64,000 nucleotides of DNA from the NCBI GenBank assembly GCA_016748015.1, contig JAAOMT010000742.1, positions 103,543 through 167,542 on the forward strand, read 5' to 3'. This DNA comes from Geosiphon pyriformis uo1 (lineage: Eukaryota > Fungi > Glomeromycota). This document shows, one piece after another, positions 1 through 64,000 of this stretch; the first letter of the stretch is position 1; each line of letters opens with the position of its first letter. The notes beneath the pieces were generated by a model. It had not been told where the DNA came from, made no database searches, and was given only the letters and a program-made list of their open reading frames with translations. A program made the position numbers and the translations under genes.

Positions 1-576
1 ACAACAACAAAAGATAGAAATTACAATTAACCAACAAACTATCCAATATACAAACACCAGAAAAAAACCATAAGACAAAATACAGAGAAAAACAGAAAAC
101 ACTATAGACAAAATAATTGCAAAAGTGAAACTAGCAATGGAAACACAACCAAAAGTAACCCAATATTAAGAGTTGACTATAGAAATTTGGAATTGGTGGA
201 TATAACAATTTCCAAAAAACTTTTGTTATTTTTATTTAGGACAACACTTGAACATTCAGAACTTGTACATGGATAAAACAAAATAATTATTTGACACAAC
301 AATATTGCAGCAACTGGAACAATTTGGGGAAAAAAACAATTTAACCACACAAGCAAAAACCATTTACTGGCTACACACTGGATTTCAAGATCGACCAAAA
401 ATCTTACTCAATCCAAAAATGGACTTCATTACCATTAATCAAATGAGAAAAATAACAAATATGTAATTTGAAGACTTATAAAACAAAATAGAACAAATAA
501 TTCTTGAAAAAAAGTTCAAGAAATACTCAAAGATGAAAATTTAGAATTAAGAGATCTCAATAAAGCTCAATATTAA
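1..576 (+). pseudogene. 3' end of the polyprotein of an older Gypsy copy (element A); homolog of the unknown post-integrase domain of element B
   Basis: Translates as WNWWI*QFPKNFCYFYLGQHLNIQNLYMDKTK*LFDTTILQQLEQF...TTQAKTIYWL...NKAQY*. This aligns with the minus-strand ORF 2063-2404 (EQHVNIQNLYTNKTKRLFDTTILRQLEQF...NEAQY). It has in-frame TAA stops and ends at a polypurine tract. Confidence 0.85.
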
Positions 577-590
577 AAAGAAGGGAATAT
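576..590 (+). promoter_or_regulatory. Polypurine tract of element A
   Basis: AAAAGAAGGGAATAT lies immediately before the LTR start TGTTACTCAT at 591, the same arrangement as the PPT of element B. Confidence 0.8.
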
Positions 591-1168
591 TGTTACTCAT
601 AGAATATAGAAAGTATAGTAGCATATAAATTAGCCAATCAAAAGTAGCTTGAATAAATATAAAATTCCAGAATTCTTCTTAAAGAAATTGTAGGATTCTA
701 GAAATTTCAGGATTTTTATATAAGGAATCACAGGATTTCAGGTGTGAAGAATTGAAAAATTGAGAAATCTCAATTATGTATATATAGCAATAGTATTAAA
801 AGTAAAAAAAACAGACTTCTTAATTTAAATTTAGTCTAAGCAATCTTTCCATTCATCAATAAATAATTATTTACTATCTCAATCCACTCTTCACTATCAA
901 CACTTCATGTTGATAGTAATTAATACTTAACCACACTAAAACAATAGCTCTTGATCACAACTATTGATGAAATACTAACTATTATTGCCTTGGCTTATTT
1001 TCTTATTCCTTATTTCTTCTATTTTTATTTTTTTTCTTTATTGTTATTTACTAATTGATTAAAAGATTAAGCGCTGAGATAAAAACGTTATAAGAACTGG
1101 TAAAAGATCCATAAAACAAGGGTAGAACACTTATAGATTTGAAGATAGCTTACCAAAAAGATTACTGG

Positions 1169-2049
1169 TGTTACAGATGATTTTTTGGGGTATCGAGTGA
1201 ATAACAAACCCATAACTTGGTGCTCAAAGTGATTAGTGCAGATGATAATCTGAAGGTATTTTATCTGAAGGTTTTTTAATCGAGTTATTTGTATAATAGA
1301 CAGAGATTCAATGGTAACAGTTTATTAGTAGTTTTCTGAAACCGTAGTTTCATCGATTGCTTGTTCAGCTTGATGGTTGATGATTTTCTTGGTACAATAT
1401 CCTCCATAAGTGTATACCAGTGCTGTTTCTTGACGTCTGTTCCTCTGTAAGTCCTCCAAGAGTAAGTATTGTTTAAGCAAGTTTATTTCTCCATAAGTTC
1501 TCCAAGAGTAAATCTTTTAATCAAGTTAGTAGACAACAAAAAAAATAAAAAAAAGATAAAAGAGAAAATAAGAAATAAGCCAAGACAATTTGCAAATTAG
1601 TATTCTGTCAATAGCCATGATCAAAAGCTATTGTTCCAGTATGATTAAGTATCAGTTATTATCAACATAAAGTGTTGATAGTGAAGAATGAATTTGATCT
1701 AGTGAATAATTATTTATTTGAGAATTGTGGTAACTAAGCTAAAGATTCTTGGTGTCAATTTTGTCTTTTCTGCTTCTAATGCTACTGCTATATATACATA
1801 TTTGAGATTCCTCAATTTTTTAATTTTTTGCAACAGAAATCCTGGGATTCCTAGAATCCTGCGATTTCTGATAAAAGGAATCCTGGAATTCTGGAATCTT
1901 GCAATTTCTTACTGGAGAATCTTGAAATTCCTGGAATCCTGCAATTCCTCTAAGAGGAATCCTGGAATTCTATATTTACTACGTCTACTTCTGATTGGCT
2001 AATCTCTACTTGCTAATAATAATATACTTCTTTTATTCTATGAGTAACA
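1169..2049 (-). repeat. 3' LTR of element B (881 bp)
   Basis: Direct repeat of 10596-11460 at about 90% identity with one 16-bp indel. On the element sense strand it has a CCAAT-like box (AGCCAATCAG, ~1991-2000), a GGAAT(T)CC repeat array and a TATATATAG box (~1787-1796). Confidence 0.95.
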
Positions 2050-2064
2050 TTATTCCCTCCTTTT
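2050..2064 (-). promoter_or_regulatory. Polypurine tract of element B
   Basis: Minus strand AAAAGGAGGGAATAA abuts the 3' LTR and overlaps the final stop codon of the polyprotein frame. Confidence 0.85.
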
Positions 2065-2870
2065 AATATTGAGCTTCATTGAAATTTAACTCTTTTAATT
2101 CCCCCTCTTGAATTATTTTTTGAACTTTTTTTTCGAGTATTACTTGTGTTATTTGAGTTTGTAGTTCTTCAAATTGGGCGTTGGTCATTTTTCCCAATTG
2201 ATTACTCGTAACTGTATCCATTGTTGTGTTGAGTAAGATTTCTGGTTGGTCTTGAAATCTTATATATAGCCAGTAAATAGCTCGAGCTTGTGTGGTTAGA
2301 TTGTTCTTTCTCACAAATTGTTCCAGTTGTCTTAGTATTGTTGTGTCAAATAACCGTTTTGTTTTGTTAGTGTACAAATTCTGGATATTTACGTGTTGTT
2401 CCAAGTGAAAATGACAATAGTTTTTTGGAAATTATTGTGTCCACCAAGTCCAAGTTTCTCTTGTAAGTTTTTGGTATAATCTGATTATTTGTTGTTTTTT
2501 CATAACCAATTTTACCTTGGTCATAATCTTGTCAACAACATTTTTGAGTTTTCTCTGTACTTTGTATTGTGGTATTTTTGCAGTACTTTTGTATCAAATA
2601 GTTTGTTGATTGATTGTAATTTCCATCTCCTGGTGTTGGATTAATTGAAAGATTTGTTGTGCTAATGAATGGATGTTGTTGGTAATTTCCATTTTTCTGC
2701 ATTTTTTTTCTGTTGTGTCGACCATGCTTTTATATATTCTTTCTGTCAATCAATTAAACATGTTGTTATTAATAATGATAATTGGTTCCAAATTTCATGA
2801 AATCTCATCTGGTTGGACTAGTATTCTCTGTACTTCCAGTTGTGGAATATTACTAGTGGATGATGATACT
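2063..2870 (-). pseudogene. Unknown ~230-270 aa domain downstream of, and in frame with, the integrase
   Basis: Same frame as IN ORFs 3146-3412 and 3566-3841. It reads through to the PPT with only isolated TGA/TAA stops and is conserved in element A (1-576). Confidence 0.75.
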
Positions 2871-3930
2871 ATATGGTGATATGGTTTCAGTCGATCTCTA
2901 TGTGCTGCTTTGGTCAAGATTTTATTATTCAATCTTAATTTGTAAGCTCCATTTTTTAGAATTTCTTCTATGTGAAATGGTTCATCTTATTTGGGATCAA
3001 ATTTTCCACTTCATTGTTTTTCTGTTTTGGTACAATGTAGTAGTACTTTGTCTCCAATCTTGAATTCAACTGGTTTATCTGGTAGTTGGTTATCATGTCT
3101 TTCTTTTTGTTTCTATTGTAACCTTTATATATTATCAGCTGCTCTTCATTGTTTGTTTTCTAATGTTTCTATTAAGTTATATGTTCTTCTCAACAATGTG
3201 TTTTTGAAATTCTCTTCTGTTATTAGTTCGGTTGAGTATGTGCTGACTTCTATTTTCACTGGTAGTGTTGCTGTTCTACCATATACTAATTCAAATGGTG
3301 TTGCTTGTGTAGTATCTTGCTTCATTGTTTGATAAACAAATAGTACTGATAGTATCAACAAATCCCAATCATTCTGGTTTTCTTGGCTGAGCTTAGCTAT
3401 TGCTTCATACAATGTTCTGTTGAATCTTTCAACTAATTCATTGGTTTATGGATGGTATGGTAATGATAATGGTTTCTTAATTCCGAATTTTTGGCTCAAT
3501 TCTGTTAATGTTCTGTTCACAAAATGAGTTCCTTGATCTGATAATAATTCTTTTGGACATCTATATTAACAAATTAAATTCTGATGAATAAATTTGGCAA
3601 CAGATTCTGCATCTGCTCTTTGAATTGCTTTTGCTTCTGGCCATTTGGTAAGATAGTTCATGGCTACTGCAATATATTTGTTGTCTTTGCTAGTTATTGT
3701 TAATGGTTTGACTAAGTCAATTCCAATACAATCGAATGGTTGTCCCACTTTGATTGGTTTTAATGATTTACTGGGTTTTGTTCCTTCTCTTTTTTGACAA
3801 GCATCACAATTTTCAACATATTGAATGATGTCTGGATACATTGATGGCTAATAGTATTTTTTTCTGGTTCTTTTCATGGTTGCTTCTTTGTGAAAGTGTC
3901 CTGCTGTTGGATTTGAGTGCATGTTGAATA
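2871..3930 (-). pseudogene. Integrase (HHCC zinc domain, DDE core, GPF/Y motif; no chromodomain)
   Basis: HSNPTAGH...CDAC; GIDLV; SDQGTHF; LVERFNRTL; TPFELVYGR; FKIGDKVLL; K*DEPF (from W-x-GPF); HRDRLKPY. Multiple nonsense codons. Confidence 0.93.
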
Positions 3931-4199
3931 ATATTGTTTCTTTTTCTGGCTCTGTAATTACTCTGGTTGGTTGATCTAGATCTCTTTTATTTTTTCAATA
4001 AAGTATATTTTGGTGAGTGATAAAATATTTTGATTGTTGTTTGATACTCTTTTGTTCTGTTTGAAATAAATTTTCCTTGAACTGTTAAGTGTTTATATAA
4101 TATTAAAGTTGTTGATATTTTTGTATGTTTATCTTTTGTTATATTTTTTGTTAGTATTGTTCTGGTTTTGTTATATTTTTGGGTTGAATTGTTCTTAAA

Positions 4200-5400
4200 T
4201 TTGTCTTATTTATGACAAACCATCAGCATTTTTGTTGTCTTTTTTTTTCTTATAGTGTATAGTATAAGTATATTGTGAGAGTGGTATTTTCCATCTGGAT
4301 TGGCGGCTGTTATCAAATTTTTGCTTTTGAAGTGATGTTAACCTTTTATGATCTGTGTATATATTAAACTTTTGGCTCAAGTATTTGTTTTACTTCATGA
4401 CTGCCCAATAGATTGCTAAATATTCTAGTTCTGGTGTTCTATAGTTCTTTTCGGCTGGTGTTAGACCTCAGCTGGCATATGCTACTGGATGTTCTCTACC
4501 ATCTGATCCCTTCTGAGATAGTACTGCTCCCAATGCTTGGCCTGATGCATCGGTGGTAATAATGAATGGTTTGTTGGGATCTGAGTAAATCAGTACTAAA
4601 GCTTGAATGAGCTTTCTTTTCAGAATATCAAAAGCTTCTTGTTAACTTTCTGTTCATTCATATTTTGTATTCTTGGTTTACAGATTATTGAGTGGTTGAG
4701 CTATCTTTGAAAAGTTCTTTATAAAGTGTCAATAATAGCTTGCAAATCTTAAGAATAATTTTAATTCAGTCACATTGGTTGGTACTAGAAAGTTCTTTAC
4801 TATCTCTATTTTCTCTGGATCTGTTTTAATGCTGTCTTTGCTGACTATGTGTCCCAAGAATTTTAGTTCTGTCTTGCCGAAGAAGCACTTTGTTGCATTT
4901 AACTTTAGTCCTGCTCTTCTTAGCCTTTCGAACATTTGTTGAAGATAATGAAGATAATCATCAAATGTTTTTGAGAATACATTGGTGTTGTTCAAGTATA
5001 CAACTACTGATTTCCACAATAAGCCAGTATAAACAATTTTTATTAGCCATTGAAAAGTGGCTGAGGTGTTGGTTAAGCCAAAGGGCATTACTTCAAATTC
5101 GAAATTCTCTTCTCTAGTGGTAAATGCTATCTTCTCTTTGTCGGCTGGATCCATGGCTACTTGCCAATAATCACTGTTCAAGTCTAATGTTGAGAACCAT
5201 TTGTTTCCACCGAAAGCGTCAAATAATTCTTGTATTCTTGGGATTGGATAGCTGTCTTCATGAGTTACACCATTAAGTTTTCTGTAGTCCACACAAAATT
5301 GGATTTTTCTATTCTTCTTCTGGACAAGTACCACTGGTGATGACTATGAGCTCATTGATGATTGAATTAGCTCATTGTTAAGCATTCGGTTTATCTCTTG
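4200..5400 (-). pseudogene. Reverse transcriptase and RNase H
   Basis: FCVDYRKLN, YPIPRI, LDLNSDYWQV, MPFGLTN, YLNN (catalytic YLDD mutated), FLGHIVS. RNase H motifs TDASGQALGAVLSQ, PVAYAS and AEKNY...ELE at ~4410-4570. Confidence 0.95.
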
Positions 5401-5613
5401 ACGAATGATCTCATGACTAGCTGGTGGTACTCTGTATGCTTTTTGTTTAATTGGCATTGCATCTCCAGTTTTGATCTAATGCTAGATAATATCAGTTTGG
5501 CCAAACTCATTTTCACTGGCAAAAATGTCATTGAAATTGTTGAGCAACATCTTGAGCTGTATATGTTGGAGTGGATCTAAGTTTCCTATATTCATTTGTT
5601 TCAATTGCTCTGG

Positions 5614-6030
5614 TTAGAGCAAATAACATTTGCTTCGTCCATATATTGTTTGTAATGTAATATTGACATATCCACAAAGCTGTGGAAAGTCCAGAATGGT
5701 ACTTGGTAGTTGATTCTCTATTTCAGTGCTTAAGTATCTAATAGTGGTTCTGGCTGGTATTACTATGACATTTTCTGGGTTATTATAGATGGGAATTTTG
5801 ATGTGGCTGTAATCTTTGGCTGGTATATAGAGATTAATGAGTCCAATTTTTCCTAATTTACAAAGAGTTGGTTTTGCTTCAAAAATCTGATTCTGTTCTT
5901 TTACTTTACACTTTATCTTTAACATGTACTGGCCATATAGTAGAATAAAAATTGTTTGACCCGTTAAGATAATTTCTTCTTGGTCAACAATTTTTTCTTC
6001 TGCCATATTGACTGATACATCTATTCTATC
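5614..6030 (-). pseudogene. Degenerate second dUTPase-like / linker segment between dUTPase and RT
   Basis: IKIPIYNNPENVIVIPARTTIRYL resembles the dUTPase beta-strand pattern (N-x4-V-I-x2-G-x2-I-x2-L) but has no catalytic motifs. Confidence 0.4.
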
Positions 6031-6440
6031 CATTGATCCAAATCTCTATATTTCTCTTGCTGTTATTTTTAATTCCTCCCTATTTCTTACTGATACTAAC
6101 TGAGCTATTTTTACTAGAGGCAGGAATATTGCGTGTGCTATCTTTTCATTTGGCTCTATGATATAAGCCTTTTTAGAGTCATTTTGTAGCATAGCAATGA
6201 TATTTCTCACATATTTTGCATCAATTATTCCTCCTCTTATATTAATTTCTCTTTTCGCTAAATTACTCTTAAATGCTAGTTAAACTATTATTGTTGCTGG
6301 AATTTCCAGTGCTACTTTCATATCTATGCAGGTGTGCAAATGTGATTCCAATTTTATAACATCCTTTCCAAGATATCTCAGATCAAATCCAGCATCAGTA
6401 TCATGTGCACATTCTGGCATGATACCTTTATTATTGTCAC
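6031..6440 (-). pseudogene. Retroelement-encoded dUTPase (trimeric type)
   Basis: All five motifs are recognisable: AHDTDAGFDLRY (1), LAFKSNLAK (2, from RSSLA), GGIIDAKYVRNI (3, from DAGYVG), EKIAHAIF (4), AREI*RFGS (5, from RGxxGFGS). Confidence 0.92.
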
Positions 6441-6689
6441 TATACTATTTTAACTCCTGTTCTTTGGAGAGATCTGGCAGTGTAATGTATTGTTTATATT
6501 TTGGGTCGAAGTTTGAATCTGAGTTAGAATTGTCGTTGTTGTTATTGCCAATTTGAATGGAGCTGAAACTGGTGTTTTTGTTGTTATTGTTGTCAGAGGT
6601 TGAATCAGGATCAAACAGTAATTCCAATTCGGATGCACAGCTGCTGATTGGTTCAATTTTCTCCAGAATTGTGTAGATCATGTGTAGTA

Positions 6690-7330
6690 GTGGATTGTAA
6701 ATGAGATTACACTCATTACAATATTGGAAGTCACAAGAAATCAAACAGTAATCACATAATCGGGTGTTTAGTTGTTCTAAACACTGCTCCTGCTTTTCTC
6801 TTGTAGGTGCCAAATTTTGGTAGTATTTGTGGAAGTCTTCTGGACCTGTTTCTTTGTTTATGAAAGCATCTGAGTTAGAAATACGAATGATGTCGACCAG
6901 TTCTGGAGAATTGTTCTTAATTTCCAGTATTTCACTGGGTGTAGCACCTTCTACTTTGGTGTTGGCCATTCACCAGATCTCCTCTTCATCATAGGGGTAA
7001 CTGTCTAAACGATTGAGTGCTTAGTGCCATGCTGCTGTAATCAGGGTACCACATTTCACTCAGTCATTAATGAGGATTGTGTATTGACATGAAGTGTCAC
7101 ACATTTCTTCTCGACCAAGAATGTTATTCCACATTCCTTTATTGAACAGTTGTTTACCACAAGTAAGACATGGTTTGTTGTCCCACTTGCCTTGTCATTT
7201 TGGGTAGCCATAGTGTTTTCTATGGCAAGGTTTGCAATAATAATGGGTTTGTGTTCAGTGGTCCTTATCTGGTGCAATCCAGGCTCCCATGGAAGAAAGT
7301 TTTTTCTTATAGTCTTTGCACTTGAGCAGT
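6690..7330 (-). pseudogene. Cys-rich multi-CxxC putative zinc-binding region between protease and dUTPase
   Basis: In the polyprotein frame: CKDY, CKPC, CLTC, CDTSC, CDYCLISCDFQYCNEC. Confidence 0.6.
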
Positions 7331-7729
7331 ATGTATGATGGTTGTGGCAATGGCTCATGAATGGAGTATAAATAAGTCCAGCCACTAGTGGTGTCTTTTG
7401 TTAATTCGGTTTCCTCCAGTATGTTGTTTTCTTTTTTCTTTCCTTTCCTTTTTTCTTTCCTTTCCTTTTTTCTTTCCAACTTAGTGCAGATGGCAACTCA
7501 TTTTGGTTGTCATTAATTAAAGCACCAATAGTAGTTTTCCAGGTATGTTTTTCTTTTTGCTTTTCCTTTCCATGATTGTCTTCATTCCAGACGAGTATGG
7601 GCAGTAGTTCATTGTGGTCGACGTTAGTCCACAAAACCTAATACACTTCCCATATTGGTTTTTTTGCTTCCTCCTCAAATTCAATCAGTGGCTGTGAGTT
7701 GATTGGTTTAAAGTGGCTACATACTGCTA

Positions 7730-8100
7730 GTGCTCGAGTATGTTGACCGTTTTGGCTCAGTTGGAGCTCTTGCATTGTCCAATCGAGTACGGCATTTGTT
7801 TTGAATAGCCAATTATTTCCAACAAGAGCTTAGTATTGAGTGGCTTCTATTACAAGAACTTTGATAAGTACCGTGATGTCATTAATTTTGATAGGTAGGT
7901 TGTCTATTTTGTCTATTGAAGTTTTGGTTGCTTCATCAGCTGTAATAATTCTTGCACTGACAGCTCAGTCAACTCAGCAACCTAATTGATCCATGAGTTG
8001 CTTTGTTATGATGCTGCCAGCTGATCCACTATCTAAGATCAGTTTGATAGCGTGGCCATTAATTTTGGCATCCGTATACATGGTAGTGATTGGCTTCTCT
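7730..8100 (-). pseudogene. Retroviral-type aspartic protease
   Basis: YTDAKINGHAIKLILDSGSAGSII, followed by RIITADEATKT and ALVGNNWL. Confidence 0.92.
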
Positions 8101-8469
8101 TCAAGAGCTGCTCTACTGAACAATGGGATTTTGATCATTTCTTCCAAGTCGAAGGGAAAGATGGTCGCGAGCAATTCATTGTTGGTGACAGTTGTTGGTG
8201 GAATGTTGTTGGTAAGTGCTTGTTGTTGGTTGGATCCCAAATTGTTGGTGGTGGTATCTTCTGAGGTAACCAGAAAACTTAAATAGTTCTGAAAATTTGG
8301 GTTTTGGGTAACACCGGTACCTGAATTCTGAAAACACAATCCTAATGGTGTGTTGAAAGAACTGGAGATCAGTTGATAGACAACCATCTCCGATCTCCAG
8401 TTTTGTTGTGTTATTCTCGATCTTTGAGTTCTATGTTGAGATAAGTTTTGGAGCAGTGTTTGAATGGTT

Positions 8470-8600
8470 TGAGGTTGATAGATTACTTGTGGCTGTGGTT
8501 GATATATTACGGATGGCTGTGGTTGATATATTGCTGATGGCTGTGGTTGATATATTGCTGGTGGCTGTGGTTGATAAACTGGGGTCTGATATACTGATGC
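8470..8600 (-). repeat. 24-bp tandem repeat (~4-5 copies) in gag encoding YQPQP(P/S)xI
   Basis: TATCAACCACAGCCA(C/T)CAGCAATA repeated on the minus strand, in the gag frame. Confidence 0.8.
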
Positions 8601-10532
8601 TTAATAAATTGGCTGCTGCATCATTAGTAGGTAAGTTTTTTGGTATTGATCTTGATTTTGATATTGATTCTGGATTTGGAATTGGAGATCGGGATTTTGA
8701 TGTTGATTTTCCGATCGTTGGTTATAAGCGTTGTAGTTGGCTCTTATGTGACTTTGTTTACCACAGTTGTGGCAGACACGCATTTTCTGCTACCACAGTT
8801 GATTAATTGATGATGATAGACATGCTTGATTTTGGAAATGATTAGCGTTTCCCTAATTACTGCATCTTTGGGGAGGTTGATAAATGGACTGATGGTTGTT
8901 AGCTAAGTATTCCTTGATTTTTTGATTGATGGTATTACTGATTTGCTTCAATTTGAAATCCAAATCAGATGATCTATTCATTACTAAATTTACAGCTTGA
9001 GTGTGGTTGGCTTTTAGCTCAGCTGATTTGAAATCTCTGGTATGTGTGACTGCAGCTTGAAGGTTGGCTGGATGTAATGGATGTATGTGTTGCAAAATGC
9101 TACTGCATAGGCCACAAATAAACTAGTTGAAAATCTGGGGTTCTGTAAAATACATGGTGTTGATGGCTTGGATTTGGCATAGGACTCTATGAAAGCATCC
9201 TAAGTATGTTGTAACTGCTTCAGTATTATTCTGTTTGATTGTGGTAAAAGTATTGGCTAGACAATTAATACTATTATTGTTGCTAAAATATTCCAGAAAG
9301 GCAGTTTTGAATTGTTGGAATGTTTGTGGTCTGGTGGCTAAACTCTGGTACCAAGAATTGGCGGTTTCTTTGAGAAAGTATGGTATTGTCTGTAGGGCTT
9401 TAGTGTTGTCCCAATTGTTTGCTATGATGGCCTTGGAGATGTTATTGATTCATGCTTGAGCATCATCTTCTTTGCCAGTAAAGTTTTCTAACTTTGCAAT
9501 GGGTGCGTAGGCCATTTGGTTTACATTTAGTTGTTGTTGTGGCAGCTGTAATAGTTGTTGTTACAGTAGTGGTTGCTGAGGTAGTCCTTGTGGCTGTTGG
9601 ATTTGTGGATTTGGTTGTTGAGGTGGCTGCTGAATGGGTTTGACTATCAGATCAATTGGTGGGTGATCAATTACAATATTTGAAGGTACATTTGGCTGAT
9701 TAATTAAATCGGGATTCTAATTGTTTTGATTTTGCTGAGTTCTAATATTCGGAGTTTCAATTTCTGAATTTTTTATGTTTGGATTTCATGGAGTTTGAAC
9801 ATTTGGGATTCCGAATTTCAAGTTTTCTGAGATTGGGTTTTGGTAAGTGAATCTTTGATCTTTACTTCTTTTTTCTTCTTCCTCTAATAATTTCCATAGA
9901 GTAGCAACTCCAAAATCTGGTTGGGGTAGTGGTGATTGAATTTCTGATGGCATTGGGGATTGTAATTTAAATCCTTCAAAATACATGCCATATAGTCCTA
10001 GTAAGTCTTCTTTCTGTTGTTTGCTTTGGAACTGAAATCTTCCAAATGTTGATGTCATGTTTAATGTGAACATGTCTGCTAATGAAATATTGATGGTGCT
10101 TCCAAGTGTGTAGTGATATAATGAAGCAGTTGGTGATTCTACTCTGTGTTTCTTCTAACTAAGTAACTGTATTCTTTTTGGTGTTGTTGCTAGTGTTTGT
10201 ATTCTTCCTTTACCTTTGTCTGCGTAGGTAATAGGAAATTGTTGTTGCATGTATTTTTCAATGGTTTGATTGATTTCCTTGATGATTGGGGCGAAACTGT
10301 GATTTCTTGGTAAGCTGATGTGTTGAAATAATTCTGTATAGAAATTTTCTCTTGCTGACTCAATATTAATGGTTCTTCCTAAACAGTCTGTGATTTTATC
10401 ATTGATGTAATAGTTGAAGACTGATTCAGCTGAGTAGTGATTACTGTTTAATCCTAATTGTTGGCTGTATTGTTAAAACAAGAATTTTTCAAATCCTAAG
10501 TGGTTGGCTCCTATAATTTTTGATTCTGCCAT
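8600..10532 (-). pseudogene. Gag: long N-terminal extension, capsid domain and CCHC zinc knuckle
   Basis: ATG at 10532, ~45 nt after the PBS. Capsid from 9515: MAYAPIAKLENFTGKEDD...FLKETANSWY...FKTAFLEYF...IKQNNTEAVTTY...FICGL. Knuckle CHNCGKQSHIRANY at ~8735-8780. All are in one frame with the protease. Confidence 0.9.
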
Positions 10533-10577
10533 GTTTGGATGGTGTGTTGTTGGTGCTGGTTCTCTGTAGGATTATAT

Positions 10578-10593
10578 CTCACAGGGAGCACCA
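10578..10593 (-). promoter_or_regulatory. Primer-binding site of element B
   Basis: TGGTGCTCCCTGTGAG lies 2 nt after the 5' LTR and is complementary to a tRNA 3' end ...CUCACAGGGAGCACCA. Confidence 0.85.
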
Positions 10594-10595
10594 AA

Positions 10596-11460
10596 TGTTA
10601 CAGATAATTCTTTGGAGTGTTGAGTAAATAACAAACCCATAACTTGGTGCTCAAAGTGATTAGTGCGGATGATAATCTGAAGGTATTTTATTTGAAGGTT
10701 TTCCAATCAAGTTCTTTGTATAATGGACAGAAATTCAATGATAACAGTTTATTAGTAGTTTTCTGAAACTGTTGTTTTGTCAATTGCTTGTTCAACTTGA
10801 TGGTTAATAATTCTCCTGGTACAATATCCTCCATAAGTGTATACTAATGCTGTTTTCTAATGTCAGTTCTTCCGTAAGTCCTCCAAGAGTAAGTATTGTT
10901 TAAGCAAGTTTATTTTTCCATAAGTCCTCCAAGAGTAAATCCTTTAATCAAGTTAGTAGACAACAAAGAAAATAAAGAAAAGATAAAAGAGAAAATAAGA
11001 AATAAGCCAAGGTAATTTGCAAGTTAGTATCCTGTCAATAGCTGTGATCAAGAGCTATTGTTCCAGTATGGTTAAGTATCAGTTACTATCAACATGAAGT
11101 ATTGATAATGAAGAATGAATTTGATCTAGTGAATAATTATTTATTTAAGGATTGTGGTAACTAAGCTAAGGATTCTTGGTGTTGATTTTGTCTTTTTTGC
11201 TTCTAATGCTACTGCTATATATACATATTTGAGATTTCTCAATTCTTCAATTCCTTGTAACAGGAATCCTGGAATTCCTAGAATCCTGCGATTTCTGATG
11301 AGAGGAATCCTGCAATTCTTCATTGGAAAATCCTAAAATTTTTAGAATCCTGCAATTCCTCTGAGAGGAATCCTGGAATTCCATATTTACTACGTCTACT
11401 TCTGATTGGCTAATCTCTACTTGCTAATAATAATATATTTCTTCTATTCTATGAGTAACA
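10596..11460 (-). repeat. 5' LTR of element B (865 bp)
   Basis: Direct repeat of 1169-2049 with TG...CA termini; adjacent to the PBS. Confidence 0.95.
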
Positions 11461-11670
11461 CTGGCCACTATACTGAGAAAGAAATTTGATGGAATTGTGA
11501 TTTTGGAAGGCTACTGAAACAACTATTAAATCTCTGTCTATTATACAAAAAACTCCATAACAAAACCTTTAGATCAACAAAACTTTCAGATATTAATGCC
11601 AAAATATCAATTAAGCATCAAGTTACGAGTTTGTTATTTGATTTGAGACCCCAAATAATCATTTGTAATA

Positions 11671-13240
11671 TTACCACAGCACATGCCTATTAATAATAAT
11701 TTCTTGCCATAATCAACATATACCAGTTTCAGTTTGTAATAGTTAGATGGTGGTGGTAAAGTATAAGTATATAAAATATAAGTGGTAATAGAAGTTGGTG
11801 CTGGCTTTTTTTTTTTCTCTTTTTCCTTTTTCTTGTTATTTTTTTTTCATTTCCAAGTTGGCATTAGCTTGGTACTATTGTCATTAGTCCATCATATTTG
11901 GTCAGTATTTTCAGTAAGTTTCTCTTTTTTTTCCCTTTCTATTGTTGTCCTAGGATAGTATTGGTAGTAATTTGTTGTAATCAGTGTTGGCTCACAAGAC
12001 TTGGTAGGCTTCTCAGATAGGTTTTTTTTTTCTTCTTCGAATTCTATTAGTGGTATGAGTGTTGTGTTTGTTCAAAAGTGGCCACACATGACTGGTACAC
12101 ATGTATGCTGACCGTTTATACTGAGTTGGAGCTCTTGTGTGGTCCAATCAAGCATGACATTGGTTTTGGATAATCAATTGTTGCCAACTAGTGCCTGGTA
12201 TTACATTACTTCTATTACTAAGACTTTGATAGGAGCAATTATGTCATTAATTTTAATGAGTAAGTTATCTATTTTACCAATTAGGATTTTGGTGGCTTTA
12301 TTAGCTGTAATTATTCTTGTACTGGTAGCTCAATCAACTTAGTAATCTAATTGGTTCATAAGTTGTTGTGTAATAATGCTGTTTGCTAAACTACTATCTA
12401 AGATCAATTTTATGGTCTGACCATCAACTTTAGCATCAATGTACATGACAGTAATGGATTTTTTTTTAAGCATGACTCTATTGAACAATAGTGTTTGTGA
12501 TGGTTCTTCGAATTCAAATAAGAAAATTGCTACTAGCAATTCATTATCAGTTATAATAGCTGGAGATATGTTGCTGATAAGTAATTTGTTTTGGTTGGAT
12601 TCTTGATTGTTAGATGAGGTGTCTTCTAAGGTAATCAAAAGACTTAAATAGTGTTGAGAATTCAGGTTTTGGGCATATCTAGTCTCCAAATTCCAAGAGT
12701 GTATTCCTGATTGTTGAGTAGAAAAACTGAGAATTAGTTAATGGACAACTATTGCCAATTTCCAGTTTTGTTGTATCATTTTTGGCCTTTGTGTTCTGAT
12801 TTGTAGTAAGTTTTGTAGTGGTGTTTGAACTTGTTGAGACTAGTATATTACTTGTGGCTATGGCTGATAAATAATGAGGTTTGTTAGCTGATAAATTAGA
12901 GCTTGATATATTGGTGGTTGATAAATTGGCTATTGCATTATTTGGATGTAATAAGATAAATATTAATCCTGATTTGGGTATTAATTTGAAGTTTGCAATC
13001 TGCAATCAAAGTTTCAATATTAATTTTCTGAATATAAGTTTTTATTATAAGAATAGCAGTCAATTCTCAAATAATCTTGTCTACCACAATTGTGGTAGCT
13101 ATATGTTTCTTGCTGCCATGACTGATTGGATAATAATGAAAAACACACCTAATTTTAGGAGTGATTCACATTTCCAGAATTATTGCGTTGTTGAAGTGGC
13201 TAATAAATTGCATAATTGTTAGCTAAGTATCCTTCTAATT
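11671..13240 (-). mobile_element. Fragment of a third related Gypsy copy (element C: gag knuckle and protease), truncated by element A
   Basis: YHNCGRQDYLRIDC (knuckle) and YIDAKVDGQTIKLILDSSLANSII (protease). Colinear with ~7200-8920 of element B and begins exactly at the end of the A LTR. Confidence 0.88.
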
Positions 13241-16200
13241 AGTAAACAGCAATTCAAATATGGATTTGATAATTCAAATATTCGAAATTAGAAAACTGTT
13301 GTTTAAAAATTAAAAATATAAAAGCTAATTAATGATGTTGTTTTTTCTTTAAAAAAGTATATAGTATAAATTATATAGATTTCAACTAAATATTTATTTA
13401 AAAACCAGTTTTAAAAGTTTTGAAATTGTTTACTAAATTAATTTTGAACAAAAAAGCAAATCAAACAAGAAAACAAGAGATTAAGTTCAATAAAGTTTAG
13501 ATTTGTTATAAGCTTTAAAGTATTTTTTTGATTGTTGTGATAAATATAAATAATTACTTATACAATAAGAAACAAAATAAAATTTTACAATTTTACAAAA
13601 AACATTACTTTTATGTTATAGGTTGAAATAACAAGCTAACAAATAGCAAAGTAAAACAAAATTATATAATAATAAAAACAATTAAAGAGAAATTCAATTT
13701 TAAGAAATAAATTGAATTGGTATAGATTCAATATATAATATTAGTTTTATAAATATCTTAGTTACTATTTTTTCTAAATAATAACAAAAAAATTAAAATC
13801 TAGAAAAATAGTTTGTACTGTTAACAAAAAATAATACACTAATATAATTTTATATCTTATATTAACATTTTTAGAATTCAATATCAGATATTAATTGTAC
13901 TTTTTAGTAATATTATTTAATAATTTTAAAACTAATAATTACAAATAAATACCAACAAGTAATTTTTATTACAAAAATGTTCAAATACTTAAAAGAAATT
14001 AAGAAAGAAAAATAAGCAAATAGAAAAAAATTAAATATTTTAGAAGTAATTTTTATTACTTTGATTTGTATATATTTTGTATGTTTGAACATGCTCTTTT
14101 AAAATTAAGAAATATATTACTTATATATAGTTATTCAAAATAGTTAATAATTAAGTTATTAATTAAATTAATAATTAAAGTAATAGTTAAGTCAATGATC
14201 AGATTATTAATCAAGTCATTGATTACTTTTTAAAAATAAAGTGACTAATTATTTGATATTAATAACTAATACATGTGGTAATTAATAAAAATAATGGCTT
14301 TTAAATATCATATTATAATAATATTACTTATTATTAAGTATAAAAAAATATAATAAAATCTATATAAAAATTAAATATTAGCTAATTTTTAAATTTGTTA
14401 CTAAAAAATAATTTTTTAAAATATTATTAATTAAACACAACAAAGCTATTTTATTTAAATTATTATTTTGTTATTTAATTTTTTGTTGTTTAATATCTAA
14501 TTATTTATATTCATTTATTATTATTATTGAAAATTATAAATTTACTAAATTGCAATTAATATAATATTTGATTACTAGTTAATTATAATTTCAAATTATA
14601 TGAATATAATTATTAATAATTTATGTAATTTTTTATAAAGTTAAGTAAATTTTTCATAATTAAAATAAAGCTTAGAATAATATTATTCGAAATTTGATAA
14701 AAGTTTTTTTTTGATATAAATTAGCAATATAAGATTCAATTAGTTATTACATTTTATCAAAAAAAATAATAATTTCAACCTATAAACTTTTTTGAATTAA
14801 ACTTTAATTATTAACAAACTTGAAAATTTTATTTTCTGCCAAGTAAAAATATTAAATATCAACAAATTTGTTAAGAAAATTATTGTCTAAAAATAATTCT
14901 ATTAAGAAGGCTTTTAAAATTAAAAAATCAAATAAATTAAAAAATCAAATAAATTTAAAACAGAAAAGTTAGAAAATATATATAAAATTTAATAAACTTT
15001 AGGATAAGACCAGATATTGATGTTAATAACATAAACTCTATAATTCCAAATCAAAGATTTTTTGTAACATCGTTTTTCATAGTTATTTTAAAAAAATTTA
15101 AATATTAATAAATATAATTGTATAAAAGTCATTTGTTACATTACAATGTTTCGAGTAAAACTGGTTTTGGATTGGCAATGTATTTTGCCTTTAAGAAATT
15201 CTGAATTTACCAAATTTTAAATTTTTCAATTAAATTAAATATATAAATAAAAACCAAAATTTAAATTGTATCGGGTATTGTATCAGCTTTAGTAATTGAA
15301 TTTTACAATTTAATTATTATTTGTCATGTTTTTACTATTTTTATTATTTTAATATTATCTTTCATTATTTCACCTAAATTATTAAAAAATGGATCTAAAT
15401 TTAATTGTGAAACCATTTTTTTAGTAACTATTATATTTCTATAATATTATCACTTGAATTGATTTCAAAAAAAATTATCACGATTCAGGATAATTATTTT
15501 TTTGCTTTGGCATATTAATAGCAATGAGTTTGTGCATATTTTTGATTTTGCATAAGTTGAATTTTATATATAAGTAGTTAAGCCTATATACAATCACATT
15601 TATTTGTATAAATATAATATGAAAATAGCCTAAAAACAAGTGAAACCAAGTAAATATTTTAAAAATTTTTGGTTTGTGTTTAAAATAATTTTATTTAATG
15701 CATTAATCTGTATTTCTTTATATTTAATTTGTTCATAAATCCGAAAATTTTGTCTTTGTCAATAAAAAATTACTAAAAATTCACTGTTTAACACAAATCA
15801 GAAATATTTATTTATTTTTATTCAAGTTTTTTATTTTATAGTTAGGTGTAAACACAAATTTAGTATAATTCTAATTAACAACAAAAAATATAGTAATTAT
15901 TCAAAAATAATTTATTAATTGCTGTTTTATATTAAACAATACAATAAAACAAATAAAAAATATAAATAATTCTAATTTTAATATTTTAATCGTTTTTTAA
16001 TAAATCTAATGCAAATATTAAAAAATACAATAAAACTATTATGTTAAAAATGTAAATATAGAATCATAATTCAATTGTTTATTTTTATTAATTATTGAAT
16101 TATATTGAATTATATGTATTTACTATTCTATTTTTAAAATTAATTATTAATGTAATTATTGATCTTGTTCTTAGCTTGGTTATTTAATTGATTATTGACT

Positions 16201-17560
16201 TATTTATTAGAAAATATATAAATAAAACTTTGTACATTTATAAAAAGTATATTAATTATAAAATCAATTTTTTTAATACAATGATAATAATTATTAAAAA
16301 GTATAAACTATATTTCTTATTGAATTTTAAAGCACTAATTAAGACATAAAATTATATAAATTGTATTATTTTTGTTAATAATATAATTATATTAATAATT
16401 CAGTCAAAAATCAAGTCATTAATCATATTAATAATTAATTCTAAAATTAGAATGGCTAATATAAATAACATCAATAATTAATATATGTAACTAAATATAA
16501 TTAAATAATTAAATAAACAAAGGTTATTACTGTAATATTATAACAGCTTTAATAAATTTAATAACTAAAAAAAAATTATAACAACAATTATATATAAAAT
16601 AAAAACAAAAAACCACGGTAATTATGCAAACAATAACAATAATTAAAGTTAAAATTATTATCAAAAACAATCAAACAAAAACAAATTTGTTTGCTGGCAC
16701 TATATAATTAACACAAATTATAGTCAAAAAATGATTTATTAATTTTATTAACCAATATAAATTTAAATTTTTTGTAATACTACATTAAATTTACAATTCA
16801 TAAATATTAGAACTTTTTCAAATTTTGAAACAAGGATATTTATTTTATTTATAATTTAATTTAGATAGATATTAATAAATTTGTTAATAAAAAATTAAAT
16901 TACATACATAATAGTATTCTTTATTAATATTTCTTTTATAAATACAATAATTAAATATATGACATTAATAATAATAATAATAATATTTAATAAAAATATG
17001 ATTAATTAGTAATACAAATACTTAAATTTTTAATAATTCAAATTTTACTTGTAATTAAAAAAACAAAATAATTTATTGGCTCAATACTTAAATCTTAAAA
17101 TCAATAAAAAAGCAGTTCTAATAATTAATATTTATATACTTAGTTTTTTTTTAATTGATAACTATAAACTCATGAAGAATTTAGGATTAGATTATGATAA
17201 TGCCAATTTACTAAAAAATTACTAGATCCAAAAATCAGAAAAAATACTTTCAGCAGAATTATAGGCTACAAAATCAATTGATAACATGTGCCATAATATA
17301 ATTTATGGATTTTCTTTTTTTTTCATGTTTTAATTAAATTTTTCGAAAATGAAATAATATTTTAAGTAGGTTTTAAAATAAATGAAAATATTGGAATCAA
17401 TTTACTAGTTTCAATTTGTAGAATTTGAAATTTAAAATAAGTAATTTTTCTCAAACATAAATAAATAAAAAACTATAATTATAATAATAATAATAATTTT
17501 AATAGTTTTCAATAAAAATTAAATTAAAAATATATATGTAAAATATTAAACTTGAATTTG
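13240..17560. other. Extremely AT-rich, ORF-free tract (probable decayed transposon DNA)
   Basis: No ORF >=60 aa in 4.3 kb; GC roughly 15% by eye; CpG nearly absent; adjoins the TE nest. Confidence 0.7.
13818..16381. mobile_element. Probable relic TIR DNA transposon (Tc1/mariner-like), ~95-bp TIRs with TA flanks
   Basis: 13818-13910 (TA|CTGTTAACAAAAAATAATACACTAATATAATTTTATATCTTA...GTACTTTTTAGTAA) aligns with the reverse complement of 16291-16381 (TA|TTATTAACAAAAATAATACAATTTATATAATTTTATGTCTTA...ATACTTTTTAATAA). No readable transposase. Confidence 0.45.
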
Positions 17561-18789
17561 TATCACATTGGATTGGTCTCAAGCCTTCGAATTTGAGAAA
17601 TCCAGTCTAACTATGAAAAAGAATCAAAAAACGTGGTAAATGTGCCTGAATTAAGGGAAATTTTAAGAAGAATTAGAAATTAGAAATTCTCAAAGCATGT
17701 GTTCTTTTTAGAATTATATATTTTTTTTTACCGCTCCGTCTTGTACACAAGTAACGCGCCATTTGATAAAAATCGAACAGCGTCTTTCAGATAAAAAGAC
17801 GTCGATCAAAAACATGACTTTTAAATTATAAGTATAGTTTTTGGAGTCATTGCGGCAGTATAAGGAGGAAGTGTTGGCATGTTCTGCAAACCATAAGCGC
17901 TTTCCTAAGAAATATCCTTAGGGTTAATTTAACTGAGTTAAAAACGAGGCTAATTAAAAAAACTCCAATCTAGACTTTCTTCCGCAGTGTGACTTTGAAA
18001 TCAAATTGCCGTTTTATGAGATACCACGCAATCTGCAAAATGGATCCGACCTTGTAGGATTACATTTAAATATTGTTCTGTGAAACAGTTGAGTTAAATT
18101 TCCTGAATTGTTGATTTTGGATGTATTATATCTTAACCTCAAGGTTTCAGGCATTTTTATTCTCGAAATAGAATATATATTATGATTAGGGAGACTTTCC
18201 TGGAATTTTTTTGTCACGAATTTATTTTTGCAGGATTACGCAAATAGCACTAAAAAGGTCTTTAGTTATCATGAAAGTATGCTATTGACTATAAAAGCTG
18301 ATCATAGAATTATAATTTCCTTTCTCGTTGACAAACACATGTCTTTTTGAAGTTGTCATTTAACTTTTTTCTTCTCTGTAAGACAAATTTTATATTCAGG
18401 GAGATTTATGGCATGATCATTATTAATGTATTTACAAGCTCAATAATCTTAAGACTTATTAATATTAATCAGCGAGAAATCCTAACGAAATACCATGCCA
18501 CATAGTATATTCCACGTCGAAATTTGACATTTTCCCAATGAATAAGTTCAAACCAATTCAATTTATCGGAGGGTTTTAAATTTTATTGAAATGGAATGAA
18601 ACGTAATTAGATTAGTAAAAGCAATTCAATGGCCCCACTAAAGAAAATATATGAAATAGAGGAGTGAAACTAATGAGTTAAAGCAAGGAAAAGGACGGTT
18701 TTGATACATGGTATTTGATGATTACAATCAAAAAAATTTATTGAAAGAGAGGAAGCGATGGTGATGCTCTCAAAATAAAATTAAAGCTT

Positions 18790-20406
18790 TTAATATTCAG
18801 TGTCAAGATTTTCAGGTGAATCAAAAAGCCCGAAGTATTCAACAAATTCAAGTTCAGGATATTTGTTCGTGGGAAACCTCTTTTCCTCACCAAGCCAGTC
18901 ATAAATGTGATCACGGACTCCAACCTTTTTTATCATTTGCTTTTCTTTAGCACAAAGTGAAAGACTCTTAATGTGTTGATTGGTCACTTCGGCGTGAAGA
19001 GCAAAATATCGAATCGGCTTCTTAAGGTATCGAAGAAGGCTTTCTAAAGACACGACTGAGAGAGTACGGTTTCGAATACCCAAATACCAGACCATATTTG
19101 GGAGATTGATAGCTATTTTCTTGTATTCTCGAAAGTCTGAAACATTTTGTGTGAGAAATTGTAATCGTTTAAGGCGTTTAAATGATGGCAAACTGGTGAT
19201 AAATTCTTTTATATTGTCGGGTTCAACCCTAACAGCAAGAGATCGTAGATTTGGACAATGTTGACTTAGCAATTCAAAGCAACCTGATTTCGTAGGATCA
19301 AGAGCGAGATATTGCAAAAATTCAGCAGAAATTTCAATGATCCTCTGCGGAAGGTCAATCCTTTCATTTGGATAATCACAAAAGAATTTTTTTAGACGAA
19401 TATTGGATTTGAACAAGGGTTCCCAGAAATTGTCGGAAATGTCATTGCTATTGTTGCAGTGATTAGGGGCACAAATGATTAAGGTTTTCAGATTAATAAA
19501 TTTTGCCAATACTTCGACATCCAACGCTGAAACTTGTAAGTTTGTGCAGGCGAAGTAATGTAAATTCTGGGCCTGGAGAACGAGTTTAGGAAATACGTCT
19601 TCTCGATGTTCTTCTTTTAACCCATATAGACTAATATATTCCAGGTTTTCTTGCACCGAGACGAGATTTATTGCATGTTTAGCAACATGAAACCATCCGA
19701 AGTCAATTTCCAATGATCTAATTTTCGTACATTCACTTTGCATCAAATCCAAAAGATCCTTAATATTGCTTTTGTCGATATCTGTGTAATGAGTGAATTC
19801 ATCTTCGTATAACTCCAATTTGAATTTTTTTAAGGAGGAGATAGTCTTTGCCACACCTGCGAATTGAACAAAAGGAACCATTTCATCTGTACCTTCTGCC
19901 TCGATCAGTGACAAACTTTCAAGCCCTCCACTTGTATGCTGAAACATGACTTGACAAAGCAGCTCAGCCAGGCTGAGACACTGTGTTGGGGAATATGGTG
20001 GAAGCTGTCTTATTTCCAACCAACTACTCACAACATCGTAAAATTCTCGATATTCTAAGTGTTTAATAAACGCAGGATATTCAAATAATGGTATTGGTAC
20101 AATTAGTAGCTCTAATTCCCATAGAACCAAAATGTTTTTGTCATCTTCGTCAAGAAAGCATATGAATGTATCAATGATCCGACATTCATGAAGATGATTT
20201 TCATGACATTTGAATGGATTGCCCCATAGCACCGGTACGGCCTGTTTAGCCCAATCTCGACAAACCAAGATGCAAGAAAATAATGTAACTGTGTCACTCT
20301 CCAGAAATTTAAAGATTTGCTGAAGAGTTTCGGGTGGGAAATTCATACGTTCATGAACGTTGGATATTGGGACGAACGAGTCAGATATTTCTTCACATTT
20401 TGCCAT
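18790..20406 (-). CDS. F-box / RNI-like leucine-rich-repeat protein, single exon (ATG at 20406 or 20346)
   Basis: F-box-like FPPETLQQIFKFL...LFSCILVCRDWAKQAVPVLWGNPF, then LFEYPAFIKHL and LRR-like units (CPNLRSL, FKRLKRL, FINLKTL). This family is typical of Mucoromycota/Glomeromycotina. Confidence 0.88.
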   Translation of the reverse strand: MAKCEEISDSFVPISNVHERMNFPPETLQQIFKFLESDTVTLFSCILVCRDWAKQAVPVLWGNPFKCHENHLHECRIIDTFICFLDEDDKNILVLWELELLIVPIPLFEYPAFIKHLEYREFYDVVSSWLEIRQLPPYSPTQCLSLAELLCQVMFQHTSGGLESLSLIEAEGTDEMVPFVQFAGVAKTISSLKKFKLELYEDEFTHYTDIDKSNIKDLLDLMQSECTKIRSLEIDFGWFHVAKHAINLVSVQENLEYISLYGLKEEHREDVFPKLVLQAQNLHYFACTNLQVSALDVEVLAKFINLKTLIICAPNHCNNSNDISDNFWEPLFKSNIRLKKFFCDYPNERIDLPQRIIEISAEFLQYLALDPTKSGCFELLSQHCPNLRSLAVRVEPDNIKEFITSLPSFKRLKRLQFLTQNVSDFREYKKIAINLPNMVWYLGIRNRTLSVVSLESLLRYLKKPIRYFALHAEVTNQHIKSLSLCAKEKQMIKKVGVRDHIYDWLGEEKRFPTNKYPELEFVEYFGLFDSPENLDTEY

Positions 20407-22655
20407 TATGAACAATGCAGGGTGTGGATGTTTCAAGAGTAGAAAATGCGATCACTAACAGCTAAAATTTGTTGATTTATTAGTCATTTACCTTTTCTGT
20501 ATATGAATAAATTCGACTCAAGAAGTTTGTGTGACTTTGATGATTTCAAATAGGCTTTTTTTAAATAGATGTGTAATAATCTACAGAATAAATTTTTTAT
20601 AAAGTCAAAAGTATTCATACAATAAATCAAGTAATTTTAAAGACAAAAAAGAAGCCCTCTTTCAATTATTATGTTTTTTATTTAGGCGCAAGTTTCAGCG
20701 TAGCAAAATGATAATTTATTGTAGCAAAATAAAACTTATTTTTTTTATTGGGTCTAAGTTTTATTAGAATGAAGATTTTTATCAAAATGAAATTTGATAT
20801 TAGTTTTTAGTAGTAAAAATAGATGTATTAAATTGGTTTTTCACTACAAGTTTGGTATTATTTTAAAATTTAAACAGTAAAGGAAATTTTCTTTAAAACT
20901 AAATCTCGATAAATTCTGAAAATTTTGACAAAAAATATTCACCGAAAAACTTTTCATCTCCAATACTTTTTGATGAATAATTTTTAGAGCAGCTTTGAGT
21001 TTTTTGATTTATATCAAAAGAGCAAGAAAAATTTATTTTAGAATTCAGAGAATAAAACACCTCTTCCTTAGAAGTCCAGGATTTCAACTCATAAAAGTTA
21101 CATATTTAAAGTTAATATATATTTTCAATTTCTTTTCGTAGCTTTAATTAAACAAAAAAGTTTCCAAAAGTATTTGATTCAATATAATCTCGTTCATTAT
21201 ACTTGTATTTAAGAAAAGGGAGAAAAAGATCTTCATAAAATAATTTTTTAATTAAACAGTATTTTTATCTATGAAAGAATTGGAATATAGCAGCTTTTGT
21301 GATCTAACATTCTCATCTTGGACTTGATAAATCTTCACTCTCACAAGTGTCATTTTACAAACTAAAATTTCATTCAATAAACAAGGCTATCTGATAAATC
21401 TGAACTGCATATTTTTAAATGAGTCAATAGATTTTTCTTAAAAATGTGTGGAAATTTTCAATTTAAGCCATCTCTATTGTGCAGAAATAGAATATATATG
21501 GTCTTAACTATGAAATTCTCAGAATTAGAAATCTTCAAGTTTTGACGGTACAAATAACATAATATTTTTTAAAAGTTTAATTTTCATTGAGAAATTGGTT
21601 CGAAACAATGAAAATATATTTCATGCATTTTAAACTTTAGTAAATTTTTATATCTAAAATAGTTATTAGTTCATGAGCTATTATATTTTTGCAATACAGT
21701 GTGTTAGAGAGTAAAAAGTTTCTTAAGCTAGGTTAAAAAAAGAAACGTGGATTGTCTTTTCGTTAGCAAATATAGAAATTTTACAAGAAAGCATAATAGG
21801 TCTTTTTGTACATTATTTATTAATGTAGATTTTATAATTTTAATAGTGGATTACTTTAAAATAATTGGGATTTTGTGCAGTTGACCAGATAATTTGTTTG
21901 AAAAGCTTTGCTCTCTTTAAACCTCCTAATCCAAAAGATTTAGCTTCTTTAGTTTTGTATCAAATTAATAGAGAAATAAATCAATACAATTCTTCCTCTT
22001 CAAATTCTTCAATTTAAAAGTAATCTTTCGAGTGATAAAAACATTGTAATTAAAAAATAACAATTTAGAAAATGAATAATATAACCGACATTTTAAGATC
22101 CTAAAAGCGATGTGAAATTATTAGTAAAGATCCATATTTAGAAAAACCTTCTTTTACTAAAGGTTGAAGCCTAGAAAATCAAACAAGGTTTATTTGATCT
22201 TATGTCATTTCCTAAGTTATAAGCAAATATTAAAATATCTAATTCATAATAAATTATTGATCAATTACCTTTATAGACCATAATTGGTGGAAGAAAAATG
22301 TTTCAATTTCTTTATTCTAGTAAATAATTTGAATGCAAACATTTTTTTTAATAATTTTAGAAATTCTTGATTTTAACTATTCTTTTGAATGTAAGCTAGT
22401 TTTGAGTTTTTATCCATTTCCTAAGAAAGAGCCTTTAATAACGGTATTCAAATTTTGATCTGATCATGAGAATTTTTCATATTCATGTTATTGATAAGTG
22501 GGAATAATTTGAAATGGTCTTTTTTTATGGTTCTAAAACTTTCATTTTTATATTTATCAAAAAAAATAAAAATGGATTGATCCTCAATCAAGATTATCTT
22601 AGAAAGTATATTTTAAAATTGAGATCTAAAATTTTTTCTAGATGAAAGAATATAA

Positions 22656-24106
22656 ATGACTTTTTTTTATTCATCTTCCACACAACTTGGCTTTGGATAT
22701 TTTTCATTGTTGCTCACATTGACGACCGGTTTTATAACATTATGTTTGCTTTATATTTTACAACCTCCTATGAGACAAATTATTTATTCAACAAGAAATG
22801 AATATAATCAGAAAGAAAATTCTCCAAATGTGGAATTAACAGATAATAATTTTGAGACTAATTTATCTCCTATCGAAAAAGGCGCAAGAAATTTACCGAA
22901 ATTTAAAATAGACTACCTTGGATCGGAAGAAAATTTTAAAAGAGCTGTCAAGCTTATACCACCCCATTCATTCCTAAATCCTAGTAAAACGCTTGGTCAT
23001 ATTGAAAACATGGGTCCACAGCACTTTTTCGGTGACTCAAATGAAGATGAATTTTACCAAGAAAAGGTAGAGGATGAGCAGGTTTTACAATTTCTAGCTG
23101 ATATGGCGTTCTATGCACAGGAAGCGTATTGTCTTAATGATCGAGTTGGAAAGATTGGAAATAATGTTTATGGTGAGAATTGAGGACTATCCTATACCAC
23201 CATAATTGGTGCCCATAGCCTAATTTCAAAAATAATATAGGCTACGCAGTTGAAAATAAAAGAACAACAAATATTCGAGAAATCGTGTTTTATTTTCGTG
23301 GAGTAAAAATTAATACAGAGCGACAATGGCGATTAAGGCCTTATGCCCAAGTTGAATACGAACCACCGGAATCTCGCGAATGGTTGATTGAGACAGAAAT
23401 TTACAGAAACTTTAAAAGTGCCGAGAATAATATATTAAAAACTCTGAAATCTTTCGCAAACGAAACCTATTATTATCAGTATCGTGTTCGATTCACTGGA
23501 CATGGCTTTGGTGGTGGTAAGAGAATTGAAACATTTTAAAGAGAAATCTTTGAATTCATTGCAGAATCTGCAGATTACTTAAAAATTTTTGACAAAGTAT
23601 ACGCTGTTCTGGCTGGGCTTACCTGGAAAAGAAGGGACCCAAAATCTATCGTTCAAATAATCACATTCGGGCAGCCACGTTTTAGTACGCAATTTTTGAG
23701 CGAATATATAAATCAAGTTCTCTCAAGATTTCTGATTTATCGCATCACAAATTTTGATGATTTTGTGCCACAGTACCCTCCTCTCATGTATTGGAGCTAC
23801 GTTCACATCGGAACCGAATTTTGGATATCTAATCAATTGGGGTGTGATTGTTTTTTCCCCGAGACAAATGATCCCATTCCAAATGTTTATATGTGCTATG
23901 GGAAAGGAATTATTGGTGGTATGTTACGGGAAAATCCTGTAAGTAGAGACCAGGATTTCTTTTTGTGATCTTAAAAAAACTGAAAGAGTTAACCAATTTC
24001 CTATATCTCCTAGAATTGCAATAACCAAAACTTTGAGTCTAGAAGTGAAACTGCTCATAATGGTCCTTATTTTGGATATCTCATGGGAGAATGTCCCAAA
24101 ATATGA
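22656..24106 (+). CDS. Class-3 lipase-like protein L1, nucleophile Ser>Gly (TGHGFGG); N-terminal hydrophobic anchor
   Basis: Exons 22656-23172, 23241-23516, 23598-23938, 24014-24106, all GT-AG and stop-free. Motifs AYC, YFRG, GHGFGG, TFGQPR, RITNFDDFVP, EFWI..GCDC, AHNGPYFG. Confidence 0.88.
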
Positions 24107-25677
24107 CAGCTCAGTTTAAATGCTCTCTAAATAAATCTTGCCATAGCTTCTCTATATTTAAAATTAGTTTTAAAAACATATTATCTTATTATTGAAGTAG
24201 TTTAATATAGTATTTGGTTATGTTGAAAAAAATTATTTTTAGACCTATTAAGATTGAGAATTTTTTTGCAAATATGTTTATATTTTAAAATTAATTTCAA
24301 AAATAGTAATGAAATTTTCAAAATCCCCTAAATTATTAGAAATAATAAATTTTTACTTGCTTTTTTAGATTTCCAGGAGAAAAGATTATCTAAAGGAGAT
24401 TGATTTCCTCTTCGAATTTCCAAAGAGATGGCAGCTGACACAATTAAAGTTACTATTTTATCACAAAAATATATTACATGATTCTAAGTTTCCTATGATC
24501 ATATAATATTGTGTGGAAAAATCTTCTTTCTAAAGCATTCAATGAAAATTTCCTAGACATGATTCTAAAAAACACTCTTGGCAATATAAGTGCTTACTCT
24601 TTTCCTTCCGCTAATTAATTATTCAACCCCTTAAACAAATAATCTCGAATCTAATGAAAAATTTCATTTCGAATTTCCAAGGATCGACATAGTGGTCTCG
24701 CTCCTTGTCAATAAAGACGGAATGTTTGAGGGCATGCTTCTCAAATTTCCAGAGTTAAACCCGAAATCACCTCAAAATGGGAGACATTAAATGTACGAAA
24801 AATGGGAGCGAGTTTTTACTTACCAATAGCGTTATCTTTACAAATCAAAAGTTTTACGAATAAAATTAAGGATTTTAAAAGCCCTTTCCCAAAAAAATAT
24901 TTTGTGTAATTTTGTGAGCATCAATTTCGACTATTACCCCTTTTTTAAGAACCAGTTTTTATGAAAAAATATTTTTCGCAGCTTAGACCATGAAGAATAT
25001 TTGATATAATGATATTTAGATATCCGAATTTGTTTTGTCAGGTGGAAAATCTAAAAAATTTCTGCCATATAACTTTTTTTTTATTTAGACAAATGACTAA
25101 ACGTGTTGGAGAACATCAAGATTTCCCGAGAAACTTGAAATTCCATATAAACATGGTACCAAAGGAGTGAGTAACCTTCTAACAAATTTGCTTTCCTTAA
25201 CTAGTCTGCTATAGGATATTTCGGTCGTCTTTTTTGAGGGATTATCCCTATTCGTTTTTTTCATGACACAATTAACTAAACGCTTTGTTGATTTAAATTA
25301 TGAAATGAAAAATTTGCCGTGGAAATACTCTGCCAATCTGTTTTGATGTATTATTCCAAAACATGGAGTAATTTCTGACCAAATATTTAAATCATAAATG
25401 GGAAAACAAATGAAGAACACAATATAAAACCAGGGTATCCGCGATTTGGCATCATCATCATCGCTGATGCAGAGTTGTAAGAACAAACATCACTATTTCA
25501 CCTTCCTTAAATCTACCGATTCCTTTTGCCAAGCGAAATATCAGTTTTCAACTTTTTCAAGTTTACAATCTTCACTGGCGCTATAAATTTCAAAGAATCG
25601 ACCCATAAAATATGGCTATTTTGGGGCAGCTGTTACTCCTAAACCGAACAATTAAATTCATAATAAACAAAACAATT

Positions 25678-26875
25678 ATGGTTCTTTTCGCCTTTTTGAT
25701 TTGTTCTATTGCTTCGGCACGAATAGAGCCACGTTTTGGAGAGTTAACACATATATCAGACTTGTCAATTGTTAACTCTCCTGAACTATTGGCTAAAATT
25801 GAGAAATTTGCATATTATTCTAAAATCGCTTATTATGACGCAGAAACAATATATAATTGGAACTGTGGAGAACCATGTGAAAAATATAAAGGAACTGTGG
25901 TTGAGTTCGTTGCGATTACTGATCATGAGAATCAAGGTATATTTTTCGATTGGTACCCAAAAAATTTGAAGACAAATTGAACTTGAAGTTTTTTGTTTAT
26001 CTTTGTACACAGCATTTGTGGCCGTAGAACATTCAAGAAAACTTATAATTGTTTCATTTCGTGGCACAAGACTTGAGTATTTGAAGAATGATATTACTGA
26101 TATGCTAGTAATGCCTGTACCATACTCCCTGTATAATGGAGCTAAAGTTCACCGAGGCTTCTATGCTGCTTTTAAATTGACCTTTACTAAAATATTACCA
26201 CATGTGAGAAGACTTTTAACAGATTACCAATCATATAATGTAGCATTAACCGGCCACAGTCTTGGTGGTGGTAAGAGATTTTATTAATAATAGATTAATT
26301 TGTTGTTAAATTTAACTATAAGAAATTTAAATAACTTTTAAAAATTTCCAGCATTTGCGACTTTAACAGCTCTGGAGCTGAAACAAAAACTTTTTTCTAA
26401 ATTTCCATCATTAAAATCCGAAGTCATTACCTTTGGCCAGCCAAGATTAGGAAACGATAAATTTGCTTCATATGCCGAAAAAGAAATAACGCTCTATCGT
26501 GTGATTTTTTCAAATGATCTAATTCCACATATTCCCTTTCAGTGGATGGGATATCAACAGATTGGGGGAGAAATATGGGTTAAAGACTTGGACATTCCAA
26601 CAAAAGGAGGTACCGTGAGATGTGAGGCTCGTGAAGATCCGGTGAGAAATTTTAATTGAATTCAAGATTTCATTTTTATTTAGTCTTGATTTTCTTATTT
26701 AAATTCTTTTTTCTTTTCATAGAATTGTTCAAATTCAATTCCCTTTCACGAACTGCGCTTAAAACCACATTTTGGTCCTTATTTTGGTGTAGATCTTTAT
26801 GTACCTCCACCATGTAATTGCATGCCAAACAACTTGGCAGCTATATTTTCCCAAGGAAATGGATATGCAATTTAA
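25678..26875 (+). CDS. Secreted class-3 triacylglycerol lipase L2 with intact catalytic triad (alternative ATG at 25612)
   Basis: Exons 25678-25936, 26013-26270, 26352-26641, 26723-26875. Signal peptide MVLFAFLICSIASA; WNCGEPC, SFRGT, KVHRGFY, TGHSLGG, TFGQPRLGN, NDLIPHIP, PHFGPYFG (Rhizomucor/Rhizopus lipase type). Confidence 0.93.
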
Positions 26876-28244
26876 ATTCATCACAGTCAATTATTTTGCG
26901 TCTATTTCTTTTTATCGTCATTCTTTAACGATTAATATTCTAAATGAAAGGGGTTTCCTGTAATGAGAAGAATAGATTTTTTAAAAAAGTATTCACTTGT
27001 CTTAGATTAATTTTTTTTAGATATGAGATCCAGTATGAGAACAGCTTAAGCTGAAAAAGTTTGTAGAATTCTATGGATCCTAAATAGTTTTTTATAAAAT
27101 TAATTTCTGGCTACATTTATTATGTTTCTAATAAGCAGAATATAAAAAATTTTAATATGATGAAAATATAGCTTTGAAAGAAACTCTTTATGTATTTAAT
27201 AAAAAGAGTCATCGGTCAGGTCAGTGATCAAGGTTAGGTTAAAGACTCTATTTTTATAATAACTTAATATACGCTAAATATAGAAATAAAGAATTGATTA
27301 TGATTTATTCAATTCAACTCATTTTATCGATTGCACAAGAAACTTTTAAAGTTAAAAGTCAAGCCTTAAGCGCAGTAATATTTGAAGATTTTCTCTCAAG
27401 CACAAATTACTTTCTCGCAAAAACTCGTGGCGAAAATCACATAGAAAGTTAATTGAACCTAATCATAAACCTGATATTAAAAAATTTTCTTCAGTACCCA
27501 AAAGACATTACTGCTTAAAATATGAATCTGATGAAAAAGAGCGTTTTGTTGGTACTCATAGGCATTAAGATGAACTAGAGAAAATAGAAAAAGTGCTACA
27601 AAGGTTCTTTAAAAAAATTGACATTTGCAAGTAAAGATGGTCAATGATTGGATCAAATTTAAAGTTTTATCCCCATACAACGGTACCCCCAGAATCAACT
27701 ATGCTCCCGGCTGTCCCCCCTTTCATGTGTACGCCATTATTTCGGACGTTATTTTGCTAACCGCGTATGGGAACTGTATCTATCAAAATATTTAAATGAT
27801 CCGATAGATCACTAGTTTGACCAGGATTGCGAATGTTCAGCTGCATATCAAAAATTCCAAGAGTGGAAAAATCAAGAGAATTTGTGAAGAAATGATTGGA
27901 GCTGAAATTTTCTCACTTTTCAAAGAGTGGAATCTTCTTAAGCCATTAGATTTTCGGTTTTTTTTGGTTGTGATCCGATATTTATTTTTCTCAAACACTG
28001 AACGATATTTCAAATATTTCTGATGATATGAATTATTTGTTCTGCCGGCTTTCAGGAAAAAGGAAGATTTATCTTTTTAATTATAACCGATTTGAAGTAG
28101 ATGACATTTTCAAAATACAATAACAATTCCAATCGTCTGGAACGAGATGCATCGACAAATTTTGGAGTAACAAACATGTAATTAGAGATACATCAGAACA
28201 AAAGAAAAATTTTTTAATCGTCAAATTAAAACTTTTTCGCTTTC

Positions 28245-29848
28245 ATGTATTTCCTTCGCTCAGATCGGTTTCCTTATCAGATTTCAAGTGTTCACGTAAA
28301 GGAAATTTCATCCAAAAAGAAAAAGTTTAATAAACTCATTTTTAATATCACTACACAAAATTTTCACAGATTTTACTTTTGCGCGTTTTTTTTGCTCTTG
28401 TTCATTCTAGCCTTTTTCAAGCATATTTCTACGTCTAAAACATTATTGCCAGTATCGTTACTTGTGCCTATTTTACGCAACAGCTCGACCCTTAAAAAAA
28501 ATTTATATTCAGATTTAATTGAAAATTCAAAGATCTTTAATTTAACAATTCAAGATGACTACAATTCTATTTATTTCGTTCCATTTTCAAGTGCAACTTC
28601 TTTAAAGAATTTATTCATAGAAATGGAGAAGGTAAAGCAGAAGTTCACAGTAAAAAATAAAACAGGTTTACTTTTTGTTCGTAATTCAAATATAGCTGTA
28701 GATGGGATGGAACCTCTTAGTAAAAGATTGATCGGACCTAATTATAGAGAAGGACTTTTACTAGAATTTTCCAGATTCGCGCGATATGCTCAAGAAGCTT
28801 ATTGTCTTGATGATATCTTTGGTTTACTTGAATTTGGAGTTTACGGTTAGGATAAAATTTTATATTTTTTTTATCTTTTAAATGTGTCTTTTTTTTTTTT
28901 TTTTTTTTTAAATGATGAATAAAAATATTATTTTTATTGCAGCTGATACTGTCATAAGCGAGGCAAGCCGAGAAATTATAATTTTTTTTAAAGGTTTTAT
29001 GATGACTGGTTCAGATTGGTGGGAAAAAATTGGATCGGGTGTGAGATACCCTTTTGTAGTAGATACATGGGTTGATGAAATATATTATACCCGTTTTGCT
29101 CGTGCTTGGAAACCATTGGTAAATAAAATTAAGGGATTGAAGCTCAGCAAAAGCCTTTCTGAATATCGTCTCGTTACAACTGGTCATGGCGAGGGTGGTG
29201 GTATGAACATTTTCTCGTTGTTCCATCCATACATCCATCCGAGATTGCTTCAAATAATGAAAGCTTTAAGCATTAACTTCCATTTAGTCTATGCCATATT
29301 AGCAGCATTACAATTAAAGAAAATGTTTCAACTCAATGGAATAACCGTTTACACATTTGGAGCGCCACGAATGGGAGATAAGAATTTCGCTCATCATGTA
29401 AATAAGGAACTCGTCGTTTTTCGAATAACAAATAGCGATGACTTTATAACTCAGAGGCCATTTAAGAATCCAAATGGCTTGGGATATTGGCATCATGAAA
29501 CGGAATATTGGATTTCTGAGGAAACTCATTGTGGATGCCTTAACCCTTTTGTTCCTATCACGCCATTCAATACCAAAGTTTATGAATGCAGAGAAGTGAT
29601 GAATTGGTTTACAGGACAATTTGAGGAACCTTATGTAAAGATTTTATCGATGATGATATTCTATCTGGGAATATTTTTTTTAATAATATTTTAACTCTTA
29701 ATTTAATTTTTAGGAGTGCAATGAAATTGCACAATCAGAGATAGCGCTACTAGGATTTTCTTCACATTATGGTCCTTATTTTGGGATCATAATGGGTGTT
29801 TGTCCTCAAGACAATCCTTTTGAACTTAATGAAATGATAGATGATTAA
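28245..29848 (+). CDS. Class-3 lipase-like protein L3, Ser>Gly (TGHGEGG); signal anchor
   Basis: Exons 28245-28845, 28943-29200, 29288-29634, 29714-29848. Motifs AYC, TFGAPRMG, NSDDFI, HHETEYWI..CGC, SHYGPYFG. Confidence 0.88.
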
Positions 29849-30898
29849 AAAAATTGTATTCTCTTTGCAGAGTTTTTGATAGATTAAATGATTAAATTTT
29901 CGCGTTAGTATTTGTTTCTATTTTTATGAAAATCATTTATCAAGTAGTGAAATTTTTTAAATCATTTCATTTTTATGTTTAGCTAAAGAAGATTTTTTTT
30001 TTTTGCCTGAAAAATTTCCTTAATCAGTTTGGAAAGGTAAAAAAAAATAATCTGACAGGATAAAGCATTTGATAATTTTGACAACTTTTTTTTGTGAAAT
30101 TAATTTTCACCTTTCGAAAAAGATTAGTGACATTCATATTGAAAAGAGTTTTTTTTTTTTTTTTAGTAAAACTTTATTTAAATTTTAAAAATTTTACAGA
30201 GAGGTTTTAAACAACTTTTTTTTTTAGGTATTTTGAAATTCATTTTTTACAATTTAGATATTTTTTTTGAGAATCCCTGAAAAAGTCGCGGGAATTATTT
30301 TTTAAATCAGTCAAATGACAATTACCTTTTACAACAATTTCGATGATTAATTGTTTTTTTTTTAAAAAAAAATCTGCTTATAAATCATGATTAATATTTT
30401 ATTTAGCCAGCACGTTCATATCCACGAGGAAAGGTCGATAAGATAAAGTTTTATAACTAAAAATGTCAAGATCAATTAACTGAATTAACCGATTTGAAAT
30501 GAACTCTCAAAAGGTATTATTTAAAAATTTATACATATATGCTAAATTTTAGGTCTAATCGTTTTTTTAAACGTTTCAAACCAATTTCTATCTCTGAAAA
30601 AGGGATTTTTTACGAAATGACCTAGATCAAAAATGCTACTAAAGAGAAAATACAACCTCACAACATCAAATATTTTTTCAGACAAAATCTTTTGAATTTA
30701 ATTTTTTCTCAAGATTACAAAAATCACTTTAGATTCAACCAATATGATGATTTCATAAAATGGTATGAATATTCTTTTAAAATTTATTTACAAATATATG
30801 CTAAAAATTCCAAAAAAAACTTTCTTAGTCATGTTACAATAATATATACACCGTTACAACTTGTTAATAAATACATGTAGGTGGGGGGTTTTTTTTTT

Positions 30899-32137
30899 TT
30901 AGGACTGATATAGGATTGATTCGGGGGATTCAAATTTACCACGTTCAATCTTCCCAGAATCACCATGAGTCGAGAAACGATTTTCAGTCAATGTGTGAGA
31001 AGAAGGCCATGAAAGAACATCTTCAGGATTATTGTCATCGTCCTCTTCGTCTTTTTCAAGTTTAATACATGGAAATTTAAATATTCCAGATTGTAACATA
31101 ATATATATCGTATAAAGCATTGGAATACTATTTCAATTCAATGAAAAATCCAGATATGAATTAAGATATTATAACTTGTAACCTATAATCTATAAACAAT
31201 GAGCAATTGAATCGAACTTACATTATCGCACGCATGAACAATAGTACATTAGGTGCCAAGGAGAACCGTTCACGACCAGTTACCAAATCAAAAATTACCG
31301 GAATGCTGTTGGAAATTTGTACAAGACTGACACATAATGAGGTACCCGTTAACCATATTCCATACCTGAGAAAAGGATTAAAATTATATTCAATTTAATT
31401 TTGAAATAAAAATTAATTAAGCAAAAACAAAAACCTACCAATATCCTAATACGGTTCGCTCAATTTGGCGAAGCCATATACTAAAATGAGCATAAATTGA
31501 TGCGACTGAAATGAAAAAATTTCAAGATTTTATCAATTAAAAAGAACAAAGAATACCTAATATTTAATCTTATATAAAATCACTTACGTGAAAATATAAA
31601 TCCAACCAAAGCACATGATAATTTTGGAACTACTAACAATAGTTTGTTCAAATTCGAATTGTTAACAGTACATCCATACCATTCTATTTCAACCCCCCAC
31701 CGATGGGTTCCCCATCCAATACCCAAATGGACCATTGTTCCAACAAGTGCTATTGCCCATATAAAACAGGTAATCAAAGAAAACACTCGCTTCTCAAAGT
31801 TCTGATTTCGTGCTACTCCATACCATAAGTATACTGCTATGGCGGTAGTCGTAATTTGTGAAGGATAAAATATTAATCTTCCCAGATATGCTTGTATCAC
31901 ACAAAAAGTTTCAAGTTTTTGGAAGCTTGAATCATTATCATGGCTATATAAAAGAATCGCAGGAATAGCAAAGATCCTTTCTAGGAAGGCAGAAATGAAA
32001 TATTGAAATAATGTCCATTTAGCAAGAAATGGCTTTGTTCTTCTTTTTAAAAGGAGTAAACTCGAAAATATGACCAAACCCAAGCTCAAGAATTCTACAA
32101 GTACGTAAGCAATAGACAATAAAGACAAACTTTGCAT
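30899..32137 (-). CDS. 7-transmembrane GPCR-like protein (cAMP-receptor-like / Git3-like class), 4 exons
   Basis: Seven hydrophobic segments after splicing; FCVIQAYL at the start of TM3; WYGC in ECL2 (disulfide partner); acidic/Ser-rich tail. GT-AG introns at ~31507-31588, 31366-31438 and 31128-31221. Confidence 0.75.
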
Positions 32138-32223
32138 AATTCTACCAAAAAAACCACCGTATGAAAAAAAAGTAATTTTTTTCAAAAAATTTTGTTTTTA
32201 TCACAGAATGAGAAAAGAAACAA

Positions 32224-32265
<42 letters not shown>

Positions 32266-32266
32266 C
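32224..32266. repeat. (CAA)n microsatellite upstream of the 7TM gene
   Basis: Near-perfect ACA/CAA run. Confidence 0.85.
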
Positions 32267-33583
32267 GATAAGACCAATAACAAATAAACTAATTTTACGA
32301 GTAGGTCAAAAGGATTTCAAGAGGAATACAAATTTTTTCTCGGGGTGGGAAAAAGTTTGTTCGCTACGCTAAAAAGTCATGAAATGCAAATGTTTTTCGA
32401 ATCGTCCTATGCTCAAACCACGACGGAAATTCTCAAGCTCATTTAATAAAGCGGCAAAGATCTGTAGCCGTAGTAGTCGTGGTGGCAAAAAAAAAATTTC
32501 GTCGAAAAATTTTTTATTGGAAGAGCGGTTGGTAACGGTGGAGCCCCAACTAATTGCTAACCTTTTGCCTCAGGAAAATATTAAAACGCCCTTTCAATTA
32601 AATATCATCATAGTTCGTATTCAGTGAATATCGATCAAACTAATTTTAGTTAACTCCCGTCATACATATTTTATTTGTACACTTAAAATGTTTTGATCAT
32701 TAACTAGATTGTGGATAATTATCAAACATGTTAGGACATTTTGAAAAATGATCGTGCTCGTTGAAACAAATCCTTTTTATTGGCATTTATTATTGAATTT
32801 TCTTTTCGGAGAATTTTAGCTCTTTGCCGAATTCTATTGTTGTAAAACTCTCTTTTAGAATATTCGTATTGGTCAAAATAGCAGTATGTGAATTATCTGC
32901 TTCAATAAGTGTTCAAGAAATTTCCATCTTCTATGAACAAACAAGGACAGACAATACCAAAATAGAAACCAAATAATTCTGCAGTGTAACTAATTTTTGC
33001 TTCACAAGTGAATTTCTTAAATAGTGATTGAAACCAAACAAAAATTTTCCGGAAGCAGTGACTTCTTACACCTCCTCAATTTTGGAAAAAAGTTATTTTG
33101 CCACTCTCTTAATCATAACTTATTTAAAAATCACGGATCTTTTAAGCTTAAAAAGGAGAGGATCAAAATCTTTGGGATGAAACTTATTAAAAATTTCTGG
33201 AAACTTTGAAAGTTGTAAAGACACGCTTCTTAATATATATATATATAGTAAATAAATAGAATCCACCAGTTAATTGTTGACCTTATAGATATTTGATTTC
33301 CTTTTGAATACCATTTATTAAACGTTTTATAAATCTTTATATCAAATGAGATTGTTCGGCCAAGAAAATTCATTCTGTTTGAAAGTTTTTTTGTGTACCA
33401 AATCCCCTATTTGCTTGAGCTTTTTTCTAACAATCTAGATAATCAGATCGGGTGTTTGGTAACAAATAAAATTATATTTCGATTTTAGGCAGTACATATT
33501 CGGGATGAAATTTTACCCGTTCCATCATCATAGAATAAAATTCCAAAGAGGCTTTTGCCCAATAATTTGAAAACTTTTATCAA

Positions 33584-33645
33584 GCAAACAAACAGACAAA
33601 CAAATAGACAAACAAACAGACAAATAAATAAATAAACAAACAAAC
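33584..33645. repeat. Degenerate (AAAC/AAAT/AGAC)n tetranucleotide repeat
   Basis: caaacaaacagacaaacaaatagacaaacaaacagacaaataaataaataaacaaacaaac. Confidence 0.8.
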
Positions 33646-36333
33646 ATTTTTTTTGATTAAATCTTTTTTTGAAGAATCCCATATAAATTTTTTTCTAATA
33701 TTCACAAGATTTTTTAATACAAGTAAAATCCTCGAAAATTAGCACCAATAGGATAGATTTACCCTTCAATATGTTTCTTCCATTTATTGCTTTCATAGCG
33801 AATAAAATTTGAGTTTTTATGGTATTCAAATATCATTTTCAAAATAAATTTTCCCGAAATTTTGAATTAAAAATATATTTTTTATTTTTGTATATTCCCT
33901 TAACAGAGAATAATTTCATATGAAAACGCAGGTACATTTATTTAACTTTCCCAAATATACTTAAATCTTCTAGGTAGTAAAAAAATTTTAATTGGGTCAA
34001 AAAGATTCTGTGAAAATTGAGATTTTATTTAACACATGATGCTGCTATTGATTCTTTGTTTGAAAATCAACATGATGGTTTATCTATTAAATTAATAGTA
34101 ATTTTGCTTGTCAGGATTCTTTCCTTTTTGATTAAGCATGTCGAGGGTAAATATTTGTCTCATTTAATATTTCCATAATATGAACAATTTGTGTCTTAAA
34201 AATTTTTTTGATGCAGCTAAATTTTGTTTGCATTTTATGAAAAGCGGCTAAAACAGATGGAACTTTTTGGAATAATCTATAATAGAAAAAAATTTGATTG
34301 TGACCAAAAACCACACTTGTAAAAATATTTTTAGCACAACTTTAAGTGATTTATGGTTTTGAAATTATTTTTATCATAAGAAGAAGAAGGTTCAAATTTC
34401 AGGGAAAGAAAATTTGGGATAAAATTTGCCATATATAACCTCAAAAAATTATGAAATTTGGTCTTGAACGTTTTCCCGATCTCGAGAAAGAACATCCAGG
34501 AATTCTGAAATTTTGGATCCAGAAGTATTTAATGTATTACATCAATCTCAAAAATAAAATTTTCCCACAAGCTGCAATATTCTGCAAGTTTATATAAAAA
34601 TGTGTCGGATCTTTACAAGAATGAAAGACATTTGATATTAAAGCTCAAAATATCAAATTCTTGAGAAAAAAGCAAAAAAAAATGTTAGGCTATTATTGGT
34701 TATTTGTTTTTGGTTAATAAATATAAACATTAATTTACCTTTCTTGAGGAAACAAAACCAATTGTCGAAAATTGTGCTTAAATAAATAAAAAAAAAAAGG
34801 CATTCCAATTTAATTTTTTAACCAAAAGCAAATTAAAGATAATTTTTTTTTACATTTTCTAGATGTAGCATATTTAAAATAAAATATAAAATAACAATGT
34901 AAATTTAAAATCTTTAGTTTTGCAACTTTAAGATGAGATAATGATCCTTTTCTAGGAATTTTTTGTTTTTCATAAAAGAAACTATTCAAATTTGTGAAAA
35001 AGTATAAGTTATGTTTGTTTATTAAATATTGTTAATTAAAATATCACTTTTTACTTCAGATATTCAATTTTCGCAAAAACTTTATGATGTTTTTCAAAGT
35101 TAAAGAAGGTCATTTCAGAAATAATTTTTTTAATATTGTAAATTTTGATTTATTAAAATGGCCAAGTTAACCAAAAAAGTAAAATCTTTTGTAAACTATC
35201 ATTAATTAAAATAAAAATCCCAACTTAAAAAATGCTATTACCATGTTTGAAAATATTGAAGTCGCTCATTTTTTTCGGGGTTTTCAGTTTTCAGTTTGTG
35301 TGTCAAAACCTTAATTATATATATGGTTTCCATAAAGATTAAAACGAACCAGTTTTTATTTATAATAAATATTAATTATGACGTAAATCTTTTCTTTAAA
35401 GGAGGATCGATTCGTTATATTTTCTCTTTGTAGAGTATATATATTTTTGTTTTTCGCTTCTGTGATCGTTATTACATGTAGTTTTTTAAAACTCTTCCTC
35501 TTAACTTAAATTAGTTAATCCAAGAATCCCCACTATATTTTTTAACATTAATCATGAAAATAATACCATCAAAAGTAAATCCCAAGTTTAAAAATCTGCT
35601 TTTTAAATATTTACTAATATAATTATAGTCAAGCACAAAACATTTGGTATTATTTAACTTCAAAGTAATTAATAGTTATTTTTTTAATAAGATTGGCTTT
35701 TGATTTAATCTTTTAACAATTGAAATAAATGTTTATTCAATTTTTCAAGTAATAAAAATGATTCTTGTAATAAAATCTGAACAATTATTTAAAATATTAA
35801 ATTATTAAACATTAAGTATTAAGTTAGAATATTTTTTGGTAAAATTTCATTTTTTTAATTATTATCTTTTTATCTTATTTAATTTGTTATACATGATTTT
35901 ATAAAAATATCTACTTAACTGAATGTTTTATTTAAAATATAACTAATATACTTTTGTTAATTTTCATTTACTTTTCAATAAGAAAAAATAAAGATATAAA
36001 AAAAATGAATAGTCATTCTAAAAAATTATGCAATTTTGCTAAAAAAAAAAATTTATTTAACAGGTTACCAGAATCAAAAATTTCTACCATTGCCAAATTT
36101 AGTGAAAATTAGGTTTGATTTCAAATATTTTTTTTAAATTTGCCCCAAAGTTTATGTAAATGTGATCAAATTCACTGTAAACCAAAAAATAACATGTTCA
36201 AATAAAATATCAATTTTTCATATCGCATCAATCTCATCAGAGTACTTTAGGCAAAACAAATGAGCAAAACAAATATTGGAAGCGAAAAAATTTATCCATA
36301 GAAACCGTTGAATATAAGACCTTGCCTATTCAG

Positions 36334-37884
36334 ATGGTTGTATTTGATATTCTGGGAAAAAAAATGTTGTTATTAAACAATTATGAATCAGAAAAGCTCT
36401 TGGTAATTTTAATTCTTAGAGTAATTCTATTGCATTTGTTCATCCCTCTAAGAAATTATGCCCTCGAGCAAATTCCATCAAAGGAAAGAGTGGGTCCAGA
36501 AATTTTTAGTTTCTTTAATAAAACACAATTTTTTCAAATTAGCTCCAATGAGCAAGCACCGAAAACCTATTTGAAACCAAATTTGAATAAAAAAACAATG
36601 TCAAAAAGAAACAATCTATGGCATATATCAATAAATTCTTGGCCAACGACTGAAAAAAAACTCGAGAAAAAATTGGTTCAAGATCCAATTCTACTCAACC
36701 AATTTGCGAAATATGCTGTTTACGCTAATCATGCTTATTGTAATACTAGCGGCAATGCCGAAAATTTTAAGGGAACCTATGGTAATTTTTGTCCATTTTT
36801 CAGAAAAATCACTTTCATTACTCCTCCCTAATTTGAAATTAATCTAATACAATTTGACAGGAAATGCTCAATTAATTGAAAATGAAGTAATAGTTTATTT
36901 ACGAGGTTAGATGACATGTTAAAAACAACTAATTCATTTAGTTTTTTAATCCTTGAAATTGGTAAAAGATAAAAACTAAACAGAAATATTTTTTGGAACT
37001 TTAAAATGAAATTTAGGCGATGAATACTTGTTTACTCTTATGAAAGAACAGAGATTTTCTACCATTCACTACCCGGAAAAGGTGAAAGGATCAATGGTTA
37101 TTGAGTCATTCTATAATTCTTTCAGAAAAGTGAGAGGACAAGTTTTCGCTCTTATTTCAGTGCTTTTAAAGAATAGTAAATGTAATAACCTTCGAGTTGT
37201 GGGGCATGGTCTAGGGGGTGGTAAGTTGGTCCAAATTACTCTCATTGAACTTTACCTTTTCCATTCTCATAAAGTTATATCTTTGGGATAGTCGTAATTT
37301 TTTCTTTGCCATTTCTTCTAGCATATGCTATATTTGTGGCATTAGAACAACGAAAGCTCTACCCAAAACTTGATATCAAAATTTATTCTTATGGCCAACC
37401 GCGTGTTGGAAATGATCAATTTGTCTTTCACGTGAACAGACTCTTTCCCATACAAATTTTTCGCATTACCCTTTTTTACGATTGGATATCACAAATTCCA
37501 AGACGAATATTAGAAACAAAGTTTGCTCATTACGGAACAGAATATTTTATCTGGTACAATCTTAAATGCGAATGTGTAGACCCTTACAAAAATGTTGACC
37601 CAACCGTGTTTGAGTGTAATTATGGGATGGCAAAACACTTGGACTACAATGAATCAAAATACCGAGAGCCGAGAGTAAATAAGAAATTTCCATTTTATTG
37701 CTTTTATTTTTGAATTGATGAGTTAATTGCGAATTTAAATTCTGAATAGGATTGTAATGCTCTTTATGCAACCTGGATTAGAGGAAATGGTATATCTTCA
37801 CATTGGGGACCATTCTTTAAACAATTCATGGGTGACTGTCCTGAACGGAGAAATCCTCCGATATTTAAAATAGAATCGCAATGA
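36334..37884 (+). CDS. Class-3 lipase-like protein L4, Ser>Gly (VGHGLGG); start ATG at 36334 or 36364
   Basis: Exon 1 ends at 36781; then 36861-36905, 37017-37220, 37322-37674, 37750-37884. Motifs HAYC, YLRG, SYGQPRVGN, YDWISQIP, EYFI..CEC, SHWGPFF. Confidence 0.86.
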
Positions 37885-38465
37885 TTTTTTAATTGTACAT
37901 TTCAGTAATCTCCAGAATGTTTTCGAAATTTTTTTTTCATTTTATTTAGTGAAAAGTTAACTTAAAAGTTTTATCCCTCATCACTGAACATCACAGAAAC
38001 TTAAAAATTATAAGGATTCAGTTTCTTGTGAACCCTAAATTTCATCCAGGTACTCGAAACAGTAAAGTTTAATTTATGTTCTTTGATTTTCACAGGTGGC
38101 AGTTATTCCTTTAACTATCGATCCTAATTCTCAAAAATTGATAGTATATCTATAATGTTTTGTTAGGATCATTGCTGAAAACAAACAAGATAGGTCAAAC
38201 CTACTTACCAGGATTAGATTCATAACCTTCCTATATATGTAATTTAACGAAATTCACATTTTCATAATTTCCAAAAGTTTGGGGCCGAAACTAAATAAGA
38301 TTTTCAATTTTACATGTATTAATTTTAAAAAGCATCGATACCGAACATCTGTTAAAATATTTAATTAGGGAATAAATTATACAGGTTATAAAATCTCACA
38401 AACAATGATTTAAAAATTATGTCAATTAAATTGATTTTTCAAGGTTATCAGAACTCGTTAAAAAA

Positions 38466-39858
38466 ATGCCATCTTTTTCTTTTAAATACACTTCTTTCTT
38501 TGTATCCATCATTATTCTGATCATGATAATTATCATTTCTATTATCTCAATGACAACTCTTAAACCACGAAAATATAAAATGGAGAGTTCAAAGTTGTAT
38601 AGTAAAATTTTGTCGAAAATAAAAGAAAAAAAAGTTGTTAAAAATGAAACCAATTATCAATTGGAGGTTCGTAATTTAGGAGGATTTGGAAAAGGTGGTA
38701 AAAATTCACCAAAAAAAATCTTGGTTGAAGATGTAAAAGAATTGAAATTTTTAAAACGAATGGCTCATTTGGCCAATATTCCTTATTGCTTTGACACAAA
38801 TGAAATTGGGAATGGAAGTGCAGGCTTAATTGGTATGGAATTGAAATTTAAACATTATCTTGGAAAATGGGTCATTTTATCATTAAAATCAAATATATTT
38901 AATAATATTCTAGCTGATGTTGTCAAAGATCATGAGACTCAAAATTTTATTATCTTTTTACGAGGTTTGTCTTCAATAGAAAAAGCAAAAAAAAACTTTT
39001 CTATTATAATTGAAATTAAATGTCTCACTTCATTATATTATTATGAATAGGCCCGGAATACTCAAAAGAGGAATGGGACACAAGAAGATATAAAATGTAT
39101 TCACTTGATGAAAGAGCTAAAATTGAGGGTGGATGGGTACCTATCACAGAAAGTGTTATGAATCGATTGTACAATAAGATTATCACCATGAAAGAACCAA
39201 ATCAAAAAAGTCTAAATTTGGTTTTTATTGGACATGGTGTTGGTGGAGGTATGTTTTATCCAAATAGATAAAAGGATCAAAAATCGTTGAATACTTAAAA
39301 ATTTCATTCTTTGATTTCAAGTTTATGCCGTACAAATGGCCATGCTTTTCTTATCGAAAATAATTGGCCATGAAAATTTACAATTCAGGGAACTTGAAAT
39401 CCAGTTAATCGTGGTTACTTTTGGCCAGCCACGCTTTGCAAATATCGCCTATACAAAATTTATAAACATAGTTCCAAAATTGAAAATATATCGTGTGACG
39501 CATGCCAATGATCATGTTCCTCACAAACCAAAGGTATCCACTTCTGGTGAGAAATACATACATCATGAAACAGAATATTGGATATTGGATAAAAATTGTG
39601 ATTGCATAGATAATGGTTCAGAATTTGAGTTGTATAAATGTCCTGGTTATAAAAAAAATAACCCGGAAAAATTTGGTGAGAATCTGGTGAGTAGCAAAGT
39701 TTGAAGTTTGGATCATATCTCTGGAAAAACATTTTTTGATTCTTTTTTCTCTGCATTAGGGATGTAATTTGTCAACAAATGGATTGGGAGTAGATGCTCA
39801 TTATGGCCCATATTTTGGAACAATATTCGGGAAATGTGAAAGCTTTTACACCGATTAA
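38466..39858 (+). CDS. Class-3 lipase-like protein L5, Ser>Gly (IGHGVGG); type II signal anchor
   Basis: Exons 38466-38832, 38914-38964, 39051-39248, 39322-39686, 39760-39858. Motifs PYC, FLRG, TFGQPR, NDHVP, HHETEYWI..CDC, AHYGPYFG. Confidence 0.88.
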
Positions 39859-40193
39859 AAATTAAATCTTATTTCTCTTTATAGATTTTAGCCTTGTTTA
39901 TTTGCCAAGAATATATATTTTAAAGTTTTTTATTCCCTTCAAACTATTTAAAGATTGGTCTTTGATTTGTCTTGCGTACAAGAAATTATCTATTTTCAAA
40001 TTATTAAGAGAAAAATTGACCGTCTGACATTTTCCCTTGCTTTTGATTTGAAAAATTATCCCAAACTTCACCCATTACAGCAATGAAGATTGCCAAGGAA
40101 AATATTAATGACATTTAAAATTTCTGCAATGTCTTTACTAAACAAAACATTGATCAGTGAAAATTTTGATATTCAACAAAATTAGGTGTCACA

Positions 40194-41680
40194 CTATATG
40201 TCATCAAAATCGTCCTCAAGTGAAGGTGGGCACATTCCCATATTTTGACCAAAATATGGGCCTGAGTGTGATAAATCGATAGAAAAATTGGTAATTTGTG
40301 CTCCAGCATTACAATGCTAATGAAAAAAGATCTGTGAAGTTTATTTAGTAAAATTAAAACAGAGTATAAAAAATAAGTCTTACGGGATTTTCATGGATAT
40401 AGCCATCCACGAGAGGACCAATGCATTCATATACCACAAACATTTGACTCGTGTCAACGCATTCACAATTGTCACTGTATGTTATCCAATATTCTCGGTC
40501 AAAATGCCAATGGCCTTCCAAGTTTTTTCTTTCTGGCAATTGTGGAACCCGGTCATGGGAATGTGTAATACGGTAAATTTTATTGGGAAAAAGAGTCATG
40601 ACAAAGTGTGTAAAAAACAGATTTCCCATGCGTAATTGTCCGAAGGTATAAATTTCAATATCAAGGTAATATTCGGTCATCTTTAGCTCCAAAGCTGTAA
40701 AAACGGCATGTACTATAAAATCTCGAGAAAACATCAGAATTTGATCCATTTTATGAAAAAACAAATGATAGCTAAACATTTTGTACATACCCCCTCCTAC
40801 GCCAAATCCTGCTAAACGGACATGAAATTGAGGCCTCAATAATGAAGAAATCATTTCCATCAAAGTCTTCTTAGCCCTTAAAAAATCTTGATAGAGCTCT
40901 GCGACTACTTGGGCTTGAGGTATATTTGAGTAAGGCCGCCACATATTAAAATTTACTAGCTCTTCCTCATCATAATTGTAATCATATCCTCTCAAATATA
41001 TAATTAATTCTCTGTTTCCCGAGATCTCTGCCCGAGCTAATAATTGAGACAGATAAGAGCTTTGCTTAATTAAATAAAAAAGACGGTTATAACTTTATGT
41101 TGTTTTTACCGTATATTCCTGGTCCAACCATGCCACCTTTGTTTTTTATACAATAGGCCTTATTAGCATAGTAAGCATATTTCCGAAATTTTTGCAACCG
41201 CTTTTGAGGGTCATCTAGTGTTATTTTTCTCTTAAAATGACTTTCTGGATTGGTGGCCAAAATTGGGAATTTCAAATTTCTTTTTGACTTTTTGCGATGA
41301 AATTTCAAGTCTAAACTAGCATTAAAGGTTTGGAAATTTCTAGATAAAGAAGAGAATTCGAATTAAATTTACAAAGCATGTTTGAGGCAATTAAGATGGG
41401 ATTAAAGTATAGAAATGGCGCACATTTTATCTGCTAATTTGGATCTGAATATATCAAAGTGAGAAACCCATTCTATTTTCCTACGAGCTAAAATAGAATG
41501 ATATGTTTTATTTTGATAAGAAATTTCTTGTTGGATTAACTGGCTATTTTCGAAATTCATTGTCGTCTTTGTAGGCCTAAAACGAGAATTTACACCATGA
41601 AAAGCAGTAAAGCTAGAAATAATAAGTAAAATGAGAAAAATAAAATTCATTTGATTATTGAATTCCTCAGTCGTATTCAT
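40194..41680 (-). CDS. Class-3 lipase-like protein L6, His>Phe and Ser>Gly (AGFGVGG); signal peptide
   Basis: Motifs KAYC..GPGIYG, YLRG, GFGVGG, TFGQLRMGN, HDRVP, EYWI..CEC, SHSGPYFG; stop at 40194. The first intron boundaries (~41310-41485) are uncertain. Confidence 0.82.
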
Positions 41681-42209
41681 TTCTGAGTATTTCAGCTATA
41701 CCCTTGATTTTATAAACATCATGTCAAAAATCAAAAAATCTATTATTATCTGTCAATCTATTGATGCTTATTAAGCCACTAAAAATTTGAATGATTCGGT
41801 GAAAATTTCGAGATTTTGTTTTCAAATATTTGCAGTTTCCAAAAACATGGTTCTAAAGACTGTGTTTTTAAATCACTCTTTCCAAAATATTTTGCTCCAG
41901 GAAAAATTACTAATGAAATTCGTTTTTCCTAATCGGAATCGGAATGTTCTTTGCTGACTAAAAAAGATACATGTATTTTTAAATACCAGACAATTGATAG
42001 TGAGATTCTGGGCTTCAGACATAAACTTAATTGTCCGATAGAAATAATTAAGGCTCCGGAAGCTATCTAAAAAAAAACTAATTTTAAAGTATAATTACAA
42101 TTTCAGACTATTTAAATGAAGCTTATTGACTTTAGTTTTTAAGATTTATAATATCTTAAAGTCACAAGAGTAAAGAAAATATATATCCGACGAAAATAAT
42201 AAATCAATT

Positions 42210-43660
42210 TTACCATGGAGGCCCTTCAGGTGGGCATTCCATCATCATTCCTAAATAAGGGCCATTATGCGCGGCATAATTTTCAGTTTTATATTGGTTA
42301 TTGCACTCCTTTAAAGAAACCGCGAATAAAGATTTTTGATTAAATGGTGCTGTAAAATGCTTATAATGTAAAATAGTCTTTTTAAAAAGTTTACCAAACT
42401 CTCTCCGATAAATTTTTCCGGGCCTAATAGTGGTCCGTTACAAAGAAATAAATTTCCAGTGGCACACAAACAATCATCTAGCTCTATCCAAATTTCATTA
42501 ATCGTGTGAGCATAAAATCTTTGGAAAACATTAGGCGGCAACCTTGGAACATAATCATCCATGTTAGTGACCCGAAAAATTCTAAGAGTGGTATTGGAAA
42601 AAGAATTCACATAATTTGCAAACTGAAGATTGCCAATATGAGGTTGTCCTAAAGTAATAATGCTTAATTTTTGTCCAAATTTCCGTGATATTAAATCCAG
42701 CAATCCAAGTAAAGCATACACTAAAATATTTATATTAGAAATACTTAATATTAAATAAGGAACTTTTATGGATGACTTACTTTTAAAAAAAAATTATTTA
42801 AGCTCACCCCCACCCGAGCCATGTCCAACTCCCGTGATATGTGTTATAACTTTCTTTTCAAGAGCCTTATCAATGCACTTTTGGAAATTAACCTGAATAT
42901 TTTGGAAACGTCTATTGAACTCAATGTCGATTTTGGCACCATCGACCTTAGGATAGGGGACCAGCGCTTTCTGCTTGGCTTCCCAAAATCTCTGATCTCC
43001 TATTGGCTCACCTCTTACAGCAATAATACCTTGGCTTCCTTGCGTAAAAAATTCTGCTAAAGGAAAGCAAAATTGATGTTAGCCCATTAAAAAATTGAAA
43101 AGCTATACCTTTCAATTTCAATAATCCAAAATACCATAAATTCCTGGCCCAATAGCTGTTTCCTCATCGAAACAATAAGAAAGCATGGCAAATCGTATAT
43201 AATATTTTAGAGGATCGGATTGACGTATGAGAGTTTTTCTCCCTTGGGAAGTTCTTTTTGAAAAAAATTTCCTTTTGGTGTCAAAATTCGTATTGAGACT
43301 AGATAAATTAACAGGTAGTGAGATATTTGGTTTTGGAAAAAAAATTATCTGGCTTTTAAAATTTGGGATTGGTAAATATAGTTTTTATTGTATAACAGCA
43401 TTTTTTAGTTGCTTCACAGCGATTGTCGAATTAGTTATATGATCAGTGAAAATTGAAAGGGCATTAGAATGTTGGTTTTTTATTATTTCAACTTCTTTAG
43501 GAATGTATTGGAGCCTCCAGGGCTTTTTCAACAAGATGTAATTTAGTCCCAAAAGAAAAGCGATAAGAAAAACTGAACTTTTTAATTGGTTCTTGATATT
43601 AAATTGAGTATGTCCTTGAAACTGGGTTTTCCGAACCTCTTTTATTGGAAATATTCATTT
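42210..43660 (-). CDS. Class-3 lipase-like protein L7, Ser>Gly (VGHGSGG); 5' end uncertain, possibly pseudogenising
   Basis: Motifs SYC..GPGIYG, VRG, GHGSGG, TLGQPHIGN, DDYVPRLP, EIWI..CLC, AHNGPYLG; stop at 42210. There is an in-frame TAA at 43385-43387 in the pro-region and no clear in-frame ATG. Confidence 0.72.
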
Positions 43661-44390
43661 CTAAATGGCTATTAGTCTCATTGTCACCCGTAGAAACTCT
43701 CTTATTTTTTAAAATTCAAATTTAAATCAAATAGTTCAGTTCCTTTATCTAGCCTGTTTATTAATTTAGTTTGCAAAATACCCTTTATATCTTTATGTAG
43801 CAATCAAAAGAAAATTTTTAACAAGTAATGTATTTCAAAAATTTTTACTAATATTGAACTATGAATCATCTATTTCATTAGATTTGCAGAATTATTAGAG
43901 TGAAATATCATTGTAAAAATTTTTAAGAAAATTTCAACTATTTGCTTTTATTTATAAATAATGCTATTCTTACAATATAGGTTTTTCCAAATCAAGCTTG
44001 TTTCCTAAATATTATTTTTGTTTAATAGCAGTGTCTAAGATGTATGATAAGACCAATAAATTTTCACAATGCATCACTGTATTTATGTTTTCTCAAGTCT
44101 TTTGTAAAAATGAAATTCAAAGCTTTGATCTAATACCTTTAAGAATTTAATTTAATTACGCCGGATGTTATTCAAAATCTAAACGGCTTTCATGATGAAT
44201 AAATTATGTAACTATAAATGAGGAAACAATAATAGGGAATGGGTACTGCGTAATGATCGACAGTTTTTTCTTCACTAGTAATTTTCCTATCGAACGACCT
44301 CAACAATGAAAAAGAATCTAATCCATCAAAATAAACTCGCCTGGAGTTTTTAAAGATAATTCTTGAAGTATTAATTTATTAATTTTCTAA

Positions 44391-46787
44391 TCAATTTCGA
44401 GGAAAGACGAGAATATTGTAACATTTGGTCCTCCAGGATGGTGTGATAAATTCGATGATTTCGAGATTTTGATCAGGAATACTCTGTAGTTTATAGCGAT
44501 GCAAGATTGTTGCTAGGAAAAGACGAATTTCTTGAAGAGCAAGGCTAAAAAATATTTTTACTATAATCAACTTTGCTTCAATGAGTCATAAATTTTGCAT
44601 TAAAGGAAATAAAAATAGTTATTACCTGTTGTCAATGGAACTGATGGTCCCTTTAAAAATGAAAAAATTAATGGTGACCGCACAAAAATGTAACGCATTT
44701 TAATTATACTTTAAGATTAATTTAATTTGATACCTACCAGCTCCACATGGATAAAAGGCATCTCGAGGAACAGGATTTGTTGGATTCATCCATCGCTCAG
44801 GTACAAATTCTTCAGCATCCTGGCCCCAATATTGGGTGGAACGATGAATACTGTGAACTTGGGCCACCACTTCCATCTGTTTGGCCAATATAAAATTAAA
44901 ACTATCTTTAATTAAAAAAAAAAAATAAGAATTTGAAACCAATTACCCCTTTTGGTATGAGATGTCCACCCAGAACAATATCATCTTTTGCTTTTGTCTT
45001 GAAAACTTCAGCTAAAGAGTAAATAATAAATTTTCTTAACTTTACTATTTTTTACTTATTTAGAATATCACAATATATTTTTTACTTAGGGGGGAAGGCC
45101 ATAGCCTCATTGATTCTTTAATAACCGCATTCAAATATCGTAAATTTTTAAGATTATCATGTCTTGGCAATTCATCGTTATAGGCGGAAGACAAAGAAGT
45201 ATCGATTTCGAGATAAAGTTTTCTCAATTTTTTGGGATGTTGAACGAGTAAAATTAAGGTCATCAAAACGTTGAAAGCAATCAAGTCACTTTCTGAAATC
45301 CTAAGAATGAATTCATAAGGATGAGAAAAACGTATAGCATAATGGTTTTAGAGAAAATATTTTTAACTTACAAAAATTCCATCAATTGTTCTTTAATCTT
45401 ATCATCCGTTAGGCCATGTTTAACTTGGCTGGATACGTCAAGTAACATTTGTAGAAGGTCATTTTTTGGAGCAGAAATGCTTTGTCGACGGTTTTTTATC
45501 AAGCGAAAAAAGAACTTTGAAATAAAAAATTAGTTTTTAATTAATAAACAAGTATTATTAATAATATTTATCAATGCGTATAAGTAAAATATTTCAAGTA
45601 CGTTGCTAAAATATGGGTCCTCATTCCAGACCAACTTTAAGAATGGAAATTGAGAAATCTTTTGAAAATTCAAGATTAGTTAAATCACGTTAGGATAATG
45701 AAGCTAAAAAGTATTTTAATGAAATGATACTCACAAAGAATTTTCTTTTCAAAGCCTCTCTTACTTTCTTGAAGAATGGATGTGCTTCTATTTGAATCAA
45801 ATCAAAACTGATACTAAAAGCAGCTTCACCAACTATCTCCTAAATTGCAAAAAAAAAATATGTTTAATGTATCAAATATCCCGTTTTCAAATTAAGCTTA
45901 ATATTTTTATTCTTAAATAATATTACCAATGTGCATCTTTGAATAAGGTCAGAAAAGTTTATAATCAAACCCTTTTTTAAGTCCCCGCCCTTTAATTCTT
46001 GGTCAATTTTTTGAATAATTTGACCCATAGACTTTTGCATCAATGGTTCAAGACTTGATAAATTTTTGATTAAAGGGGTGTATAAAAGAAAATATCTCTA
46101 AAAAGGATGGAATAAAAAATTAGTAGCACATAAGGATATCCATCAAACACGTACTTTTAAGAAGATTACATTTATTGTGAAAATCTATTCAGAAGATATA
46201 ATAAAAAACGTTATATATTAAAATAATATTTTTAAAATATCAAAATTTATTCGTTATTAACCTGTTTAATGGCATCTCGATCGGCTATCATGACCTTTTG
46301 AAAACCTAGATACGAAAGAAGCATAGACTGAAAATCACATTTATAAACGCCTTATAATTAAAAATTTTATTTGAAATGTATTAACTTACTTGTTCGCACT
46401 ATAGATCCATATTTCGGAAATAAATTGAACTGCCAATAGCTCCAGCTATTTTGACAAAGGCAAAACTATTGAGTTAATGTACAAGGATTTTTCAATCTGT
46501 TAATAGTTCGATACCAACCTTATTCCTCGAACTGCAATGTATAACATGTATAATCCATGGAAACTAAACAAACTAGGCCCAGGTATTTTGCGTTTATCAC
46601 CAATACGTAGTTTCTGTTTTTCAAAAAGAGGTGTAAACATAATGTGACGCGCCAACATAATCCCAATATTGGATGAAATTCATTTTACATTGTAAATTAG
46701 ACTTGAAAAAATAAAGGCAGCAAAACCAGTCAAAAATTTGAACACTATCTCTCTGCCAATAGGTAGGAACTCTATAAATGTCTCCAT
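44391..46787 (-). CDS. Cytochrome P450-fold protein lacking the heme-thiolate cysteine (14 exons, open frame)
   Basis: N-terminal anchor, IPGP, KYGSIVR, LEPLM, EIVGEAAF, DLLQMLL, YLNAVIKESMRL (ExxR), LGGHLIPKG, FVPERW. The heme motif splices as PCGAGTISSIDNSLALQEIR via micro-exon 44626-44650. The I-helix reads FLISESDLIA. Confidence 0.85.
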
Positions 46788-47707
46788 AGTTAACGAATTT
46801 TGATAGATACCATCGCGTCGCTCAGCTTAAAGTTTTATAATTGATGAGGGATGTTTAGTATGATCTGCAACCTATAGTTTTAGATTTGATTGCCTGTTTT
46901 TAGATCTGCCAGAAATAAAGTTCATAATAAATAAGTGTATAATAAAAAATCCTCATGGATATCAAAACGATAGCCTTTCAATTCGTTCTGTATATTTGAT
47001 GATGAAAAACTTGATAAATATAAAGGCTGATTTTCGTGAAACAGGCAGCTGAATTCCTAAAAACTGATTCTCATTATTACCACTATAATGAGTAATTTTG
47101 TACATGTGTGTTGACACATTTGATGAGGATAATTGAAACAGTAAAAATTCAAGATTTCCCATTTATATCTGGTATCAGACAAATATTTTAAACTTGTTGA
47201 AAAAAAAGTTACAAGAAATAGTAATTCTGAAAAGAGATCATTCCCGAAGATTTGGCAATATTCTGCCTAGGAATAGTTCTAAATTTGCAGCTTATTCAGA
47301 AAAGACAATCGTTGAAAAGTTTCGACGAGAGCTTTTTAAATTGGTAGCCCATCGAAAACCAATTTATTTTCAACTCATTTTGATGTTTACAATTTAAATA
47401 AACTAGTTAAGAAATATCTTTTTGCAATAATAAAGAAAAATTAATTAATTAATTAATTTAAAAAGATATTTTTATAATTTTTATTTTAATATTTCGTCAA
47501 CTTATTTAGATTGAAATAGTTTGCTGAAATTTTAAAGATTTGATAAAGTTCATCAAAAATAAAAGTAATCTCATAAAATTTATTTTTAAAATTCAAACAT
47601 GAAAATTTCAAAGTTCTATTCAATAAGTTTGAATAGAGTAGAATGCGAAAAGAGAATATAACTAATAAAACACAAGAAAAAATAGTTTACAAAAGAAACT
47701 GACAGAT

Positions 47708-48947
47708 TTAGAGAACTGGAAATGTTGTGCCAAAATATGGGCCAAAGTGAGCTGTAGTGCTTGATCCATCTGTTGACAAGCTACATTCCTTTGGAAATGA
47801 AACAAACCCATTCATAAGTAAAAGATAATAAATTTTGGATAAATTAAAAGTTGAGAACGTACCGGATTTTCACCATATCGAAGCGAAGCTTTAATATTAT
47901 ATCCAGGGCATTTATAGATTTTTGGCTCACCATTAATTTCTGCACAATCACAATCATCTGATATCCAATACTCTAATTCATGATGCATATATTCAGGTTC
48001 AATTGGATGTATCTTTGGTTGATGAGGAAAATGGTCATTTTTGTTGGTTACACGATATAATGTGAGCAGGCTATTAACATATTTGGCAAAGTATGCGTTT
48101 CCAATTCTCGGTTCCCCAAAAGTTACCACAATCCATTCTATACTTATATTAGGATCACCGCGAAAAACTTCCGAGAAAGTTTCTTTCAACTGGACAGCAG
48201 CAAGCAAAGCGTAAACTTTTTAAGATAAAAAATTTAGGTTTGATATGACAAACTTTTATATATAACCAAAAAATACCAATAATTATACCTCCTCCAAGTC
48301 CATGTCCGGTAAAATAAATCTTGAGTCCAACAAATGCATTTGTATTTTTAAGGAAATCAATTATAAATCTTTGAGCCTTTAACGCAATGTCAACGGAATT
48401 TCGCAGCCATTCACCGTCAACTAAGGCCTTCCCAATTTTCTTGTATTTTTGTAAAGAAGGTATTCTTGAAGCCCATTCTTGTGGTCCCATCCTTTTTCTA
48501 CTTCCCACAAAAATTATGAATTCTTTATATAGAGCAAGTTCTTCAAAGTCAGCTATTAAAGAAAAATTTTAAAAATCAGTCTTCCTTGACTATCTTACTA
48601 AGTATTTGATTGCTTCTGTTTATCAACTCACCTACTACATCGGGCACTTCTAAACCCAGCCGATTTCCTCTGGGAGAAAGATATGGTTTCTCAGCGAATT
48701 TGGCCATTCGAGCCAAGAGACTTAAAGTCGCTGGATTTGTGATAATTGATTTTGGTTGAGAGTTTTTAGGTTTTTTACCAAACCCTTCCGCAACTATTTC
48801 TACTGATTTCAATATCTTTGGGAAAAGGGAATAAGGTCTTTTTAAATCTGTAAAGCCAACAATTTCCCCTTTCAAAATTGGAGTTTCTCCATGAGCTATT
48901 CGAAAAAAAACACTCAAAGAGAGAAATAAGAGAATCAAGTTCATCAT
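47708..48947 (-). CDS. Class-3 lipase-like protein L8, Ser>Gly (TGHGLGG); signal peptide
   Basis: MMNLILLFLSLSVFFRIAHG; 4 exons; motifs GHGLGG, TFGEPRIGN, NDHFP, HHELEYWI..CDC, AHFGPYFG; stop at 47708. Confidence 0.88.
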
Positions 48948-49818
48948 ATTGGAATAATTTAGCCAGCCGAAAACCTTTAGCCAAAAGTCACTATTTCCAA
49001 AAAATATTTTTTTATTTTAAAACAAATAAAGTTTAGTTACAATTGATTTAAAGTCAAATGGAACATCGTTGATTTCCAAACTTTGGAAATCTTTTACAGG
49101 GCTTCGGATTAACCTTGTTGTTTAGCTACGCACAAATATTTTCGGGAAAATAATAAAATTCACTTCTAATGTTTTAGTCATCAATGCTATGTCGTATTAT
49201 CAAATGGAACATATGATTTTATATTCGTTTTTAAAGAAAATTTTTTAATGCCAAATGGAGTATGACTCCTATTAGGTGAGTTTACTTTCAATTATTTTAT
49301 CTGAGCCTCAAAAATATTCTCCCCAATATAGTCATATCAAATTTTTGATTCATCCATCTGGAATTAAACGGATTAGTCCGTCTGTTGAAAGTATTAATTT
49401 TTTGTGTAACATAAAGTAAATCTTGCGAACTCGGATGAAACTTTTATTCTCCAACTGAAACCTACTCTGAACTTTTGCAATTTATTCCTTTCGGATTTTC
49501 TCCTGATTAATTGACTCTTTGGCTGCATTCCCTTTATCTTTGAAAAAAAAATTTGATTTGCTAAACATAAATAAACATGAAACATTTAATTAATCTCGTT
49601 CATTTTAAAATCATATAGAGACTTGAAAGTGATAGGATTAATATACCAATGATACAAATCTTCATTTGCGAAAATCGTAGAGACGATGTTCAAACTTCAT
49701 ATTGTTAAAAGACTTCCAGCGAAAAGTGAATTCAATTGTCTGGACAAAACTTCCTTCCAAATCTCATCTTTCTTTTGTTTTTTTCCCTTCGATTAACTGA
49801 CTTAGCTTTCTATTTAAA

Positions 49819-52010
49819 ATGTTTTCTAAAGTATTTAAAATAAAAAACGATAAATTTTACTCTTTCATAGTTTTAGCATTATTTCGATCTCTTACTTTTG
49901 ATATTATACTATTTAATTCATGTTTAACTTTACCAACGCTTTCCTCATATTCTCCACCAGGGCGATATGGACATACAGCAGTACTAGTCAATCAAAAAAT
50001 TTATTTTCTGGGTGGAATAGATTCTACTTCCGATCATATTTTTGACGATTTCTTTAGCTTAGATTTGTCCAAACGTTTTAATACAAATTCAAATTCGTTT
50101 GAATTGATACATAATAAAAAATCAATTCCAAAGGTAGCACGAGCAAGTGCCTTTGTGGTTCATGATACAAAAATTCTGGTTTGCGGTGGTATTGAGGTAA
50201 GGAAAAATAGTTATTTGAATTTGATTTATCTCGAAAATCTTTTTGGCTATAATGTTAAAAGTATTTAACAGAAAGTGAGCGACATCAAAACCAACGGTAC
50301 TGAGACCATACGTGCGAGTCGTTCAATATACTCAATCGACCTGAAATCTACAGATTCATGGACGAAAAAAGGTTTTAATTCTGAACTAGAATTTGCAACG
50401 AGAAATAAAACATTTCCATTTACTATTGACCAATCGGGCAAGATTTATGCATTCATCAGCTCAAGAGTGATCAATGATTCTTCGTATACTTATTATCAAA
50501 ATTTGAATGAAACCAATTTGAATTTGATCGAAAATTCTTCAATTTCAATTTTAAACAATAAAACTTCACGTTTTGTAAATGAATCGGCGGTCTATGTATT
50601 TGATACAGTCACCAACAGTTGGTCGATGAGACAACCAAAAGTTAAGGGAAATAGTGAGACCCCATTGCCAGGATATGAGTTTACGGCTACCTTTTTAGAT
50701 GATGGGCGGATTGTATATATTGGTGGAAAAAGTAATAATGGGAATTATGCGGATATGAGTAAAGTAAGTCTTTGCGGAAAGGTTATTGCTTGACTTGAAT
50801 TTAGACTAAAGACTTTCGATAAACTTATAGATTTGGACATATGACACGAAGAAAGACGAGTGGAATATAAATGTAAGTTAAAATTTAGATAGTTATCAAG
50901 ATTCTTAAATGATGCAAAATTTTTAGTTGACTTATTCTTCTTTTCGCTGACAGTCTGTGAATCCGAAAGGTGACACTATTACTCCAAGGAAACTTCATTC
51001 AGCCATCTTAGGCAAGTAGTTAGCAAAGAAGGAGATTGAGAATTGTCTTTTATTATGGGATTTTAAACTAATTTTTTATTGAAATATGAAACTTTTTTTT
51101 TTTTATAAAAGTCAATAATAGCAAGATAATTATATATGGTGGTTTCTCAGATCTATCGATTACAGGTGCAAATGCACTTGCCATTTTAGATACGCGAAAT
51201 TGGATTTGGAAAATACCAAAAAATGACAATCAGAACAGTATTCCATTCTCACATTCTGCCATCTTTTACCGTGATTATATGATTGTAGCTTTTGGTAAGT
51301 TTGGATACGCAGCGAAAGTTTTGGCATATTTACTTTCCTGCTGATTCAAATATAAATCCCTTTAATTATTTGTAGGTTATGTGCCACTAGGAAACAATAT
51401 AACCACAGGCAAACCAATCGAAAAGAATTACCTTAGCATTCTGGACACATCTAACAATTCTTTCAACTGGTTAACAGCATATATTCCAAGAGATAAACTC
51501 ACCCCTGGCACAAGCTCTAAAACAGAAAACAATTCAATCCCTGACCACTTAAACATAGATGCTTCTACCTCAAAATCATCGATCGGAAAAATAGTCGGAC
51601 TCTTAATTGGTTTAAGCGTATTTATCTTTGGTGGTCTGTTATTCTGGTTTTGTTGGCGACGAATAAAGAAAAATGATATAAGAAGACAAAGAAATACTCC
51701 TGTCTTTTTATCACCACCTGAAAAATCATTGGTTGTTCCAGCTTTATCAGCAAGTATGCTAAATCGAAACTCAACTTCTCCAAAGCCAAGTATACAAACC
51801 CTTGATTCAATTGAAAGCGATTTATCAACAACAACGTCTAGTTTGAATACTCCAGAATTCCCAAATTTGGATTCATATATTGTACGTGGTAATCGGGGTG
51901 TTTCTTTGTCGGGACAGTTACCACCACCACGACCAAAATTTCTATCAGTCCCGCCAATGAGAGTCACCAGTTCGGGACATATTTCAGCTTCAGTTGTTCA
52001 TGCTTTGTAA
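49819..52010 (+). CDS. Kelch / galactose-oxidase-like beta-propeller single-pass membrane protein
   Basis: Kelch repeats GRYGHTAVLVNQKIYFLGG, EFTATFLDDGRIVYIGG, RKLHSAILVNNSKIIIYGG, FSHSAILYRDYMIVAFG. TM helix IVGLLIGLSVFIFGGLLFWFCW followed by RR, then a Pro/Ser-rich tail. 6 exons. Confidence 0.87.
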
Positions 52011-53809
52011 TTTCAAGAATATAATATATATATATATATACCAAAAAAAATTTGTTGTAATTTTAGTATGTAGTTTAATATTGTAACTTAATAATAAGTG
52101 TCAATGTAAAATCATGAAGAATTTTGATTTAATTTTTCATAAACGTCTAATTGTCATCGAAACTTTTATTAGAATAATAGTATTTAAACGCTTTCAGAAA
52201 GTTTCTAACGAGTGAAGTACGAAATTTTCAGAGATATCAGCGATTACACAATAATTTTTTGTCCCAGAATTAAGGTTGAATTTCGTAATAATAAATTTTG
52301 TTACAATATATTAAACTCTTTGATTTTGTAAATAAATTACGGAAAAAATCAAATGATTAAGATATAATTTTAAATATCAAGACTGAAATTGCTTTTTCAA
52401 AGGTTATTGAATTATTACCAAATTATCAAGATTAAATCATTTAATTATTTTATTGATTTTAATTCATTAAAATTGTTTCCAAATATCAAAAAAATAAAAT
52501 CTAAGAAATTTTGTCTTGTCTCACAATTTTTAAAATTCAAAAAATGGAAAATCTTGAAATAACTTATCATAAGACAAAATAGTATAAATACTTAACCTTT
52601 TTTTTTCGTTTATAAAGCGGCCAAGCAGTCAAACAGATTGAAGTTTAATTTAAAACCCTTTGTCATTAACGCACTAAAAAATGATTGGATTTGGAAGATA
52701 AATATATGATAATATTAAGCATTTAAAATGTATGCATTAGAAAGTAGATTAAATACCATATGAAAATTTTAAGAAAAGTAATCAAATAATCATCAATTCA
52801 ATTTTCTATGATGTTCATCCATATAATTTCAAAATCAATTCATTTAATATTATGAATTTTTAAAATTGATTATTTTGATAATTTAAACATAAAATATTCT
52901 GGAATTTTAATAATTTTAATATTAACCTAATTTTTCTTTTTAATGAGAAGATGGGTTTGAAAAAATTTAAGAAAGGCTGTTTTTAAAGAGATAAAATATT
53001 GGGAAAGAAGTTAAAAGTCGTTGAATCAGACTTTAACGGCATAACTCGATACTTTAGTCATTGTAATTTCACGCCAATGAGAGAAAAAAAAATGTTTACA
53101 GACGGAGGACGTTGATTATGCATAGAATATCGCTCATTGAGATTTTTTCTAGATGAATTTATTCTTATATAGAGTACAGGTTGAATAGTGATGAAATTGC
53201 AATTATTAGTTTGAGCTAGAAAAAAAAAGCATTCTAACTGAATATGTCTTAAATTGTCAAACTTTCTGGATAAAAACCACTGCTAATTAATTTATAGTAT
53301 TTCCTTTTCTATATATATTTTTTGATGTGAGAGAAATCCTGAAATATAATAAAGTGAAAACAAATTAGCAAAATTGTGTGTTTTGGACCTTGTTAAATCT
53401 TTCGTTTCAATGACAAAAATTGACATAATTTTTAGATGAAAAAATACTTGTAAATTCTTATCTTTAGAGAATGATATGATACCTAACAATCTGGATAATT
53501 TTTAGCTGTTTAATATTAAGCACGCACGAAATAATATCAAATTTTTTACAAATTGTATAAAGAGGCAGAAATGATACGAAAAATGAAAATATTATTGTTA
53601 CTTAAATTTTAAGATTAAAAACGAGTTGAAAGAAATTGAAAATGAACATCACAAATAGTAAGCAAATTGATACCCAAAGAAAAATTTAATATCAAGATCT
53701 TGAATCAAAATTAAAATGACTCATGTTCTAAAAAAAAAACATTCCTTCTCACAATTCCTCTTTTCTTGACAATTATTTTTCTAATCATCTTAATATTATC
53801 GATGGTAAA

Positions 53810-54091
53810 ATGGCATTTACAAAAAAAATTCAAAAAAATTCAATAAAAAATCATCACGGCTCTAGAAAAATCTGTTCAAAACTTCCTCCATTACAATTAC
53901 TCAACAATACCTCAATTTTCCTTAAACCTCAGGCAATGATGGTTTTCAACTCACAAATCAATGAAAGTTCGTATAGTTTAATGATTGTGCCAAATCCTTT
54001 CACATGTCTAGCAGCAGAAAAATCACAACAATTTCCTTCCTTATTAAAACGTGCAAAAGAATTTGTGTTTCGAATGAAAAAATATAAATGA
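53810..54091 (+). CDS. Hypothetical 93-aa protein
   Basis: ATG in an A-rich context (aaaATGG) with an open 93-codon frame; no recognisable motif. Confidence 0.3.
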   Translation: MAFTKKIQKNSIKNHHGSRKICSKLPPLQLLNNTSIFLKPQAMMVFNSQINESSYSLMIVPNPFTCLAAEKSQQFPSLLKRAKEFVFRMKKYK

Positions 54092-55971
54092 AATTAAACC
54101 AAAAGAAAAAAATGAGAACAAACAAATTAGAAAAGAGATAAAAGTGGTTATTGACACTATAAGAACAATTGAAAAATTAAAATTTAGTATATCAGAGGAT
54201 TGTGGGTAAAATTCTGAAGTTAGCCAGCATCGTCAAATGTCTTGGCTTTCTCAATGGATAAAGATATCAGAGAAGTTTTCTCCATCTACCTGTAAAATTG
54301 TTTCTTGTTTAGTAAAGTTTTACCATTCTTTTCGGAAATACAACTAAACTAATATCTTAAAAGTCAATCGACTCATGATGACCATGAAATTACTATAGAA
54401 AATATAATTTTCATCATTATCCTAAATCTTTTACTATTTCTATAATCAATATCCGTTTCAAAATCTAAAGTAGAATTCCAATGAGCCAAAGGTTTATAAT
54501 AGCTCACTAATAATTAAATTTTTTGGAAAAGAGAAATATTATTATTATTATTATTATTATTAAAAGTTTTACTTTTAGAATTTCACCTATCTCTTTCAAG
54601 GAAATAAATTTTCAAGATTTTAGCAGCTAATCTTACAAAGGAAATCAAAGCATATGGTTTGGGTACAATAAAAGCCCCTTGATTTTCATAAATTAAGAAA
54701 TTATTTTTAGTTTGCTTTTTTATTTGTTTTGCTCATATTACTATGAAAAAATGGGGAATAGTTTTTGGAGGCAAATGATATCAACTATGATGCGATCTAT
54801 ATGCCCATTTTTGACTTTAATTTTCGGGAATAACAAGGGGCATAAAAAGATTTTTATTCTAACCCTTTTTAATTATCAGATGATAAAAAAATTAGGCTAA
54901 TAGTTTTCATGTTTGTCCAGAAAAGCGTTATCTTTTGTTATTTTCTTTTTCAAGTTTTAACACCGAGATTTTGTTTCAATTTTTTTGTTTAACAAATATT
55001 TATATTTGAAAATGTCATTTTTCGATCACAAATATTCATTTCCCAAAGTATCTTTTTAAGAAAAGTATAATCTCAATATTGAGACGTTTCAAATGTTTTT
55101 GCCCAAGAAAATTTAAATGATTGGAAAAAAAATATTTCGATTGTCTACCTCGCATGCACTTGAAGGTTTTTTTTATTTATATTTATGCAGCCTCAGTTTA
55201 AAAAATGATTTTATTAAAACCAAACTGACGCTTAGAAGATGGACAAATCTAGCTAATAAAAATATCTTTTAGAATCCCATATTTGATAAATATATTTGCT
55301 TTAGATCTTCATTGACTGACTTTTTAAAAATGAAATCTCTCCAGGATTTCTTCACGTTTGAATGCCATTCTAGAATAAACAAACCCTTTATTTAATGAAC
55401 GAACGAATAAATGACTATCTTTTTTTTAATTTTGGATATCGTAATGAAACTTGAAATGGTTTATGATCGTAAAAGTATAACAAAAGGTATTAATCTTCAA
55501 AGTTTTTTAAAGCAATTCATATATTTCTTGAAAAAACCATGGAATTCTCATGAATTCATGATAATGCATACGATCAAATTTTGGTTTTTCGTACTAATAT
55601 CATGAATGTATCTGATATAATCCCTTTTTAAATTAATCTGCACATGTACTACAAAGAGCAAATGTTTTATTATAATTCTTTAAAGAACTGAAAGTTTTAA
55701 GCAAAACGTTGATCACAATTATATTTGGTAATAAATTTGGGATCATTTCATTTGCGCACTTTTGGAAAATTGAAATTTTATTCTTTTCCAAACCTATTTT
55801 CCAATATTCTATAATCTACTCAAACATAGCAAAAGAAGCATCTCAGCCAGTATTCTAGAGTCAGTCAGGATTGTTTGTCATGATCTTCATTTGGAAAAAA
55901 AATCTCGGGTTTCTTTATATATATGCATCTATGACCTGTTCACTTTGCAAAAAATTTCACAAAAAGTCAAA

Positions 55972-58176
55972 ATGAAAAACCCAACTCCTTCCCTCACATT
56001 CTTACGTCTCCCAATATTTCTTTTTCTTTCAATACACTCATTGCTTTCGAGTCAAAGTGTAAATGCACAGGGTCAATGGGAAATTGTTGGAAGGTATTTA
56101 AAAGCTCAAAACTAGATTCTACATCATTGATTAATGATTCAGAAAGTTTTACAAGAAATCTCAAAATTTGGAAAAATTAATATCAATTCATATACACATG
56201 TATCCCCTAGCTCTAAAGTCGCAGCCATGCACATTGTTTTGACAGCCGCTACCAAAATGCTCATAATTGATAAAGGTGAATTATGTTGATCTTTTCGGAC
56301 TTTTAGAAAATGGCCAAACTAATTATACATTTCCCTTTAAAATTTCAGCCGAATTAAGTGATGAAGCGAAATCAAATGGCCAATTTGCTTACTCAGTTGA
56401 ATATGACCTTGACACAAAGCTCATACGCCCTTTGACGCTTAACACAAATAGTTTTTGTTCTGGTGGTTCTTTCCTTGGCAATGGGCAACTAGTTGAAAGT
56501 GGTGGGGGTGAAAAAACTGTAAGATTTAACAAATTTACAATGCCAATCATTCGCAAACTGTTTCTTTTCACATAATAATAATAATAATCTCTTTCACTTT
56601 AAAGGGTGGAAAAGCGCAATCCGACGTTGGATTTCAAGCACTCCGTCTTTTTAATCCATGTACGGATAATACCTGTGATTGGCAAGAAAACGTCAATGGA
56701 CTTGATTCATATAGGTGGTACCCAACGATGTTATCACTACCTGATGGTCGGGTTTTTATTCTTGGAGGATCAACAGAAGCGGCTAGAACTAACACCCCTG
56801 CTATCAATAATCCTACCTTTGAATATTATCCAAAGAGTTCACCATCTGGCCGATTCCCTTTCTTAGAGGATCTGACGTAAGCGATACAAAATTTTTACTT
56901 TCCCATATGCGGCATTTAAAACTCATTCAGTTTACTTAATTTACTCTAAATTGATTTGTCATAAATCTAAAAAAAAAACTATGCAGATTGCCGTACAATC
57001 TTTACCCAAATCTTAATGTAGTACCCGGACCTGAAGGGCAAAATTTGATTCACGTTTTCGCCAATACCAAGTCTATTCTTTGGGATTACAAGTCACAAAC
57101 TCAAACAAAAACATTTGATGACATCCCAGGACCACCAAGAACTTATCCGCTCACTGGCACTGGTCTGCTACTTCCATTAACGTATGAAAATGGTTATTCC
57201 GCAGATTTCTTTCTTTGTGGTGGCACAGAAAAGCTTGATATACGGTCGCAGGCTAGTAATACATGTGGTAAATTACGAATAACTGATCCTTCCCCTAGAT
57301 GGGAAATGGAAGACTTTGGTGGTCAAGGCCGCATTATGGCAGATGGAGTTATTTTAGTGGATGGCAAAGTATTATTCGTAAATGGTGCTGCGACTGGATA
57401 TGCTGGTTATCGTATGTATAACTGGTTGCAGTTTTAATGTGATTAGTCCCATTACTCAATCGGGTTTGATTGTATTCATCTCTTTGAAAATTAGCTAGAA
57501 ACATCACTCCAGTTGCTACAGATCCCGTCCTTTCTCCGGTGCTTTACGATCCTGATGCTCCAAAGGGTAGTCGGTGGTCAACGCTTGCTCCTTCTACCAT
57601 ACCAAGGATGTATCATTCCGTGGCTAGCTTAGTTCCTGATGGCACTGTATTTGTGTCAGGGAGCAATCCAAATGAAAAATATAGCCCTAACACCTCCCCA
57701 TATCCCACAGAGTAAGTGGTTTTAAATTATTCATCATCTATTCTATGTAAATCAATTGCCTTACACCTTTCTCCCTTTTTTTTACTAGGTTACGGATAGA
57801 ACGCTTCACTCCACCTTATCTAATGAATGGTCTCCCACGTCCCACAATTTTATCCATTGACGGTCAAAGTTTTGAATCCCAACCAATTAGCTTAGGATAC
57901 GGTAAAACGATTGATGTCATAGTCTCACTGCCAACAAATTCACCGAATCCCAAGTTTACTGCTGCCATAATACATTACGGTTTTGTTACACATTCACAAA
58001 GCATGTCACAGCGATATGTGAAGATTAAAATCATAAATGCCAGCAAAGACGGAGACAAATATACAGTGAGCGTCGAACTACCACCAAATTCAAATGTAAT
58101 TGTACCAGGTATACATTACTTACATATTTTGAACAATGGAACCCCGTGTGTAAAGGGGGTTAGAGTTAAATTATAA
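55972..58176 (+). CDS. Secreted copper radical oxidase / glyoxal oxidase (CAZy AA5_1)
   Basis: Signal peptide; VAAMH, NSFCSGG (cofactor Cys), RWYPT (Tyr), NLYP, RTYPLTG, VLFVNGA, PRMYHS (Tyr, His), VSGSNPN, YPTEL, GFVTHS (His). All Cu/radical ligands are intact; multi-exon. Confidence 0.93.
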
Positions 58177-60153
58177 AAAAAAAACTTAAATTTTTTTAAA
58201 AGATATCAATAGAAGTTAAGAAATACATTTTGAATAGACTTTCTTAATAATTAATCTTCAAAATCAAATAATTTGTAACTTTAGAATTTAAAGAGATTAA
58301 AGCTTAGTTTACATGATTAGACGTTAGGTTTGACATTGGTTCAAGAAAAACTAATCTGTGAGCAAAAACTTTATATTATACCATTCGAGAGCATCATGGT
58401 TCCTATCTTGAGGTAATCATCAAAGATATTGGAATTCAAGATTGTATTTGTACTTAGAAGCGTACTCTGCGTTAACACATATGTAATTGACCTCAGGACT
58501 CAAATTTTCTGTCAAAAAATATACTACTTCTGGTTTGGAGAAATAACTTTCCCTATTGAAAGATTTTTATTGAGCATCTGCTATCCTATCATGTTTATAA
58601 ATAGTTCTAATATTGAATGAGATATCTGGGGGATTAAAATCTTGCATATTAAAAAAATGAAACAAGACTTGCCCCTATTGTGCTATGTGTCAATTTTAAA
58701 TACATGGACATGTATGAGTTTTCTTATTTATACATGTATATAAATTAAACAAAACGACAATCTTAACCTGGCGGGTGATCATCGACTATTCTGTTATGGG
58801 TAACTGTATGAATCATTGAGAGTCTCTCTTTAATGGTTCATTTAACAAATGAATTTTTTTTTCAACTATTTTCCCTAATTTGTTAAATCTTATAGGGAAA
58901 TAGGGGCACATTTTCGACCTTTACATGCCTCCTATCTACCATCGGAATGTGCCAAAATGTCATTAAGCATACTCTTTATTAAATGCATTCCTTTAAAAAA
59001 AAAATTCAATTGCGGCAAGATTCTCCAAAAAAAAATTTAAATTTTTTTCTTAGAATTCTAGACAACTAGAATCGGGCTAAAAATACCAAAGACATTTCTT
59101 TTTTCAGATAAAAAATTTGAATATTTATCATTTTTTGCAGCTTTGAATCAAATGGTCAATTTTTTTCCGCTATTACTAAATTGTGCATTAAATAAATATT
59201 TTTCTGAAACACTACAGGATATAGGATTTTGCGATTTAATTAAATGTCATTCTTGAGAGTTTAACCAATAAAGGTTAAAACAAGATTTCATGTTTTTTAT
59301 TAATAATTATTTATTGATAAATATGTTAAGTTTAACGTGGTTTGAGCACAGGTAACTCGAATTTTTAATTGTATAATTTTTTAATACAATCACTTCAAAA
59401 AATTAATTTTCCATTTCTTGTTTTAGAAATTATGTAATTTTAAATGTTAAAATCTAAAATTTTTCAATTCTTAATTCATTGGCTTATAATAGATTATTGA
59501 TATAATATTTGTAATCATTTATTTCTAAAAGAGAGTAAAAGTAAATTATCGAAATTGATTTTAATTCTCAAATTTATATTTTAAGTCTAGATTTCACAAC
59601 TGCAAATGTGAAAGCATTGTTTTTTAAAATTATTGTAATCAGGCTGAATATTTTTTGGCCAAAAACAACATATAATACTTAAAATTTGATATAAAATAAA
59701 ATTTCCTAAACTGTATTTGAATTTTAATTCAAATTAATTTTATACCATTGATTAGATATGATATAAATATTTTTTTCGAAAGGATATTTTGAAACAAATA
59801 AATGATAAAAATAAATTTTGATTAAATAAGTTATAAGTAAAATATTAAATAAATATTTATTTCATGATATTTTTATCAGTTTCGATTTTCAAACTTACAA
59901 TAGGATTATGAAGAATTTGGACAAAACAAAAATAATTGACACAGGCTTTGAGTACTAATGATATTTAATAATTAAATCTTCATCTCTTCAAGTTTTTTTG
60001 GAATCAAATGGGAATCACTTTGTACAATTATTACTTCAACCAGTTTTTGAATGTTGAATACGAAATATTAAAGAATTCTTTCCATGTTTAGCATCTAAAG
60101 AAGTTTGTCTTTCGATCAGTCATACTTATTTTAAGCTCATCTATATCCAATTG

Positions 60154-61053
60154 CTAGTCTTTACATTTCTCTTTCAGATGATCGAAATTTTTTGCAAGCT
60201 CCAACAATTTTACCTCTATATCCCGGACTCTTTGACTTAAGTTGTTCTCCAATTGAATCACGAAATCTTTGCTTTCAAATTGATTAATTTTGTCTTGCAT
60301 TGCAATAATAATTTCTTTCAGAGATGAGTTTTCTTTTTTTGCTGCCTCCTTTTCAGTTTCCATCTGAGTTATTCTTTTGGTTAGATCACTTGTTTCTTCA
60401 CAAAGCTTTACCAGCTCGTCGATAAGAATTTCTTCGAATGATCCTTGAACATTTCGATTGCTTGACGAGGGACTCGATTGAATATTCGCCGTTGAGGTAG
60501 TAGTTGGAGAAATTTTGCTTCCACAGTTGTTCTCATTCTTGTAGACATTTGACGCTTCAGATTCAGAATTTTTATCTTTTGCGGCAGAACCGTACTCAAT
60601 AATTATATTATCCTTGTCAGAAAAACCAGGCATTGAATTTCTTGGACCTTTTGTGGTAACCTCGCCAGGGACTGATTCCAACATCACTTCAGACAACACC
60701 TTATAAAAAGAACAGACGGTTGGGCTGGTTCCAAAGTTGCAACAGCCGTAAAACCATTCACGAAACCCGGCATGTTGAGAATTGCGATTTTGTCTTAGAG
60801 GTGCCAGACCACCACAATAACATTTTACTATTTTAGCGTGATTCATTGTTTCCAATCGGTTGTTCCAAACTTTTGGAGTGTTTGTAGGCATTAAAATTGT
60901 GATTGGATCGTCGCCACCAATTTTTTCATATATATGAGAGGATAGGAGGCTATAATAAGTTGCATAATGTTTATATAAAGAAGCCAAATAAGCTGGAGTG
61001 GAAGAAACAAAGGAAATTTTTGGTTGCTGAGAGGGAAGTGTTGCTGGATTCAT
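60154..61053 (-). CDS. GRF-type zinc finger plus C-terminal coiled-coil protein (299 aa, single exon)
   Basis: CYCGGLAPLRQNRNSQHAGFREWFYGCCNFGTSPTVCSFY fits CxCG...G(R)xFyxC...CxF; heptad-rich C-terminus. Confidence 0.78.
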   Translation of the reverse strand: MNPATLPSQQPKISFVSSTPAYLASLYKHYATYYSLLSSHIYEKIGGDDPITILMPTNTPKVWNNRLETMNHAKIVKCYCGGLAPLRQNRNSQHAGFREWFYGCCNFGTSPTVCSFYKVLSEVMLESVPGEVTTKGPRNSMPGFSDKDNIIIEYGSAAKDKNSESEASNVYKNENNCGSKISPTTTSTANIQSSPSSSNRNVQGSFEEILIDELVKLCEETSDLTKRITQMETEKEAAKKENSSLKEIIIAMQDKINQFESKDFVIQLENNLSQRVRDIEVKLLELAKNFDHLKEKCKD

Positions 61054-64000
61054 TAGAATTTGTTCTCATATGTTTAGAAAAGGTTACTTTGCAGAGGGAA
61101 AAGTGTTTGGGAAAACAAAAAAGAGGATATAATGCCCCTTTTATTCTGGTCGAGAACTTTGCTAAGCTTGGAAGGAGGCAATACCGCATTCATGCATCAT
61201 TACAAAAGTTAACTGATCTTTTGCAAAAAATGATCCGTCACAAATATAATCAAGTTTTCATATTGCAAAAGGATATTTTGATTTATTAAATCGCGATTTA
61301 TGACTTAAGATTTGATTTCATGATTTCCCAATGTTTTGTGATAAGATAACTGATATTTTTAAACCCTCATGTCTTGCTCGCTACCCGTGATTCATTGCCA
61401 CGACTAAGACAATTAACCCAATCATAAGGATGGTTAGGTTTAACTGGTGCCGGACTAAATCTACATTAATAAGTTTACGATCCTGATCAAGAAAATGCTT
61501 ATCACATATCTCCAATATGAATTATTTTGTAAAGTAATATATATTGAACTGAATCAATAATAAAAGTCAATTCATAAATTCCAATATCTGATTTGAATTT
61601 GAATTTGACTTTTTTTTAATAGAACTCAATTCAAAAAAATTGTTTTTCGTCAAAACTAAATTGCTAGAATTGAATTAAATTTAAAAAGAAAGATTGGTAA
61701 TAACTTTCTTTTTTATTAGAGGTGAAAAACATTGGAAAAAGTTTTTCAGTATTTCTAATAAATCTGTTAAGTGAAAAAACGAAAACAAAATGAGGGTTTT
61801 TTCTTTTTTATTTAAATTTTATTTCATGCATTATATTGTCAACACTTTGTGAGAAACTTGACACAAAATATTAGCTTTTAAGTAGAAAATAGAATAGTAA
61901 ACAAAAGTGGATGAACTGTTAAGGGATTAAAAATAAAGTAGCAAAAATATTTATTTGCACAATTTATAAAAATATAAAAAGCTTAAAAAATTACTTTAAA
62001 TGCATATTAGGTTTTTGAATAAGGTTTTGTAGAAATTTTCTCTTCTTATAAAAACCAAAAACCAAAAATTAAATTATTGTATAGGATTTAAATAACATAG
62101 AATATTTTAAAGGTTTTTTTAAAGATAACTTTTATCTTTACCAATGTTCATGAACAAAAATATTTGTTATGAGCCCCAAAATATCTTGATAACAATTGGT
62201 AATAAACATTGGTTTCAAAATACTCTCAAACATTGGCATAAAAAACATGGACAATTTGCTCTATGCAAAAAACCAAAACAAAGTTTTGCTAAAGAAAAAG
62301 TTTGATTTATTCCAAATATAAATGCAGAATCTTTTGTAAAAAATACTTTGTAAATTTATTCTAAAGATCAAAGAATTGTTTAAAATGTTTGACAGTTTCA
62401 ATGAAACAATAATTCTCGATGCTCCATAGCATAAAATAGCTTTATCAATAAGTGTCGGTCTTTTCTTATTATTGGTTTTGCCATTGATGCTTATCTTTTC
62501 CACTAAAATTACTCCAACATCTTTATTTTAAGTTTTTGTGATACTTCTCTAACCGTTTCCTAAAATGCTTCATTCACGATGCTCTCTCGAAAAGGGATAT
62601 TCTCCACAAAAAATTTCGCCAATTTTCTGCGCGAAACAAAAAAAACCTTCTCCAAATTAGTACGGTAACTCAAATTGGGTTTCAATTTTTCTAAACATAA
62701 GAAAGAATAGCCTGTTGAGCCTCTGTGATCTTTTAATTTTGATTCATTTTAAATATAATTTGTGGAATAAATATTTTGAGAAATCACAATTTTAAGATTA
62801 AAAACAATTCATGTCTGTTTTAAAAATAAAGCGTTCATATAATCTAAAAACACATATTGCATTTAGGAGAAAACAAGGAGCATCTTTTTTTTCAAAATAA
62901 AAGACTTTATTTCTATAGTGAGATATCCGCCAAGAATAGAATTAAAGCTCGTGGATGATTTAGGCTTTTATACTGTCTAAAAATTATTATATTGTCTCTC
63001 TTTTTTAAATACCATAAACTTTGATAATCCCAAAATAAAAGCTTATAAGAAGTTGGTAAATGATACAATTGAGGTTTAGCAAAATCCTTGATCTCGTATA
63101 GATGTTTTCCTAACGTGCAAGTTTTGTTTATCAAAATTACCATGTTCTTTGAATGCCCTTTTTTCATTCAGTGAGGCAGAACAGCTAATCCTATATTTTT
63201 AGCTAATGTTGAATCTGCAAGCCATAGCAGTTCAACGCCTTATTGTTTGATGTTCTATTTCTCTCTTTGAAGTGAGACAATGAAAATTTGAATTTTAATA
63301 TACTTAACCTTAATTTATAATTCTCTATTCATTAAATGGGCAAGCATTTTCTTTCATAAAGACAGAACGGTATGGAAGTTTTTGAAGGTTTAGTACAATT
63401 ATTTTATTGGATAATAAAATAGAGATTGCAAACTTTTTTGTAGATGCTATATAATCTAGGAAAATGTGAGAAATGGTTCGGAACATCAGCCACACATATA
63501 GACAATTCGTGTCAAAAGAAACATTCCATCTACTTTAACATAGTGAATTTTCTTTTACCATTTATGTTGCAACTGGAGGGAAGTAATATTAAAATCTAAT
63601 TATCCGAAATACTGATTGCTTCTCAATGTAGTAACAAAAAGTTTAGGCAAATCCTTTCTTTATCATGTATTTTTTGTTTAATGCAAACCTTTGTCTAAAA
63701 AAAAATAACAAAGAAAAACATTAAAATTTCATTGATAAGATTTTAATATTTGGGCTACTTAAAAATTAATATTCGAGCTTTCGCTCATCAGAGCTACTTT
63801 AGAAGTTTATGCCCTAATTAATTTGTTTCTTTAATAGTTTAGGATTCGTCAAACAATGCTATCGTTTTAATAACTCTCTGGAAATTACTATATCACCAAA
63901 TATTAACCAGTTATCCTTGTTTCGAGTTGAGTGAATTTTAAAGGGTTTTGATAATGGCTATTTGCCTGGTATTCATTAGTTAGGGGTATATTTTGAAGTA

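Follow-up and report, generated by a model that had tools for sequence, protein, structure and literature searches.

The window analysed here, a 64,000-nt stretch of contig JAAOMT010000742.1 of Geosiphon pyriformis (Glomeromycotina), contained eight class-3 lipase genes (L1 to L8) at positions 22,656–48,947, and the nucleophile position was Gly in L1 and L3–L8 and Ser only in L2. The seven Gly genes probably belong to a family of secreted or anchored lipase-fold proteins that diversifies fast, is maintained by selection and does not hydrolyse lipids. Judged from sequence counts, the family comprises roughly 400 genes in G. pyriformis.

Motif search of the window revealed GHGxGG sites at 23498, 29182, 37202 and 39230 on the forward strand and at 42810 and 48291 on the reverse strand, a single GHSLGG at 26252 on the forward strand (L2, Ser codon AGT), and a single GFGVGG at 40793 on the reverse strand (L6). 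Seven motif matches were found, against 0.04 expected by chance. The Gly codon was GGC in L1, L3, L6 and L7, GGT in L4 and L5, and GGA in L8; the preliminary description of this DNA, which had reported GHSLGG in L2 alone and these three Gly codons, was thus correct on both points. The triad Asp and His were present in all eight genes. The oxyanion-hole residue after (F)RG was Thr in L2, and V, F, D, P, Y, E and R in the seven Gly genes.

L1 (22656–24106, forward strand; GHGFGG) was identified by motif, PF01764 and homology, with the Gly codon at 23504–23506, Asp at 23759–23761 and His at 24056–24058. The canonical lipase L2 (25612–26875, forward strand; motif, PF01764 and tree) consisted of exons 25612–25936, 26013–26270, 26352–26641 and 26723–26872, with the Ser codon at 26258–26260, Asp at 26516–26518, His at 26768–26770 and the oxyanion Thr in SFRGT. 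L3 (28245–29848, forward strand; GHGEGG) was supported by motif, alignment and a spliced RNA contig, and its Gly codon, Asp and His were located at 29188–29190, 29440–29442 and 29765–29767. In L4 (36334–37884, forward strand; GHGLGG; motif, PF01764 and deposited protein) the same residues were at 37208–37210, 37480–37482 and 37801–37803, and in L5 (38466–39858, forward strand; GHGVGG; motif and deposited protein P0079) at 39236–39238, 39510–39512 and 39799–39801. A GFGKGG at 38682, in the N-terminal part of L5, was rejected as the nucleophile elbow. On the reverse strand, L6 (40194–41680; GFGVGG; motif, PF01764 and deposited protein) carried Gly at 40801–40803, Asp at 40552–40554 and His at 40266–40268. 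The L7 core (42210–43384, reverse strand; GHGSGG; motif, PF01764 and homology), whose 5' end is provisional, had exons 43384–43135, 43056–42808, 42720–42395 and 42308–42213, with Gly at 42818–42820, Asp at 42554–42556 and His at 42267–42269. L8 (47708–48947, reverse strand; GHGLGG; motif, PF01764 and AlphaFold2) had a clear signal-peptide-like start, with Gly at 48299–48301, Asp at 48034–48036 and His at 47747–47749.

A phase-1 intron lay immediately 3' of GxxxGG in all eight genes, and the last intron lay just 5' of the x-C-N/S exon in all eight, in agreement with the earlier claim of eight paralogues with common intron positions. The exon borders of several introns were set from deposited proteins and homology. 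Database searches were run with exon ORFs and deposited proteins, and the alignment and trees also drew on the joined (spliced) models for L2 and L7. Deposited G. pyriformis proteins matched six of the eight genes. An in-frame intron was left in P0001 (G9A89_001431; L3), and the 78-nt intron after the elbow (40713–40790) was left in P0014 (L6); P0038 (L4) had an additional small exon near 36869–36904. The deposited protein of L8 was P0106, and a look-up of the contigs encoding it returned no record.

The upstream ORF of all eight genes encoded an N-terminal hydrophobic segment, which fits the secretion or anchoring proposed earlier; in L7 it lay in the ORF at 43600–43388, for which no in-frame start codon was found. 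Among deposited family proteins, only 28 of 163 had such a segment. In this window, absence of the segment from deposited proteins is due to start calls that lie downstream: P0046 (L1) starts at 22770, beyond the segment, P0001 at 28623 and P0038 at 36598.

Transcription, and splicing at canonical sites such as the preliminary description had noted, were observed for L3, the only Gly gene for which expression was found. A contig of run X1 matched 29082–29200 without differences and then continued at 29288, so that the 87-nt GT..AG phase-1 intron directly after GHGEGG (29201–29287, forward strand) was removed. The mRNA reads GHGEGG-V-YAILAALQLK, with the GGC codon unchanged; restoration of Ser by splicing or editing, the former of which had been named earlier as grounds for abandoning the idea, was therefore rejected for L3. 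The joined form was absent from the assembly with up to two mismatches allowed, and a genomic retrocopy was rejected as its source. The L3 result comes from one short contig of one run, whose label reads 'RNA? (probably DNA)'. A 180-nt contig of the same run covered 25757–25936 in L2.

The exon ORFs of L1–L4 and L6–L8 scored 24–57 bits against PF01764 (gathering cut-off 22), and the short exon-2 ORF of L5 alone scored 16 bits. In L8, one exon-2 ORF had no PF01764 match and the exon-3 ORF scored 35 bits. The AlphaFold2 model of L8, built on P0106, had a pLDDT of 85.5 and a pTM of 0.80, and its top Foldseek matches were 6qpp, 6a0w, 1tgl, 1tib and 1uwc (E-values 1e-16 to 1e-12). The best PDB matches of the model were the Rhizomucor, Rhizopus and Thermomyces lipases and feruloyl esterase A. 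The Gly genes of the window thus appear to be alpha/beta-hydrolase-fold genes without an essential catalytic residue, the fold being predicted for L8.

The family shares PF01764 with the lipases of Rhizomucor miehei, Rhizopus and Thermomyces lanuginosus and with Aspergillus feruloyl esterase A, which were its best PDB matches by both sequence and structure (target-normalised TM-score 0.65–0.77). L3 GHGEGG aligned onto GHSLGG of the Thermomyces lipase. The triad Asp (..ND.VP..) and His (H..YFG) are likewise placed, the N-terminal AYC and the C-terminal Cys correspond to a disulfide of the Cys22–Cys268 type, the lid-region Trp is in the family consensus, and the N-terminus is of the export type. 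In contrast to these lipases, seven of the eight window genes have Gly for the GxSxG serine, the Ser/Thr after 'RG' is lost, the family has a CxC...C...C cysteine pattern of its own and an ENxxCN motif, and the copies number in the hundreds rather than a handful.

In genome-wide motif searches, GHGxGG sites numbered about 300, GHSxGG sites about 50 and GHAxGG sites about 40, and a few sites had Arg or Asp. The counts (controls in brackets) were 329 (30) for GHGxGG, 41 (5) for Ser-AGY, 22 (6) for Ser-TCN, 42 (4) for Ala, 18 (8) for Asp, 18 (2) for Arg and 2 (7) for Thr. At first look, 783 PF01764 candidates were found in the genome. In 191 family domains the nucleophile position was G in 149 (about 78%), S in 17, R in 6, A in 5 and D in 4, and Asn and Phe also occurred; the triad Asp was D in 186 of 191 and the triad His was H in 142 of 167, about 15% of copies having Asn or another residue instead. 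L2 and a Coemansia outgroup had Ser/Thr at the oxyanion position, as did only 11 of about 149 Gly copies; the nested Ser copies described below all lacked it. Six Cys were near-invariant. The earlier statement that the lipase domains are intact held for the window, since the genes are open and keep Asp, His and the six Cys; contrary to what had been supposed, the Gly itself is not strictly fixed, since the site can also be occupied by Ala, Arg, Asp, Asn or Phe, or by Ser from either of two codon classes.

Among 20 sampled matches of an exhaustive database search, 19 were Geosiphon proteins annotated as 'hypothetical protein', and the other was a Coemansia protein with GHSLGG. A profile search returned Geosiphon proteins only, and a single-protein word-gated search gave no match beyond the gene's own product. 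On these searches, the serine-less family seems to be confined to the Geosiphon lineage. The family was nowhere described in the searchable full-text literature, to which the genome paper (Malar et al. 2021, Curr Biol) did not belong.

In the trees, L2 was sister to the whole Gly family, the base node of the family was Gly by parsimony, and the Gly genes of the window were scattered over different deep branches. The Gly state is thus old, as had been suggested, and a recent local burst was rejected as the origin of the array. The genes had been described as a local array with an active lipase at its centre, but they form one small part of a family that numbers about 400 copies across the genome. 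The Ser copies inside the family were nested and scattered, with both AGY and TCN codons; the AU test rejected their monophyly, and with it a single retained active clade (delta lnL 538.7, p = 3.9e-7). Irreversible loss of Ser would need 38 independent losses, versus about 10 regains.

Ser and Gly copies were interleaved in the same arrays, as with L2 among L1–L8 and a Ser copy (C378:51147) among ten Gly copies, and fold and surface features are common to both. The Gly copies could be partners, regulators or decoys of the Ser lipases, acting through heteromers, interface competition or as an inhibitor sink, a role that many pseudoenzymes play towards active paralogues. This is very unlikely, because regulator–enzyme pairs would hardly be expected at so extreme a ratio as about 300 Gly to about 50 Ser copies, and the oxyanion Ser/Thr is missing from the nested Ser copies as well.

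The favoured reading, a maintained family of non-hydrolytic proteins, would start from a secreted class-3 lipase of the Rhizomucor/Thermomyces type, with L2 as the canonical relative that survives. The change of the Ser nucleophile to Gly and the loss of the oxyanion-hole Ser/Thr would have come at the family base or close to it, so that an acyl-enzyme intermediate could not form. Serine hydrolases mutated from Ser to Gly or Ala at the nucleophile are essentially dead, and for this reason hydrolysis has presumably been lost in the Gly family. Gly probably prevails at the elbow because the backbone is strained there and Gly fits best once catalysis is not needed. The family retains the lipase fold, the triad Asp and His, the six Cys and an N-terminal segment for export or anchoring. 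Its copies spread by both tandem and dispersed duplication.

A structural role alone does not account for how nearly invariant Asp and His are, which could be a sign of residual or different chemistry. The Gly copies might then still be enzymes in which the His–Asp dyad activates water or a substrate hydroxyl in the cavity left by the Ser-to-Gly change; possible reactions would include activated-ester hydrolysis, acyl transfer, or lyase- or dioxygenase-like reactions as in other alpha/beta-fold enzymes. Retention of both residues at a mean column identity of only 19–23%, together with the GxxxGG elbow and the fold, favours such an activity. However, the oxyanion Ser/Thr is also gone in more than 90% of Gly copies, the His is replaced in the share of copies given above, and the tolerance of Ala, Arg, Asp, Asn and Phe at the nucleophile is hard to square with a precise catalytic cavity, which makes continued catalysis of this kind quite unlikely.

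Between recent paralogues the overall dN/dS was 0.46–0.88, and overall constraint is therefore only weak. Pooled dN/dS in recent paralogues was 0.34 in exon 1, 0.81 in exon 2 (lid), 0.50 in exon 3 (Asp) and 0.40 in exon 4 (His), and the omega of the lid exon in the youngest pair was 1.45. Pooled pN was lower than pS (p = 0.0007). The core exons appear to be under purifying selection and the lid exon to be nearly free, and the earlier proposal of selective maintenance gains support from the core. No gene-conversion donor for the divergent patches of L006/L007 was found among the five neighbouring copies examined.

The weak overall constraint, the near-free lid exon, the free variation at the nucleophile site, the thin expression evidence and the dense tandem arrays in a genome with 64% repeat (PMC9453076) would also be expected under mostly neutral birth-and-death, in which segmental duplication produced copies that are mostly functionless and not yet decayed. 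Such an origin seems fairly unlikely: identity among paralogues is only about 19–25%, yet Gly, Asp, Cys and His are invariant, the exons are open and the GT..AG introns keep conserved positions. The core dN/dS and the deficit of pN, the presence of stops in only a few of the 150 PF01764 matches listed, and the transcription and splicing of L3 also speak against it.

Reuse of a lipase-like fold for other functions has precedents. The plant proteins EDS1, PAD4 and SAG101, which ranked 44–49 in the Foldseek search with the L8 model, have a PF01764-type fold without lipase activity, and SAG101 has no catalytic triad. They are intracellular, carry a C-terminal EP domain, bind nucleotide-derived signals as heterodimers and occur in small numbers in each genome, whereas the Geosiphon proteins have export or anchor segments and hundreds of copies. 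The EP domain was absent from the Geosiphon family, the proteins ending 10–20 residues past the His motif, and precomputed Pfam lists of members showed PF01764 only, except for two with an extra domain (PF00067 and PF24840). In neuroligins and other non-catalytic cholinesterase-like adhesion molecules, and in the lipase-derived Drosophila yolk proteins, extracellular alpha/beta-hydrolase folds with the Ser replaced (by Gly in neuroligins) are reused for binding. The Geosiphon family resembles neuroligins and yolk proteins in the replaced nucleophile of a fold that is probably extracellular here too; these differ in belonging to other superfamily branches (type-B carboxylesterase and pancreatic-lipase type), and are animal proteins of small families with known partners.

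In the non-hydrolytic family favoured here, the old substrate groove would hold lipids, fatty acids or further hydrophobic ligands or surfaces without cleaving them, and the Asp–His pair would act as a polar anchor for the bound ligand. About 400 fast-evolving copies exceed the needs of a nutrient-lipid shuttle. A further reading, more speculative and on balance improbable, is a hypervariable extracellular repertoire on a disarmed lipase scaffold, in which the lid exon diversifies while the Asp–His core is held, for recognition or lipid capture at the Nostoc interface. Changes of one base at a time would move the nucleophile codon along the series AGY (Ser), GGN (Gly), GCN (Ala), TCN (Ser), and complete catalytic copies could be repeatedly re-created from the standing stock of about 300 'off' copies.

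The preliminary description had placed these genes in an arbuscular mycorrhizal setting; the host is Geosiphon, whose partner is Nostoc, and not a plant-root mycorrhizal fungus. Geosiphon is the only glomeromycotan known to keep cyanobacteria within its cells, and it has the same nutritional dependencies as arbuscular mycorrhizal fungi. A search of the genome for type-I fatty-acid synthase domains, run without a positive control, gave no match. At about 400 genes, the family would make up roughly 1.5–2% of the genes of G. pyriformis, taking the total that follows from its published gene density. The preliminary description expected automated annotation to mislabel the family as a lipase expansion; in the deposited records all members are named 'hypothetical protein', not lipase. 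Taken as a measure of lipolytic capacity, the number of Lipase_3 domains in the genome would be about eight-fold too high. Should the proteins bind or sense lipids, or serve as a repertoire for recognition, they would constitute a lineage-specific part of the Geosiphon–Nostoc symbiosis and would rank among the largest known pseudoenzyme expansions.

The degenerate motif search of the window located seven G-H-x-x-G-G sites, compared with 0.04 expected, and an eighth nucleophile elbow was found as a G-F-G-x-G-G site (GFGVGG) at 40793 on the reverse strand. Six elbows read GHGxGG with that variant as the seventh Gly elbow, the Gly codons being GGC, GGT and GGA; the remaining one, in gene L2, read GHSLGG (26252, Ser codon AGT). 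The scanned exon ORFs matched Pfam Lipase_3 (PF01764), and those of L1–L4 and L6–L8 exceeded the gathering score. The gene plan, drawn from three-frame translations, deposited proteins and homology, was common to the eight genes (L1–L8). The first exon ran from a hydrophobic N-terminus to the AYC helix; the second stopped exactly after GxxxGG, with a phase-1 intron there in 8/8; the third contained FGxPRxGN, YR(V/I)T..D.VP, EYWI and CxC; and the last began with x-C-N/S and contained H.GPYFG. The triad Asp and His were present in all eight genes. The preliminary description of eight paralogues, seven with Gly and one with Ser, agreed with the motif counts, codons, Pfam matches and common introns. 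For L2 and for L7, the latter partial at its 5' end, joined (spliced) models served as input to local scripts only.

The array was flanked by a reverse-transcriptase fragment (RVT_1, 4729–5334, reverse strand), an F-box ORF of 548 aa (18790–20436, reverse strand) and Kelch-repeat exons (49819–50793, forward strand), and cytochrome P450 exons (Pfam PF00067, 44391–45284, reverse strand) lay between L7 and L8. The deposited Geosiphon protein P0153, from elsewhere in the genome, joined Lipase_3 and P450 domains, probably through the merging of two adjacent genes. Between L3 and L4, a 201-aa ORF (31580–32185, reverse strand) that had no counterpart in Pfam contained several hydrophobic stretches. 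Upstream of the array, 14001–18000 was very AT-rich, with a GC content of 15–18% compared with about 30% elsewhere.

Deposited proteins existed for six of the eight genes (L1, P0046; L3, P0001; L4, P0038; L5, P0079; L6, P0014; L8, P0106), and the L3 ORF shared 99% identity with the 349-aa 'hypothetical protein G9A89_001431 [Geosiphon pyriformis]'. In both P0001 and P0014, an in-frame, stop-free intron right after GxGxGG was treated as coding sequence (29201–29287, 87 nt, in L3; 40713–40790, 78 nt, in L6). Contigs of one public run were mapped onto 6000 letters of the window (23250–29249), and two were placed. A 180-nt contig fell on exon 1 of L2. The other, of 237 nt (depth 5.5), matched 29082–29200 without any difference and continued from 29288 onward, so the L3 intron (GT..AG) had been removed; since the joined sequence was not found in the genome assembly, this contig came from spliced RNA. 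The Gly codon GGC was kept in the L3 mRNA, as a single short contig of this one gene shows, and splicing that restores a Ser at the elbow, a possibility raised in the preliminary description, did not apply to L3. Because this intron is spliced out, the P0001 and P0014 models bear a spurious insertion of 26–29 residues at the active-site helix.

Five deposited models began at an internal Met, past a strongly hydrophobic N-terminal segment (upstream ATGs: L1, 22656; L3, 28245; L4, 36334; L5, 38466; L6, 41680). Across the family such a segment was present in just 28 of 163 deposited proteins, so export or anchoring is probably annotated too seldom. Many deposited family proteins (P0103, P0002, P0018 and others of 550–1286 aa) had two or three lipase domains; these are probably array neighbours fused by the gene caller and not true multi-domain proteins.

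The assembly searched consisted of 128.3 Mb in 792 contigs with a GC content of about 29–30%, in agreement with the published table (PMC9453076). A first look gave 783 PF01764 candidates genome-wide, and stop codons were rare, nearly all of the 150 matches listed being stop-free. GH?xGG sites were counted by nucleophile codon with the reversed pattern as control: 329 sites had Gly (control 30), 41 Ser of AGY type (control 5), 22 Ser of TCN type (control 6), 42 Ala (control 4), 18 Asp (control 8), 18 Arg of AGR type (control 2) and 2 Thr (control 7). These counts, which exclude GF/GY variants such as L6, gave a family of about 400 genes with Gly in about three quarters. The exhaustive HMMER search with P0001 as query returned 515 proteins at E <= 1e-3; 19 of 20 sampled matches were Geosiphon 'hypothetical protein' entries, and the remaining one was a Coemansia lipase with GHSLGG. 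A profile search (35-sequence profile) returned 23 proteins, all from Geosiphon. These data indicate a very large family of lipase-fold proteins specific to the lineage; the eight genes first described as a local array are real, but they are a small slice of it.

The residue survey covered 191 lipase domains, taken from 164 database proteins together with the L2 and L7 models. Mean column identity was 19–23%, and the invariant or nearly invariant columns included GxxxGG, FGxPRxG, R.T..D, E.W, six Cys and H.GPYF. The nucleophile column held G in 149 domains, S in 17, R in 6, A in 5, D in 4, N in 3 and F in 2. At the oxyanion-hole position, the one after 'RG' that corresponds to Ser83 of Thermomyces lipase, L2 had Thr and the Coemansia domains had Ser; of about 149 Gly domains only 11 had Ser or Thr there, and no nested Ser domain did. 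The catalytic machinery has thus lost two independent parts, while the triad Asp (186/191 domains) and His (142 of the 167 domains having a residue there) stay. Judged from sequence, the Gly-family proteins would be unable to use a serine mechanism. That the kept Asp-His dyad carries out an altered chemistry is an improbable alternative.

An IQ-TREE tree of 151 domains was constructed with the nucleophile column deleted and Coemansia as root. L2 was sister to the other 147 tips and Gly was the family-node state by parsimony, although deep branching among paralogues this divergent is noisy and the base of the family had a support of only 63/58 in the careful 56-tip tree. Apart from L4 and L6, which paired up, the window's seven Gly genes fell into different deep clades; this makes the array old or assembled, and a recent local burst was ruled out as its origin.

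Eleven nested Ser tips were scattered over the 151-domain tree, a pattern that calls for about 10 regains of Ser or, with regain disallowed, for 38 losses, and their scatter resembled that of shuffled labels (11 changes versus a mean of 11.65). A single Ser clade was rejected by the AU test (delta lnL 538.7, p-AU 3.9e-7), for which the group was set by trait, yet chosen after the first tree had been seen. Among further loci that were retrieved, TCN-Ser members were likewise nested in Gly or Ala clades, with high support in the 56-tip tree: L011 (TCA) was sister to four GCA-Ala copies, L018 (TCT; the same gene as P0142) lay inside a Gly clade, L017 (TCT) adjoined a Phe copy and L015 (TCA) was in a Gly clade. 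In the L011–L013 array (G000:C640:190700-213900), Ala copies (GHAIGG, GCA) stood beside a Ser copy (GHSIGG, TCA), one base apart at the nucleophile codon in an otherwise nearly identical elbow context. AGY and TCN Ser codons cannot be interconverted in one step without leaving Ser; given this barrier, the absence of Thr and the plentiful Gly and Ala, the simplest codon path would be AGY (Ser), GGN (Gly), GCN (Ala), TCN (Ser). The nucleophile site thus has Gly as its hub state, but is not frozen. The old Gly state first proposed was retained at the family node, but its strict fixation was not, since Ala, Ser, Arg, Asp and other residues also occur and Ser copies are nested among Gly and Ala clades. 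It is quite doubtful that the Gly copies are partners or decoys of the Ser copies.

Recent paralogues from two other arrays (contigs C371 and C378) were compared by the Nei-Gojobori method on HMM-matched exon blocks. dN/dS was 0.46–0.88 at dS 0.08–0.38, dS was about equal to intron divergence, and pooled pN was 0.143 versus pS 0.204 (p = 0.0007, four independent pairs). Pooled per exon over six independent pairs, dN/dS was 0.34 for the N-terminal exon, 0.50 for the Asp exon and 0.40 for the His exon, but 0.81 for the lid-to-elbow exon; the fastest-evolving exon was the one coding the lid and the substrate-groove face. The selective maintenance first proposed was in part supported by the ratios of the three exons other than the lid exon, and beside these values a largely neutral amplification of the family is regarded as unlikely. 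In the youngest pair (L006 and L007, neighbours on G000:C378, both Gly), differences were concentrated in exon 1 and the lid exon (lid exon pN/pS = 1.45), while the 3' half including introns was about 99% identical. Alignment of L006:2480-3010 with L007:2486-3016 showed a mosaic of two patches 86–87% identical, the rest including introns being about 99% identical; no gene-conversion donor for the patches was found among five neighbouring copies.

The AlphaFold2 model of L8 (P0106), built from a 60-sequence family alignment, had a pLDDT of 85.5 and a pTM of 0.80. Its best PDB structural matches were the Rhizomucor miehei lipase-propeptide complex, Rhizopus and Thermomyces lipases and Aspergillus feruloyl esterase A, whereas plant EDS1/PAD4/SAG101 ranked far lower. 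The PDB sequence search agreed, with GHGEGG aligned onto GHSLGG, and the Thermomyces lipase-oleate entry 1gt6 was among the structural matches listed. The nucleophile elbow of alpha/beta hydrolases is a strained backbone position, and Gly would probably be favoured there for this reason. In the Ser146Ala Thermomyces lipase-oleate complex the fatty-acid carboxylate reportedly lies near the His; by analogy, the kept Asp and His could together anchor a polar head group.

Non-catalytic alpha/beta-hydrolase and lipase-like proteins are already known; for a secreted Rhizomucor-type Gly-hub family of about 400 copies in a glomeromycotan, no description was found in the searchable literature, a scope outside which the Geosiphon genome paper falls. 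The conserved Cys are typical of extracellular proteins. Taken together, the lack of a serine mechanism, intactness over deep divergence, expression of at least one member, export or anchor segments, extracellular-type Cys and the fast lid and groove exon favour non-hydrolytic binding or recognition proteins that would act extracellularly or on the cell surface; that the family is both selected and non-hydrolytic we hold to be fairly likely. A genome search for the fungal type-I FAS 'meander' domain, run without a positive control, gave no match, a result no more than consistent with fatty-acid auxotrophy. That the family binds, captures or senses lipids is our inference, and for approximately 400 fast-evolving copies a part in recognition, or one like that of effectors, is no less fitting than the shuttling of nutrients.

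Follow-up and report, generated by a model that had tools for sequence, protein, structure and literature searches.

Is a cytochrome P450 gene that has lost its axial cysteine a copy on the way to decay, or is it maintained for a protein that no longer performs thiolate-heme monooxygenation? This question is raised by a locus in the genome of Geosiphon pyriformis (Glomeromycotina), which is covered by the public protein G9A89_001436 and in which serine takes the place of the cysteine (hereafter the Cys-less gene). The window analyzed is a stretch of 64,000 nucleotides (C376:103543-167542) from an assembly of 128 Mb with a GC content of about 30%. All positions given below are those within the window.

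Organization of the Cys-less P450 gene

A custom protein-to-genome spliced aligner was run on both the window and the paralogous loci, and the gene model was rebuilt independently of the original prediction, which had proposed a stop-free P450 fold assembled from 14 exons with GT-AG introns. The rebuilt model was in full agreement with this proposal. The gene extends from 44391 to 46787 on the minus strand, with 14 exons, a CDS of 1398 nt and a product of 465 aa free of stop codons, and all 13 introns, each of 57-87 nt, are of the GT-AG type. The GC content is 36% for the exons versus 22% for the introns. No mark of a pseudogene (stop, frameshift or broken splice site) was detected within the 465 codons and the 26 splice dinucleotides, and the gene is single-copy within the assembly at the DNA level. 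When examined alone, exons 10 and 12 each gave a PF00067 score above the Pfam gathering cut-off (39.1 and 24.3 bits, respectively). The protein could be aligned over its full length with 14 homologues, which come from Gigaspora, Entrophospora, Ambispora, Diversispora, Acaulospora and further Mucoromycota, indicating that it has the fold of the P450 superfamily.

Four related loci were found in the Geosiphon genome, of which C584 and C418 are the closest to the Cys-less gene (hereafter the sisters). Both are intact and canonical, reading AGSDT and xRMCxG. The exon sizes of the sisters are 56, 44, 15, 68/65, 25, 171, 108/105, 57, 125, 215, 59, 136, 25 and 151 nt, and those of the Cys-less gene, in matching order, are 56, 44, 15 or 30, none, none, 171, 105, 57, 143, 215, 65, 139, 25 and 154 nt. 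The three genes have the exons of 56, 44, 15, 171, 57, 215 and 25 nt in common, and that of 105 nt is shared with C418 (108 nt in C584). The remaining differences in exon length (9, 93, 18, 6, 3 and 3 nt) are all multiples of 3.

In the order of transcription, exon 1 (46689-46787) includes the start codon, which is the first ATG past an upstream in-frame stop, and encodes the N-terminal hydrophobic membrane anchor, while exon 2 (46519-46613), 9 nt apart in length from its 104-nt sister counterpart, encodes the KIPGP hinge. Exon 3 (46390-46445; 56 nt, KYGSIVR) and exon 4 (46262-46305; 44 nt, IADRDAIKQ) are equal in size to those of the sisters; the NCBI model P0001 differs at exon 4, where it has a longer and non-homologous acceptor. 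Exon 5 was given as 30 nt (46155-46184) in the original prediction, and this form is in frame, but its boundaries are less certain: the 15-nt micro-exon of the sisters matches its first 15 nt (46170-46184), after which comes a GTAATC donor at 46169, and the ancestral 15-nt version may be used instead of the 30-nt form. The frame is kept in either case. Based on the rebuilt model and the sisters, exon 6 (45927-46097; 171 nt) begins with RYFLL, where the family has RRLLSPAFS, and keeps LEPLM; it is followed by exon 7 (45735-45839; 105 nt), exon 8 (45602-45658; 57 nt) and exon 9 (45372-45514; 143 nt, 18 nt apart from the 125 nt of the sisters). Exon 10 (45086-45300; 215 nt) covers the region from the I-helix to the ExxR of the K-helix. 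Exon 11 (44947-45011; 65 nt, 59 nt in the sisters), again defined from the rebuilt model and the sisters, encodes the beta1-4 region with EVFKTKAKDD, and exon 12 (44738-44876; 139 nt) encodes the PERW meander up to the P-C-G-A-G end, where the Phe of the family is Cys. The core of the Cys pocket, T-I-S-S-I-D-N, is encoded by exon 13, a micro-exon of 25 nt (44626-44650). Exon 14 (44391-44544) encodes the L-helix, the C-terminal beta sheet and the TGA stop, and can be aligned in frame with the family to its end.

The 25-nt micro-exon is shared in size, phase and place with C584 and C418, in which it encodes xRMCxG. Since it is ancestral in the clade, exon 13 is homologous to these exons and not fortuitous. 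Skipping of this micro-exon would lead to a frameshift of the conserved exon 14. An alternative splice form with RxCxG was looked for and none was found: a second in-frame donor at 44709 would swap the micro-exon for nine unrelated residues, giving a form likewise without Cys, and no minus-strand frame of 44391-44900 contains RxCxG or CxG.

Loss and retention of P450 motifs

The Cys pocket of the Cys-less protein reads P-C-G-A-G-T-I-S-S-I-D and thus departs from FxxGxRxCxG, with Ser (codon TCC, 44637-44639) aligned to the axial Cys of all homologues, exactly as had been predicted. The Cys, Arg and Gly of the pocket were found in all 14 aligned homologues and in all three intact in-genome paralogues, except that the final Gly is replaced by Ala in one of the paralogues. 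The predicted change in the I-helix was also confirmed: the Cys-less protein reads I-S-E-S-D-L, SESDL (45282-45296) being located where the sisters and homologues have AGSDT, so that (A/G)Gx(D/E)T with its acid-alcohol pair is absent. AGSDT or AGSET was present in all aligned homologues and intact paralogues except for P0013, which has a gap at AG in its annotated model. In addition, the W/F-x3-R contacts of helix C with the heme propionates are missing, the encoding exon being absent and the next Arg being Tyr.

The structural elements claimed to be retained, ExxR (KESMRL, E329-x-x-R332), PERW and the N-terminal hydrophobic anchor, were all present in the rebuilt model together with the PGP hinge. 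One proposed lesion had to be withdrawn. At the beta1-4 Arg position, where the alignment may be ambiguous, Lys is found in 3 of the 14 aligned homologues as well; because these three share the Lys, the Arg-to-Lys change carries no weight as a distinctive feature of the Cys-less gene.

The codons of the motifs differ from those of the sisters by 1-3 bases each (TGT>TCC, AGA>ATC and ACA>TTG). For the Cys-less gene, dN within the motif windows was 0.54-0.62, equal to its gene-wide value, versus 0.28-0.34 between the canonical copies, about half of their gene-wide value.

Absence of two ancestral exons

According to the original prediction, about 30 aa of the B'/B-C loop seemed to be absent. The absence was verified, but it does not represent a shortened loop: the gap corresponds exactly to two whole ancestral exons (68/65 plus 25 nt; 93 nt, 31 codons), which cover the B' helix and the B'-C loop as well as the beginning of helix C with an aromatic-x3-Arg element. 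In the alignment, this element is matched by W96 of P450 BM3 and by the W/R pair of CYP3A, residues that bind the heme propionates in the published structures. Comparison with the sisters places the two absent exons at intron 5 (46098-46154). The corresponding interval is about 350-410 nt with two exons in the sisters versus only 57-72 nt, with no coding remnant, in the Cys-less gene. The two exons were lost through a genomic deletion of about 300-350 bp, with a single short chimeric intron left behind.

Intron 5 (57 nt, in frame, with two stops) was also considered as a degenerate coding remnant. This reading was rejected: the intron of the sisters shares the acceptor, the apparent 'FH' match sits in the polypyrimidine tract, and two discrete exons of the sisters are missing.

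Relationship to canonical P450s

In the ML tree, the Cys-less gene is sister to C584 plus C418 (support 91/87) and is nested among canonical fungal P450s. The branch length is 1.28 for the Cys-less gene versus about 1.0 for the sisters, that is, about 25% longer. The gene is best placed as a Geosiphon-lineage paralogue in a microsomal P450 family of Glomeromycotina and Mucoromycota, of which the nearest solved relatives are CYP3A and CYP102 (BM3).

An orthologue with the same lesions was not found among about 15 billion proteins. In an exhaustive HMMER search with exon 10, the sole match above 56% identity was the public model of the Cys-less gene itself. The short fragments retrieved all carried an I-helix of the AG type (AGSDT, AGTDT, GGSDT and the like), and none carried SESDL. 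The word-indexed protein searches were dominated by generic P450s. No transcript-derived protein fragment was detected in the protein collection using the C-terminal part of the public model as the query.

Probable maintenance of the gene outside the heme-thiolate motifs

The synonymous sites were saturated against the paralogues (dS above 1.8 or not computable), indicating an old split of the Cys-less gene from them. The dN/dS ratio against the paralogues, which had been proposed as a check, is therefore uninformative, and relative-rate counts were used instead. Unique replacements were counted for the Cys-less gene and the sisters, using four different outgroups, inside and outside three motif windows (the helix-C junction, the I-helix and the Cys pocket), which were picked from knowledge of P450s and from the claims of the original prediction and hence were not blind. 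Outside the windows, the numbers of unique replacements were 53 v 52, 43 v 51, 48 v 48, 47 v 41, 55 v 43 and 45 v 44 (Cys-less gene v sister), none of the differences being significant. The counts being equal, gene-wide acceleration over the functional paralogues was not detected. Inside the windows, the Cys-less gene had 19 unique replacements v 3 for the sister (Fisher p=0.002).

Conserved columns were defined from the non-Geosiphon homologues only. Inside the windows, the Cys-less gene kept 10 of the 33 conserved columns versus 25-29 in the paralogues; outside the windows, it kept 48 of 59 versus 51-53 in the paralogues. The number of conserved columns changed outside the windows, 11 for the Cys-less gene versus 6-8 for the sisters, is not significantly different.

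A neutral simulation, AT-biased and limited to substitutions, was performed on the CDS and the 26 splice dinucleotides. The chance for the ORF and all 26 dinucleotides to stay intact was 0.05 at 0.02 substitutions/site, and none of 2000 simulations remained intact at 0.08. The room for neutral evolution is thus less than about 0.02-0.03 substitutions/site. Because this room is small and the change of the motifs is deep, the motif changes cannot have built up under neutrality of the whole gene. The claim that the loss is targeted at the heme site, with the frame and fold maintained, was thus favored over random decay by the replacement counts inside and outside the windows, the in-frame exon lengths and the simulation. 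We propose that the heme-thiolate apparatus was freed from constraint long before any recent death of the gene, and that the remainder stayed constrained. Purifying selection appears to act on the membrane anchor, on the ExxR-meander-PERW core and the L-helix, and on the splice sites and the reading frame. Since no orthologue was found, this constraint is inferred from old paralogues only.

The gene could also be a young unitary pseudogene, which was maintained, in either a canonical or an already Cys-less form, until recently and is now dead with no lesion yet. We regard this as unlikely, since less than about 0.02-0.03 substitutions/site is too short for about 16 extra replacements and for multi-base codon changes confined to three windows. 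All the indels are in frame and, even if the gene were now dead, the Cys-less state must have been kept for most of the history of the lineage. A very recent death, less than about 0.02 substitutions/site ago, would nevertheless agree with the finding of a singleton in a single genome, with no orthologue in the collections searched and no transcript-derived fragment in the protein collection, with the longer branch and with the slight, non-significant excess of changed conserved columns outside the motifs. It would also agree with the production of pseudogenes by this family. In the fourth paralogue, C348, decay is visible as a stop, scrambled exons and a frameshift near PERW, with AGSDTT and RKCLG still legible. 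As a contrast case, C348 represents the opposite pattern to the Cys-less gene, with a decayed scaffold and legible motifs.

Predicted state and role of the Cys-less protein

On balance, the locus probably encodes a retained P450-fold protein without thiolate-heme monooxygenation, likely a heme-free scaffold or binder of a hydrophobic ligand or partner, and does not represent ordinary decay. In the course of events that we propose, the F, R, C and G of the Cys pocket, the AG..T of the I-helix, and the two exons for the B' helix and for the N-terminal part of helix C with its propionate contacts were lost long ago. What was retained comprises the membrane anchor, the L-helix and the ExxR-meander-PERW core, together with every splice site and the reading frame. 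The working state would be an ER-anchored P450-fold protein in which thiolate-heme monooxygenation is gone and to which heme is probably not bound. By analogy with EryCII and DesVIII, which serve glycosyltransferases, such a protein may bind, or serve as a scaffold for, a hydrophobic ligand or a partner protein. The loss of heme is the likelier state because the Arg, Cys and Gly of the pocket, the anchors in helix C, the Gly of the I-helix (now Glu), the B' roof and the basic patch of helix C for reductase docking are all lost.

The same losses bear on the idea of a functional non-canonical heme protein, in which either the alkoxide of Ser411, as known from the engineered P411 and the native bacterial P450-G9, or the new Cys seven residues upstream would serve as the ligand for an altered, non-monooxygenase chemistry. 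Besides the Cys, both Arg and Gly are gone from the pocket, the equivalents of the helix-C Trp/Phe and Arg, as mapped on BM3 and CYP3A, are gone too, and so are the whole B' roof and the reductase-docking patch; judged by the structures of CYP3A4 and BM3, these losses presumably remove most or all of the propionate anchors. With Glu in place of the I-helix Gly in addition, we hold such a heme protein to be quite improbable, even though the Ser is located exactly at the aligned axial position, Phe is replaced by Cys at -7 and the fold is conserved, and even though a native Ser-ligated CYP is known in bacteria (PMC11703216). A more specific version is very unlikely, in which the locus would encode the first eukaryotic membrane-anchored, heme-binding non-canonical CYP, with Ser411 or Cys404 as the ligand, the I-helix Glu over the iron, the distal side opened by deletion of B', and a non-monooxygenase chemistry dependent, for instance, on peroxide or lipid hydroperoxide. 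For such a heme-binding CYP, a link to the surrounding lipase array would be possible.

Comparison with known Cys-less P450s

The proposed heme-free P450-fold protein can be compared with the PDGAF group (EryCII/DesVIII), bacterial heme-free P450 homologues that activate glycosyltransferases as scaffold or chaperone (PMC3391682, PMC11703216). EryCII is without the Cys and without helices C and C', and keeps the I to L helices (PMC3391682). The Cys-less gene resembles PDGAF in having a P450 fold without the axial Cys, for it likewise lost the Cys and the start of helix C and kept the K-helix, the meander and the L-helix. In contrast to PDGAF, it is of independent origin, eukaryotic, interrupted by 13 introns and membrane-anchored. 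PDGAF is an actinobacterial family with an adjoining glycosyltransferase, and the Cys-less gene falls outside it: its nearest relatives are canonical P450s of Glomeromycotina, and its neighbors are Lipase_3 and Kelch genes, with no glycosyltransferase adjoining. The adjacency of P450 and lipase was considered as a conserved module and rejected, because the sister paralogues have no lipase neighbors within the flanks examined.

In a 2024 preprint, 880 bacterial non-canonical CYPs (ncCYPs) were catalogued and the structure of a native Ser-ligated one was solved (PDB 9CJG; PMC11703216). The ncCYPs reported are bacterial, distributed over six phyla, and eukaryotes are unmentioned (PMC11703216). 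The solved protein, P450-G9 (PDB 9CJG), is similar to the Cys-less protein as a naturally occurring homologue of P450s in which Ser takes the aligned axial position (PMC11703216), but it binds heme; from the Cys-less gene, the Arg and Gly of the pocket, the contacts of helix C and the B' region are missing as well, and heme binding by its product appears doubtful. Replacement of the axial Cys by Ser in a CYP102/CYP3-like scaffold is also known for the engineered P411 (P450 BM3 C400S). This is, however, a laboratory product with every other heme contact in place, whereas the Cys-less gene is natural and multiply lesioned. In fungal surveys, sequences with only one of the two signature motifs (EXXR and CXG) are routinely labelled as pseudo-P450 and left unannotated (PMC4633277). 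The Cys-less gene would be filed among these, but differs from an incomplete or decayed model in showing constraint outside the motifs.

So far, natural homologues of P450s that lack the axial Cys have been described in bacteria, namely the glycosyltransferase activators and the ncCYPs. As far as sequence comparison can tell, the locus described here is a new and independently evolved eukaryotic variant of Cys-less P450s. In this eukaryotic case, the comparative evidence, including the equal rates outside the motifs, the frame-preserving changes and the conserved micro-exon architecture, argues that the Cys-less state has been maintained by selection. If expressed, the gene would extend the biology of pseudo-enzymes and alternative-ligand P450s to eukaryotes, and would provide a natural test of the role of the P450 scaffold without thiolate heme.

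Errors in automated annotation

In the public model of the Cys-less gene, P0001, exon 5, the micro-exon and the final exon are left out, and the model continues into the lipase gene downstream. An error in the assembly or in the gene model presented here, with RxCxG and the missing exons being present in the true transcript or locus, is hardly credible in spite of this different, chimeric public model, because the locus is single-copy in the assembly, none of the frames of the 3' region encodes a Cys-pocket motif, two sisters have the same exon boundaries, five residue changes within one micro-exon plus those of the I-helix are beyond base-calling error, and the departures of P0001 match the failures of the annotator at the micro-exons of sister genes (P0018 and P0010). 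In P0018 (C418), the introns around the micro-exon are retained, and P0010 (C401) is fused to a downstream membrane protein. The automated annotation was thus faulty in all three models inspected (the Cys-less gene, C418 and C401), and for this reason P450 censuses of Glomeromycotina may be distorted.

Public gene models of the P450 genes

The public gene model over the P450-like gene, G9A89_001436 (P0001, 768 aa; window 42311-46787, minus strand), is a chimera, in which the downstream class-3 lipase gene is fused straight onto P450 exons 1-12. In this model, exon 4 is a long, non-homologous version, exon 5 is skipped, and neither the micro-exon of the Cys pocket nor the final exon is included. 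The public models for two intact paralogues in the same assembly (G000) are also mis-annotated. In P0018, on contig C418, the N-terminus is missing and both introns flanking the 25-nt micro-exon are retained; P0010, on contig C401, carries a downstream multi-pass membrane protein fused on. P450 counts taken from the public Geosiphon annotation are unreliable.

Alternative splice donor at the micro-exon

The exon-12 donor is followed, 28 nt downstream, by an alternative in-frame donor, GTATAA (window 44709-44737, minus strand). Of the three proteins used to guide the spliced aligner, two led it to choose this alternative. Splicing from this donor directly to exon 14 could give nine unrelated residues instead of the micro-exon.

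Other paralogues

The fourth paralogue (G000:C348:255000-260500, stretch L015) has clearly decayed into a pseudogene: its exons are scrambled, and it carries an in-frame stop as well as a T-run frameshift immediately ahead of PERW, yet AGSDTT and RKCLG are still legible. This pattern is the opposite of that in the window's P450-like gene. The C401 paralogue is nearly devoid of introns, with 2 as against 14-15 among its relatives, suggesting intron loss in its lineage, possibly by retro-copying. One of its introns contains a long CTAC/CTACCTAC-type microsatellite (L014:1500-1700, in the C401 stretch).

Gene neighborhood

The P450-like gene (44391-46787) is flanked by a tandem array of four Lipase_3 (PF01764) genes, located at window 38466-39704 (plus strand), 40354-41680, 42311-43400 and 47812-48947 (all minus strand). 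No lipase neighbors of the sister P450 paralogues were detected within the stretches of flanking DNA covered. Beyond the lipase array lies a Kelch-repeat gene (window 49819-50793). Elsewhere, window 14001-18000 is very AT-rich, with a GC content of 15-18% against a window background of about 30%.
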